Shown piece after piece: positions 1-36,382 of a stretch of DNA of 36,382 nt (positions are counted from its first letter, which is position 1; every line of letters begins with the position of its first letter). Both the position numbers and the translations under genes were made by a program. Location of the stretch: IMG/VR virus record IMGVR_UViG_3300037991_005016, positions 1 to 36,382 of that record. The stretch is one strand, 5' to 3'. The notes under the pieces are model-generated. The model saw only the letters and a list, made by a program, of their open reading frames with translations. It did not search any database and was not told the DNA's origin. The DNA is from a virus. Its lineage: Duplodnaviria > Caudoviricetes.

Positions 1-18
1 CTTTCAAAAAAATCACCT

Positions 19-696
19 TCACATTAACCATTTAGCCCAAGCCGCACCTTTCTGTATGGCACTACCTAAACCTAAACCGCTTGAAGGTGGCTCATAACTC
101 ATTTGTCCTTGAGCATCTATCCAATATGGCCTACCATAATTATCAGTTCCCGATGGTGGAATAGGATAACCACTACCATTATTCATAGCCCCTTGTACTT
201 GTTGATATTGTTGAACATTACCCGTTAGTCCCGCTACTGCCATACCTGCTGATGCCTGTTGCATAGGCATTTGTCCTGCTCCTCCACTAAATCCTTGTGA
301 TTCTAAGTATTGTTGTTTAGCCAACTTTCTTTGATTAACTACTTCTGTATTAATCGCAGCGTCTAGTATTCTTTGTATATCTAACTCAATGTTTTCTTGA
401 GTAATCTTTTCAAACTCTCTCATAGCATCATTATGAATCTTTAACATTCCTGTGGTAGAATCAGTTGTAAATTGTAATTTAGCCAACATCTTACTAACTA
501 CTCTTTCTACAACATCTTCCATGAGTTTTTCCATCTGTGTCAAAAACATTTGACCGTGATATTGAAAGAACTCTTCAACATGATTATCTTGTAAAGAAAG
601 CAAATTATTTACATTCTTAAATTGTTGGTCGCTTTGTTGTTGAACTGCCCCTAAAACTGTGCTATTGCTTGTTCCTAAAATTCCCATATTACTCAC
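19..696 (-). CDS. Hypothetical protein, Gln/Gly-rich, helical, last complete gene of the GTPase-associated module
   Basis: 225 aa ORF, GTG start overlapping the upstream stop; helical N-half, low-complexity Q/G/M C-half, amphipathic end (GAAWAKWLM). Confidence 0.75.
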   Translation of the reverse strand: MSNMGILGTSNSTVLGAVQQQSDQQFKNVNNLLSLQDNHVEEFFQYHGQMFLTQMEKLMEDVVERVVSKMLAKLQFTTDSTTGMLKIHNDAMREFEKITQENIELDIQRILDAAINTEVVNQRKLAKQQYLESQGFSGGAGQMPMQQASAGMAVAGLTGNVQQYQQVQGAMNNGSGYPIPPSGTDNYGRPYWIDAQGQMSYEPPSSGLGLGSAIQKGAAWAKWLM

Positions 697-1321
697 CCTG
701 CTCTCCTTTAATTAGATAATTAATCCTTTCTGTATTTAATTGTATTTCCGCCGTCAATCTAACTATTTCTGCCATTTGTGTTTCTGCATCCTTAGCCGGA
801 GTTGGTGGCGTTATAGTCCACCCCATGCTAGTCAGCCTCATAACATCTTCTTTAGTTAATGTGTTTAATTGTTGTCTTTTTAACATAGAGGGCATTTTCG
901 CTTTAGGAATAAATGCTTTAAAATCTAAGCCGTGTTCATCAGCCAATATTTGTTGTTGTAACATTTCCATTTGTTTATGAATCGCTGCATGTTTTTGACA
1001 ATAAGTTCCTCTCAGTGGTCTTCCCTTCTCAACCTTATCTAATGGAATTGGTGGTCTTAAATAATCTCCACTTTCCCATACTTGATGAGTTCCACATACT
1101 ACGCATCTATCTTTAAAGTTAAACTTATAGCCGTATTTTAAGAAAAGAATCTTTTTCTTCTCCGGTAGTAATACTTTTCTTATTTCTTTCATTTGTTTCT
1201 TTGGTTTCAGCGCATCATACTTGTAATCCTCGATTGGCCCAACTGCTCTATATTGTTGCAGTTTGGGTAAAAAAGCATTCTTCGCTTGTTGCGTCTGTAT
1301 TAAATTCGGTTGTTGATACAT
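689..1321 (-). CDS. Hypothetical protein with putative Zn-binding motif and C-terminal coiled coil
   Basis: 210 aa; CVVC...YCQKH (CxxC...CxxH); heptad-like C-terminus; GAGGATGA RBS-like upstream. Confidence 0.75.
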   Translation of the reverse strand: MYQQPNLIQTQQAKNAFLPKLQQYRAVGPIEDYKYDALKPKKQMKEIRKVLLPEKKKILFLKYGYKFNFKDRCVVCGTHQVWESGDYLRPPIPLDKVEKGRPLRGTYCQKHAAIHKQMEMLQQQILADEHGLDFKAFIPKAKMPSMLKRQQLNTLTKEDVMRLTSMGWTITPPTPAKDAETQMAEIVRLTAEIQLNTERINYLIKGEQGE

Positions 1322-1323
1322 CT

Positions 1324-1899
1324 TTAATCATCCTCGTAAAGTTCTCTTTTTTCTCGCTTTATTCTCTCACTTTTTTTCCTGTGTCTTTCTTCTACTTCTT
1401 TAACTTTTTTAACTTTAACATTATTAACATTCCAAATACAACCCGAATCTATATCCCAACTATCGGGCCAACCAAGTTTATGCCAGTTATAATGAACATT
1501 TCTAATTTCAATACCATCGTAGTCTTCTGTCACTGCGGGTTCTTCGGGTTTAGTAGGGTTTTTAACCCATCTTATTTCATTTCCCCATTCTTTTGTTTTA
1601 ACTCCGTATTTATCATCAAAGTCTTGTAGTTGTTTTTCACCATTTATTTTTAAAATTTTAACATTAGACACATCTAATTCTAAGATATAATTATATTTGT
1701 CTATCCAACCATAATCATATAAGGTTCTTGATAACCAACCCCCTGCACCTAATGTAAAAGAATACCACAACCCCGTTTGCCCCCCACTAATAGAGCGAGG
1801 CTTATTAGAAACAGGTTTTAATTCATATGTTCTTTTTTCTATTTTGTGATTCTTAGATAAAGCAAATCTTCTAACAGACTTTAGCAAATTAAACCACAT
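1324..1899 (-). CDS. W-tagged protein; conserved-looking viral domain, possibly ART-like fold
   Basis: 191 aa starting MWFNLLKS; motifs GLWYS, YDGIEI, SWDIDSGCIWN resemble a phage/NCLDV family from memory; function not established. Confidence 0.65.
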   Translation of the reverse strand: MWFNLLKSVRRFALSKNHKIEKRTYELKPVSNKPRSISGGQTGLWYSFTLGAGGWLSRTLYDYGWIDKYNYILELDVSNVKILKINGEKQLQDFDDKYGVKTKEWGNEIRWVKNPTKPEEPAVTEDYDGIEIRNVHYNWHKLGWPDSWDIDSGCIWNVNNVKVKKVKEVEERHRKKSERIKREKRELYEDD

Positions 1900-1903
1900 A
1901 ATA

Positions 1904-2566
1904 TCAATAATCCTTTATCATAGTAGTTATTCCTTTATACACCATTTCGGGGTCGGACTTAGCCGATACTATATATTTGAAACAAGGTATTCCCTTGTCA
2001 TTTAACTGCCTCATCCCATATGTAAAAGGTTCAAATATTTCATGTTTGTCTATGGGTCTTTCGCTTTTATACTTCTCTCCCCACATATCATATTTGTTAG
2101 CCCATATACCAACTGCCATAGGATAGTCTACTTCTTTTTTCTTTCTACCCGAAGGCCATCTATCAGCCACAATAGTATCTACTAAAAATTTCCACGCTAA
2201 CTGATGGTCTAAATTAGAAGGAGAATCTAAATGTCTATGGTCTATCATAAAAATAATATATCTTACTCTACGCTTTTGCATATCTTTAACCCATTCTTTC
2301 CAATAAATTGCTTCTCCTCCTAAGTCAGCACTTTTAATTGTATGAGAATCTCCATCAATTTTTACATTCTTTCTAGTTGCTCTATGTAAGCCAACTGTTC
2401 TATCATTTATTGTAGGGACTTCCCCTCTTGTTCTAAGTTGGTGGCTTAATGTTGTTTTACCAACCATTGTAGAACCATAGACTCCAAAGTTAATTGCATG
2501 GACTCTTTTGTAAAATCCTATAATTGCTTCACCTACTAATATAGCAAAGCCTGTCATTATGGACAT
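1904..2566 (-). CDS. Small GTPase, Arf/Sar1-like (Ras superfamily, TRAFAC)
   Basis: G1 GSTMVGKTT, G2 RTVG, G3 DLGG, IIFMID strand, G4 NKYD, G5 SAK; hydrophobic/amphipathic N-terminal extension. Confidence 0.85.
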   Translation of the reverse strand: MSIMTGFAILVGEAIIGFYKRVHAINFGVYGSTMVGKTTLSHQLRTRGEVPTINDRTVGLHRATRKNVKIDGDSHTIKSADLGGEAIYWKEWVKDMQKRRVRYIIFMIDHRHLDSPSNLDHQLAWKFLVDTIVADRWPSGRKKKEVDYPMAVGIWANKYDMWGEKYKSERPIDKHEIFEPFTYGMRQLNDKGIPCFKYIVSAKSDPEMVYKGITTMIKDY

Positions 2567-2785
2567 TTAATGCCCCCAAATATCTTTAGCCCTCTCTATA
2601 ATCCAACCCATTATATTAATGTCAAAGACTCCCATTATATTACCAACTAAAAAAGCGGATAGTGCTATACAAGAACCCCAAAAATACATTTTCATTTTAA
2701 TAAAAAACATATCTGCTGAATGCGCCCTACTTTGATTATACACATAGTCGGACTCACTAAAGCCCATTATGTCTCCAAAGACCAA
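2567..2785 (-). CDS. Small membrane protein (1 TM plus amphipathic helix)
   Basis: 72 aa, TTG start after GGTTGTGA; hydrophobic MYFWGSCIALSAFLVGNIMGVF. Confidence 0.7.
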   Translation of the reverse strand: MVFGDIMGFSESDYVYNQSRAHSADMFFIKMKMYFWGSCIALSAFLVGNIMGVFDINIMGWIIERAKDIWGH

Positions 2786-2796
2786 TTAATCACAAC

Positions 2797-3213
2797 CTAT
2801 TGTTGTATAGTTGCTAGGAACTCATTACTGATAGTGTTGTCTTCAAAGGTAGCGGTAGGTTCTTCCGCTACTACATTGTTTCTCCAACTATCTCTTCTAG
2901 CCGTTCCAAATTGCCTCATGCTTTCTTGAAGTTTAGCCTTGATTTGTTCTTCTCTTTGTAGTCTTTGGAAGTGGTTTTCTATCTGTCTATCCAACAATCT
3001 AATTTCTATCTTGTCATTGAGTGACAAGTCGAATAGTGCTTTCATAACCATTATTCCACCTACTGTAATAAGACCAAATAAAACAGAATGTGCTAATGCT
3101 CCATATGGGAAGTTTAATCCATATGCGGAGTAAAAATATACATTTGCTCCGCTAACTGTTCCGACAAATAAAATTGTCATAATCAATCTTGTATCTTGAC
3201 TTAGTGCTGCCAT
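2797..3213 (-). CDS. Membrane protein with 2 TM helices and a coiled coil
   Basis: 138 aa; hydrophobic LIMTILFVGTVSGANVYFY and ALAHSVLFGLITVGGIMVM followed by RLLDRQIENHFQRLQREEQIKAKLQE. Confidence 0.75.
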   Translation of the reverse strand: MAALSQDTRLIMTILFVGTVSGANVYFYSAYGLNFPYGALAHSVLFGLITVGGIMVMKALFDLSLNDKIEIRLLDRQIENHFQRLQREEQIKAKLQESMRQFGTARRDSWRNNVVAEEPTATFEDNTISNEFLATIQQ

Positions 3214-3222
3214 AATAAAACC

Positions 3223-3528
3223 TCAATTGAACTCTACTGAAATGTTAGCAGTAGAACTTCCGGCTTCTGTTATTTCTAGGAAAATGCCGTTTCTACACAA
3301 AACACCGTGCATATCATATTCTAAATTATAGTGTCCATTAGTTGCTTGATGTATTCTAGCAATTTCTGTTCCACTATTATTAGTTCCATTGAATACTTTA
3401 ACTGTTACTGCGTCTCCACCCGATATTGAAATTGCCGAATGTATGCTAATTAACTTAGCCCCTTCATTACTCACAATCGCACTTGAGCCTAAAACCCCAC
3501 TACTTCTACAACCGCCTATGCCCGTCAT
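3223..3528 (-). CDS. Small beta-rich protein, putative virion structural protein
   Basis: 101 aa, G/S/T-rich with alternating hydrophobic strands; AGGTGA RBS; downstream of the capsid gene. Confidence 0.6.
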   Translation of the reverse strand: MTGIGGCRSSGVLGSSAIVSNEGAKLISIHSAISISGGDAVTVKVFNGTNNSGTEIARIHQATNGHYNLEYDMHGVLCRNGIFLEITEAGSSTANISVEFN

Positions 3529-3580
3529 ACTATCACCTGTTCATTCAATGGAGATAGACTCCACCTATTTAATGTAGCGA

Positions 3581-3919
3581 TTACTCTTTCTTAGATTTAG
3601 AAGGAGTTTTTGCCTTTGTTCTAGGCTTAGGCTTGGGTTTAGGTTTTACCTTTTTTGGTAAAAGTTCATCCGCTAATTCCTTAACAGTTGAAATATCCTT
3701 GCCTGTTTCTTTACATCCCAATAGAACGATTTTTTCATCCAATGCTAATAATTCTTCTCGGTCTTCTTCATTAAACACAAAGAAATAGTTAGGGTCGGAA
3801 AGACGAAGAACCGCCCATTTTACTGAAACGGTTTCTTCATCTTTCCTTGTAATTTCTTTCTTTGGTGTAATGTTAAGTCTACCGATTTTAGAATCATCAG
3901 TTAATCTAACTGTTACCAA
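3581..3919 (-). CDS. Hypothetical protein with Lys/Pro-rich tail
   Basis: 112 aa, TTG start after GAGGGG; C-terminal PKPKPKPRTKAK. Confidence 0.7.
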   Translation of the reverse strand: MVTVRLTDDSKIGRLNITPKKEITRKDEETVSVKWAVLRLSDPNYFFVFNEEDREELLALDEKIVLLGCKETGKDISTVKELADELLPKKVKPKPKPKPRTKAKTPSKSKKE

Positions 3920-3929
3920 TTAAATCCCC

Positions 3930-4283
3930 TCAAAGGTTGCCCCAAACTCTCAATCTAACAGAGCCACCGTTGCCATCATCGGAAACAGTAGCGTTTGTTC
4001 CATCGAGTGAAGTAAACATAAGAGCAAGTGAAGTGCTTGACTCATAAGCCCCTGTTGCTGAACACTCAATTTGTGGTTGTATTCCGTTAGCGTTATCAAA
4101 ACCTGTAATTGTTGCACAATGTATTGTAGATAATCCAAAGTCAGCCGCAGGTATAACTGAACCTGCCGCAACAATAGATGTTACATCAACTAGTGCATCA
4201 ACAACATATTCATCACCGCATACTTTAGGTCTAGTTACTCCCTTGTGGTCTGCTAGTAAAGTTACTGTAAATGCCAATGCCAT
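3930..4283 (-). CDS. Putative head decoration/minor capsid protein
   Basis: 117 aa, A/G/S/T/V-rich, beta-strand pattern; second gene after MCP; AGGTGA RBS. Confidence 0.6.
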   Translation of the reverse strand: MALAFTVTLLADHKGVTRPKVCGDEYVVDALVDVTSIVAAGSVIPAADFGLSTIHCATITGFDNANGIQPQIECSATGAYESSTSLALMFTSLDGTNATVSDDGNGGSVRLRVWGNL

Positions 4284-4292
4284 TTAAATCAC

Positions 4293-4556
4293 CTACTGTC
4301 CAATAGCCATGAAATAAACTACATCACCGCTTACACAATGAATAGCAACATCACCGCTTGCTAGTGGTAAATCTGCATTAACTGTGGCTGCCGTCGCTTC
4401 TTCTGCACTTCCCTTGTGGGTAAATACAAGACTTTCAACTAGTGATAGTCCGGTTTCGATGTTTCCATCTGTGCTATCCGAAGTAGTTTGACCGCAAACT
4501 ATCTTTCTGTTTCCTTCTAAATTCATTTCCAAATGTATTACTGTCGCAAATGCCAT
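4293..4556 (-). CDS. Putative head decoration/cement protein
   Basis: 87 aa directly after MCP with strong GGAGAGG RBS; ends VYFMAIG, typical of small beta-sandwich virion proteins. Confidence 0.6.
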   Translation of the reverse strand: MAFATVIHLEMNLEGNRKIVCGQTTSDSTDGNIETGLSLVESLVFTHKGSAEEATAATVNADLPLASGDVAIHCVSGDVVYFMAIGQ

Positions 4557-4580
4557 ATTATATCCTCTCCTTTATTCTCC

Positions 4581-5918
4581 TTACTGTATGTTTGTTATCT
4601 TTCCTTGACCCTTGAAGAAGGAACATCCGACTTCACCAATTGTTCGATACAAAGCCCTGTTACCTAGAGTTCCGACACCGAATGGGTTTCCATTAGCGAT
4701 ACCATCCTCAAAGTATTGTGTTGGCTTCATAACCGATAGCCACAAATGGTCTGTATCAAGGAATAGTAAATCACTTAGTTTTGTTGAAGCACTACCTGTT
4801 TGGCACATGTCCTTAACAGGAATTAGTGGAATATCATAGTATGTTGCTACTCTAAATCCAACTTCTTGTCCTTTAACTCCTCTAACACCGTTTACGGTAG
4901 GAACAACTTCTTTTCTATCCATAAATCTTTCTTGGCTTTGTAACAAGTCAGCAAGTGCTTGAATAGTATCGTAGCCTGTTAGAATAACCTTTGGAGAACC
5001 ACCGGCTAGTCTTAGGTTTCTAATCATATCATTGAGTCTTGTTAGCGTTAGTGAACGAACATCACCGGAAGCATAACCACTGCCAAAGTCTATTTCTGCA
5101 TCAAGGAAAGAGGCTGCGGTAAATCTTTCACTACCGTAAATCTTTCCTAAAGCGTTAGAAGCGGAAGTAGTATCAGTTGCGATAACTCCACCATCAATTG
5201 CTAGAAGTTCTGCTCTTGAGGTAATAACCTTGTTTAAAGAAGTATAGTTGTGTCCGATATTTGGCATAGCGGATGATTCACCATAATGCTCTAGTGGCAT
5301 AACCAACATTTTATTTTGAACTTCTGCGTGATGCTTCCCCATATCTTCTCTCATTTGCGCTCTAATGTCACCAATTCCATCATCGATTTGAGCCATTTCC
5401 ATAGCAAGTTCGCTAAAGTCAAATTGATGTGCAACGACTTTAGGACTCATGTTGAGTTGTGCATATGTTGGAGCAATTGGGCCTAGTCCGTCTTGTGCAG
5501 TAGAAAGTGCAGCGTTTTCAGGAACACCACCAATCATATCTGCTCTTGGACTATCCGAACCTAACTCTGCTAAGTTTTCTGTTCCGCTTGCATCAACAGT
5601 AAACAAATTACCGCTTCCACCGGCAGGTCTTGACTTTAGAACTCTCCATCCACTAGAAGAATATGGTCTTTTTGAAATCATTGAAAGAGCATTAACTTCT
5701 CTATTCAACATAGACCATACTTTCTGTCCGTAAACAATATTGTATAGTGCTGATACATCACTAACGGCACTACCGGAAAATGCCGGAGAACCATCGTGTC
5801 CTGTATGTATTCCACCTATTGCTCCGGCTTGCTTTAACAAAGCATTACCGGCAGGTAAATTGTTTATTCCATATGTGCTTGCTTCTAAATCTGCGATTGT
5901 ATTAATATATCCACTCAT
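4581..5918 (-). CDS. Major capsid protein (HK97 fold, halovirus/magrovirus type)
   Basis: 445 aa directly downstream of protease/scaffold; GGAGG RBS; segments YGQKVWSMLN, GGSPKVILTG, VATYYDIPLIP, LLFLDTDHL, QGKITNIQ fit archaeal tailed-virus MCPs. Confidence 0.85.
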   Translation of the reverse strand: MSGYINTIADLEASTYGINNLPAGNALLKQAGAIGGIHTGHDGSPAFSGSAVSDVSALYNIVYGQKVWSMLNREVNALSMISKRPYSSSGWRVLKSRPAGGSGNLFTVDASGTENLAELGSDSPRADMIGGVPENAALSTAQDGLGPIAPTYAQLNMSPKVVAHQFDFSELAMEMAQIDDGIGDIRAQMREDMGKHHAEVQNKMLVMPLEHYGESSAMPNIGHNYTSLNKVITSRAELLAIDGGVIATDTTSASNALGKIYGSERFTAASFLDAEIDFGSGYASGDVRSLTLTRLNDMIRNLRLAGGSPKVILTGYDTIQALADLLQSQERFMDRKEVVPTVNGVRGVKGQEVGFRVATYYDIPLIPVKDMCQTGSASTKLSDLLFLDTDHLWLSVMKPTQYFEDGIANGNPFGVGTLGNRALYRTIGEVGCSFFKGQGKITNIQ

Positions 5919-5919
5919 C

Positions 5920-7173
5920 TTAAATTCCTCCTACCATTTTGTGAATGTCCGACCAATCCATGTCAGCCATCTCTTCCATACTTGGGAGTTTAATTGCGGA
6001 TTCTTCTTGTGCCTTTAGAATAGTCTCTTTTTCAGCAGTCAAAGATTTCCTTAGTTGTGTAAATTCATTCTTAAGAGAAGCAATCTCGCTTTGTGCATCA
6101 TAGTTTTGCTTGGCGATAACATTCTCTCTTGTAGAAACTTCTCTAGCGAATCTTGCTTCAAAGGACTTCTTTAGGTTGTCGTAAGCAAGTGCTTCAAGTT
6201 GTTCTTGTCGGAAAGCCTCGTAAGCCTTTTCGATGTTAGCGTTTGACAAATCAAGAGTATCAAACTCTCCATTGTTAAATGCTTTAACAACCGGCATATC
6301 GGAAGCAGTTGGCTTACCGTTATTAATAACGATACGGTCAGCAGGTTCGCCAATTTGGTTTCCTGCACCATCAAGAGTTCTTAAGTAAGCCTTTGCTTCT
6401 TCATCTTGATACTCGGCCATTTCCTCTTCATCCGCCATTTCTTCATCTTCCTTGTCCATATCCATGTCTTCTTCTTCATCCGCCATTTCATAGTTTCCTC
6501 TTTCCATGTCGTCGGTCATTTCCATGTGGTCTTTGCTATGGCCTTTTTCATCCATCTCTTCTTCTTTACGAAGCGTATTTACTTCTTCTAACAAAGTATC
6601 TAACTCTGCTAGTGCTTTTTCTAGTTTATTACTCATAGTTTTTTCACCTGTTTTATCTTGTTTCAAAATATCAAACCTCGCTTCGGGGTTAATTCCTTTT
6701 TCGCATATAGTAATTTCATGCAACTCTAACTTGCTGATTTCATTGTACTCTCCCAAGTTTTCATTACTTTTCTTTACTTTTTGGAGGGCTTGACCTCCTA
6801 TGCTAAAAGACCTTAACGACCCTTTGCGAATATTACGACCTACTTCTTTGGCCTTTTCTATATCATCTCGTAGTTTAATTACCACAAAAAAACCTACATC
6901 ATCTACTTCGGATTTCCAAAGTCTTCCTGTTTTGTCTCTATAAGAATCTACTACTTCTCCTACTTGAACATTAGAGTGATTTGTCATTACATTCCTAAAT
7001 TTAGAATCTTGCATAAATTTAGTGACTGCTTCATTAAGTGCCTTTAGTGTGATTAAGTCATTTTGCTTATCAACAATTTCAATACTAGCATATCCGCCAA
7101 TCATCAAATCATCACTGCGACTTTTAATAATGGAGAATCCATCATTTCTAGTTGCTAAGACTGCCGACGACAT
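5920..7173 (-). CDS. Prohead protease fused to scaffold protein
   Basis: N-domain IGGYAS-VDKQND, catalytic-type NH and SFSIGG, EITICEKGINPEA (HK97-type prohead protease); acidic coiled-coil C-half; start set at ATG 7173 (MSSAV) since a TATA-like box overlaps the longer ORF start. Confidence 0.88.
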   Translation of the reverse strand: MSSAVLATRNDGFSIIKSRSDDLMIGGYASIEIVDKQNDLITLKALNEAVTKFMQDSKFRNVMTNHSNVQVGEVVDSYRDKTGRLWKSEVDDVGFFVVIKLRDDIEKAKEVGRNIRKGSLRSFSIGGQALQKVKKSNENLGEYNEISKLELHEITICEKGINPEARFDILKQDKTGEKTMSNKLEKALAELDTLLEEVNTLRKEEEMDEKGHSKDHMEMTDDMERGNYEMADEEEDMDMDKEDEEMADEEEMAEYQDEEAKAYLRTLDGAGNQIGEPADRIVINNGKPTASDMPVVKAFNNGEFDTLDLSNANIEKAYEAFRQEQLEALAYDNLKKSFEARFAREVSTRENVIAKQNYDAQSEIASLKNEFTQLRKSLTAEKETILKAQEESAIKLPSMEEMADMDWSDIHKMVGGI

Positions 7174-7200
7174 TACGCTCAAAGGAAAAAAATTTCCTTC

Positions 7201-7211
7201 TAATATATAAT
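7201..7211 (-). promoter_or_regulatory. Putative archaeal TATA box for protease/capsid operon
   Basis: Minus strand ATTATATATTA about 28-38 nt upstream of ATG 7173 in one of few intergenic gaps; no RBS before the ATG (leaderless-like spacing); 7-bp inverted repeat AAGGAAA/TTTCCTT at 7182-7199. Confidence 0.5.
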
Positions 7212-7232
7212 ACACACGGTTATTTTAAACGA

Positions 7233-9782
7233 TTAGTCTTCTTTTGGTGGTAATTTAAGACTACTAAACTTATCTTCATAAATATTCCACAATCCTTTAT
7301 CACTATCAGTATCAGCAGGTTTCTGTTCATAGCCTGTCCATGCCAACCACATTCTTTTTCCTTTAACTTCAAGCATTCTAACATGAAGTTTAGTTTCAAA
7401 TTTATTACCATCTAAGAAATATTCATGGTAGCCTTCTTTTTGAACACCTAATTTAACATCTCCACTATCAATCAGTTTACGCTTTGAAATATTCTTAGCA
7501 ACAATAGCAGGGAATTTACCTGCTTTTCCAAATAATTCAAAAATATCATCTTTAGAATCAAGTCTAATCATCCAATTAATGCTTTCATCACCTAACTTCA
7601 TTACTAAATTTAGATTATCATCTTCCCTAAGATATAATTTAAATTCTCCTGTTCTATACTTTTCCGGTGTTTTGTATTCTTTTTTTATGGTGTCTAGCAT
7701 TATTTTATCATTTTCAGCAAAGAGTTTCTTTGTTTTAGCATCAAAAGATATACCATCTCTATTCTCAAACCAATCCTTTACCCTAGTTAATTTACTATCT
7801 AATATATCTTGATAAATATCTTTATGATTCTTAACTAAAAAGTTGTGGACTTCTTTAGGAGTCTTTGCTCCTTTTTGTTTTAAGTAATTAAATATAGCAA
7901 CTGTAAGTTTAGATTGTTTTGTTTTCATTATTTCTTCCGCTTGATTTTTCCATAGGTCTAAATCTATAAGGGCATTTTTAGCCATTAGATTATCTTGCTC
8001 AAAACCATAAATAGTAAAACCATCCATGTCTCCTTTGATTATAATATTAGCCTCGCCGTGTATGTGGTCTGTAATGACTATTCCTTTTTCTACTTCTTCG
8101 ACATTATAGTTTAATGATTTATCAGTATCTTTTACTAGCATTTGTAAAGATACTAATTTGTCCGGTGTTTCGGATTCAGCAATTTCATTTATTTTTGCCG
8201 AATAAACAACAGGCTTTCCTTTAACTTCCTTTACCTTATCTATTGAAACTCTAACAATATCTCCAACATCGGCTGAAACTTGAGTATTAGTGGCATTACC
8301 AACATTAAGATAATTTTTACCTTCTATCTTTTCATCTCCTTCTTCTACCGGCCCTGCTCCTAACTTGTAAGAATAGTTAGAACCGCTTTTCTTTTTATCA
8401 AGAACAATCAAGTCTAATTCTACAAAAGGCTTCCATCTAATCCACTTTGGATTTTTCTTAGTTCCTAAGAAGTATGTTGAAGTCGCATCTTTAATCATAA
8501 CTCCTTCGGCAGTAGGCATTTCCATAATCTTCTTAGAATATTCTTCAACATCTTTTAGACTATCCGCTACTCTAGTATCTTTTTTAGATGGGAATGTTAA
8601 TGCTTCACTAGAATGAATAGAATAATTGTTAAACATTATTTGCATTCTGTTTTGTAAAGTATCTTCCATTAGGTTTTCTTCATTATGCCTCATAATATCA
8701 AAGACATGTATTCTAGGAGTTCCTTCTTTTTTACCCGCTAAATATTCTACTGCGTCTTTTCTTTTCAATGAATCTTCACCGTCAAATAAAACTAAAGAAG
8801 CATCTAGTATGCAATCTCCAAAATGTTTTTTCTTTAGTTCTTCAATCGCTTCTTTACATTTGCTAGATATATCTTTGCCTGTATAATCATAAACTTTTAT
8901 GTTTTTATCTATCTTATGGAGTTGTATTCTAAAACCATCATATTTTTCTTGAATGTAAAACTCTCCTGTAAATCCTTTGAGTTCATCCATGTCTTCTATT
9001 GTGAATATTCTATACATAGGTTTGTTGGGAATAATAAAATCGCTTTGTGCTTTTTCTTTTTCGGATTTCTTTTCTTTGAGAATAGTTTTCTTATCTTCAC
9101 CTTTATCCTCTTTGGCCTTCGCTTCATCTAATTCAGTATCTATGTCTTCTAGTTCCGCCCAATCCTGTTTAGTATTCTTAGATAAGAATATTAATTCTAG
9201 CATATTCATAGCGGCTTTTACTTTTGTTTCTACTTTCTTGGAGTCTTTACCATCACCATAATGTTCTATGATGTAAAGTGCAACATCATCAACTTCTAAA
9301 TCTAATCCTGTTAAACCGTCTGTAATATCATCGGGCTTCATATCTTTAATCGAATATGCTTCTTTTGGTAGTGCCTTATCATCTTCTCTAATAGCATAGT
9401 GAACAAACTTAATCATAAGTTCGGGTGATTCTAATAATGCTTCTAATACATTACCTTTGAATTTTTTAGCGAAAGGGTCGCTAACTTCATCGGAAGAATA
9501 TCTTAGTGCTTTGATTGCCTCATACAACTTTTCAGCATTGTTAGTGCTAACATCGGAAACATCATTTGATTCTAATAAGTCTTCATCAATATAATCCTTA
9601 AGTTCATTTGAAAGAGCATCGGTCATTTCATATGCTTCTTTGATTTTATTTACTGCGTTTCTCCATTTAGAACCGTATTCCTTTGGGTCGGTTCTTGCTG
9701 AAAGATAAGCGACTCTCGTTCTTTCAAAGAGTCTTAGAATATCTGTGGATATTGACTTATCCTTCTCAATAAGGAGAGGCAT
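7233..9782 (-). CDS. lig: ATP-dependent DNA ligase-like protein with N- and C-terminal extensions
   Basis: Motif I EKYDG-RIQLH, IIIa HVFDIM, IV EGVMIK, V KWIRWK, then OB-fold (ELDLIVL...YKLGAG); motif III is atypical (LDASL). Confidence 0.82.
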   Translation of the reverse strand: MPLLIEKDKSISTDILRLFERTRVAYLSARTDPKEYGSKWRNAVNKIKEAYEMTDALSNELKDYIDEDLLESNDVSDVSTNNAEKLYEAIKALRYSSDEVSDPFAKKFKGNVLEALLESPELMIKFVHYAIREDDKALPKEAYSIKDMKPDDITDGLTGLDLEVDDVALYIIEHYGDGKDSKKVETKVKAAMNMLELIFLSKNTKQDWAELEDIDTELDEAKAKEDKGEDKKTILKEKKSEKEKAQSDFIIPNKPMYRIFTIEDMDELKGFTGEFYIQEKYDGFRIQLHKIDKNIKVYDYTGKDISSKCKEAIEELKKKHFGDCILDASLVLFDGEDSLKRKDAVEYLAGKKEGTPRIHVFDIMRHNEENLMEDTLQNRMQIMFNNYSIHSSEALTFPSKKDTRVADSLKDVEEYSKKIMEMPTAEGVMIKDATSTYFLGTKKNPKWIRWKPFVELDLIVLDKKKSGSNYSYKLGAGPVEEGDEKIEGKNYLNVGNATNTQVSADVGDIVRVSIDKVKEVKGKPVVYSAKINEIAESETPDKLVSLQMLVKDTDKSLNYNVEEVEKGIVITDHIHGEANIIIKGDMDGFTIYGFEQDNLMAKNALIDLDLWKNQAEEIMKTKQSKLTVAIFNYLKQKGAKTPKEVHNFLVKNHKDIYQDILDSKLTRVKDWFENRDGISFDAKTKKLFAENDKIMLDTIKKEYKTPEKYRTGEFKLYLREDDNLNLVMKLGDESINWMIRLDSKDDIFELFGKAGKFPAIVAKNISKRKLIDSGDVKLGVQKEGYHEYFLDGNKFETKLHVRMLEVKGKRMWLAWTGYEQKPADTDSDKGLWNIYEDKFSSLKLPPKED

Positions 9783-9788
9783 AAAACA

Positions 9789-10343
9789 TCACTCAAAATT
9801 TCTAGTGTTGTCGCCTTTAGCACCCGCTAGCGATAAATATTTACTATCTGTTCTATCAATATTGTCGGTAAATTTGCTGCCTTTTCCATATTTTGCTGCA
9901 TCTAAAAGTTTTTCATCTATTTTATCTATTTCTTCTTGTGCATTTTTAATCATTCTTTTCAAAGTATCAACATCATTTTTAGATTCTGCATCTTTTAATG
10001 CACGATTAATATTTCTTAAACTTTGCTCCACTAACATTCTAACTAACGAATCTTGATGTGTACCACCCATAGATTTTCTAGGTGGCCCTTGAAATTTTGC
10101 TTTCTTTAGACTCTCACCTGCTAAACCATACCCTTCTTTCTTTTGAGTTTGATTAGTAATCTTAGAAGCATCTTGCACCTTTGGCCTCTTAACCTTCTCA
10201 ACTTCGGGGTCTGTATCTATTTCCAATACTTGAGTTGGCTCAATGTTCTTTCTTTTCTTTGCGCTTAATTCTTCTTTAGCCTTTCTTGCTTTTTCAATAG
10301 CAAGGCTAACTATTCTTTCTTCCTTTGTTACTCTTTCCGGCAT
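9789..10343 (-). CDS. Hypothetical charged protein
   Basis: 184 aa, start coupled to upstream stop (TAATG). Confidence 0.7.
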   Translation of the reverse strand: MPERVTKEERIVSLAIEKARKAKEELSAKKRKNIEPTQVLEIDTDPEVEKVKRPKVQDASKITNQTQKKEGYGLAGESLKKAKFQGPPRKSMGGTHQDSLVRMLVEQSLRNINRALKDAESKNDVDTLKRMIKNAQEEIDKIDEKLLDAAKYGKGSKFTDNIDRTDSKYLSLAGAKGDNTRNFE

Positions 10344-10591
10344 TACTGACCACCTACATTTTCTACCATCTTATGAATATCTTTCCAGTCCATATTTCCA
10401 ACATCTTTCAATGGTGAACCACCGATAGTTCCGTGATTCATCTTAGGAGTTGGACTATCAACAACAACAAAACCGGACTTCATTAGTAAGTTATCGTCAT
10501 TGTAAACTGCTTTCTCTAAACTTTCTATCTTAGCACTAAGGGCTTTAATTATTTCAAGTAGTTCTTGATTAATTGTATTTTCTTCACTCAT
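10343..10591 (-). CDS. Small coiled-coil protein with scaffold-like C-terminus
   Basis: 82 aa; ends MDWKDIHKMVENVGGQ, matching scaffold end MDWSDIHKMVGGI. Confidence 0.78.
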   Translation of the reverse strand: MSEENTINQELLEIIKALSAKIESLEKAVYNDDNLLMKSGFVVVDSPTPKMNHGTIGGSPLKDVGNMDWKDIHKMVENVGGQ

Positions 10592-10947
10592 CTCTTTTCC
10601 TCCTTTGGTGGATATACTAAATCTCTTAACTGTCTGTAAAGCAACTCATAGTCCTTTCGGAGTTCCGTAGCCGAAGCGACTATATCTATATTCCGTTCAT
10701 CCATAGACTTCATTTTCTTTGTAAGTTTCTTATCGGACTTAACCAACTCTACATCTTTTAATGCACTAATTAATTCGCCTAACTTAGTAAAGTCTTGTCC
10801 AAAAAATTCAGTTGGTTGGGCTGATTGTAATACTTTCTTTAGACGCTTAGTTTGTTTCTTATCTAATGTGTCTAATATATTCTTCTTTACTTTTTCTTCT
10901 TTCTTTATGGTAAATTCTTTACCTTCCTCGTAGTAATCCCATGTCAT
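10588..10947 (-). CDS. Hypothetical helical protein
   Basis: 119 aa, ATGA-type overlaps at both ends. Confidence 0.75.
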   Translation of the reverse strand: MTWDYYEEGKEFTIKKEEKVKKNILDTLDKKQTKRLKKVLQSAQPTEFFGQDFTKLGELISALKDVELVKSDKKLTKKMKSMDERNIDIVASATELRKDYELLYRQLRDLVYPPKEEKR

Positions 10948-13900
10948 TTTTCTTCCTCTCCTTGTTTTTTAGGTATAGTTGGTATTGGTCTTGCCTCTCT
11001 ATCCGCCCTTTCTTCTGTCTTAGGTGTAAAAGATTCCGATAGTTTTTCGATGTTTCTGTCATGTATGTCTTTAAGTTTTTGTAAGTTTTTAATATATGTA
11101 TCGTAAACATCCGTAAAGTCCATTATTCTAGATAATTCTTTACCTAAAACTTCATCTGCTAGAATTTTTTCAAAGTCTCTTCCTTCTTTATCTGATTTTA
11201 TACCTATTTTAATGTTAAATTCGCTCAAGTCCACTAATTTATTTTTAGTTTTGAATGTTTTTAACAAATCTTCAAATTCATCTTCCAACTGTTCTATCAT
11301 AGCCGTTGAGATTTTATATTGTTCTTGGCGTGTTTTGGGCTTTCCATCTTTTAGATACTGTTCTCTTTCTTTAGGGTCTGTTGGAACTAAAGATTCTATT
11401 TCCTTTTTGTTACTTTTAAAATGTTGAAGGAAAGCCTTCTCAATAGGTTTTATTAAGTCTTCATCGGAAATATCCGTTTCCATTAATTCTTCTATGCTAT
11501 CAACCTTTTTTTGATTTGCTAGTGGTGTAAATGCTCCCATAACTATTCTTTCTCCATCTTGGGGAGAGATAGGTATTGGCGAAATATGTCTAAATATTTT
11601 AGTAGTGAAAATTTTCTTTTGTTTTCTATCCGCTTCAATGCGTTCTTTACTAGTTTTGATTGGTTTTTTTTCCGCTAATAATTCTTCAAGTTTAGGAGAA
11701 CTATAATCGGGATTTTCTTTTCTAGCCTCGGTCTGTTTTTCTCTTTCGGTTTTAATCTTATCATCTATTTCTTTTAGTTTAGCACTCAACTCATCTAATT
11801 CTTTTTGTTTTTCATCAGTTAAAGAGTCTACTTTAGGTTCATCTTCTTTGCTATCTAAGAATCTATTCATTCTTTGAATAACTGCAATAGAATAATCCCT
11901 TGCTATTTCTTCTAAATTAAAAGCATCTGTTTCTAACGCTTTTTGTTTTTGTGTTATGTATGTTGATTGTAGTTTTTTAACCTCTTCGACAAAATCATCT
12001 ATTGCCTTAAAGAACTGCTTTCCTTCTTGTCTATTATCGAGTATAGAGAATAAAGCATCTAATTGTTCTTTTACTTTATTTCTTGGTTTATTTAAATCTA
12101 AAAGTTCTTCTGCGGTCTTATCGCTTCTTTCGGATTCTTTTTCATATCCGCCTTCTTCATATTTTTTTGCTTTCTTTTCCATATAAGCCAATTGCATATC
12201 CCAATATAACCTTACAAATTCAACGGGGTTCTCTTTATAGGCTTCAATGTCTTCAAGCCCTACAAAAGATTCCCCTAATGGGTTAATTTTTTCATTTATA
12301 AACTGCTTTCCTGTGATTAAAGGAACATTAAATACATTGTAGTATTTTTCACTAGTGACTCCTTCTACTTTCATTTTATCATCTTTAATATCAAGAGTAT
12401 CATTTTCAGCATTCAGTCTTTTGTCATTCATAACAAGATTTGAATCCTCTCTAGTATCAGCACTTCTAGACATTCTATGTAAAAACTTCATTACCGCATT
12501 AGATAATTTATTTTCATCTCTAATCAAATCCCTCACAATAAAAGCAGGTATTGGTTTTAGTAGTGCTTTCTGTTTTCTTCTCTTCTCAACAAAGCCTTCT
12601 AGTGCTTTTAGTGCATTAGACAATTCCTTTCTTGCTTCCGAAGTTTCTTTGTCTTGTTCTAAAATACTTCCTCCTGTCATCTTAGAGTAGGCCCTTTGTA
12701 GTGCATTATATATTCTTTCATTGGATATAATTTCTCTAATTTCATTAACTGATTTTTCTATTGAAGCATATGTTTTATCGTTTGGAGAAAGCGGATTCTC
12801 TCTTTTTCTCAAGAAAAATTTTCTTTGTACTATAACTACATCGTAAAATTTCCAAGCATCTTTTCCTAACTTATCTCCTACAACTTCCGCTTTGTTCAAT
12901 TGATTTCTTAATTTCTTTTCTCGCTCTATCTTTTCTCGTTGAATCTTTAATCTTATTTGTGTTTCTTCCTCCTTACTTCTTTTAGTATATCCTGTAAGCA
13001 TATTTGTTAGTTTTTCTATTTTTTTAGTTAGTTCCTCTTCTAACTTTTGGTATTCTCGCATTGACCCTTTGAATCCTTTTAATTTACCTCTAATAGATTT
13101 TATTTCTTCTGTTAGTTTTTCCATCCTAGTATCTTTCTGTTTGTCACCTTTAGATTTTTTAGGTTTCTTTTCTATAGCATATCCCTTAACTACTGAAAGT
13201 AAATCTCTTATCAATTTAGAGCCGTATTTTTTATTATCAAATACCTTTTTTGCTTCTAATAATAATTTACTATCACTAGTTGTCGGTTGCCTAACAATTT
13301 GCTTCATGTTTTTTAGGCTTCTATTTAGAGAAGAATAGGCAGCGTTTGTAGACCTAGTGCCTTTTTCTTTCTCAGTGGTTAATAAATCTTTAAACATCTT
13401 TTGGTTTTTACTCGACAATAATTTTTTTAGTTTCTTAATTTTTCTATAGTTAAGAGATTCCCCACCTACTTTATCTTGTAGCAAACTTAAGTAGTTAAAT
13501 ACTCTTCTATATGCTTCTGTTTTCAAAGCCTTTCCATCACCCAAAGGTATTTTCTTTCCTTTAACACTGTCTTTGATACCTTTTGATTTTGCATCAGTCT
13601 CTAAGAAGCGTTGTAGTTTTTCATCACTATATTTTCCTTTAATGTAAGCAGTTAGTGTTTTATCTTCTAATGGCATAGTGCTTAGTTTGTCTAAATACTC
13701 TTTGACTTCTTTTTCTTCAAGTAGTTCTTTAAAGTCTCTTAGGAACTTAGCATCTTTATTTTTATCAACTCTTAATACTTGTAAAGGACTAACATTTTCA
13801 GTTCTCCTAGCAATACTTTGAAAATACTTAGTTTCTGTTCCTTCTTTGTCGCCTTTTTTCTCCTTTACACCTACTTTGCTCTCTAATTCCACTACTCTAT

Positions 13901-15014
13901 CTTTTAGTTTCTTCAATTGCTCATCTGTAAGTTTATATTGCACCATCCATATAGGATTTCCTTTTTTGTCTTTAGGTAATTTTTCATCTATTGATTTATG
14001 TTGGTTTTTAATGAATTTTTTAGTTGCTTCTACATCTTTTTTGTATTTCTCATATAACTCATTTAACTTTGTGGTAATTTCTTTTTGGGGAATATCTTCA
14101 TTCCTAGTTACATTAACATCCTTTTCATATTTTTCAAAAAGTCTTTTGAATTTACCATTCGCCCTTTTTACCCTAGTTTGGTAGGCTTCTATCATCTTTC
14201 CTTCCTTTGTATTTTTAGGATGCGCTCTAAGCATTCCTCTTTGTTCTTCTCTCATTAGAATAGAAAGGGCAACCTCAAATCTATCTAATGCGCTTCTTAG
14301 TAATACTACTTGCCTAGATGCGTTGGAGTCTTTTAAATTCATTTTTAGTGGCTCTAAAGGAAACAACAAGTTTTTTCTTGCATCTTCAATTGCTTTTTTA
14401 TAATTGGATTTATCGAAACTATCTACTAAGTTCTTTGTGCTTTCTAATTCTGCTCTATCTTTTCGATATTGGTTTTTCCTAAGTTGTAATTTCCTATCAG
14501 CCGTATATTCTTTCCAAACTAATTTTATTTCATCAATAGTCCATTTCCAACCATAGATTTCTAAAGGCTCTCCTCTAGCAATAAAATCCTTGTATTGTTT
14601 TTCCCTAATATCATAGGATATTTTTTCTTTTTGTTCTCTAGTCAATTCGCCCTTTTTCTCGGCTTGTTGAATTGCCTCTTTTACTTTATCTCCAAAATCT
14701 TCACTAAAACTACTAACTAATCGGGCTTTAGTTTTATCTCCATCTTTATTTTTTAGTTTTTGTCTCTCGTCTGCGCTTTCTTTTTCTTTTGTTTGTTCTA
14801 ATGCTTCTCTTTCAGCAAGTTCAAACATGCCTTCACTATCTAGTATTTCATCTCCTAGTTTATCATCTGCTCTTGTTTTATCGTCAAGGTAAAATTCATC
14901 ATCTTCACCATCTGCTTTTCTTATTGTATGTTGATTTTCTACTTCTTCAATCAAACACTTCAACAAAAAATGAAGGTCGTCTTCTTTATTGTGTAAGATG
15001 GCCTTCATAAACAT
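10944..15014 (-). CDS. Very large Lys/Glu-rich helical protein, possibly internal head protein
   Basis: 1356 aa uninterrupted ORF, GAGGCGA RBS, no recognisable catalytic motif, between portal and ligase/protease. Confidence 0.75.
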   Translation of the reverse strand: MFMKAILHNKEDDLHFLLKCLIEEVENQHTIRKADGEDDEFYLDDKTRADDKLGDEILDSEGMFELAEREALEQTKEKESADERQKLKNKDGDKTKARLVSSFSEDFGDKVKEAIQQAEKKGELTREQKEKISYDIREKQYKDFIARGEPLEIYGWKWTIDEIKLVWKEYTADRKLQLRKNQYRKDRAELESTKNLVDSFDKSNYKKAIEDARKNLLFPLEPLKMNLKDSNASRQVVLLRSALDRFEVALSILMREEQRGMLRAHPKNTKEGKMIEAYQTRVKRANGKFKRLFEKYEKDVNVTRNEDIPQKEITTKLNELYEKYKKDVEATKKFIKNQHKSIDEKLPKDKKGNPIWMVQYKLTDEQLKKLKDRVVELESKVGVKEKKGDKEGTETKYFQSIARRTENVSPLQVLRVDKNKDAKFLRDFKELLEEKEVKEYLDKLSTMPLEDKTLTAYIKGKYSDEKLQRFLETDAKSKGIKDSVKGKKIPLGDGKALKTEAYRRVFNYLSLLQDKVGGESLNYRKIKKLKKLLSSKNQKMFKDLLTTEKEKGTRSTNAAYSSLNRSLKNMKQIVRQPTTSDSKLLLEAKKVFDNKKYGSKLIRDLLSVVKGYAIEKKPKKSKGDKQKDTRMEKLTEEIKSIRGKLKGFKGSMREYQKLEEELTKKIEKLTNMLTGYTKRSKEEETQIRLKIQREKIEREKKLRNQLNKAEVVGDKLGKDAWKFYDVVIVQRKFFLRKRENPLSPNDKTYASIEKSVNEIREIISNERIYNALQRAYSKMTGGSILEQDKETSEARKELSNALKALEGFVEKRRKQKALLKPIPAFIVRDLIRDENKLSNAVMKFLHRMSRSADTREDSNLVMNDKRLNAENDTLDIKDDKMKVEGVTSEKYYNVFNVPLITGKQFINEKINPLGESFVGLEDIEAYKENPVEFVRLYWDMQLAYMEKKAKKYEEGGYEKESERSDKTAEELLDLNKPRNKVKEQLDALFSILDNRQEGKQFFKAIDDFVEEVKKLQSTYITQKQKALETDAFNLEEIARDYSIAVIQRMNRFLDSKEDEPKVDSLTDEKQKELDELSAKLKEIDDKIKTEREKQTEARKENPDYSSPKLEELLAEKKPIKTSKERIEADRKQKKIFTTKIFRHISPIPISPQDGERIVMGAFTPLANQKKVDSIEELMETDISDEDLIKPIEKAFLQHFKSNKKEIESLVPTDPKEREQYLKDGKPKTRQEQYKISTAMIEQLEDEFEDLLKTFKTKNKLVDLSEFNIKIGIKSDKEGRDFEKILADEVLGKELSRIMDFTDVYDTYIKNLQKLKDIHDRNIEKLSESFTPKTEERADREARPIPTIPKKQGEEEK

Positions 15015-15023
15015 ATTATCGCC

Positions 15024-15584
15024 TCAAAATGGAATATTCTCTTTTTTACCTCTCCTTTTTTGTGGGGGTAAAATAACATCGGGAACATCATTAGATGCTC
15101 TTGTTGCTTTATGAGTTGTGTCCGGTGGCAATCCACCAACGGAAAAATCTCTATTTTTTGTTGTTCTTCTAGTTTCATTAGCATTTTGTGTTCTAACTTT
15201 TGCTAATTCTTTCTTTAGTCTTCTTTCTCTTTGTTTTAAATCTTCTTTCATAATAATACCTTTTTTAAGTTGTGATTTTTTTATTATCTTTGCTTCTTTT
15301 GCGGCGATTTCAATTAATTTATCTATGCCAATTGATTCTGCGGTTTCAATTAAACTTCTATTTTCTTTGGGTTTTTTATGTGCTTCTGTGACTTCTTTAA
15401 TAAACTTAGGGTTTTCCTTAACTTTTTCTATTAGTTTTCTTTTACTTATCTCTAGTTCTACTTTTCGCCCCAACCTTCTACCATACATTTCTATTAAAGC
15501 ACCAACTGCAAATGTTGCTAAACCACCCGCTAATTTAACCATATCGGGGTTGTCAAATATTTTTTCTATTTTATCTTCTGTCAT
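15024..15584 (-). CDS. Hypothetical basic protein
   Basis: 186 aa, TAATG coupling to the portal stop. Confidence 0.7.
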   Translation of the reverse strand: MTEDKIEKIFDNPDMVKLAGGLATFAVGALIEMYGRRLGRKVELEISKRKLIEKVKENPKFIKEVTEAHKKPKENRSLIETAESIGIDKLIEIAAKEAKIIKKSQLKKGIIMKEDLKQRERRLKKELAKVRTQNANETRRTTKNRDFSVGGLPPDTTHKATRASNDVPDVILPPQKRRGKKENIPF

Positions 15585-17227
15585 TAACCTGTCCTCCTCT
15601 CACTTCTTCTATCTACATTTTGATTTCCTGCATCTTCGGGTAATCCACTCATTCTTTTATCCGGCCCTCTACTCATAGAAGGTTTATTTCTAGTAGCGGG
15701 TGGATTTTCTTGTGGCTTACTACCGCCACTTTCTGCAAACATTCTTGTTTGTTCATCTAAGTCTCTTTGGTCTAAATTAGAACCTGCTAGTGGGTCTTTT
15801 TCTACGGGTTTTCCATCTTCTCCCATTTGTTGTTCCGGTTTTGGTTCGGGCTTCTTGTAGGTAAAATTACCATCTTCATCCATGTCTACTTCAAAACCTA
15901 AGTTCTTTATTGAGGCTGCGATATTAACTTCAATCTCTTTCTTTCTTAATCCTGCAATCTCGTCTTCTTCTTCACTTGGAGGTAACTTTAACTTCCAATC
16001 TGTAATGCCAAATTGTCTAACAAGATAAGGAAATACATACTCATTGTAAACATTCTGTGCCATTTGAACGGCCCTATTGGTGACTAATATTTGCATACCT
16101 TCATTATTTAATCCACCACTTGTAGTATTATCAGCCATGAAGACTTTACTTACTCCATAGAATGCTGATATTCTATCTCTTAAATCATCTTTAACAGAAA
16201 TATAATCCATTTCTTTTAGGCTATCCATGAACTTAATCCATTCAACTGCGCCTTTTCCACCTTCTGCTTCTATTCCCATTACCGGAATAAAATGAGGGTC
16301 TGCTTCCATCTTTTCTTTTACTCCTCTCCAAAAGGCTCTCATTGAATCCATGTTTCTAGTTTGAACTGCTAATAATCCTCTTGGCATTCTACTCTTAGTG
16401 TAGGCTGAATTGACATAGTTTTCCATAGCAATTAAAGTCATAATATGATTGTAAAGTGTAATTACAGGAGAAAAACCGTAGAGTCTTGAAGGACTATACT
16501 TACTAAAATGTAATACTTCTCCTTCTAAGAAATATTGTTCATCTCCTTTTGCTCTATTTACATAATGAATTGGCATAAGAGGAGAACCGCATGTTTCGCA
16601 ATTATCGTGTGGTTCTGTTGAAATAACATCTCTATGATGAACACAAGTAAATCCTTTGTTTCCTTTTACTCCGTCTTCATCAGCATAAATAAACATAGTT
16701 ACAGGGTCGCCTCGATATATTTCTTTAATACGGTGCATTCTAATTTTACCATTTCCGTCTAAGAAATATTCTTTTACCATTACAATGTAAGCATCATCCA
16801 TAATATTCAAATCATCTTCCAATTCTTTTAGAACATCAATAAACAATTGCTCGGAGGAATTTACATATCCTTCTAAAAACTTTTCAGCATACTGTAACTG
16901 TTTTATATCGGGATTTCTTAAATCAGTAGAACCACACCTAGAACATTCTTGAACAGGTCTAGTATGTTCTTTTCCACAAGATTTACAAGAAGCCTCAAAT
17001 GCTTTTTCCCAAGTATATCCTCTTCTGTAAACTTCTTGTTTAAGTTGAGTTATGCAAGTTCTAACTATAACTGATTGTTGAACCATAGAGTAGATGATGG
17101 GAGCAGTCATCATATAGTTGTTTTGCCTTTCTTGAATACCCATATTGTAGATATTTCTATCGGCAGGTTTTGGTGTAGTGCGCCTAAAAAGATTTGTGAA
17201 AGAGAACCGCCTTCGTTTTTCTGCCAT
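15584..17227 (-). CDS. Portal protein with two Zn-ribbon insertions
   Basis: 547 aa; DLNIMDDAYI, EVLHF..YSPSRLYGFSPV, RMPRGLL, ISAFYGVSKVFM are portal motifs; CKSC/CSRC and CVHH/CETC inserts. Confidence 0.85.
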   Translation of the reverse strand: MAEKRRRFSFTNLFRRTTPKPADRNIYNMGIQERQNNYMMTAPIIYSMVQQSVIVRTCITQLKQEVYRRGYTWEKAFEASCKSCGKEHTRPVQECSRCGSTDLRNPDIKQLQYAEKFLEGYVNSSEQLFIDVLKELEDDLNIMDDAYIVMVKEYFLDGNGKIRMHRIKEIYRGDPVTMFIYADEDGVKGNKGFTCVHHRDVISTEPHDNCETCGSPLMPIHYVNRAKGDEQYFLEGEVLHFSKYSPSRLYGFSPVITLYNHIMTLIAMENYVNSAYTKSRMPRGLLAVQTRNMDSMRAFWRGVKEKMEADPHFIPVMGIEAEGGKGAVEWIKFMDSLKEMDYISVKDDLRDRISAFYGVSKVFMADNTTSGGLNNEGMQILVTNRAVQMAQNVYNEYVFPYLVRQFGITDWKLKLPPSEEEDEIAGLRKKEIEVNIAASIKNLGFEVDMDEDGNFTYKKPEPKPEQQMGEDGKPVEKDPLAGSNLDQRDLDEQTRMFAESGGSKPQENPPATRNKPSMSRGPDKRMSGLPEDAGNQNVDRRSERRTG

Positions 17228-17264
17228 GACAACTACCCCCGTTTCCTTTGCAGTATTCTATCTA

Positions 17265-17480
17265 TTATAGAATCTTCGCAAATGTTTTCCTCAATACACT
17301 TCTCCAAGTTCCCTTTCTGTATGGTTTTCTTTCATACTCGCTAGGGTCTTTATTGGCGTATAATGCCTTCATGTACTTTTTTGCTTTTGACTTTGACATA
17401 CCATATTTATTTTTTCTTTTTTTAGTATCTGTATTGACTACATAGTAGCCATCTTCTCCAACTCTCAAATCGTAAGGCAT
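17265..17480 (-). CDS. Small basic protein with C-terminal W motif
   Basis: 71 aa; MPY...YYVVN...KAKKYMKALYAN pattern common in phage small proteins; ends KGTWRSVLRK. Confidence 0.65.
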   Translation of the reverse strand: MPYDLRVGEDGYYVVNTDTKKRKNKYGMSKSKAKKYMKALYANKDPSEYERKPYRKGTWRSVLRKTFAKIL

Positions 17481-17481
17481 A

Positions 17482-18027
17482 CTACCACTTTACTTTATTA
17501 GCCCAATACGCTGCGCTAGTTCTACCTCTTTTGATATTTTTTCTATGACGACTCTTGAATGATTTTCTTTTTGCCTTCATTCTTTTGCTTTCACCTTTTT
17601 TTGGTTTACCTGCTACACTTGCTCCTTGTTCTCCGAAGCGAATAGTCTTGACTTTATCTCCGTCTTTAACAACTACAACATGTGATTTCTTAGGGTGTTT
17701 AGGAGTTCTCTTAGGTTTTCCAAAGCCACTAACACCGGCTCTCTTTAAAGCAGGGTGTTTCTTTCTTTTAACTATATCAAACCAATGTGCCTTCTGCATT
17801 ACTGTTCCTGTGCTTCTCATAGGAGGAAGGGCGGAAATCCCTCTTGAAGCAATTGCTCTTTTTGCTCGGTTAAGGTCTTCTTGAGTTATGGGTCTATTAT
17901 TGAATTTATAAATTGTTTTAATTTCTTGCTTAAGTCTTTTTCCGTATTGTTGTAGGGCTTGGTTATACGCAAATTTGACATTATCATCTTGAAATTTAAT
18001 ACCAAACTTTTCAATATCTTGCGTCAT
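17482..18027 (-). CDS. Two-part protein; C-terminal basic domain widespread in phages
   Basis: 181 aa; internal QKAHWFDIVK precedes KPKRTPKHPKKSHVV...IRFGEQG...SFKSRH...SAAYWANKVKW. Confidence 0.72.
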   Translation of the reverse strand: MTQDIEKFGIKFQDDNVKFAYNQALQQYGKRLKQEIKTIYKFNNRPITQEDLNRAKRAIASRGISALPPMRSTGTVMQKAHWFDIVKRKKHPALKRAGVSGFGKPKRTPKHPKKSHVVVVKDGDKVKTIRFGEQGASVAGKPKKGESKRMKAKRKSFKSRHRKNIKRGRTSAAYWANKVKW

Positions 18028-18425
18028 TGTTTACCCCTCATTTGATTTTCTTTAGATGTTTTATCATCATCAATCGGGCCACCTTTAGCCCAAGTATAGC
18101 AAGTTCTTGCTGAATGACATTTAAAATCGTGCATCCAACAGTAACCTAAACGCCCATCTTCATCAGTAGTTAATGGCATGCAATCATCCATTCTAGGTGA
18201 TATATCGAATGCAATACAATTACTACAATTAGATTTCTTTGCTACTTCGGGAGTAGTCTTCCATCTTTTAGCATACTCTTCCCAATACTTTTTATCATTA
18301 AGATTAAGTGGCCCATATCTAATATTAGGGTTTTTAACTGCGTTATCTCTATTCTTGGTATTAACCATTAGGTCTTGTGTAGCCAAAGGACACGCAAGTT
18401 GCTTAAGAATAATATGCCAAGTCAT
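18024..18425 (-). CDS. W-tagged Cys-rich metal-binding protein (HiPIP-like Cys spacing)
   Basis: Start moved to ATG 18425 (MTWHIILKQ); CSNC...GYCWMHDFKCHSARTCYTW. Confidence 0.7.
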   Translation of the reverse strand: MTWHIILKQLACPLATQDLMVNTKNRDNAVKNPNIRYGPLNLNDKKYWEEYAKRWKTTPEVAKKSNCSNCIAFDISPRMDDCMPLTTDEDGRLGYCWMHDFKCHSARTCYTWAKGGPIDDDKTSKENQMRGKQ

Positions 18426-18429
18426 AGTA

Positions 18430-18786
18430 TCATCTCGGTCTATGGGTGTAAATGTCTCCATCTTTGTGCATGAATATAACTTTCTTTCTTTTCATAGCAT
18501 TAAGAACTCTCTTTAATTCTTTAGGAGGACATATTGCTTTTAGATTTTTCATACCTAATGCTCCTCCTTCTTTTTTAATTTCAGCAAGTATTTCTTTTTC
18601 TATTTGAGCATCAGTTTTCATGGCTTTCTTTTCATCTCTAAGCATAGCAAAATCTTTTCCTGTTATTTTACCATCTTTATCCTTATCAATTCTTTTTTGG
18701 TTTCCATAAAGCATTTTTTCATCTTCTTTATGAGTTCCACAATGGGCTTTTTCTTCTTCTGTTTTTAATATATCTTTCCAATTCAT
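18430..18786 (-). CDS. W-tagged protein with an EF-hand-like loop and probable winged helix
   Basis: MNWKDILKT; DKDKDGKITGKDF is a canonical DxDxDG loop; C-terminal helix-helix-beta hairpin. Confidence 0.72.
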   Translation of the reverse strand: MNWKDILKTEEEKAHCGTHKEDEKMLYGNQKRIDKDKDGKITGKDFAMLRDEKKAMKTDAQIEKEILAEIKKEGGALGMKNLKAICPPKELKRVLNAMKRKKVIFMHKDGDIYTHRPR

Positions 18787-19133
18787 CTTGTAAATCCCCT
18801 TCCCCTACTTTTTGTTTTTTGCTTACTCGCTTGCTTTCTTTGTTTAGCGTAAGTATGTGCCGTTTTTAGCCTTTTCTTTGTTTTAGGGTCTTTAGCATTT
18901 TTAACGGCGGCTCTTAATCTTTGTTCCACTAAGTTAATTATTTGTGATTGTCTTTTATGAGATTTAGATTTAAACGCACTACTGCTAAATGTTTCTTTAA
19001 CATCTTTAACGGTTCTAAATTTTACAGGAACAGTATCTTTTGGATTTTCATCTGTATATAATCTTCTTGCTGAACCTTTAGGTTTTTTACCCGTTCCTTT
19101 TTTCGGGTCAGCCTTCAAGATATTTTGCCACAT
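18783..19133 (-). CDS. W-tagged basic protein
   Basis: Start moved to ATG 19133 (MWQNILKA); PKKGTGKKPKGSARRLYTDENPKDTV motif familiar from marine phage ORFs. Confidence 0.72.
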   Translation of the reverse strand: MWQNILKADPKKGTGKKPKGSARRLYTDENPKDTVPVKFRTVKDVKETFSSSAFKSKSHKRQSQIINLVEQRLRAAVKNAKDPKTKKRLKTAHTYAKQRKQASKQKTKSRGRGFTR

Positions 19134-19138
19134 TGTAA

Positions 19139-19423
19139 TCACTTTTGACTAAACTTCTTTCCTGTCGGCACATGTTGAACGCCTTTTTTACGGCCTTTTC
19201 TTTTCTTAGCGTCTTGATACCTTAGTGTTTTTTTATCTGTTCTTTGATAGGTCGCTCTAGGCATATATCTTCCTTTAGTTTTTGATTTAGGTTTCTTTCC
19301 TTTTGCTTTCGCTCTATGTTGTTCGGCACTTCCCCAATCTTCCTGTGTCCATTGGGTCAAATCCTGTTGCCTTTTTGACTTGGCTTTTAGGATATTCCAC
19401 CATTTAATTACGATAACCGCCAC
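19139..19423 (-). CDS. W-tagged basic protein (start uncertain)
   Basis: KWWNILKA...QQDLTQWTQEDWG...GRYMPRA; only in-frame start is GTG overlapping the upstream gene. Confidence 0.65.
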   Translation of the reverse strand: MAVIVIKWWNILKAKSKRQQDLTQWTQEDWGSAEQHRAKAKGKKPKSKTKGRYMPRATYQRTDKKTLRYQDAKKRKGRKKGVQHVPTGKKFSQK

Positions 19424-19610
19424 CTGCCCGTTTGTAGGCTTGGGCTAACATCTGTGCTTTTCTAGCCGACCATTGACCTTTAGCCCCGCCTTTATTTCCT
19501 CTTTTTATTCTATTGAAGATTTTTCTACGCATAGTAGGTTGAGTATAATTACCTGCTTGATTTACAGTAGATTTTTTCTTTTTCTTTTTCAATACTTCTT
19601 CCCATTTCAT
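19404..19610 (-). CDS. W-tagged small basic protein (DUF5872-like, from memory)
   Basis: MKWEEVLKK; NYTQPTMR...GGAKGQWSARKAQMLAQAYKRAGGGY. Confidence 0.72.
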   Translation of the reverse strand: MKWEEVLKKKKKKSTVNQAGNYTQPTMRRKIFNRIKRGNKGGAKGQWSARKAQMLAQAYKRAGGGYRN

Positions 19611-19616
19611 AATTCA

Positions 19617-19871
19617 TCACTCTCTAATATGTCTAGGTAATTCTTTTCTCATCCTATCTAATTCTTTTTCTGTTTCATTTATTATGTCTTTTTGAATATT
19701 TTTAATAAGTTCTCTTGCCTGTTCTAACGGAAAGCCTGTTTCTTTATTCATTTTGATGGCTTGTTCCTCAATATCATCATATAAGTTATCTAGTAATTTT
19801 TCTAGTCTTTCTATAAGATTTAACATTTCACCATAAGATTGTTCATCTTTTAAAATAGATTTCCACTTCAT
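19617..19871 (-). CDS. W-tagged helical protein
   Basis: 84 aa, MKWKSILKD, coiled-coil composition. Confidence 0.72.
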   Translation of the reverse strand: MKWKSILKDEQSYGEMLNLIERLEKLLDNLYDDIEEQAIKMNKETGFPLEQARELIKNIQKDIINETEKELDRMRKELPRHIRE

Positions 19872-20011
19872 TTCTTATCCCTCGCTTTTTCCCAACAACT
19901 ATCACAATACCCATAGGGGTGAACTTCTTTTGCAGTATAGCATCTTCCACAATATCTAATTTCTAATTTTCTTTTTTCAACTATCCATTCTTCTATTTCT
20001 TGTTTATTCAT
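19868..20011 (-). CDS. Small Zn-finger protein (47 aa), absent from ORF track
   Basis: Manual translation MNKQEIEEWIVEKRKLEIRYCGRCYTAKEVHPYGYCDSCWEKARDKK; two CxxC; fills the gap with ATGA overlaps at both ends. Confidence 0.7.
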   Translation of the reverse strand: MNKQEIEEWIVEKRKLEIRYCGRCYTAKEVHPYGYCDSCWEKARDKK

Positions 20012-21363
20012 ACTAGTATTCCCCCTATATTTTCCATACTATCCATTAAAGACATTTTGCAGTTATCTTTGTATTTCTGTATGTTGTCAAGATATATTCC
20101 TTCTTTTAACCAATCGAAGCCTACATGGTCTTTGTGATTCTCCCACTTCATTAACTTAAATATCTCATCACATCTTCCTTTATACCAATCCTCTTTCTTG
20201 TATGATTTCTTCATTCGTATAAGTTCCATAAGTAATTTAGCATTACCTTTCTTCAGTCTAAAGTGCGGTAGGCACTTTTCTAATAGGCCGTAAACATCAT
20301 CTTGAGAATAAAAATTTAATCTTTGAACAGGTCTAGTTTGTTGTGGAGACTTTTGATTTAGATGTAATTTGCCAAAGCCTATACTTTTGTGCATCTCTTC
20401 CATAAATGCCCTTCCTCTTTCTCCCGTAGCAATTAACCCTACTCTTGGATTGTGGTTTCTATCCATTGTAATATATCCATCGGAGTCTATGAACGCTGCC
20501 GTATAAGCCCAAATATTTTTCTTGAGCATTGTTGGTAATTTGTAATATGAACCATTAACATTAGCAACATCAAGTTTCTTTACCATTTTAGAAATCATAT
20601 TTGTTGTAGTGCTTTTGTGTAGATTGTTCGGCATTCTATCATGTATTTGTTTAGCACCGATAGAAGGACTCTTAATAATTTCACTTTCAATAAAAGACAT
20701 AATCCTTTCTTTTTTGCTTTTAGTTATAGATTGGTCGGTAATATTTTTTATTTGTTTCTTATAATCTCTTTTAGCAAGACGACATTCTTTTTCAATTTGA
20801 GCATATTCTTTTGAGTATGCCATACCATCTTTCTTTAAATCCCCTTCCCAATACTTACAGATAGAGTCAATAATATCTCTTCTACCATTAACGCTATCAA
20901 TTTTATTTATTTTTCTTAAGTCTTTTTCATTAAAACCCATTTTTAATACTGCGGGTTTATAGGGTCTTAACCAATAAATAGAATCTATGCACTTATTGAT
21001 ATGGTCGGAGTAGCCATCAATAATAGTATCAATTGCCTTAGCCATTTTAATTCTTTGCTCTCCTTTTAGTTTTCTTCTAGCCTTTCTCATCTTTTTAACT
21101 AAATCGGGAATGTTTTCTCCATCTATTGAATAATCGTTGGGAAAAGAACTTAGTTGTTTTCTAGCATCACTCGCATTAATGTTTAAATTCTTAGAAAGTA
21201 AATTTACTGCTTCGTAATCAGACATAATATAATCATCAACAGAAGCCAATTTAGTTCCTAATGCTTCCTCAATCTCGTCTTTAGTTTCATCTTGTTCTTC
21301 CTGCAATTCTGCAAGGCGATTCATTTGTTGCGAGCCTTCTCTATATTCTTCGGCAGTTGGCAT
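20008..21363 (-). CDS. Protein with C-terminal LAGLIDADG endonuclease-like domain
   Basis: 451 aa; YTAAFIDSDGYI motif, later GFGKLH and LPHFRLKKGNAKLLMEL typical of single-motif LAGLIDADG domains; AGGTGA RBS. Confidence 0.78.
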   Translation of the reverse strand: MPTAEEYREGSQQMNRLAELQEEQDETKDEIEEALGTKLASVDDYIMSDYEAVNLLSKNLNINASDARKQLSSFPNDYSIDGENIPDLVKKMRKARRKLKGEQRIKMAKAIDTIIDGYSDHINKCIDSIYWLRPYKPAVLKMGFNEKDLRKINKIDSVNGRRDIIDSICKYWEGDLKKDGMAYSKEYAQIEKECRLAKRDYKKQIKNITDQSITKSKKERIMSFIESEIIKSPSIGAKQIHDRMPNNLHKSTTTNMISKMVKKLDVANVNGSYYKLPTMLKKNIWAYTAAFIDSDGYITMDRNHNPRVGLIATGERGRAFMEEMHKSIGFGKLHLNQKSPQQTRPVQRLNFYSQDDVYGLLEKCLPHFRLKKGNAKLLMELIRMKKSYKKEDWYKGRCDEIFKLMKWENHKDHVGFDWLKEGIYLDNIQKYKDNCKMSLMDSMENIGGILV

Positions 21364-21374
21364 TTTACATCACC

Positions 21375-22805
21375 TTAAAAATTAATTCCCATGACTCCTT
21401 GAGAGCGTTTATACTTATTGACCTTTGGCGGGTCAAATATCCCCATGTCGTCTAAGAGTATGAATGTTTCACTCATTGTATGAGTGGCAGCGTTTGCTAA
21501 TGCTAAACTCATAACCATGTCGTCATGCGCTCCTATTCCCTCAAACTTTCCTTTGTCTGTTATAGCAAACATAGATAGTTCTTCTATAAGAGTAGAAGTT
21601 ACTCGACGACTTTCTTCATTAGCATAAGGTAAAATTATCTTTCCATTTTCAAAATTCATTTGTAGACTTAGGATAATCTCCTCTTTCTTTTTTCTAGTTG
21701 TATTAAAGTCATGCACATTTAAGTCTGTAACATTTCTAATCTCTTGTGTAAATGATTTAGCAAATGTATTTGTTTCAAACAATATTGCTTCGGGCTGAAA
21801 CACTTTACCAATCAACTTTACTTTCTGTATGTTTTCTCTAAACTCTACATTCTTAGAACGGTCAATAAATACGATAGTTTTGTTATCGTTTTCATCTACC
21901 TCTAATACAGTGATTACATTGTAGTCACCATCAGTAGAAATAGCAGGGTCAATACCAACATAATATTTGTAGCCCTCTCTACGCATAGGTTTCAAAACAT
22001 GGTCTTTACTCTTAGCCGCTTCTAAATATTCGGGATTAAACAAAGAAGTTCCCGTTGATATAGGAACGCACATATATTCTCTTGTAAACATTAGTGAACC
22101 TACTTCCGCCTTTCTTGCCATAAGAGCATCATAATCCCACCTGTTAGGCCATAGTGGTTCATTGAGAGCATTAAGACAAGGATATGTTCTAAGAGTATAT
22201 GCGGGGTTTTCAGCAAGTTGTTGGTATATATCTGTATAACTAAATGGAGTTCCAATAACTCTTAGAGAAGCGGTGTGGTGAAGTGTTGGTATCATGTCAC
22301 CATAAAACCAATCAGTGACTTTTTGAATACCAGTCATACTAAACTCTTTCAAAGGGTCGTCAATAATAATCTCTTGAGGGTGAAGACCTCTAATCTGTGA
22401 ACCAACAGAACGCTCCAAAATTTGATTACCGTTGGTAAGTGTAATATTTCCAATAGCCCAACCCTTAGCAGGTTTAAATTTCTTAAGCATGGGGTGATTG
22501 AATAACTTGTCAATATCTCTCATGTGAACTAATGTCTGTTTTTGGTTAGAAGAAATGTATAGCATTTGATATGGAGGCTCTCTAAAAACTAAATTCCATA
22601 CAACCCAACTGTGCATAAATACTGATTTACCGTGACCTCTTGAACAAATAATAACAGTTCTTTGGGTATCATTCATTAAATCATACCATTCCTTTTGGTG
22701 GTTAGCAAACTCCCAACCTAAAACATTTTGAAAGAAATATGGGAATGAGTTTTTAGATAACTCCATATCCATTTGATGTTCAAAATTAAAATCGTCAAGG
22801 TTCAT
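21375..22805 (-). CDS. terL: Terminase large subunit
   Basis: Q-motif HQ, Walker A SRGHGKS, Walker B IIIDD, motif III IGTP, nuclease GIDPA and HDDMVMSLALA. Confidence 0.93.
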   Translation of the reverse strand: MNLDDFNFEHQMDMELSKNSFPYFFQNVLGWEFANHQKEWYDLMNDTQRTVIICSRGHGKSVFMHSWVVWNLVFREPPYQMLYISSNQKQTLVHMRDIDKLFNHPMLKKFKPAKGWAIGNITLTNGNQILERSVGSQIRGLHPQEIIIDDPLKEFSMTGIQKVTDWFYGDMIPTLHHTASLRVIGTPFSYTDIYQQLAENPAYTLRTYPCLNALNEPLWPNRWDYDALMARKAEVGSLMFTREYMCVPISTGTSLFNPEYLEAAKSKDHVLKPMRREGYKYYVGIDPAISTDGDYNVITVLEVDENDNKTIVFIDRSKNVEFRENIQKVKLIGKVFQPEAILFETNTFAKSFTQEIRNVTDLNVHDFNTTRKKKEEIILSLQMNFENGKIILPYANEESRRVTSTLIEELSMFAITDKGKFEGIGAHDDMVMSLALANAATHTMSETFILLDDMGIFDPPKVNKYKRSQGVMGINF

Positions 22806-23113
22806 TTTGCCGCCTCTTTTATTTTAGCCAATGCCCTCTTTAGTTTCATATCTTGTGTTTTATTATCTAAAGCAGTTGCCGCTTCTTGTATGCGTTGATT
22901 ACTATAATAGAAAAAAAGAACATCTCTTTGTATTTTCTTTGGGGTCAGTTTACTATTAATTATCTTTAATATTAAATTTTTAAAAAGTTTTTCAAAGGAT
23001 TCTGCCGCTTGTTCATGTTTATCTTTTATATTAAATAAAGATAATTTTGGTGATTTATATTGAGAGGCTTCTCCATAACGCCAATCAAATTTTTTAACTT
23101 CATCAAACCACAT
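22802..23113 (-). CDS. W-tagged hypothetical protein
   Basis: 103 aa, MWFDEVKK. Confidence 0.72.
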   Translation of the reverse strand: MWFDEVKKFDWRYGEASQYKSPKLSLFNIKDKHEQAAESFEKLFKNLILKIINSKLTPKKIQRDVLFFYYSNQRIQEAATALDNKTQDMKLKRALAKIKEAAK

Positions 23114-23116
23114 TAA

Positions 23117-23761
23117 TTACCGCCTCCTTCTATTTTTTTGTCTATTTTTATTTTTTCTTCTTGTAGGGGGAGGCGAAAGCGTAAATCCTCTTGGTTTTTC
23201 TTTTGGCTTTGGTTTCTCTTTTGGTTCTTCCTTTTCTGGTTCTTTTTCAAGAATAGCCTGTCCTTTAGGGTGATTAGGTTTAATACCTTTATAAAAACAA
23301 TCTACTTTTTTTCTTCCTGTGTATTCTCTTTTTAATTGAGATAAAGTACGCGAATCAAAATAATTTGTAAAAACAATTAATTTCGTTATCAATTCTTGGT
23401 TTTGATTTCTCATATTACGATTAAATTTTTTTGTTGTTCCTGCTATTCTTCTTTCTTTTGTAGTATAAATATCTACTAAAATAACTTCATAATTATTTAC
23501 ATCTTCTTTTCTATAAAACCAATATCTTCCTTGAGCGAGGTCTTTGACGCAATCAACCCATTTTTCAATTTCATCAGTATTTCTATTAGAAGTTCCATGA
23601 TTTCCATGAACTCCTTTTAAATAATGACCCCTTACGATAACTCTAACTGTTCCATAATCATATGCCTTTGGTGGATAATCAACATGGGACATATCATGTT
23701 CGGGCATCGCATAATCAAAATAATGGCTTGGAGGCATGACCTTTAGAATATCAAACCACAT
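23117..23761 (-). CDS. W-tagged hypothetical protein with basic tail
   Basis: Start moved to ATG 23761 (MWFDILKV) after AGGTGGAG RBS. Confidence 0.72.
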   Translation of the reverse strand: MWFDILKVMPPSHYFDYAMPEHDMSHVDYPPKAYDYGTVRVIVRGHYLKGVHGNHGTSNRNTDEIEKWVDCVKDLAQGRYWFYRKEDVNNYEVILVDIYTTKERRIAGTTKKFNRNMRNQNQELITKLIVFTNYFDSRTLSQLKREYTGRKKVDCFYKGIKPNHPKGQAILEKEPEKEEPKEKPKPKEKPRGFTLSPPPTRRKNKNRQKNRRRR

Positions 23762-23770
23762 TAACTCCAC

Positions 23771-24079
23771 CTACTGATATAGTTCTCCCTTTTTTCTTTG
23801 AATAATCTTATCTAATTCTTCTTTGAGTTCCTTTCCATTTTTATATTTAGTTTCTATTATCTCAACAATTTTCCTAAATAGTTTCATAATGTCTTTATGT
23901 TCAGCACCTTTTCCTTTGTAAGCAATCATTTGAATTATATCTGTTATAGCAAACCAATTCCTTCCTGTTCCTCTATCTAATTTACCTTGCATTTCATATA
24001 TTGAATTTATAAAAACTTGAATCCACTCTTCCATTTCATTAAGAGGAGTAAAGTCATTTTTTATAATATCAAACCACAT
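23771..24079 (-). CDS. W-tagged helical protein
   Basis: 102 aa, MWFDIIKN. Confidence 0.72.
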   Translation of the reverse strand: MWFDIIKNDFTPLNEMEEWIQVFINSIYEMQGKLDRGTGRNWFAITDIIQMIAYKGKGAEHKDIMKLFRKIVEIIETKYKNGKELKEELDKIIQRKKGELYQ

Positions 24080-24906
24080 TAACGCCTATCCTCCAACTCA
24101 TATCTTTCATTACTGCTTCTAGCCATTTCATCAGCAATACCTTTTAGATATTGATTTCTTTTTTCGGGATTCTTTACACCCCTTTTCAAATAACCATTTA
24201 CCATTCTTCTATTGATAGAGTCTAAGTTAGAGTACCTAACATATTTTTTTCTATCTTTAGGAAATTTATCTTCCTTGATACCAATAATCAACTGTTTCCA
24301 TTTATAATTACTCATAGGTTTTTCGCCCTTCGCTATACCGCTTGGCGAGAAAAAGCCATTTATAATAGTTGGTTCTTTAACTACTCCCCACCATTCACTT
24401 TCAAGAACTAAGAATTTTTGCACTTGGTCGTTATAATTAGTTCCTTCAAGTTCCTCTTGTATTTCTTTAGGAAGGGATTCTACTTTCATATCCTTAAACC
24501 CTGCATTTCTATAAAGTTCGGCTGCTCTTGGATTTGTTAAATTAATATACAATGTCTTGCTTCCTTTTTCCTTAAGTAGTTTATCTAACAATATATCTGC
24601 AAGTCCTTCATACCCGTCGCTTTTTCTATATCCTTTTCTAATGTGTATTCCTGCACCCAATAGTGCCTTCTTATATGTAGAAAAACCAATTACTGCAATA
24701 GGTTTATTTTTGTAATATGCCATAAACATAGTAGCAGGGCTAGTTGCCCAAATAGAATCTTTGGATAGATTACGCCCATATCTAATACTTCTTTTTTGAA
24801 ACTCGGTATAGCCATCATCAAGAAACTTTTTACTAGCCTCATCCTCGCTCATTTTTTCAAATGTAATGTCTTTAGCCTCAAGTTTAGTAGGCGTATTTTC
24901 TGCCAT
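24079..24906 (-). CDS. GNAT-family acetyltransferase-like protein with extra C-terminal domain
   Basis: FMAYYKNKPIAVIGF, GIHIRKGYRK..G..GLADILL (motif A-like), NPRAAELYRNAGFK (motif B); internal EWWGVVKE. Confidence 0.68.
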   Translation of the reverse strand: MAENTPTKLEAKDITFEKMSEDEASKKFLDDGYTEFQKRSIRYGRNLSKDSIWATSPATMFMAYYKNKPIAVIGFSTYKKALLGAGIHIRKGYRKSDGYEGLADILLDKLLKEKGSKTLYINLTNPRAAELYRNAGFKDMKVESLPKEIQEELEGTNYNDQVQKFLVLESEWWGVVKEPTIINGFFSPSGIAKGEKPMSNYKWKQLIIGIKEDKFPKDRKKYVRYSNLDSINRRMVNGYLKRGVKNPEKRNQYLKGIADEMARSSNERYELEDRR

Positions 24907-24910
24907 GTTA

Positions 24911-27523
24911 TCACCTAAAGTTTGCCTTGATTAAATATACATGTTCGCTATTAATGCCGTGTGCCTTACTAATGTTATCAAAAGAATCTATCTCATTTAC
25001 TATGCTAACTAGTTCTCCTGCGCTCATATCTAAATTATATTCCTGTTGCATTTTGATTAACATACCTTCTACATGGTCGAAGTTATTTTCATCTCTAGTA
25101 GCATAATGTATTTCTTTTCCTTTCAATATCCTAAGAGAGTCGTGCGCTTCCAATAAACGATAATACAATTCGGACTTTTTCATAGGAGTAAGTTTCTTAG
25201 CCTGTGATAAAAATTCATCAATAATAATGCTTACTTTTTCTTTATCGGTCTTATCTTTTTCACTATCAATTATCCTTTGTTTGTTTTGTTCCAAAGCATC
25301 TACTAAAACAAAAATGGGAGTTATTTCAGTAGCATTATCAATGCCTGTTTTTTCATAGGCTTCTTTTGTATTTTGACCTTCAAATTCCTCAAGAATAGTC
25401 TTATTAGTTATTTTATTAATTGCGCCAAAAATAGAAGCAATATCTCTATCAATAATTTCCTCCATGCCTTTTTCACTCGCATATATTTCATCAAGGGATT
25501 CTTTGAAATCTCTTGCTAGTTTTACAATGGTTTGTTTCTTATCAATTTTAAAAACTTCTCCTGTATTGAGGGCTTTTAAGAAAGGTATGAGTTGTTCTAA
25601 ATTTTTTCTTTTGACAAAACCTGTTTGGGATTTCCTAATCATTTTGCTCATTACCTTATATGGTAAAAACCCGCCCCCTTTTATTTTTCCTTGTCCCCCT
25701 TCAAAGTCAATAATAGAACTAATTATTCTTAGGTGTCCATTTACACTAAAGGGTAATTTTCTACCCACATTCACACTAGGTAAATTCATAGGTGCTACAA
25801 AAAGTTCTCCTATCATTTCACCAACCGCTACTAATTGTTTCATAACTTTAGTTAGTTCCCTTTTCTTTCCTTCCTTGCCCTTTTGACCGTAAATATATCT
25901 TCTTAACCCTAAGCCTGTTTTGGGGTCGGTTTCCATTCCATATTCCGCATCAGTACCTTTTGCCGTTTTTGGTTCTTTACCAAATTGTTCTATATTCATA
26001 AAGACAGAAAATGTTGTTCTAGTTTCTTCTAATAAATCAGCAAATACTCTAAAGAAATCATTTAGAGTTTCTCTCACTTCATCTGCTTTAGAAGAATAGT
26101 TTGTGTCTTTTCCTTTATACGCTTCCTCTAATTCTTTTTCTTTAAACATAAAAATAGGCAGGTGCATAATTTTTTGGTCGTGACTAGTTATTGCTTCGTG
26201 GGTATCTAATAACCTTTCAAGAAGTTCTTCTCCTGTTTTTCCTTGAAGTAATTTAACTTTCTTTCCATCTCTCATATCTTCAAACATTTCTCTAAGAGTG
26301 TCTTTGAAATCTTCATCGTTAAATACTTCTGCAATTCCTTCTAAGTCTCTTTTCAAATAAAGTATTGTTAGAGGGTCTAAGTTTATTTTATTTCCTAAAT
26401 CTTTAACTTTGGCCATTTCATTACTAGTGGCTAAATTTTCTCCTATCGAGCCTCCTCTAATTCTTTTACCTTCACCAGTAACAGTGTCAGTTCCTTTTAT
26501 ATCAATTCCGCTTTCATCTGTTTTTGTTGCAGTTAATTGTCTTTCAGCCAAAAATTTGTTAATTGCTTTTTGCGCCCTACCCTCAACATCTCCAACATCA
26601 ATTTCTTTTTGTGGAATTTTCACAACATAGTTTAGATTTTTTAGATTTTCTGTAACGCCTATAAAATTTTCAAGGTCTTGTTGAAAATTTTCATCGGGTG
26701 CTTTTCTAATTTTTTTGAGTTCTTCTACTAATTTTTCTACTTTTTTTATGAATCCGTTTTCGCTTTCATCTTCAAACTTATCATATATTTCTTTCCAATA
26801 ATCATAGATAGCCCCTCTCTTGTTTAAATCATCCATTGAAGTCTTATCGAAAATATTAGTTAAATCCAAATTAATATATTCTATTGTTTCATCTTCTTCT
26901 TCGGCATACTTTTCTTCTATTGCGGAAATTAACTTATTGACATTCTTTTTGTAGATGCGAGCATTAGAACTTGTCATTGAATTTAATAGTGCGGGAGTGC
27001 CTTCATACATTCTAAAAGGTCTTTTATTAGTAGAAGTAAACGGTACAATTGAATCCTTATCAACATCAAATTTCTTTCTCTTAAATGAAGATAATGTAAT
27101 AGAATCGCCCGTATTAGAAAGTTTTACTGCTTGTTGCCCCTTAGCCCCTAAATTAATTTTCATTTTTTCCAGTATTTGTTCTAGATGGGCTTCATCTTTT
27201 TGCACCGCACTATCAGCCACTGTAGCAACTGGCTTTGTTTTAGTAAAGTGTTCATAGATAGAATCTAAGATAGTGTTTTTAGCATTTTTTCTTTCAATGC
27301 CACTTAACTCTTTTAAATCCACTAACGCTCTATCTTTTATAGCCCGTTTATAATCGGCACTTTTCTTAAATCTACTTAATGTCTGTTCCTTTACTTTGCT
27401 TTGGTCTGTTTCTCCTGTTATCCTAACAAGTCCATCGGTTTGGTATAAGGAATAAGACTCTTGAAAGGCATCTCTTACTTCTCTAAAAAAAGCATCTTCA
27501 TTTTTAATATATTGATTCGCCAT
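24911..27523 (-). CDS. Large charged helical hypothetical protein
   Basis: 870 aa; compact C-terminal domain after MKKS with HTH-like FDNISKAHGINSEHVYLIK. Confidence 0.75.
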   Translation of the reverse strand: MANQYIKNEDAFFREVRDAFQESYSLYQTDGLVRITGETDQSKVKEQTLSRFKKSADYKRAIKDRALVDLKELSGIERKNAKNTILDSIYEHFTKTKPVATVADSAVQKDEAHLEQILEKMKINLGAKGQQAVKLSNTGDSITLSSFKRKKFDVDKDSIVPFTSTNKRPFRMYEGTPALLNSMTSSNARIYKKNVNKLISAIEEKYAEEEDETIEYINLDLTNIFDKTSMDDLNKRGAIYDYWKEIYDKFEDESENGFIKKVEKLVEELKKIRKAPDENFQQDLENFIGVTENLKNLNYVVKIPQKEIDVGDVEGRAQKAINKFLAERQLTATKTDESGIDIKGTDTVTGEGKRIRGGSIGENLATSNEMAKVKDLGNKINLDPLTILYLKRDLEGIAEVFNDEDFKDTLREMFEDMRDGKKVKLLQGKTGEELLERLLDTHEAITSHDQKIMHLPIFMFKEKELEEAYKGKDTNYSSKADEVRETLNDFFRVFADLLEETRTTFSVFMNIEQFGKEPKTAKGTDAEYGMETDPKTGLGLRRYIYGQKGKEGKKRELTKVMKQLVAVGEMIGELFVAPMNLPSVNVGRKLPFSVNGHLRIISSIIDFEGGQGKIKGGGFLPYKVMSKMIRKSQTGFVKRKNLEQLIPFLKALNTGEVFKIDKKQTIVKLARDFKESLDEIYASEKGMEEIIDRDIASIFGAINKITNKTILEEFEGQNTKEAYEKTGIDNATEITPIFVLVDALEQNKQRIIDSEKDKTDKEKVSIIIDEFLSQAKKLTPMKKSELYYRLLEAHDSLRILKGKEIHYATRDENNFDHVEGMLIKMQQEYNLDMSAGELVSIVNEIDSFDNISKAHGINSEHVYLIKANFR

Positions 27524-27524
27524 A

Positions 27525-29699
27525 TTATTCCCCCTTTATCTCTAATAGTTGTTTATCGGTTAATCTGTTGAGAAGACTCTTAGGTATGGATTTAGGATTT
27601 TGTGCTTTTTCGTCTAACATCTTTTTTAATTTATCCTTAAAAGCAGTTCTTATTTTTATAAGGTTTTTCTCAACTTCACTAGCAATCTCACTTATTAGGG
27701 ATTTGTCTTTTGTTGATAAACTTTTCTTTGAAAATTGTTTTTTGCCCTCAAGTAATTCTTCTAGTTTATTTTTCAAACCTTCATCGTCTAAATATAAATG
27801 TGCTATTGAGAATAAGTAGGCAAAGCCTTCTCTAGTAGTTAATCTTCTACCAAAATAATTTGTTAAATCTCCACCAGTAGGTATCAATTCATCCTTAATG
27901 TCTTTAGTTTTCTTCTTCGATAATAGATATTCAAAGAATGCTTTTTCGGATGGTTTAGAAAAAGTAACTTCTGTTTCAATTTCACCTGCTATTATTTCTT
28001 CATTATCGGATAATTCGTCTTCATCAAAAACATCGTTTTCATCAAAAGCATATTTTAGCATAGCATTAACAAAGGAAATTATTTTCTTATTACTAGTGCG
28101 GAGTTTATCTTTATCTGCCATGCGAACAAGACCGGCATTTAATTTTTGTTCGGGAGTATCGTATTCTTCCTGTGGATATATGTTTAATTTTCCACCATCC
28201 ATAAAAGGAGCATAAAGTTTTGGGTAAGTAAGTAAATTTTCCGAATCGAATATATCTTCAATATCTTCGGTATCATATTGTTCGACTCCACTCACTTTAT
28301 CGGATTCATCTATCCTGCCTTTGTATGCAGTTGCCGTTTTTTCAGTAATTCTTTCTACCGCTACTGAAAAAGCATCACCACTACTACTACTAAATAGATT
28401 CTTTAATGTTGGGTGATAATAAAGTCTTTTATGGCCACTAGTAGCCTCATACAGTTGTAATTTTTGACTATCTTTGCTCGGTGGCCCTAATTTAAAACTA
28501 AAATAATCCTTTAAATTTGAAACTTTAGCCTTTCTTGAGCCTTCTACTAACTCAAAATACTTCTCTATTGTGTTTTCGTTTATGTCTGCTGACTCAAAGG
28601 AAAGTTCTTCTCCAACATCAAAATTTATAGTTTCAATAACTTTTTTGTCTTTTTTATCTAGTATTTCTCTAAGAAGTGGCATATCTTCAAAATATACTAT
28701 CTTTAATTTGTATTTTTTTGCTATATCATCGTCTTTGAATCTTAATTCCTCTTGAAGAACTGTTCTTTCTTCTTTGCTTGCGCTTCTTGGGGTGCGTTTA
28801 CCATCAGCAAAGTCTAGTTTCTTAGGCCATGTTCTTCTAACTTCTTTTTTTGTTGTTGTATGTGTATAAATGTACTTAGACATGCCTTTAATCCACGGTT
28901 TTTTATGTGCTTCAAGGTCAAATCCCTCAATTGGAACAAGTTTTTCATAAGTACTAAAAGATTCGTTGCTAGAAGTTAAATATTGATTATTATCGGAAGT
29001 TTTGGTAAAACCTGCAATATTTTTAGGTAATTTTACTCCAAATGTACCTATTCCTATGATTAATTTCATAATATTAAACTGCATTTTCTTGGGGTTGTCA
29101 AAATCTTTAAGAGTAGAAACTGCTTGAGGGCCTTTTTTCTTATCTTCTTTAATATCCCCTGTATTTTCTTTAAAAATAGCGATAATTTTTCTTAAATTTT
29201 TAGAACCTATGTCTTTTTTAACCCTATCTATCTTATTTTTCTTACTCATACTGTAATTATTATATTTTTTCATCAAAATTTTGTAAAATTCATCTAAATT
29301 TGGGTTTTTACTGTTGATAAATTTAGCCACTTGGCCTTCAAAATCTAATTTTGGCCTTCCCTTCTTCTGTCTTCCTATGTCAAACTCCAAAACTTTACTA
29401 AATCTCTCAAATATTTTTTCTTTAGCCTGTTTTCTTTCGTTTCTTGGCACATCTGCGACATGTTTTTCATATGCTTCGGGAAAATTACTGCTAAATAAAC
29501 CCAAAAATGAATCTAAATCGTCATAATTAATACTACCTGTGTCTAAATTAGCGAATTTTGAAAATATTTGCTCTTTTGTTTCGGGAATGAAATCTGCTTT
29601 TCTTCCTGTTGCGCTTTCTTTTGTTAGCATATTACGATATGTATCGTCTTGCATTAAGAAATCCCAAAATAAATCTACAGTGGGAGCATAAGTAGGCAT
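27525..29699 (-). CDS. Large charged hypothetical protein
   Basis: 724 aa, GGAG RBS, K/E/D-rich, no recognisable motif. Confidence 0.75.
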   Translation of the reverse strand: MPTYAPTVDLFWDFLMQDDTYRNMLTKESATGRKADFIPETKEQIFSKFANLDTGSINYDDLDSFLGLFSSNFPEAYEKHVADVPRNERKQAKEKIFERFSKVLEFDIGRQKKGRPKLDFEGQVAKFINSKNPNLDEFYKILMKKYNNYSMSKKNKIDRVKKDIGSKNLRKIIAIFKENTGDIKEDKKKGPQAVSTLKDFDNPKKMQFNIMKLIIGIGTFGVKLPKNIAGFTKTSDNNQYLTSSNESFSTYEKLVPIEGFDLEAHKKPWIKGMSKYIYTHTTTKKEVRRTWPKKLDFADGKRTPRSASKEERTVLQEELRFKDDDIAKKYKLKIVYFEDMPLLREILDKKDKKVIETINFDVGEELSFESADINENTIEKYFELVEGSRKAKVSNLKDYFSFKLGPPSKDSQKLQLYEATSGHKRLYYHPTLKNLFSSSSGDAFSVAVERITEKTATAYKGRIDESDKVSGVEQYDTEDIEDIFDSENLLTYPKLYAPFMDGGKLNIYPQEEYDTPEQKLNAGLVRMADKDKLRTSNKKIISFVNAMLKYAFDENDVFDEDELSDNEEIIAGEIETEVTFSKPSEKAFFEYLLSKKKTKDIKDELIPTGGDLTNYFGRRLTTREGFAYLFSIAHLYLDDEGLKNKLEELLEGKKQFSKKSLSTKDKSLISEIASEVEKNLIKIRTAFKDKLKKMLDEKAQNPKSIPKSLLNRLTDKQLLEIKGE

Positions 29700-29713
29700 A
29701 GCAATCTACTCCT

Positions 29714-29986
29714 TCATATTTCGCCAAGTATTCTTTTTAGTTCAAAAGCAAATTTTTCATCATCTATAGAAAACTCTTTTTGTTTATCCATCCTATAGAG
29801 TTGATTTTTAATCCACGCTCTAACAAACTCATCATCAGTCATAGGCTTACTGCCCATTCTATCATAGGTGTCTTTAGCCCCTTCAAGAAACTCCACTCCA
29901 TCACCGAATCTATCATCTATTACTTTAACCAATAGTGCATATTTTTCCGAAGGGAAATCCCTTTTTACTATATCTTTCCAACTCAT
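29714..29986 (-). CDS. W-tagged hypothetical protein
   Basis: 90 aa, MSWKDIVKR. Confidence 0.75.
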   Translation of the reverse strand: MSWKDIVKRDFPSEKYALLVKVIDDRFGDGVEFLEGAKDTYDRMGSKPMTDDEFVRAWIKNQLYRMDKQKEFSIDDEKFAFELKRILGEI

Positions 29987-30330
29987 TGTAATTTCTCCAA
30001 TTTTCTAATGTAATCTTCTACCCGTTTTATAACTCCGTCAGTATTAACACCATGAGAAACCATAAACATCTCATCTACAAGTCCTTCGTGAAAATACGGC
30101 CCACTTTTATGTCCTTTAGCATCTTCTAGCAATTCTTTAGCCATTTCCATTTCAAAATCTAAAAGTCCATCAAAATCATTATATCCCAATTCTTCAAGGT
30201 CAAGCCCCCCTTGTCTTATATCATCAACTAATTCCGCATCATCGGGGTCATTAGACAGACTATAATATTCTACCATTATTTCATAAAGTTTTTCAAGTTT
30301 ATCTTCTTTTAATATATCCTTCCAACTCAT
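29983..30330 (-). CDS. W-tagged acidic protein
   Basis: 115 aa, MSWKDILKE, strongly D/E-rich; ends EKLQ like the terS candidate. Confidence 0.75.
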   Translation of the reverse strand: MSWKDILKEDKLEKLYEIMVEYYSLSNDPDDAELVDDIRQGGLDLEELGYNDFDGLLDFEMEMAKELLEDAKGHKSGPYFHEGLVDEMFMVSHGVNTDGVIKRVEDYIRKLEKLQ

Positions 30331-30342
30331 TGTAATTTCTCC

Positions 30343-30621
30343 TTAAATTCTATTTGTTCTATCCATTTGTTGTTGTCGTTGTTCGTTTAAATTTTTTGCT
30401 TTTGTTAAATTATCCATAGAAATTTTTAATAAGTCCATCATTTTTCTATTAACATCCATTGTTGATTTTAGAGGTTGTGCGGAAGGTATTGTTCCTCCTT
30501 GTCTTACTAACCTTTCAAGATTTTCATTTTCTTTTTGTAATTGACTTGCGATATTTCTTCTTAATTGAATAGATTTTTCAAAATCAAATAATTCCTGCTT
30601 AACTATATCTTCCCAACTCAT
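30343..30621 (-). CDS. W-tagged coiled-coil protein
   Basis: Start moved to ATG 30621 (MSWEDIVKQ) inside the junction repeat. Confidence 0.72.
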   Translation of the reverse strand: MSWEDIVKQELFDFEKSIQLRRNIASQLQKENENLERLVRQGGTIPSAQPLKSTMDVNRKMMDLLKISMDNLTKAKNLNEQRQQQMDRTNRI

Positions 30622-30637
30622 TGTAATTTCTCCTGCA

Positions 30638-30874
30638 TTAACGGTCTGCTCTATATTGCGGGTCAAATAACAGTTCTTCCAATGTTCTTAAAGCCTCAAA
30701 GGGTTCATTACCCGTAAGTTCATTTTTCATTATTTCATATAATTCATTTGCGGCCATTTGAAGTCTTTTACTAACTTCATCTTGTTTCTTTTTGTATTCT
30801 TTATCATAACCAACAAAAATATCCGATAGTTTATTAGGTCTTTTTCTTTTTATAATTTCTTCTTTCCAACTCAT
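30638..30874 (-). CDS. W-tagged helical protein
   Basis: 78 aa, MSWKEEIIKR. Confidence 0.72.
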   Translation of the reverse strand: MSWKEEIIKRKRPNKLSDIFVGYDKEYKKKQDEVSKRLQMAANELYEIMKNELTGNEPFEALRTLEELLFDPQYRADR

Positions 30875-30891
30875 TGTAATTTCTCCTGCAT

Positions 30892-31536
30892 CTAAAAGTA
30901 TTTCTCCAACATAAACTTTATGTGATTTATTGCTTCTTTATTATTTGCTTGTTCTTGAGTATCGGCCAATAGTTGTTTTGTTTTAGAATCATTATTCTCT
31001 AATTTTTCTATTATATCTAATGCTAAAGCCTTAACTCTATTACTAGGAACTTCTTTGAAATCTAATTTATCGTGGTCTTTTGTTCGGTAAATAGCAGAAG
31101 CAGGTAATCCTTCTTTTTTGGGTTTTCTTCTAATATCTAATCCCATTATTCCGCTATCATAATCTAAATTCACCATTTCTTTTTTTGGTAATAGTTGAAT
31201 TAATCTTGGCTTTCCTTTATCCTTAAATCGCAACTCATGGTCGGATTCATGCCACCCTAAAAAAGCATAAATGGTTGATTGATGGATATTAGGAGAAAAA
31301 TACTTGCTAACATATTCTTCTAATTCTTCATCATATTCTTGCTCTATGTTTTTTATTTCATCACCTTGAAATCCATGATATAATTTAGAGTAAGTTATAT
31401 TAGGAAATGGCCTACTATGTGGTATATTTTTTCTATTTAATTCTTCAATCAATTCTTTACCTTTAGGGCTTCTATCATATTCATATTGTTCCCCGCCTAC
31501 TCTATATGGGGATTTAAGAATAGATTGCCAACTCAT
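30892..31536 (-). CDS. W-tagged putative ADP-ribosyltransferase-fold protein
   Basis: 214 aa, MSWQSILKS; LYHG followed by YFSPNIHQSTIYA fits the H-G / YF[S/T]xxxxxAxxYA pattern of ART-like domains. Confidence 0.55.
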   Translation of the reverse strand: MSWQSILKSPYRVGGEQYEYDRSPKGKELIEELNRKNIPHSRPFPNITYSKLYHGFQGDEIKNIEQEYDEELEEYVSKYFSPNIHQSTIYAFLGWHESDHELRFKDKGKPRLIQLLPKKEMVNLDYDSGIMGLDIRRKPKKEGLPASAIYRTKDHDKLDFKEVPSNRVKALALDIIEKLENNDSKTKQLLADTQEQANNKEAINHIKFMLEKYF

Positions 31537-32189
31537 TGTAACTTCTCCTGCATTCTTTTCTTAATGTCTAGCCAAATTTGAGGATTGTTTTCAGCAAGCA
31601 CTTCTTGGACAACTTGCATCTGTGCAAATATAACTGTGTCCTGTCTCTTATGTATAAGTTTGCCCTTAAACTCCATGAGATATTTTAATGACTCTCTAAC
31701 TTCTTTCGCAAGTTTAGTTAGACTATCTATCTCTCTAGGCTCTAAATCAATATCATTAAACAAATCATTCAACTTACTATCGAGCCTTTGTATGTTAGCA
31801 CTTAGTAAATCAATCTCATTAACTTCTTTCTTTGCTATAATAACGGCTGCGGATTCTTGAACAAGTGGTGCTAAGTGATGTTTCATATGTCTTTGAATTT
31901 GCTCTTTTGTTGTTCCTAGTGCTTCGGCAATAGCCTCACTTGTAATGTCACCATTCGACAAACTTTCTTCATAGTGTTTTCTCATTGGGTCGGTGCATAA
32001 TACACACTTAGGATTACTACTATTTACATAATCTCCCATGTGGTTTCTCTGATGTTGCGCTGCCGTTCCACTTCTCCAATTATGGGTTCTATCTAAATCA
32101 TCACAACTTACTGAACCTTGTTCAAGAGCCTCTTCTAATTCCTCTCTATCTTCATGTTGGCAAAAACCACAACGCTTTCTTGTTACCAC
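31533..32189 (-). CDS. Putative terminase small subunit (tandem Zn-binding HTH repeats)
   Basis: 218 aa, GTG start; two repeats CxxC...HxxxH (CGFC...HQRNH; CVLC...HMKHH), HTH-like SEAIAEALGTTKEQIQRH, helical C-terminus; upstream of terL. Confidence 0.55.
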   Translation of the reverse strand: MVTRKRCGFCQHEDREELEEALEQGSVSCDDLDRTHNWRSGTAAQHQRNHMGDYVNSSNPKCVLCTDPMRKHYEESLSNGDITSEAIAEALGTTKEQIQRHMKHHLAPLVQESAAVIIAKKEVNEIDLLSANIQRLDSKLNDLFNDIDLEPREIDSLTKLAKEVRESLKYLMEFKGKLIHKRQDTVIFAQMQVVQEVLAENNPQIWLDIKKRMQEKLQ

Positions 32190-32198
32190 ACTATCGCC

Positions 32199-32438
32199 TC
32201 ATTCAATATATTCGGGATTATCCACTTCTAATTTTCTTGATATAATTTTTTCCATATACCTGTGTAGCATTTCTAAATGCTCTATTATTGGCTTGTCCGA
32301 CTTATCTTGTTTATTTTCAATAGCACTTATCGCCATATTCAATCTCTCGGCCATTCCTCTAATAATATCAATCATATCATCTGCATTAACTGTATTAGTT
32401 TTTTTATCTACTAGGTTTTTTAATATGCCTTTCCACAT
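32199..32438 (-). CDS. W-tagged helical protein
   Basis: Start moved to ATG 32438 (MWKGILKN), just after the upstream stop. Confidence 0.7.
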   Translation of the reverse strand: MWKGILKNLVDKKTNTVNADDMIDIIRGMAERLNMAISAIENKQDKSDKPIIEHLEMLHRYMEKIISRKLEVDNPEYIE

Positions 32439-32442
32439 TTTA

Positions 32443-33618
32443 TCAACCCCATAAATATTCATGCCAAGATTTCTTTACATTATCTTCCGTTTCTTGAGGA
32501 ACTTTTAGTCCTTTAACATTTAGATAATCTCCCCATCTTAATTTCTTTGACTTTCCTTTACCAACTACTGCAACAATCAATGAAGCCATCGCTTGCCTTT
32601 GAAAAGGCTTCAAGGTAAAGTATTTTATTTCTCCGGCGGGAACTTCTTCTAATCCCCCTATTCTAGCCAACAATTCTTTTTCTGTTGTAGCATATTTAAC
32701 TCCTTTAGTTCTACCGGATATAGTGAATCTCATGCCTTGAAAACTCGCAGCCATTTTATTTAGATTAGGTCTTCCACCCTTACTAAACAAATCCTTTCTG
32801 TTTAGCAAACTAAATACATGTTTTCTAATTGAAGTAAAGTTGCTTAGTAGTGAAGGTCGCCTAACCAAAACATCAATGTTTTCTACTCCTTTATTTAATT
32901 CAGCAATAGCAATATCAATTACATCTTTAAGCCCAATCTTTACTAAGTTTCCTCTACCAAACAATGCTTGAGCCAAAGGAGGATTTGCAGTATTCTTAGA
33001 TTTGCTATACCATGTTTCGGGTGCTTGTTTTGCATCGGGGTATTTTGTCTTAAACCATTTATTTGCATAGTGTCCATAATAAACTTCTTTGCTTTCTTCA
33101 CCACTTCCCAAGTTATTTCCTTTGTTGTCAAATTTCTTAGGAGACTTAAATGTAATATTTCTAGGATTCAGCGTACTGTTAGGTTCAGCATACTTATCTA
33201 TTTTTTTCTTGAATGCTTCCAAGTCTTCTCTATGTTCTTCTGTTAAAAAACCAACATCGGGAAAATCTTTCATAAATTGCTGAATGTCTTTTAACAAAGT
33301 AAATGTTCCTGTTCCTCCCTTATTAGGAGAATTATCTCTTCTGTAAGAACTTGTAACATGTTGTTCTAGTTGAGCATAGAGATTATCGGGGTGTGGCTTT
33401 CCACTCTTAGTATCAATTTGACCCTTCTTCTTGCCTTCTCTTTCTCTTCGTATTTTTCTGCCTTCGCTTAACAAACGCTTGCTTGAAATGCTTTGGCATT
33501 TTTTCTTCCACTTATTATATTCATCTATGAATTTATATGTGCCATTAATGGTAATGTCATTTCCTTTCAAACTAATTACTGCTTTCTTTGCTATTTTTAT
33601 CCCTCCTCTTTTTACCAT
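32443..33618 (-). CDS. Basic hypothetical protein with C-terminal W motif
   Basis: 391 aa; ends VKKSWHEYLWG; exact start uncertain (47-nt overlap with upstream gene). Confidence 0.72.
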   Translation of the reverse strand: MVKRGGIKIAKKAVISLKGNDITINGTYKFIDEYNKWKKKCQSISSKRLLSEGRKIRREREGKKKGQIDTKSGKPHPDNLYAQLEQHVTSSYRRDNSPNKGGTGTFTLLKDIQQFMKDFPDVGFLTEEHREDLEAFKKKIDKYAEPNSTLNPRNITFKSPKKFDNKGNNLGSGEESKEVYYGHYANKWFKTKYPDAKQAPETWYSKSKNTANPPLAQALFGRGNLVKIGLKDVIDIAIAELNKGVENIDVLVRRPSLLSNFTSIRKHVFSLLNRKDLFSKGGRPNLNKMAASFQGMRFTISGRTKGVKYATTEKELLARIGGLEEVPAGEIKYFTLKPFQRQAMASLIVAVVGKGKSKKLRWGDYLNVKGLKVPQETEDNVKKSWHEYLWG

Positions 33619-33988
33619 ATCTTATGTTGAATAGTTCGGGGTTAGTTCCATGACCGCCAAATGAAACTCCTCCTGCTTCTTTTTCAAAAGTATCTTTTTC
33701 AAGTAAAGACCTCTTTCTTTTTTCCCCTGCTTCGCCTAATTTAATCGCTTCTTTGGTAGAAAGTTTTACTTCTTGGTCTGTTATGTCTTTTTCTTGTCTT
33801 GATTTAGTATGATGTGGTTGAAATGGTGGCATTCTCCTATTAATTTTCCCTGTCCGATATAGTTTTTTTTCATCAACGGGAACATAATAATTATCATCAC
33901 CCTTCGACCCGTTGAATTTATACAATACACCATTTAATTCTACAAAAGGCGGTGCTTTCATATTCTTTAATATGCTTTTCCAATTCAT
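33572..33988 (-). CDS. W-tagged hypothetical protein
   Basis: 138 aa, MNWKSILKN. Confidence 0.72.
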   Translation of the reverse strand: MNWKSILKNMKAPPFVELNGVLYKFNGSKGDDNYYVPVDEKKLYRTGKINRRMPPFQPHHTKSRQEKDITDQEVKLSTKEAIKLGEAGEKRKRSLLEKDTFEKEAGGVSFGGHGTNPELFNIRYGKKRRDKNSKESSN

Positions 33989-33989
33989 A

Positions 33990-34217
33990 TCAAGCCCTCG
34001 CTAAACTTCCAAGTATTCTCTTAATGCTATCCATAGTAGTCTTATGCGCTCTATGATATTCTCCGGCTAAGTTTTTAAACTCTTCACCATCAATCATTTC
34101 TTCACCATGAAACTTTCTAACTATTTCATCTAATTCTTTTAAAATATCTCTTTGCTTGCCAAAGTTATCAATGGCATTTTGCGTAGTTTGACGCTTTAGA
34201 ATAGTTTGCCATGTCAC
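33990..34217 (-). CDS. W-tagged helical protein
   Basis: 75 aa, GTG start after GGAG, MTWQTILKR. Confidence 0.72.
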   Translation of the reverse strand: MTWQTILKRQTTQNAIDNFGKQRDILKELDEIVRKFHGEEMIDGEEFKNLAGEYHRAHKTTMDSIKRILGSLARA

Positions 34218-34228
34218 AATTAACTCTC

Positions 34229-34531
34229 CTAATCAAGTTTGTTTTCTCTTTTTACTGTTTCTTCTATAATCTCTTCCAAAGTTTCTAGTTCGTCTATCAC
34301 TCTAATGAAATTTTTCATGAAACCTATTATATGTTTGCGTTCATATTCTAGCCTCTTTTGAAAATTTTGTTCTTTGGGAGAAGGATTTTTTACTTTATCC
34401 CAAAACTCAATAGTTTCTCTAACCCTCCTTAACCTATAATCTAAAAACTTACGCAGTTCTTTAGCACTTGAAAATAATTCATCTATTTCTTTTTCCGATT
34501 TAAAATCTTTTAATATATCTCCCCAACTCAT
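34229..34531 (-). CDS. W-tagged coiled-coil protein
   Basis: 100 aa, MSWGDILKD, AGGTGA RBS. Confidence 0.75.
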   Translation of the reverse strand: MSWGDILKDFKSEKEIDELFSSAKELRKFLDYRLRRVRETIEFWDKVKNPSPKEQNFQKRLEYERKHIIGFMKNFIRVIDELETLEEIIEETVKRENKLD

Positions 34532-34635
34532 TTCTTATCACCTGTTATCAAATCTTTCTTTTGTTTGCTTTCTGCCTCATCTAATTCCTTTGATTTTGCA
34601 TCAAACCAACTATCTAAGTAATTACACCTTGTCAT
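34528..34635 (-). CDS. Small 35-aa protein, absent from ORF track
   Basis: Manual translation MTRCNYLDSWFDAKSKELDEAESKQKKDLITGDKK; AGGTGA RBS; stop overlaps next ATG (ATGA). Confidence 0.65.
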   Translation of the reverse strand: MTRCNYLDSWFDAKSKELDEAESKQKKDLITGDKK

Positions 34636-34636
34636 A

Positions 34637-34939
34637 TTATTCACCTTCAACAATTCTTTTTACATTGTTTAACATTGTATTCTTTACTATTTCATACAGT
34701 CTTTTATCTTTAATAAAAAATGGAGTAATAATTATTGTGTATTTTTTTCCTAGCCATTCCGATGAGTAATATAAATTTGCCTCTCTAAGTAATTTAATAA
34801 TTTTTATCATATCATCACTTCTCGCAAATTCATCATCAATATACGCAGTATAAACTCGCTTATTGTTAGGGTCGCCAGTGCGCTCGCCTTCTTCTATCTT
34901 AAACTCAATTTTTTGTTTAAGAATATCTTCCCATGTCAT
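34637..34939 (-). CDS. W-tagged hypothetical protein
   Basis: Start moved to ATG 34939 (MTWEDILKQ); the GTG in the ORF track is part of the AGGTGA RBS. Confidence 0.72.
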   Translation of the reverse strand: MTWEDILKQKIEFKIEEGERTGDPNNKRVYTAYIDDEFARSDDMIKIIKLLREANLYYSSEWLGKKYTIIITPFFIKDKRLYEIVKNTMLNNVKRIVEGE

Positions 34940-34948
34940 ATTATTCAC

Positions 34949-35191
34949 CTATTCATATAATTCATATAATGCTTCTATATCAGTAAACTTCTCTAATAGG
35001 TTAATAGCGGCTTTTGCTAAAGGTCTAGCATCTACATATTCCGTATGTTTCCCATGTCTATTTACAACCATTTTTCCTTCTTTCTCCTCGCTCATAATAT
35101 AAATTATACCATCAACATAATGTTTAACTTTATTTAGAACAGTGATGGGTTTTTCAGGTATGTTCTTTTTAATCTCATCTTTCCATGTCAT
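34949..35191 (-). CDS. W-tagged hypothetical protein
   Basis: Start moved to ATG 35191 (MTWKDEIKK). Confidence 0.72.
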   Translation of the reverse strand: MTWKDEIKKNIPEKPITVLNKVKHYVDGIIYIMSEEKEGKMVVNRHGKHTEYVDARPLAKAAINLLEKFTDIEALYELYE

Positions 35192-35200
35192 ATTATTCAC

Positions 35201-35587
35201 CTAAATTTTAAAATCCTTTTCTCCAAATATTTTACTAATCATCTTACTCAAAGTAATACGGCTAGCACCCGCAGTAGCCCATTCTTCTCCATCTCTTGAG
35301 GCTTGGAGTAAAGTATATCTCAAAATATATTCTCTTTCATCCATACCTTTCAAATATTTGTCTTCTGTTCCATCCTCTTTCATTTCATGTAAATTTGCTT
35401 GAGCATCTTCATAATATTTCATAGCCTTACCATCGGTCATTCTATACAATATCTTTAAAAATATCTCCAATAATTCATCTTGGTCGTATTCATTAATTAA
35501 GAAATAAAGAGAAGACCGGCCTCTCCTGTCAAAAGGCCCTCTAATTCCTCTTTTAGTTTTTTTAGCAATTATATCTTCCCATGTCAT
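35201..35587 (-). CDS. W-tagged hypothetical protein
   Basis: Start moved to ATG 35587 (MTWEDIIAKK). Confidence 0.72.
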   Translation of the reverse strand: MTWEDIIAKKTKRGIRGPFDRRGRSSLYFLINEYDQDELLEIFLKILYRMTDGKAMKYYEDAQANLHEMKEDGTEDKYLKGMDEREYILRYTLLQASRDGEEWATAGASRITLSKMISKIFGEKDFKI

Positions 35588-35612
35588 ATTATTCACCTTT
35601 TATTTTAAACGA

Positions 35613-35930
35613 CTTTTTCAAAAATTTTTCTAGGAATTTTTTTCTTTCTTTCTTTTAGCCTCTTGTTCTAAATCATATGCCCCACTTGACATATAGGCTT
35701 CTCTCATACCATCGGGTGTATTTGCTCTATCTCTTGCTATCCTTTCATCCATAGCCTTAAATCGAGCCTTATCGTCTTTAGCCCTTTCCTCATATTCTCT
35801 TTTTTCTCGGTCAAATACAAGTTTTTGATACTCCTTTTCTTGTTCGGGAGTCATATACTTTACTTTGTCTTTTTTAACAATATCTTTCCAATTCATTTAA
35901 TCATCTCCTTTTTCAAAAATTTTTCTAGGA
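35613..35930. repeat. 23-bp direct repeat CTTTTTCAAAAATTTTTCTAGGA flanking one gene
   Basis: Identical copies at 35613-35635 and 35908-35930; partial copy TTTTTCAAAAA near 36191-36201. Confidence 0.85.
35630..35896 (-). CDS. W-tagged charged protein
   Basis: 88 aa, MNWKDIVKK, GGAGATGA RBS. Confidence 0.72.
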   Translation of the reverse strand: MNWKDIVKKDKVKYMTPEQEKEYQKLVFDREKREYEERAKDDKARFKAMDERIARDRANTPDGMREAYMSSGAYDLEQEAKRKKEKNS

Positions 35931-36176
35931 TTTGTCATAGCCTTGCCTCGCCTCTTTTATGAAGGCTAATCCATTTTCCATATTCCTAGAAACAGACTTC
36001 TTTATGTAGTCTATTTCCTTAAGAAGAGTATCTTTATCTGCTTCTTGTTTAATCTCATCTTCAAGCCTCATCACTTGTGTGGATAATCTACCCATGTCAA
36101 ATTTAAAGAACTCTAATATTTTGAAATACCTTTGGTCGGATATTTTTTCTTTTTTAATCGTATTTTCCCAATTCAT
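35925..36176 (-). CDS. W-tagged helical protein
   Basis: 83 aa, MNWENTIKK. Confidence 0.72.
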   Translation of the reverse strand: MNWENTIKKEKISDQRYFKILEFFKFDMGRLSTQVMRLEDEIKQEADKDTLLKEIDYIKKSVSRNMENGLAFIKEARQGYDKS

Positions 36177-36276
36177 TCAATTTCAACTCTTTTTTCAAAA
36201 AATGTGGCGGAATTTTTGTGGCACTAGCGAAAAAAAATTTTTGTTTATTTATGTATTTCCACAATAAAACCTTAAC

Positions 36277-36381
36277 TTAGAATAGTTTATCTTGTTTAGT
36301 ATTACCATAGTTCTTAAATCTTTCATCTTTATCAGTTGTTGATTTAACATCTTGTATATACTTAATTAGTTTTCTTAACTC
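36277..36381 (-). CDS. 3-prime end of a gene truncated by the window edge
   Basis: Open frame ELRKLIKYIQDVKSTTDKDERFKNYGNTKQDKLF-stop running in from the edge. Confidence 0.45.
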   Translation of the reverse strand, partial: ELRKLIKYIQDVKSTTDKDERFKNYGNTKQDKLF

Positions 36382-36382
36382 A

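Follow-up and report, generated by a model that had tools for sequence, protein, structure and literature searches.

Short peptides that carry proteins into a capsid or capsid-like shell have been described in several systems. In phage T4, the capsid targeting sequence (CTS) is a two-part signal in which residues 4 and 7 serve targeting and residues 8 and 10 serve processing, as given in the cited portion of PMC9026906. Family 1 encapsulins load unrelated cargo by a terminal peptide of ~10 residues, usually C-terminal and sometimes N-terminal, which binds the inside of an HK97-fold shell (PMC8229669). The C-terminal region of the P22 scaffold binds coat and can bring cargo fused to it inside the shell (PMC9962691), and the N-terminal signal of P1 DarB is enough for a foreign protein to be loaded into the head (PMC9024508). 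Protease gp245 of SPN3US cuts after A-X-E in nine substrates, which mostly bear long unrelated propeptides and, in the portion of the source cited, no common short tag (PMC10052503). Magrovirus groups A and B have genomes of about 90-100 kb with an opposite-strand replication arm, and their host according to the literature is Marine Group II (Poseidoniales) (PMC5434244).

The stretch analyzed here (the window, 36,382 nucleotides) comprised the head operon of a magrovirus only. In the capsid search, 8 of 11 matched phage records were HCTV/HVTV, at 25% identity; the nearest named capsid relatives were haloarchaeal HCTV-1 and HVTV-1, and the protease was 32% identical to that of HCTV-1. A capsid and protease closest to haloviruses, together with an ATP-dependent ligase (PF01068, 7233-9782) and a homing-type endonuclease (phrog_5046 match, 20008-21363) inside the structural module, are features of groups A and B (PMC5434244). 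Relatives of 91-96 kb with 68-93% capsid identity carried their replication arm on the opposite strand; replication gene names were assigned by us from the sequences, without a library scan. A search with the viral chaperonin found no cellular relative. The capsid protein model had a pLDDT of 79, and its best Foldseek matches were the Mic1, SU10, and HK97 capsids. The core features were as follows.

4581-5918, minus: major capsid protein, predicted HK97 fold (sequence matches, structure model)
5832-5840, minus: Leu-Leu-Lys29 of the capsid protein, likely propeptide cleavage site; invariant in 28 sequences and all 79 rows of a second alignment
5920-7173, minus: S78 prohead protease (residues 23-172) with a likely scaffold fused to it; 6636 may be an internal start
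5938-5961, minus: scaffold C-terminal motif M-D-W-S-D-I-H-K, moderately tag-like; W-x-x-[IV]-H tail in 99 of 100 rows
6661-6669, minus: Ile-Leu-Lys171 at the protease-scaffold junction (R-F-D-I-L-K), likely self-cleavage site
7123-7131, minus: Ile-Ile-Lys17 ahead of the protease domain, likely self-cleavage site
10343-10591, minus: 82-aa conserved protein, likely small scaffold, ending M-D-W-K-D-I-H-K (10370-10393)
15584-17227, minus: portal protein
21375-22805, minus: terminase large subunit
31533-32189, minus: likely small terminase, conserved anchor gene (our label; no family match names it)

The first-pass annotation had listed 24 peptides of a common form, and each was found to open a gene on the minus strand between 1324 and 36176. 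Of 53 gene intervals, 24 had a W-x-x-[IVL]-[LIV]-K start. Internal positions of these proteins matched the pattern at a rate of 3 in 10,468, which predicts 0.06 such starts, a lower-side figure because the pattern was fitted to the present window; two of the 53 intervals had imprecise ends, and neither was scored as tagged. ATG opened 22 of the 24 tagged ORFs. The ORF at 33990-34217, previously read as MTWQTILK, opens with GTG, and in the KWWNILK frame (19139-19423) the Trp has no adjoining ATG, the first start codon being a GTG seven codons upstream. Copies of the motif also lay inside window proteins (W codons at 17784, 24393, and 17306) and at the C-terminus of 32443-33618.

1324-1899, minus: tagged ORF, 191 aa, WFNLLK; weak lead to an ADP-ribosyltransferase-like fold, which further checks did not confirm
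17265-17480, minus: 71-aa ORF, near-C-terminal copy WRSVLR
17482-18027, minus: two-part ORF, internal copy WFDIVK at 17784 (M-Q-K before), directly preceding a phrog_7595 domain, which in relative G001 has the tag at its N-terminus
18024-18425, minus: tagged ORF, 133 aa, WHIILK, Cys-rich; bacterial phage relatives untagged
18430-18786, minus: tagged ORF, 118 aa, WKDILK
18783-19133, minus: tagged ORF, 116 aa, WQNILK, basic
19139-19423, minus: tagged ORF, 94 aa from GTG, WWNILK, basic
19404-19610, minus: tagged ORF, 68 aa, WEEVLK, phrog_17747, basic; no tag in the pelagiphage and roseophage records
19617-19871, minus: tagged ORF, 84 aa, WKSILK
22802-23113, minus: tagged ORF, 103 aa, WFDEVK
23117-23761, minus: tagged ORF, 214 aa, WFDILK
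23771-24079, minus: tagged ORF, 102 aa, WFDIIK; in G009 fused behind another domain via an internal copy
24079-24906, minus: GNAT-like acetyltransferase (below cut-off), internal copy WWGVVK at 24393; relatives terminate at the copy
29714-29986, minus: tagged ORF, 90 aa, WKDIVK
29964-31554, unstranded: 41-nt leader (ribosome-binding site, start, and tag), five copies heading the array's five ORFs
29983-30330, minus: tagged ORF, 115 aa, WKDILK, acidic
30343-30621, minus: tagged ORF, 92 aa, WEDIVK
30638-30874, minus: tagged ORF, 78 aa, WKEEIIK
30892-31536, minus: tagged ORF, 214 aa, WQSILK
32199-32438, minus: tagged ORF, 79 aa, WKGILK
32443-33618, minus: 391-aa protein, C-terminal copy V-K-K-S-W-H-E-Y-L from 32478
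33572-33988, minus: tagged ORF, 138 aa, WKSILK
33990-34217, minus: tagged ORF, 75 aa, GTG start, WQTILK
34229-34531, minus: tagged ORF, 100 aa, WGDILK
34637-34939, minus: tagged ORF, 100 aa, WEDILK
34949-35191, minus: tagged ORF, 80 aa, WKDEIK
35201-35587, minus: tagged ORF, 128 aa, WEDIIAK
35630-35896, minus: tagged ORF, 88 aa, WKDIVK
35925-36176, minus: tagged ORF, 83 aa, WENTIK

The proteins attached to these peptides were dissimilar past the Lys, as the annotation had stated: all-against-all BLASTP of the 24 window cargoes gave no pair below E 0.08 and a single weak pair at E about 0.09. When 166 tagged ORFs from 9 genomes were grouped, 117 cargo families were obtained, 88 of them singletons, with no within-genome cargo pair at E 1e-4; a wider set contained 991 distinct N-tagged proteins in 354 families at 241 loci. 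Cargo turnover is rapid. Three window cargoes, and a fourth by eye, had untagged homologues in the four bacterial phage records compared (CRP-1, HTVC104P, HMO-2011, and DSL-LC01). A membrane-like stretch was predicted in 1 of the 991 tagged cargoes versus 14 of 144 untagged head-arm ORFs, indicating that the cargo is soluble. Effector functions are mostly putative, since only 6 of 100 cargo representatives matched Pfam, one of these matches being likely spurious.

That the tag lies among the head genes is trivially true in the window, which holds the head operon alone; the location was examined in eight near-complete relatives. There 144 of 366 head-arm ORFs had the tag, compared with 0 of 106 in the tail arm, 1 of 497 among early ORFs, and 1 of 151 among the others, counts that are not independent, as the genomes are related and the head-arm boundary was drawn after the tags had been seen. 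Confinement to the head arm held in all eight, and the tail arm, although equally late, was tag-free. This comparison of head-module with early genes, which had been set in advance as a refuting check, favored the annotation. Each genome had 11-24 tagged genes, and the tag was missing from the portal, terminase, and capsid proteins. No description of the tag was found in the literature searched.

The proposal that constraint acts on the peptide and not on the DNA alone was upheld by the codons of the 166 tagged ORFs, which were about as diverse in the tag as in the cargo. Codon entropies, in bits for tag versus cargo, were 1.29 and 1.29 at Ile+3, 2.33 and 2.01 at Leu+4, and 0.80 and 0.82 at Lys+5; they were lower in the tag at Asp+2 (0.55 versus 0.74) and Ile+4 (1.02 versus 1.29). 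The DNA was also repeated within arrays, as the 41-nt leader in five copies (83-100%), 27 nt in three copies, and 18-21 nt in three to four copies.

A purely N-terminal tag, as implied earlier, did not hold, the pattern being matched also at 69 C-terminal and 186 internal positions, some by chance. For the orientation test, Lys was omitted from the search pattern. N-terminal copies then had Lys at +5 in 924 of 991 cases and C-terminal copies in 21 of 69 (330 of 354 and 8.5 of 17 when counted by family). C-terminal copies instead had a hydrophobic-x-Lys just upstream, on the cargo side, in 47 of 69 cases (9.2 of 17 families; background 10.9%); the class is small, includes some chance matches, and retains the Lys in about half of its 17 families. 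In the 391-aa family, aligned in 33 rows with identities down to 21%, the upstream Lys383 was the sole hydrophobic-x-Lys site present in 80% or more of the rows. The predicted Lys site therefore moves with tag orientation, and because C-terminal copies keep W-x-x-I-L, mostly lose the Lys, and gain a separate upstream site, the Trp part appears to act apart from the cut. C-terminal copies could have originated by read-through into an old tagged start.

Similar sites were concentrated in the assembly proteins. Hydrophobic-x-Lys-[ASGQ] occurred at about 32 per 1000 residues in the scaffold, protease, and 82-aa protein, compared with 0.5-9 in 15 other core proteins and 15 and 20 in two further head-arm proteins. 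Among 96 distant capsid proteins, 86 had hydrophobic-x-Lys within the propeptide segment, versus 27.9 by shuffling, with P2 and P1' variable. A small residue (A, S, G, Q) followed only about 31% of the 924 tag Lys and about 70% (72/104) of the scaffold hydrophobic-x-Lys sites. Pro followed none of the 924 (0/771 deduplicated), versus 3.8% after other Lys, and a helix rather than the protease could be the cause. Together, the sequence patterns point to a Lys-specific head protease. The gp21-type protease that had been invoked was not found; the window protease is of the HK97/S78 type (PF04586), fused to the scaffold. The capsid-targeting reading of the annotation is thus partly supported, by head-arm confinement, peptide constraint, the Lys-site patterns, and the untagged occurrence of some cargo domains in bacterial phages, and is corrected on its N-terminal-only placement and its protease type.

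We consider that the shared peptide is probably a two-part removable loading label, a docking helix joined to a protease site that frees the cargo. The tag would fold as a short amphipathic helix, with Trp, Ile+3, and Leu+4 all facing the same way, and its W-x-x-I-L would dock the protein inside the assembling head by binding either the capsid precursor on its inner face or the core of scaffold, perhaps at the site used by the scaffold tails (W-x-D-I-H). Cleavage after Lys by the S78 protease would remove the capsid propeptide at Lys29, break down the scaffold, and detach the tags, and the cut after hydrophobic-x-Lys on the cargo side would leave freed cargo in the capsid. The cargo would stay with the DNA; its basic members would serve as filler that binds DNA, and some others would be effectors brought into the next host. 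New cargo may be recruited by insertion of a gene downstream of a leader and tag already in place, or by fusion to a gene that has the tag. That the tag is a copy of the scaffold tail is only moderately supported, because the +4 residue differs (His or Asn in the tails versus Leu, Ile, or Val in tags) and the tails score low on the tag profile (2.6 bits for the fused scaffold and 9.1 bits for the 82-aa protein, the weakest 5% of tags defining a threshold of 12.9 bits). More tentatively, and with somewhat less than even confidence, we propose that magroviruses possess an orientation-free, self-removing loading code, evolved from scaffold tail plus protease site, by which 10-25 interchangeable proteins, out of hundreds of available families, are packed into every virion. 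Among them would be DNA-binding proteins that bacterial phages also have, and enzymes (acetyltransferase, phosphatase, possibly ADP-ribosyltransferase) that would enter marine archaea along with the DNA.

Other readings explain parts of these data. The tag might be solely an extended head-protease substrate, in which case tagged proteins would bind the protease and be cleaved in or close to the prohead, without having to stay in the virion (timed activation, decoys, or disposable scaffold-like filler). Within the protease-scaffold, the best tag-like stretch is indeed R-F-D-I-L-K at the junction of the two parts (4.9 bits), the relatives displayed have F-x-I-[IL]-K ahead of the protease domain, and many cargoes are short, charged, and without family. 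We nevertheless regard this as unlikely, given the C-terminal copies that retain W-x-x-I-L and bear their cut site elsewhere and given cargoes poor in protease-type sites (2.3 versus about 32 per 1000 residues in scaffold), which were not built for digestion. Docking on a non-capsid hub, either a membrane assembly site formed by the operon's GTPase-like and membrane proteins or a host complex, with the proteins acting late in the infected cell, would suit the GTPase-like gene (PF01926, below cut-off) and hydrophobic ORFs at 1904-3213, flanked by tagged genes, and an amphipathic N-terminal helix could bind membranes. Such a hub leaves unexplained both the scaffold- and propeptide-type Lys site on the cargo side of the tag and the related Trp motif at both scaffold tails, and it seems quite improbable.

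The repeat could instead be a cassette leader at the DNA level, made up of ribosome-binding site, start, and first codons, that recombination has spread; the peptide itself would then be functionless. Leaders repeated within arrays fit this, as do homology breakpoints against relatives, 15 of 23 of which lay within 30 nt of a tag (13% expected), although breakpoints are gene boundaries too. However, synonymous positions vary as in cargo while the residues are kept, leaders differ from array to array, the motif is retained inside proteins and at C-termini, and late tail genes lack it. As the sole cause the cassette is largely refuted, and we give it very little credence; it is probably how the tag spreads. 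Equally hard to sustain is a signal for N-terminal stability, acetylation, or translation of late proteins: Ser or Thr directly precedes Trp in 52% of copies and the operon has GNAT-like genes, but 106 tail ORFs and the portal, terminase, and capsid genes do without the tag, which also occurs at C-termini and domain junctions.

Compared with the described systems, the proposed removable loading label resembles the CTS of T4 IPI-III, likewise a short peptide at the terminus of proteins that are unrelated, change quickly, and are often small and basic; the CTS has targeting residues three apart, processing at P3 and P1, and removal by the prohead protease, according to the cited portions of the sources (PMC9026906, PMC9958956, PMC3012670). 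T4 targeting is proven, whereas targeting and the two-part pattern are deduced here from sequence, for an archaeal virus with an S78/HK97-type protease, a putative Lys site, copies at N-termini, C-termini, and junctions, and 11-24 tagged genes per genome instead of three internal proteins. Encapsulins share the HK97 fold predicted for the shell here; they are cellular compartments for which the cited portion of the source describes no protease removal (PMC8229669), in contrast to a virus head with portal, terminase, and protease. As with the P22 scaffold tail, both scaffold-like proteins end in a conserved tag-like Trp motif, but P22 binding is electrostatic (Arg293 and Lys296 to Asp14) and its cargo fusions are engineered (PMC9962691), while the motif here is hydrophobic, natural, and present on hundreds of families. 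The Dar proteins of P1 have no consensus in the account cited (PMC9024508), and here one consensus occurs on 24 genes. SPN3US, with many internal head proteins and a P3-x-P1 protease motif (PMC10052503), offers a further likeness. By analogy, the tag would work like the T4 CTS in its design, with no sequence kinship claimed, and belongs to another family.

All 53 intervals taken as genes in the window lie on the minus strand and include the following.

4581-5918, minus strand: major capsid protein
5920-7173, minus strand: S78 prohead protease with a long acidic C-terminal extension
7233-9782, minus strand: ATP-dependent ligase
15584-17227, minus strand: portal
20008-21363, minus strand: endonuclease-like gene
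21375-22805, minus strand: terminase large subunit

The closest named capsid proteins were those of the haloarchaeal viruses HCTV-1 and HVTV-1 (25% identity, 8 of 11 records), and records of 78-96 kb hold relatives with 68-99% capsid identity. A capsid model built from 135 sequences (pLDDT 79; 61 in an earlier model from a shallower alignment) matched HK97-fold capsids; no solved relative of the protease or the capsid protein was found by sequence. In the excerpted text of PMC5434244, the structural module of magrovirus groups A and B contains a ligase and a homing endonuclease. Because of these capsid relatives, the 78-96 kb records, the HK97-fold model, the ligase and endonuclease within the structural module, and the gene content, the window was treated as a magrovirus head operon, with the host assignment coming from the literature. 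A search for a host link through the viral chaperonin found no cellular relative. The window was covered by contigs from four DNA runs, and no RNA run was listed as containing it; the contig joints had short sides and were left unused. Just after the capsid genes, the late operon holds at 1904-3213 (minus strand) a conserved GTPase-like gene (PF01926, below cut-off), which keeps its place in relatives, and two hydrophobic ORFs, possibly forming a membrane-linked assembly or exit module.

Gene starts were scored for W-x-x-[IVLTE]-[LIV]-K or a one-residue variant, and 24 of the 53 intervals matched, compared with 0.06 expected, a figure on the low side because the pattern was fitted to the window. 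The first-pass annotation had proposed that one peptide opens at least 24 ORFs, that the proteins share no similarity beyond its Lys, and that the constraint acts on the peptide. All of this was borne out: the 24 cargoes (the protein parts beyond the tag) were unrelated to one another, and in 166 tagged ORFs from nine genomes the codons for Ile+3, Leu+4 and Lys+5, counted from the Trp, were as diverse as those of the cargo. Leader DNA is repeated within arrays; what is conserved is the peptide. A role of the tag as a recombination point was set aside, being confounded with gene boundaries. One tagged frame (19139-19423, minus strand) has no ATG beside the Trp in the window or in about 13 relatives, overlaps the end of an upstream basic gene, and uses GTG or a non-standard codon as its start. 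More distant relatives (L203:4770-5327 and L202:503-767, both fetched loci) show a looser arrangement, with the Trp motif as far as about 25 residues into short ORFs.

The proposed concentration among packaging and head genes was also found in eight near-complete relatives, each with 11-22 tags. In the head arm, 144 of 366 ORFs carried the tag; the count was 0 of 106 in the neck and tail, 1 of 497 among early genes and 1 of 151 elsewhere. These counts come from genomes that are related to one another, with ORFs called by a simple script and an upstream head-arm edge chosen after the tags had been seen; the PolB, MCM, RNR, TerS and tape measure labels were assigned from the sequences in the present analysis. 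Both outliers, one early and one other, are atypical. The tail arm, also late, is without the tag, which is therefore no general late signal. No such tag was present among the 11 HCTV-1 and 6 vir335 head proteins whose ends were inspected. The tag-coding DNA pattern, which does not count host N-termini, matched 100 stretches across 185,579 prokaryote genomes; none of the 80 titles listed names Poseidoniales. The tag is real and conserved, and is probably a functional signal.

When 241 oriented loci including the window (3,324 distinct ORFs, from loci with overlaps and contigs in common) were searched with W-x-x-[ILV]-[ILV], which does not require the Lys, 991 N-terminal, 69 C-terminal, 186 internal and 50 ambiguous copies were obtained, every row being kept in the first three classes. 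Lys directly followed the motif in 924 of 991 N-terminal copies, compared with 21 of 69 C-terminal ones, the remainder of which had Arg, Trp or a stop instead. Just upstream of the C-terminal copies, hydrophobic-x-Lys was found in 47 of 69 (9.2 of 17 families), compared with 10.9% at sampled positions. In the family of the 391-aa protein (32443-33618; 33 rows, down to 21% identity), this upstream Lys is the sole hydrophobic-x-Lys site kept in at least 80%. The Lys site therefore separates the Trp part from the cargo whichever way the tag is oriented, which fits a release site. The C-terminal class is small, about half of its 17 families retain Lys+5, and some of its copies could be read-through into an old tagged start. 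Internal copies often lie at domain junctions, and the same domains occur elsewhere as separate tagged genes.

The HK97 protease cuts after Lys, although our literature search found no statement to that effect. Per 1000 residues, hydrophobic-x-Lys-[ASGQ] occurred about 32 times in the scaffold (the C-terminal part of the protease gene), the protease domain and the 82-aa protein (10343-10591, likely a small scaffold), 15-20 times in two other head-arm proteins, 0.5-9 times in 15 other core proteins and 2.3 times in cargo. Leu-Leu-Lys29 is invariant across 28 capsid proteins within an otherwise variable part, and distant capsid proteins (25-44% identity) have hydrophobic-x-Lys in the matching segment in 86 of 96 scorable rows (of 97), compared with 27.9 by shuffling, with P2 free and P1' varied. 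By eye, the HCTV-1 capsid N-terminus and scaffold contain several such sites. Pro was absent directly after the tag Lys (0 of 924, compared with 3.8%) yet common one and two places further on, an absence that a helix would explain equally. These patterns suggest that the prohead protease likely cuts after Lys. An in-frame ATG at 6636 (minus strand), with GGTGA upstream, closely follows the protease domain and is a likely internal start that would give free scaffold. Among 94 rows of the late ligase (7233-9782, minus strand), 99% retain hydrophobic-x-Lys at residue 7; this protein may undergo processing and packaging.

In 99 of 100 rows the scaffold has the C-terminal sequence [ML]-[DENS]-W-x-[DE]-[IV]-H, a tail shared by the 82-aa protein; as to whether tag and scaffold co-vary, five more distant relatives keep this tail, with His or Asn, and the tag too. 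Against a profile built from 830 tags, the tails scored 2.6 bits (main scaffold) and 9.1 bits (82-aa protein) and the protease junction (R-F-D-I-L-K, between protease and scaffold) 4.9 bits, compared with 12.9 for the weakest 5% of tags. Among 86,231 early positions, 3 reached at least 8 bits. Tails and tags differ consistently at +4. By these scores, the likeness appears real for the 82-aa protein and weak for the main scaffold. According to the excerpts consulted, the scaffold tail of P22 binds coat and can bring in cargo (PMC9962691), and the T4 capsid-targeting signal binds the core (PMC9026906); by analogy, the tag could dock on either. Overall, we consider it rather likely from these sequence patterns that W-x-x-I-L would dock the protein in the assembling head and that the protease would cut after hydrophobic-x-Lys, leaving freed cargo in the capsid.

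The 166 tagged ORFs (median 106 aa; 34 strongly basic, 28 acidic) fell into 117 families, 88 of them singletons, and four recurring families were present in 5-7 of nine genomes; cargo turnover is fast. Pfam matched 6 of 100 cargo representatives (a PAP2 phosphatase, a GNAT acetyltransferase, three DUFs and one likely spurious coiled coil) and gave no match for the other 94. PADLOC matched 0 of 26 window proteins, the 391-aa protein had no ESM Atlas match, and almost all N-tagged proteins lack a membrane-like stretch (present in 1 of 991). Homologues of three recurring cargoes were found in bacterial phages (17, 43 and 7 records). In the four records inspected (CRP-1, HTVC104P, HMO-2011 and DSL-LC01) these were all untagged, so that among the records compared only magroviruses carry the tag on these cargoes; the DSL-LC01 homologue adjoins genes annotated as capsid maturation protease. 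A search for evidence that the untagged homologues are virion proteins found none.

Proteins of 1356, 870 and 724 aa (10944-15014, 24911-27523 and 27525-29699; minus strand) lie among the head genes, evolve fast and match no family; they are candidate ejection proteins, and the counterpart of the 724-aa ORF bears an N-terminal tag in four relatives (G001, G003, G006 and G007). Between terminase and portal, a cluster of small basic genes (17265-19610, minus strand) has untagged counterparts in pelagiphages, roseophages and HMO-2011, and possibly encodes core proteins that bind DNA and are common to marine viruses from two domains of life. Inside the basic tagged gene 18783-19133, the segment 19017-19069 matches many unrelated contigs from four marine runs; the domain is therefore widespread in other marine genomes.

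For the 191-aa tagged ORF 1324-1899 (minus strand), the nearest named ESM Atlas clusters were AcrIF11-like ADP-ribosyltransferase (0.90) and ART-PolyVal (0.87). Only three other homologues were found, with YDGIE and WDxDSGCIW conserved in the four sequences, and PDB, Pfam and phage searches gave no confirmation; an ADP-ribosyltransferase-like identity is a weak lead. T4 packages an ADP-ribosyltransferase, Alt, as described in the excerpted text of PMC9026906.

As the first-pass annotation had supposed, no description of the tag was found in searches of the available literature. It is not mentioned in PMC10768690 or in the excerpts of PMC11706807, PMC10160649 and PMC5434244, and those of PMC4819975 and PMC12991175 added nothing. 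If our reading is right, a six-residue pattern marks the packaged proteins of abundant, uncultured ocean archaeal viruses, amounting in the fetched loci to 991 distinct proteins in 354 families, nearly all unnamed, and these would be the first place to seek counter-defence and host-takeover proteins of Marine Group II archaea. The tag would also be a minimal loading tag with built-in release, testable in a laboratory host, and a T4-like cargo code would have arisen in an HK97-type head that uses another protease, on a several-fold larger scale and in either orientation. The proposed analogy with the T4 capsid targeting sequence stood in part: the tag would work similarly, with a comparable division between targeting and processing residues, but the two are not of the same family, since the magrovirus protease is of a different type and the tag is not restricted to N-termini. 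In occurring at either protein end, it resembles encapsulin loading peptides.

Follow-up and report, generated by a model that had tools for sequence, protein, structure and literature searches.

A conserved scaffold tail, a small scaffold-related protein and a putative head-loading tag in a group B-like magrovirus

The protease/scaffold and a separate 82-aa protein of the virus analysed here both have M-D-W-x-D-I-H-K-M-V as their C-terminal end, and the start of this helix recurs as a tag on small proteins of the head module. We suggest that the tag is a portable loading label which mimics the scaffold: an eight-residue unit of handle and cut site would have spread by recombination onto acquired genes, those of bacterial phages among them, and would let dozens of variable proteins dock in the scaffold's coat pocket, with the mini-scaffold and the C-terminal tag variants as surviving intermediates. 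To this reading as a whole we assign a probability of roughly 0.45. An earlier sequence-only reading of this DNA had described the two tails, and both are where it had placed them: ORF 5920-7215 ends MDWSDIHKMVGGI (5923-5961) and ORF 10343-10591 ends MDWKDIHKMVENVGGQ (10346-10393).

The head module and its two scaffold tails

The window, that is, the whole stretch of 36,382 nucleotides that was analysed, carries all its real genes on the minus strand. Family scans of the window place the terminase at 21375-22805 and the portal at 15584-17227. The features around the two tails are (a slash marks a likely cut):

4581-5918, minus strand: major capsid protein (MCP), 445 aa (PHROG 24667, E 3.6e-22; Pfam SU10_MCP; tblastn to HCTV-1/HVTV-1 MCP)
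5832-5918, minus strand: predicted MCP propeptide, residues 1-29, ending at L28-K29
5920-7215, minus strand: prohead protease/scaffold fusion, 431 aa (Pfam Peptidase_S78, 39.7 bits, cut-off 21; PHROG head maturation protease)
6658-7107, minus strand: S78 protease domain, residues 37-186, flanked by the likely cut sites IIK/S (K31) and ILK/Q (K185)
5920-6636, minus strand: predicted scaffold-only product, 238 aa, internal start M194, GGTGA ribosome-binding site upstream
5923-5961, minus strand: scaffold tail, about 18 residues after the likely cut site ILK/A (K401)
7233-9782, minus strand: ATP-dependent ligase-like gene of the structural module (Pfam PF01068; magrovirus A/B hallmark)
10343-10591, minus strand: 82-aa putative mini-scaffold; helix 2-38 (coiled-coil-like), likely LMK/S site at K38, Pro-rich linker, tail helix 69-80
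10346-10393, minus strand: tail of the putative mini-scaffold, sharing its motif with the scaffold tail
10588-10947, minus strand: conserved 119-aa core protein, with a variant W-D-Y-Y opening in the window

A ligase gene among the structural genes is a mark of magrovirus groups A and B (excerpts of PMC5434244), and the window combines this gene with a halovirus-like MCP, as is characteristic of group B (Aoguangviridae-like). Group B is further described by a split PolB, a ribonucleotide reductase, a chaperonin and a genome of 90-100 kb (excerpts of PMC5434244; PMC10768690). These three functions are not found in the window; they are present in its relative G003, a complete genome of 95.9 kb with an MCP 85% identical to the window's, which points to group B. 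In our reading the window holds the head genes of a group B-like magrovirus, an ocean archaeal virus. The nearest cultured MCPs, those of HCTV-1 and HVTV-1, are 25% identical. For the MCP, the presumed partner of the scaffold tail, a PDB sequence search gave nothing significant and the AF2 model reached a pLDDT of only 36.6.

Near the N-terminus of the ligase-like protein (7233-9782, 849 aa) a Trp helix is conserved, reading W-K-D-I-V-K in G004; it may be an internal tag and a hint of packaging. Three large Lys-rich proteins (10944-15014, 24911-27523, 27525-29699) had no Pfam or PHROG family and are candidate ejection or core proteins; the 870-aa protein is kept in 7/7 genomes, the other two had no detectable homologue, and the G003 gene at the position of the 1356-aa protein opens with a tag-like M-S-W-K-A-V-L. 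A small GTPase-like gene (1904-2566), kept in 7/7 genomes, adjoins two membrane-protein genes (including 2567-3213), possibly as an egress module.

The protease/scaffold has what is expected of an S78 prohead protease-scaffold fusion: a Peptidase_S78 domain above the cut-off, an acidic/coiled C-terminal region and a position directly upstream of the MCP gene. According to the alignment its true start is likely M15 at 7173. In 91 of 95 distinct junctions a Met follows within 14 residues of the protease end, and an RBS-like word precedes 75 of these 91 Mets as against 420 of 1387 (30%) other internal Met codons. A nested scaffold-only gene starting at 6636 is thus likely, and its predicted product opens with a heptad-like helix. 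Nested genes, with a protease fused to a scaffold and an internal in-frame start, are familiar from the herpesvirus protease/assembly protein and from lambda C/Nu3. The magrovirus gene resembles them, its internal start being predicted from the sequence alone.

The scaffold and 82-aa tails agree in nine of ten residues (a chance of roughly 2e-10 given the composition) but in only 20 of 27 bases, which argues for conservation at the protein level. We gathered loci from the window's clade and from a sister clade with MCPs 56-64% identical to the window's. Across both, all but one of 118 distinct scaffolds (117) terminate in W-x-[DE]-[IL]-H, the sole exception being ORF L075, which ends early; the His is invariant in all 117 tails, and a profile of the tail retrieved 0 PDB sequence matches. 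The Trp and Ile of the 82-aa protein are invariant in 93/93 sequences, and its His is invariant in the window's clade and present in 24/42 of the sister clade. The conservation in relatives on which the sequence-only reading had staked its proposal is therefore found, with one correction: it had written the motif as WxDIHK, of which W-x-[DE]-[IL]-H is kept and the Lys is not. This Lys follows the His in 67/68 scaffolds of the window's clade and in 0/49 of the sister clade, which have N, T, S, D or A instead. We rejected it as part of the tail motif; the Lys common to tag and tail is partly an accident of the window's clade.

The 82-aa gene occurs in 7/7 complete genomes, and so is a core gene, and in 111/111 loci whose length covers its position (with some contigs counted twice). 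In the AF2 model (mean pLDDT 64) a linker of low confidence joins a long helix at the N-terminus to the helix of the tail. In hhalign its profile matches the last ~45 residues of the scaffold with a probability of 96.8% (E 2.4e-10), with cut site, linker and tail aligned. Given this match and the heptad-like helix of the predicted scaffold-only product, the 82-aa protein looks like a shrunken scaffold paralogue, in keeping with its earlier description as a mini-scaffold. No Pfam or PHROG family was found for it; the PDB profile search gave merely coiled-coil look-alikes (best E 0.035; GCN4 variants at E of at least 0.12) and the ESM Atlas unnamed viral clusters alone. By analogy with the 80alpha proteins discussed below, we consider it probable that it is a second scaffold whose tail binds the coat.

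Distribution of the tags

The tags and tag clusters of the window are the following:

17265-24906, minus strand: portal-to-terminase cluster of small tagged ORFs (TerL and an HNH gene lie within, untagged)
17767-17784, minus strand: internal tag W82-K87, directly before the phrog_7595 domain
18763-18786, minus strand: type N-terminal tag MNWKDILK on ORF 18430-18786
19587-19610, minus strand: tag on the phrog_17747 protein, whose bacterial-phage homologues lack it
29714-36176, minus strand: upstream cluster of small tagged ORFs
32446-32475, minus strand: C-terminal tag variant K-K-S-W-H-E-Y-L-W-G on a 391-aa protein (32443-33618)

The motif W-x-x-[ILV]-[ILVMH]-K is found 24 times in the 51 proteins of the window; 2000 shuffles gave 0.70 on average and at most 5. 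Nineteen of the copies are N-proximal, two are the tails and three are internal; five further ORFs of the window carry looser N-terminal variants, and the 119-aa core protein has a canonical or near-canonical tag in the four sister-clade genomes. Of the N-terminal tags in the seven complete genomes, 84 are encoded on the same strand as the MCP and one on the opposite strand, which holds a similar number of Trp residues, and by position the tags cluster in the head module. The motifs W-L-S-V-M-K within the MCP and W-D-K-I-L-K in an early gene were considered as tags and rejected, as their orthologues drift from the pattern.

The tagged bodies are small, soluble and volatile. A hydrophobic 19-mer is present in 1/84 tagged versus 39/280 untagged proteins, the tagged bodies are small, and 18 of the 24 tagged bodies of the window have no homologue in the seven genomes. 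Three tagged proteins have close marine bacterial-phage homologues which start without the tag (in the records translated), and for this reason the tag seems to be grafted onto acquired genes. Small, very basic proteins (phrog_7595, 14910, 17747) cluster at 17482-19610; the two that were searched are about 55-75% identical to marine bacterial-phage genes (HMO-2011-type, Roseobacter, Methylophilales). This indicates cross-domain gene flow, and the proteins might be DNA-condensing cargo. At 24079-24906 a GNAT acetyltransferase-like domain is followed by an internal tag at W172, and the C-terminal part is a separate gene in G002.

Neighbouring tagged genes share their ribosome-binding site together with the tag as a DNA cassette (six copies of 41 nt at 29964-35914, 71-85% identical), which suggests a route by which the tag spreads. 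One could go further and regard the tag as a by-product of copying ribosome-binding site and first codons for late expression, its likeness to the tail being due to chance. The near-identical DNA of neighbouring genes speaks for this explanation, yet all six Leu codons are used in the tags, the residues hold while synonymous codons vary freely, and the motif is also found internally and at C-termini. The cassette accounts better for the spread of the tag than for its retention, and we regard this explanation as highly improbable.

The 391-aa protein ends in a Trp helix in the window and in the orthologues of 7/7 genomes. In the window and three orthologues of the same clade a Lys-rich site directly precedes the Trp helix and no Lys follows it; the four sister-clade orthologues end in a tag-like hydrophobic-Lys. 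The Lys-before-Trp layout is as predicted for a handle paired with a release site.

The putative cut site and the likeness of tag and tail

The word [ILVM][ILVMR]K[SAQ] is enriched in the protease/scaffold and the MCP. It is found 35 times versus 3.2 expected in seven protease/scaffolds, which are related orthologues and not independent, and 11 times versus 1.9 expected in the MCP. The terminase (TerL, 0 versus 2.1), the portal (4 versus 2.5) and likewise the ligase are not enriched, and the opposite-strand proteins show a slight excess (79 versus 57). As these hydrophobic-hydrophobic-Lys words are enriched in scaffold and MCP and bracket the protease domain, we infer a Lys-directed prohead protease in the virus of the window. 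The MCP propeptide would be removed by cleavage after K29, L28-K29 being invariant in 43/43 aligned MCPs. In HVTV-1 and HCTV-1 the protease/scaffolds and MCP N-termini (L081 17727-21029; L084 17644-21035) contain many hydrophobic-x-Lys-Ser/Ala/Thr words, which suggests Lys-directed maturation in Druskaviridae too.

The hydrophobic-hydrophobic-Lys of the tag, which the sequence-only reading had passed over, matches these putative sites. Given such a protease, the tag is likely bipartite, with W-x-D-I as helix start and handle and a likely cut site behind it. The tag might also be an extended protease substrate signal alone, by which late proteins are activated or timed in the cytoplasm without any head loading. 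That tags end in a likely protease motif would fit, but at MCP K29 and at the sites flanking the protease domain the hydrophobic pair is not preceded by a Trp at a distance of three residues, the C-terminal variants of the window's clade have the Trp without a Lys, and the prohead proteases of T4 act inside the prohead (excerpts of PMC9026906). A signal of this kind is improbable, and we consider it quite probable that the tags are removable head-loading labels.

How closely does the tag copy the tail? Both have [STND]-W-x-[DE]-I, and where the scaffold has its invariant His the tag has L/I-K. His is essentially absent from tags (1/255 and 1/184 start-Trp N-termini, neither of them tag-like), and the scaffold's hydrophobic residues at +6/+7 are not kept (large hydrophobics at +6 in 18/109 and 24/105 tags). 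The Met of the tag is simply the start codon, and [STD]-x-x-[DE] is a generic helix cap. Scored with a profile of 200 tags at the shared positions, the tails rank 4th-36th among the 317-378 other Trp sites per genome and never first; with the L-K positions included they rank 5th-62nd. They thus fall in the top 1-10% of Trp sites and no higher. Ser precedes the Trp in 47/49 scaffolds and 81/102 tags of the sister clade and in 1/68 scaffolds and 19/60 tags of the window's clade, a co-variation that amounts to a single clade split. The Asp of the window-clade scaffolds is rare in tags of the same clade (2/60), and the sister-clade 82-aa protein has Asp more often than Ser (23 versus 14 of 42), so that it follows the Ser shift partly. 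Of the earlier claim that the tag resembles the scaffold C-terminus, the common W-x-D-I start stands, while the missing His and the modest statistical likeness limit it. We regard the mimicry as moderate and the tag as a partial copy. The C-terminal tag variants, which occupy the position of the tail and of which one nearly matches the L283 scaffold tail, appear to bridge tag and tail.

The main rival to docking in the coat pocket is a targeting to the core as in T4. The tags would then bind the scaffold core or the protease/scaffold, only the His-bearing tails would bind coat, and the likeness would reflect ancestry or the shared helix cap. The internal proteins of T4 co-purify with gp22 and join the core (excerpts of PMC9026906 and PMC5694885). 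Moreover, the His and the +6/+7 hydrophobics strictly separate tails from tags, and the tails rank only modestly by the tag profile. Against this stand the C-terminal variants just described and the distant scaffolds, in which the deepest-conserved tail positions are those common to the tags. On balance we hold core targeting to be unlikely.

The evidence from distant relatives, with MCP identities of about 36-39% where measured, is as follows. Judged by eye, a similar helix start ends the scaffolds L148, L149, L151, L152, L283, L286/287, L291, L292 and L293-295; the vir519 scaffold end has a weaker resemblance, and the HVTV-1, HCTV-1, vir335 and L296 scaffolds are without the motif. What persists, again by eye, is the start [STDP]-aromatic-x-x-aliphatic, with H, N, A, Q, D or E at the His position; the deepest-conserved part of the tail is therefore the part common to the tags. 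In vir335 (L082 17739-18365, 18434-19846) two genes that precede the MCP close with helices resembling one another, with G-A-V-C and G-G-A-C; here too a scaffold tail may have been duplicated, though one with its own motif. In L283 (6708-7157, 9523-9918) protease, scaffold and a mini-scaffold-like gene are all separate, the last two with a Trp-His tail. The scaffold gene (131 aa, before the MCP) ends K-S-W-Q-D-I-H-F-M and the 149-aa gene, after the portal, ends D-W-N-E-F-H. The hhalign match of the latter to the mini-scaffold family is weak (probability only 4.5%, pairwise E 0.009), and its homology accordingly rests on tail, position and build.

L283 has no N-terminal tags in the 21 kb seen, and strict N-terminal tags were absent from the eight distant sequence sets scanned, which comprise two 84-kb records at 68-78% completeness and mostly partial others. 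These scans are thin: one alignment query offered no conserved stretch, and P0141 found nothing in the genome contigs. As distant untagged viruses keep the tail, and one of them also its duplicate, the tail is the older of the two, as would be expected if the tag arose from it.

The common handle might instead bind the portal or another head or host partner, with cargo gathering at the portal vertex. The scaffold of P22 reportedly triggers portal ring incorporation, to go by the title of a study, and the mini-scaffold gene sits between the portal and protease genes. However, twelve portal subunits would offer few sites for 6-25 cargo types, and the best-studied duplicated tail, that of SP and CpmB, binds coat (excerpts of PMC5644958). 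A portal partner is thus quite improbable.

Proposed mechanism and comparison with known systems

We suggest the following scheme for docking in the coat pocket. The two tails are conserved homologues, and the 82-aa gene belongs to the core. As in 80alpha SP/CpmB and P22, the tail helix would bind the inner face of the coat, plausibly at the conserved N-terminal arm, and the 82-aa protein would serve as a second, short scaffold that tunes head size or assembly. Head-module proteins carry further copies of the W-x-[DEN]-I start at either terminus or internally, and it has been joined to genes whose bacterial-phage counterparts are without it. These copies would enter the prohead by binding the same pocket, probably with lower affinity. 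The S78 protease would then cut after hydrophobic-hydrophobic-Lys and free the cargo within the head; the freed cargo could serve DNA packing or injection, and the scaffold pieces would leave. The tag would in sum be a docking helix plus release site which works like the capsid-targeting sequence (CTS) of T4 and is probably derived from the scaffold's coat-binding tail. That tag and tail are one docking handle for the prohead interior, with the protease releasing the cargo, seems to us an even bet, and we see the chances as about equal that the tag enters the very coat pocket of the scaffold tail.

If true, archaeal viruses would have their first capsid-targeting sequence, and with it a cargo code that arose through mimicry of the scaffold. 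How tailed viruses choose their cargo proteins is known in detail for few systems, and for T4 the structure of the CTS binding site is not given in the excerpts of PMC9026906, PMC5694885 and PMC3012670. A label traceable to the scaffold tail leads to a precise and testable pocket hypothesis. It would also single out, in each genome of these abundant archaeal viruses of the ocean, 6-25 unannotated genes whose products are likely virion-borne and candidates for counter-defence or DNA packing, and the eight-residue tag could be used to load HK97-type shells. A virus with its own CpmB-like second scaffold would further be relevant to the control of head size. No cargo label derived from a scaffold tail was met among the papers that the literature searches brought up, nor was the tag motif by word search in the main texts of PMC5434244, PMC11706807 and PMC10160649.

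The tag is most readily compared with the CTS of T4. Like the CTS of IPI-III and Alt, it is a short N-terminal peptide on diverse, fast-changing small proteins (excerpts of PMC9026906, PMC5694885 and PMC3012670). The CTS is bipartite, with targeting at residues 4 and 7 and processing at 8 and 10, and the tag would likewise join a targeting half to a prohead-protease site, which in the magrovirus is putative. As described in the excerpts of PMC9026906, the CTS binds the core and not the shell, and gp21 cuts after L/I-X-E. Magrovirus tags end in hydrophobic-hydrophobic-Lys instead and so lack the gp21 motif. In contrast to T4, the magroviruses have 6-25 tagged genes per genome, carry the motif at C-termini too and infect an archaeal host, and in the three sources excerpted the CTS is not described as a copy of a scaffold tail. 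The small accessory core proteins gp67 and gp68, which are cut by the prohead protease and likely have a role in head size, resemble the mini-scaffold in kind; the excerpts of PMC9026906 and PMC5694885 mention no tail common with gp22.

For the 82-aa protein the closest parallel is SaPI CpmB, a dimer of 72 residues whose C-terminus copies that of the 80alpha scaffold (excerpts of PMC5644958). SP and CpmB compete for one site beside the N-arm helix of the coat protein (excerpts of PMC5644958 and PMC5744158). Like CpmB, the 82-aa protein is small and helical and has a scaffold-homologous C-terminus, and the oligomerising N-terminal part of CpmB has its counterpart in a predicted coiled-coil-like N-terminal helix. 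The differences are clear as well. The motif of 80alpha and CpmB is RIIK, whereas magrovirus tails have W-x-D-I-H and no RIIK, and neither the tail profile nor that of the 82-aa protein matched CpmB or SP in PDB searches at E<=10. We thus take the 82-aa protein to be built like CpmB and not to be a member of the CpmB family. CpmB is borne by a satellite and shrinks the capsid of its helper, whereas the 82-aa gene is part of the virus's own core, being present in 7/7 complete genomes; and the mimicry of CpmB is not used to load cargo, unlike the role proposed here for the tags. Each part of the scheme thus has a precedent, the CTS on the one side and SP/CpmB on the other.

Follow-up and report, generated by a model that had tools for sequence, protein, structure and literature searches.

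A hypervariable array of tagged genes exchanged at copies of a core-gene end in a likely magrovirus-like virus

Introduction

How does a tailed-virus genome come to carry a row of unrelated small genes that share one short repeat and one N-terminal peptide, with no integrase in sight? The question is raised by 36,382 nucleotides of viral DNA (Caudoviricetes; IMG/VR record IMGVR_UViG_3300037991_005016, positions 1 to 36,382), hereafter the window. A sequence-only reading had proposed serial addition of the genes by recombination between short repeats, in the manner of an integron-like accordion.

The head module of the window is HK97-type—MCP, protease, portal, and TerL—and the best MCP matches are HCTV-1 and HVTV-1. 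The runs holding window sequence are marine. The relative G002 spans 96 kb and features PolB, two ligases, ERCC4, PD-(D/E)XK, UvrD, and a TCP-1 chaperonin, with no integrase found; it agrees with the Magrovirales in genome size and replication module, the window itself covering 36 kb. The Magrovirales share the HK97-type head nearest HCTV-1 and HVTV-1, relatives of 90 to 100 kb, PolB, ligases, a chaperonin, and the lack of an integrase (PMC10768690, PMC12999244, and the available part of PMC5434244). There is no cultured magrovirus (PMC10768690). Membership of the order also implies a Poseidoniales host and a genome of 90 to 110 kb. As judged by gene content, the window virus is likely magrovirus-like and archaeal.

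The repeat and the array in the window

The motif GGAGAARTTACAATGAGTTGG occurs five times in the window, exactly and on the minus strand, at 29978, 30322, 30613, 30866, and 31528; in 100 shuffles, its mean count was 0.02 and none reached five. The complete 26-mer is limited to copies 1 to 3 (31528 to 31553, 30866 to 30891, and 30613 to 30638), copy 4 has 22 bp, and copy 5 has 21 bp. Copy 1 carries a G where copies 2 to 5 carry an A. The repeat is made up of an RBS, a spacer, the ATG, and tag codons, together with bases upstream of the RBS. The repeat had been described as preceding five consecutive tagged genes: the five exact copies hold, but the repeat also enters these genes, its final 9 bases being their first three codons (M-S-W). 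The third array gene starts at 30621 and not at the TTG at 30666. Two further parts of that description were borne out: copy 1 codes for the end of ORF 31533 to 32189 (MQEKLQ-stop), and copies 2 to 4 are intergenic up to the ATG, while copy 5 gives ORF 29983 to 30330 its EKLQ end. The features, from the anchor gene onwards, are:

31533 to 32189, minus strand: anchor gene, 218 aa, a terminase-small-subunit (TerS) candidate; RBS and spacer of cassette 1 lie within its last codons
31528 to 31553, minus strand: junction 1, anchor-gene coding end plus ATG-AGT-TGG of cassette 1, G variant; putative entry site, from the polarity of turnover
30892 to 31536, minus strand: cassette 1, 214 aa, tag MSWQSILK
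30866 to 30891, minus strand: junction 2, 26 bp, directly 3′ of the cassette 1 TAG; left half common to locus L111
30638 to 30874, minus strand: cassette 2, 78 aa, tagged
30613 to 30639, minus strand: junction 3, 27 bp with one mismatch; left edge is a TAATG stop/start overlap
30343 to 30621, minus strand: cassette 3, 92 aa, tagged
30322 to 30343, minus strand: junction 4, 22 bp, starting at an AGGAG that overlaps the cassette 3 TAA
29983 to 30330, minus strand: cassette 4, 115 aa, tagged; runs through junction 5, with C terminus EKLQ as in the anchor gene
29978 to 29998, minus strand: junction 5, 21 bp
29714 to 29986, minus strand: cassette 5, 90 aa, tagged
29700 to 29713, minus strand: native (non-terS) trailer of cassette 5, AGGAG followed by a spacer unlike terS
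27525 to 29699, minus strand: 724-aa gene at the distal end of the array, without a family match

An assembly chimera is ruled out by contigs bridging every junction: each of the five is spanned in runs X7, X8, and X9, which are not marked as possible sources, and 29500 to 31612 is covered by a single contig of run X3, which may be the source sample. Other tagged arrays, with different repeats and away from the anchor gene, lie at 33990 to 36176.

The cassettes differ in their distribution. Cassette 1 has 96% nucleotide identity to the first gene of L111, a locus with a different terS allele and different neighbours. Among the fetched loci, cassettes 2 and 3 have no homolog except in the identical L096. 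Cassette 5 has homologs in first position in L099 and L112 and in third position in L167.

Array content and turnover among relatives

The comparison set comprises 135 related loci with 106 closed arrays, 97 of which are distinct. The proposed gain, loss, and swapping of genes at the repeats is supported. Arrays hold 0 to 7 genes; the accordion picture is right as to expansion and contraction and wrong as to the integron, since IntI and a hairpin site are lacking. The 356 small genes fall into 190 families, and a Pfam search at 1e-4 of 150 cassette representatives gave two matches, one above the cut-off. What the genes have in common is the tag, consensus M-S-W-x-D-I-L-K: 319 of the 356 start with M-x-W, and 288 have K at position 8. 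Some distal array genes are common to many relatives. In nearly all loci, stop and start codons overlap as ATGA at junction 1.

Breakpoints lie at start codons. In 39 close pairs with different arrays, scanned from −20, the first differing gene has lost identity by ATG+30 in all 39, and identity returns within −25 to +30 in 34. Neither a constant gene content nor breakpoints unrelated to the repeats were found on alignment of the related loci.

As judged by these arrays, turnover is concentrated at the terS-proximal end, a polarity absent from the earlier account. Among 21 disjoint close pairs, 12 share the last small gene only and none the first only (p = 0.0005). Likeness to terS is higher at the first internal junction than at the last in 26 arrays, lower in 5, and tied in 6. 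In addition, 37 of 82 multi-member families are seen both first and later, and L034 and L038 represent an empty and a filled site with a duplication of 18 or more nucleotides. Two further comparisons show slight differences: families also seen first stand behind a terS-like junction in 39/80 cases and families never seen first in 36/90, and singleton families are first in 15 and last in 10 cases in 51 arrays. Internal insertions and deletions are also present (for example, L014 versus L015); polarity is therefore a bias and not a rule.

The mobile unit

As read from the junctions, the moving unit is the start codon with tag, the ORF, the stop codon, and a 3′ trailer carrying RBS and spacer for the next gene. 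Where a pair shares the upstream gene, the gap to the next gene is the same in 45 of 79 cases, versus 10 of 68 where the downstream gene is shared (these pairs are not independent). The earlier claim that every event duplicates the junction fits L034/L038 but not all events: the trailer mostly stays with the gene ahead of it, and in relatives about half of the junctions are not terS-like.

In terS-like junctions, match lengths peak at 7, 13, and 18 to 19 nt, and some edges lie within the tag. In 56 of 99 such junctions, the left edge coincides with or directly adjoins the stop codon of the gene upstream, and 19 read through in frame; a pattern search for in-frame polyprotein fusions at the junction gave none. 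Trailers start at micro-homologies of 4 to 6 nt, namely AGGAG or stop/ATG overlaps. The cassette 5 homolog in L099 changes to the terS spacer exactly after AGGAG; the window copy keeps its native trailer. A six-codon relay ORF (MQEKLQ) was considered as the cause of the 16- to 17-nt junction length; its ATG is intact in just 26 of 38 distinct cases, and the relay ORF is therefore not required. No recurring inverted repeat or hairpin was found at the junctions. A promoter scan was at chance (13 sigma70-like matches versus 12.3 expected, archaeal promoters lying outside its scope), and a terminator scan returned none.

In three first-position pairs with cassettes 96 to 97% identical, the terS 3′ ends are no more alike than background, and therefore the cassettes move without flanking terS. 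A long left homology arm as the usual route was rejected: mosaicism of the last 45 anchor codons was significant in 1 of 1660 pairs versus 3, 16, and 2 in three control windows, and 12 pairs sharing the first cassette show no excess 3′ identity.

Proposed mechanism

The locus is probably best read as a hypervariable tagged-gene array with whole-unit exchange at the repeat and terS-proximal turnover, driven by general short-homology recombination that would probably proceed via single-gene circles without a dedicated integrase. A gene may gain a terS-like trailer by crossover between its native end and the anchor-gene end at a micro-homology of 4 to 6 nt, such as stop plus AGGAG, TAATG/TGATG, or stop plus ATG. 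This trailer would offer 12 to 19 nt, together with approximately 24 nt of tag-coding sequence, as homology to junction 1 of any relative. The cassette would be inserted there without damage to the anchor gene, and older genes would move back. Junction 1 would be favoured because it is the sole full-length copy that selection maintains, the distal ones being subject to decay. Two short crossovers could act in place of a circle; in the first two junctions of 29 informative loci, the lineage variant occurs at both in 23, one is foreign in 5, and two different foreign variants occur in 1.

Likely catalysts would be the virus's own AAA_24 ATPase, nucleases, and ligases; the ATPase is found in 4/4 relatives, above the cut-off in 2. 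Contigs of eight runs, a form of data that drops rare forms, hold no circle joint and no repeat-to-repeat deletion joint. The joints 30342>31528 and 30639>30605 were rejected as deletions or circles: their sides are short, and they derive from other viruses sharing the repeat. By analogy with the T-even capsid targeting sequence, the shared N-terminal tag may send the products to the virion; with the tag as a virion address, the array would therefore amount to a variable repertoire of injected proteins for host interaction.

Alternative explanations

A repeat made of RBS, spacer, ATG, and tag codons, with GGAG and TGG constrained, could be mere convergence of a translation signal and a conserved protein tag. 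This is hardly credible: array sequence totalling 124,701 nt holds the motif 113 times, against none in 705,136 nt upstream and one in 602,926 nt downstream; the motif is missing before other tagged and untagged genes; and in the genomes of three relatives and the window, it is confined to the array locus, which refutes convergence as sole cause. The claim that identity exceeds what translation signals need was upheld, as bases upstream of the RBS are included and lineage variants are followed. The resident lineage variant stands at 73 of 112 terS-like junctions versus 41.7 ± 5.8 in shuffles (the loci being related and not independent). At the seven loci with anchors ending GATGCA/GATGGC, 6 of 18 junctions are of that type and none of TTACA type; at loci with other anchor ends, the counts are 1 and 142 of 313. 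The repeat is copied and not convergent because it tracks each lineage's own anchor-gene end. Another reading has genes inserting at any junction, with selection keeping new ones in front and fixing older useful ones beside the large gene. Front genes would be expressed most strongly via coupling to the anchor at the nearly universal ATGA overlap of junction 1, internal indels do occur, and some distal genes are widespread; alone, however, this explains neither the gradient of terS-likeness along the array nor genes that lead the array in one virus and follow a terS-like junction in a close relative, and we regard it as quite unlikely. Still less likely is a true integron-like system, in which cassettes of ORF plus trailer are inserted at junction 1 by a site-specific recombinase, either unrecognised or encoded by the host. 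The anatomy and first-position entry resemble integrons, and for the complete relative many proteins lack a family match. However, the crossover falls at varying points (7, 13, or 18 to 19 nt, or within the tag), the site has drifted along with the lineage, and no inverted repeat or hairpin is tied to the junctions. The earlier remark on a missing integrase extends to the relatives: virus-encoded tyrosine or serine recombinases (PF00589, PF00239) were found in none of four, three of them at least 90% complete, and no integrase-type recombinase is among the 83 of 116 G002 proteins scanned.

The anchor gene, kept in 160 loci, raises a further possibility, namely that it encodes TerS and that its 3′ end is pac, where terminase binding, synapsis, or cutting makes junction 1 a hot spot driving one-way capture. 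Strong polarity without co-transfer of the terS flank would suit such a process, as would conservation of the anchor-gene end at the DNA level: the penultimate codon is Leu TTA in 121 of 126 cases, with 55/135 and 52/135 for two nearby Leu codons. This conservation can, however, be accounted for by selection on RBS and spacer. The predicted model (pLDDT 65.5) features two Cys/His and HTH-like repeats, a helical hairpin, and C-terminal helices, which fits the TerS layout of N-terminal HTH and central helical-hairpin oligomerisation core outlined in the available part of PMC9611059. The hairpin aligns with TerS of phage 44RR (Z 7.9, rmsd 2.6, 72 residues aligned), but many unrelated hairpins tie with it. 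Foldseek gave no match at E ≤ 0.001; no TerS match was found in PHROGs, Pfam, phage records, homolog names, or Atlas; and a four-copy complex prediction of residues 100 to 218 scored 0.31 against a mark of 0.42. Further points against are the distance of 8.7 kb to terL and the similar arrays at 33990 to 36176, which have other repeats and lie away from the anchor gene. In T4, the 3′ end of gene 16 serves as a favoured pac site, around which genes are amplified in a gp16-dependent manner, according to the available part of PMC3012670. The anchor product thus remains a TerS candidate on the predicted model; the pac hot spot is unlikely, and slightly more so is its extension, in which terminase substitutes for an integrase and the array becomes a time-ordered set of virion-loaded anti-host proteins, newest first.

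On the preferred reading, short-homology capture without a dedicated integrase, an integrase-free lytic virus can run an integron-like ordered capture array with only an RBS, a start codon, and a shared peptide tag. Array position would record age, and therefore the arrays of hundreds of ocean magroviruses would be a readable history of recent gains. The approximately 190 uncharacterised families are candidate injected anti-defence factors against a very abundant uncultured archaeal group, and the minimal site makes the mechanism directly testable.

Comparison with known systems

Polar turnover, the unit of ORF and 3′ trailer, micro-homology trailer starts, and movement without flanking terS are new here. 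No earlier description of the array was found in literature including the available main texts of PMC11706807, PMC5434244, PMC10160649, and PMC5332604 (supplements and Zhou et al. 2023, Environ Microbiol, lay outside the search). Array, repeat, and tag likewise go unmentioned in PMC10768690, PMC12999244, and the available part of PMC5434244.

The array resembles integrons—which comprise attI, attC, and IntI and in which a promoterless ORF with a 3′ recombination site enters at the first position and pushes older cassettes back—in that its cassettes consist of ORF and 3′ site and enter first. It differs in lacking IntI, a hairpin attC, and a fixed crossover bond, and is homology-based.

The T-even internal-protein (IPI) locus, reportedly treated by Repoila et al. 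1994, had been named as reminiscent of the array, and the likeness is fair: diverse small proteins share only a short N-terminal peptide and are exchanged at one locus (PMC4122927, PMC3012670, and PMC9026906, in their available parts). However, packaging into the head and cleavage by the prohead protease, demonstrated in T4, would be predictions for the tagged proteins of the window; the tag sequence differs, and the array trailer is copied from the upstream core gene.

In PeSLs, T4-type phages shuffle small ORFans between repeated intergenic elements, and mini-circles were demonstrated (Arbiol et al. 2010, PMC2839356; PMC4122927; both in part). Common to both systems are small ORFans gained, lost, or swapped at repeats ending in Shine-Dalgarno and start codon, chimeric junctions, and the lack of an integrase. 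PeSLs carry an early promoter and a stem-loop, whereas the 21- to 26-bp window repeat has neither, is copied from a core-gene coding end, and extends into a shared tag, with polar turnover.

Finally, in the array as at the pac site of T4 gene 16, recombination is focused at the 3′ end of a small-terminase gene, here a candidate one. The gp16-dependent amplification of T4 gene 17 multiplies resident genes, whereas the array captures foreign ones (PMC3012670, available part).

The repeat and the array

Array A, a tandem of five small tagged genes (cassettes 1–5, sharing an N-terminal peptide) behind an anchor gene, features the following elements:

31533–32189 (−): anchor gene of 218 aa, the terS candidate; its coding end is repeat copy 1, with an ATGA overlap with the first cassette gene
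29714–31553 (−): array A
29978, 30322, 30613, 30866, and 31528 (−): exact matches of the 21-mer GGAGAARTTACAATGAGTTGG
Repeat copies 1–3: 26-mer; copy 4: 22 bp; copy 5: 21 bp
29983–30330 (−): ORF with the C terminus EKLQ, supplied by repeat copy 5

The five matches compare with a mean of 0.02 in 100 shuffled windows, and the final nine bases of each copy form codons 1–3 of the following gene. The repeat joining five genes and copying the 3′ end of the terS candidate, as proposed in the sequence-only reading, is real, and so is the EKLQ ending that it was said to create; the 26-mer named there is present in copies 1–3, whereas copies 4 and 5 are shorter. An assembly chimera is ruled out because a single contig of sequencing run X3 covers 29500–31612 and pieces from runs X7, X8, and X9 bridge every junction (8 runs of 24 compared).

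Further array genes and tagged genes occur elsewhere in the window:

33990–36176 (−): another array, of seven small tagged genes, lying upstream of the anchor gene and with its own repeat of the GGTGAATAATATGACATGG type in three copies at 34925–35629
34528–34635 (−): 35-aa Cys gene (MTRC...), here part of the upstream array but, in L016, L017, L019, L021, and L080, part of the downstream one
22802–24079 and 18024–19871 (−): more tagged genes adjoining terL and portal; one tag variant among them, M-W-F-D, is shorter and has its own repeat family

Array content in related loci

A search with the anchor protein yielded 80 viral and 80 metagenome loci; 151 loci including the window have sufficient downstream sequence, and 135 remain after removal of exact duplicates. 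Closed arrays—those ended by a gene of >450 aa—number 106, carry 0–7 small genes each, and are distinct in 97 cases. By our gene calling, in which a few very short ORFs in first position went undetected (e.g., in L106, L108, L110, and L074), the 356 small array genes form 190 families, and 319 start with M-x-W. Sixteen of the 190 families also have members on the upstream side of the anchor at other loci; therefore, genes move between arrays. The arrays of the nearest relatives (anchors 95–98% identical) differ. Close pairs whose arrays differ number 39; every one loses identity no later than ATG+30 of the first gene that differs (scan start −20), and 34 regain it at −25 to +30 of a start codon. 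A coarser block analysis, dominated by the anchor end and non-independent, places 343 of 397 block ends in the start-codon zone versus 20% expected. Aligned across relatives, as had been suggested, the locus thus varies in cassette content with breakpoints at the start-codon zone.

As judged by sequence comparison, the repeat is copied from the anchor end rather than convergent. Array sequence totaling 124,701 nt contains its motif 113 times, upstream flanks (705,136 nt) contain none, and downstream flanks (602,926 nt) a single copy. The genomes of three relatives, like the window, carry the motif solely at the array locus. The resident anchor variant occupies 73 of 112 junctions resembling the anchor 3′ end (terS-like), versus 41.7 in shuffles, a figure inflated by kinship of the loci. 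Seven loci with a GATGCA/GATGGC anchor end carry that type at 6/18 junctions and the TTACA type at 0/18, versus 1/313 and 142/313 in 123 TACA-type loci.

Polarity

Among 21 disjoint close pairs, the last small gene alone is shared in 12 and the first alone in none (p = 0.0005). Likeness to the terS end is stronger at the first internal junction than at the last in 26 arrays, weaker in 5, and equal in 6. Homologs of cassette 5 are the first gene in L099 and L112, and the site is empty in L034 and occupied in L038, where the junction is duplicated. Of the multi-member families, 37/82 are found both first and later. Against strict polarity, internal indels also occur, a terS-like junction lies upstream in 39/80 for families also seen first versus 36/90 for families never seen first—a slight enrichment—and singleton families are first in 15 and last in 10 cases (51 arrays).

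The mobile unit

The gap is unchanged in 45/79 pairs with a common upstream gene followed by different genes, versus 10/68 pairs with a common downstream gene preceded by different ones (overlapping pairs in both counts); therefore, RBS and spacer travel as the 3′ trailer of the upstream gene. Cassette 1 and the first gene of L111 are 96% identical and agree in the left half of junction 2, but their neighbors differ and the anchor 5′ parts are only 76–87% alike. In this and two similar pairs the anchor 3′ ends are no closer than background, and a codon-level test for 3′ mosaicism of the anchor is null; cassettes, therefore, transfer without flank. The A/G repeat variant is exchanged around this shared cassette (junctions 1–2 are G,A in the window and A,G in L111), as expected if the same circle had integrated to one side of the variant in the window and to the other in L111; point mutation could also account for the exchange.

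Exact-match lengths to an anchor end peak at 7, 13, and 18–19 nt. In 99 distinct terS-like junctions, the upstream stop overlaps or abuts the left edge in 56 and lies further left in 24; the other 19 read through in-frame to the shared TGA. These left edges coincide with the RBS AGGAG and with the ATG encoding the final Met of the anchor, both matching common native gene ends: among 258 called genes of at least 90 aa from three relatives (array genes included), 44 have stop+AGG, 27 TRATG, and 18 stop then ATG. After TGA-AGGAG, cassette 5 carries a native spacer in the window versus the anchor's spacer in L099. The trailer edges would, we infer, be the crossover points.

Immediately after the anchor stop, L106, L108, and L110 retain just the tag of the first cassette, as an ORF of 12 codons, MSWKDILKITLG, which appears to be left over from a deletion. 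L076 is without the first cassette present in L067, and its anchor end looks like a fusion with the second junction, last residues altered; we read this as a deletion through RBS micro-homology.

Catalyst and anchor gene

The sequence-only reading had seen no integrase and proposed a recombinase search; neither a tyrosine nor a serine recombinase is found in four relatives, three of them at least 90% complete. AAA_24 rings occur in all four, above cut-off in two; this family includes Sak4-type annealing recombinases. No recurring hairpin is found at the junctions, promoter-like matches are at chance level, and no circle or deletion joint of the array is seen in contigs of the 8 of 24 runs compared. 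Flanking-variant counts fit circle and double crossover alike.

The main rival holds that the anchor is TerS, its 3′ end being pac and a recombination hot spot. It rests on T4, in which the 3′ end of gene 16 is a preferred pac site with gp16-dependent amplification (PMC3012670), and hence TerS identity matters. In the anchor model (pLDDT 65.5), a pair of small helical repeats bearing conserved Cys/His residues is followed by a long hairpin and by helices at the C terminus—a layout resembling that of TerS (PMC9611059). The hairpin aligns with 44RR TerS (Z 7.9, rmsd 2.6, 72 residues), but unrelated hairpins tie; Foldseek returns no match at E ≤ 0.001, and sequence searches no informative name. 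The anchor gene is, from its predicted structure, a candidate TerS. Several near-complete contigs (L022, L023, L025, L039, and L073) start or stop no more than about 2.5 kb from the anchor gene, perhaps because genome ends lie there or merely because assembly breaks at the arrays.

The virus

The 36-kb record encodes major capsid, protease, portal, and large terminase; among annotated phages, its capsid protein best matches haloviruses HCTV-1 and HVTV-1. Relative G002, complete at 96 kb, has genes for PolB, a pair of ATP-dependent ligases, nucleases of the ERCC4 and PD-(D/E)XK types, UvrD, a TCP-1 chaperonin, and an AAA_24 ATPase (83/116 called proteins scanned). The gene content of both fits Magrovirales as described (PMC10768690, PMC12999244, and PMC5434244). 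Two further window genes are:

7233–9782 (−): 849-aa protein adjoining the prohead protease within the head module and carrying an ATP-dependent DNA ligase domain; also present in G002
20008–21363 (−): gene of 451 aa following terL; HNH-like match to PHROG 5046 (E 5e-6)

Comparison with known systems

An integron is defined here by IntI and hairpin. The array shares its polarity and the lack of a recombinase is borne out, yet the label integron-like holds for the polarity only, since neither IntI nor hairpin is found. PeSL shuffling (PMC2839356, PMC4122927) operates similarly, but its promoter-stem-loop has no counterpart in the array. No prior description of the array is present in the literature searched, including the text of four magrovirus papers (supplements and Zhou et al. 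2023 lay outside the search). The array is real and represents a variant of repeat-mediated cassette shuffling. The likeness to the T-even internal-protein locus, also proposed earlier, extends to the cargo, which resembles the packaged T-even internal proteins (PMC3012670 and PMC9026906) and may likewise be packaged. The array appears to belong to none of these three classes: IntI, hairpin, and promoter-stem-loop are not found, and packaging of its cargo is putative.
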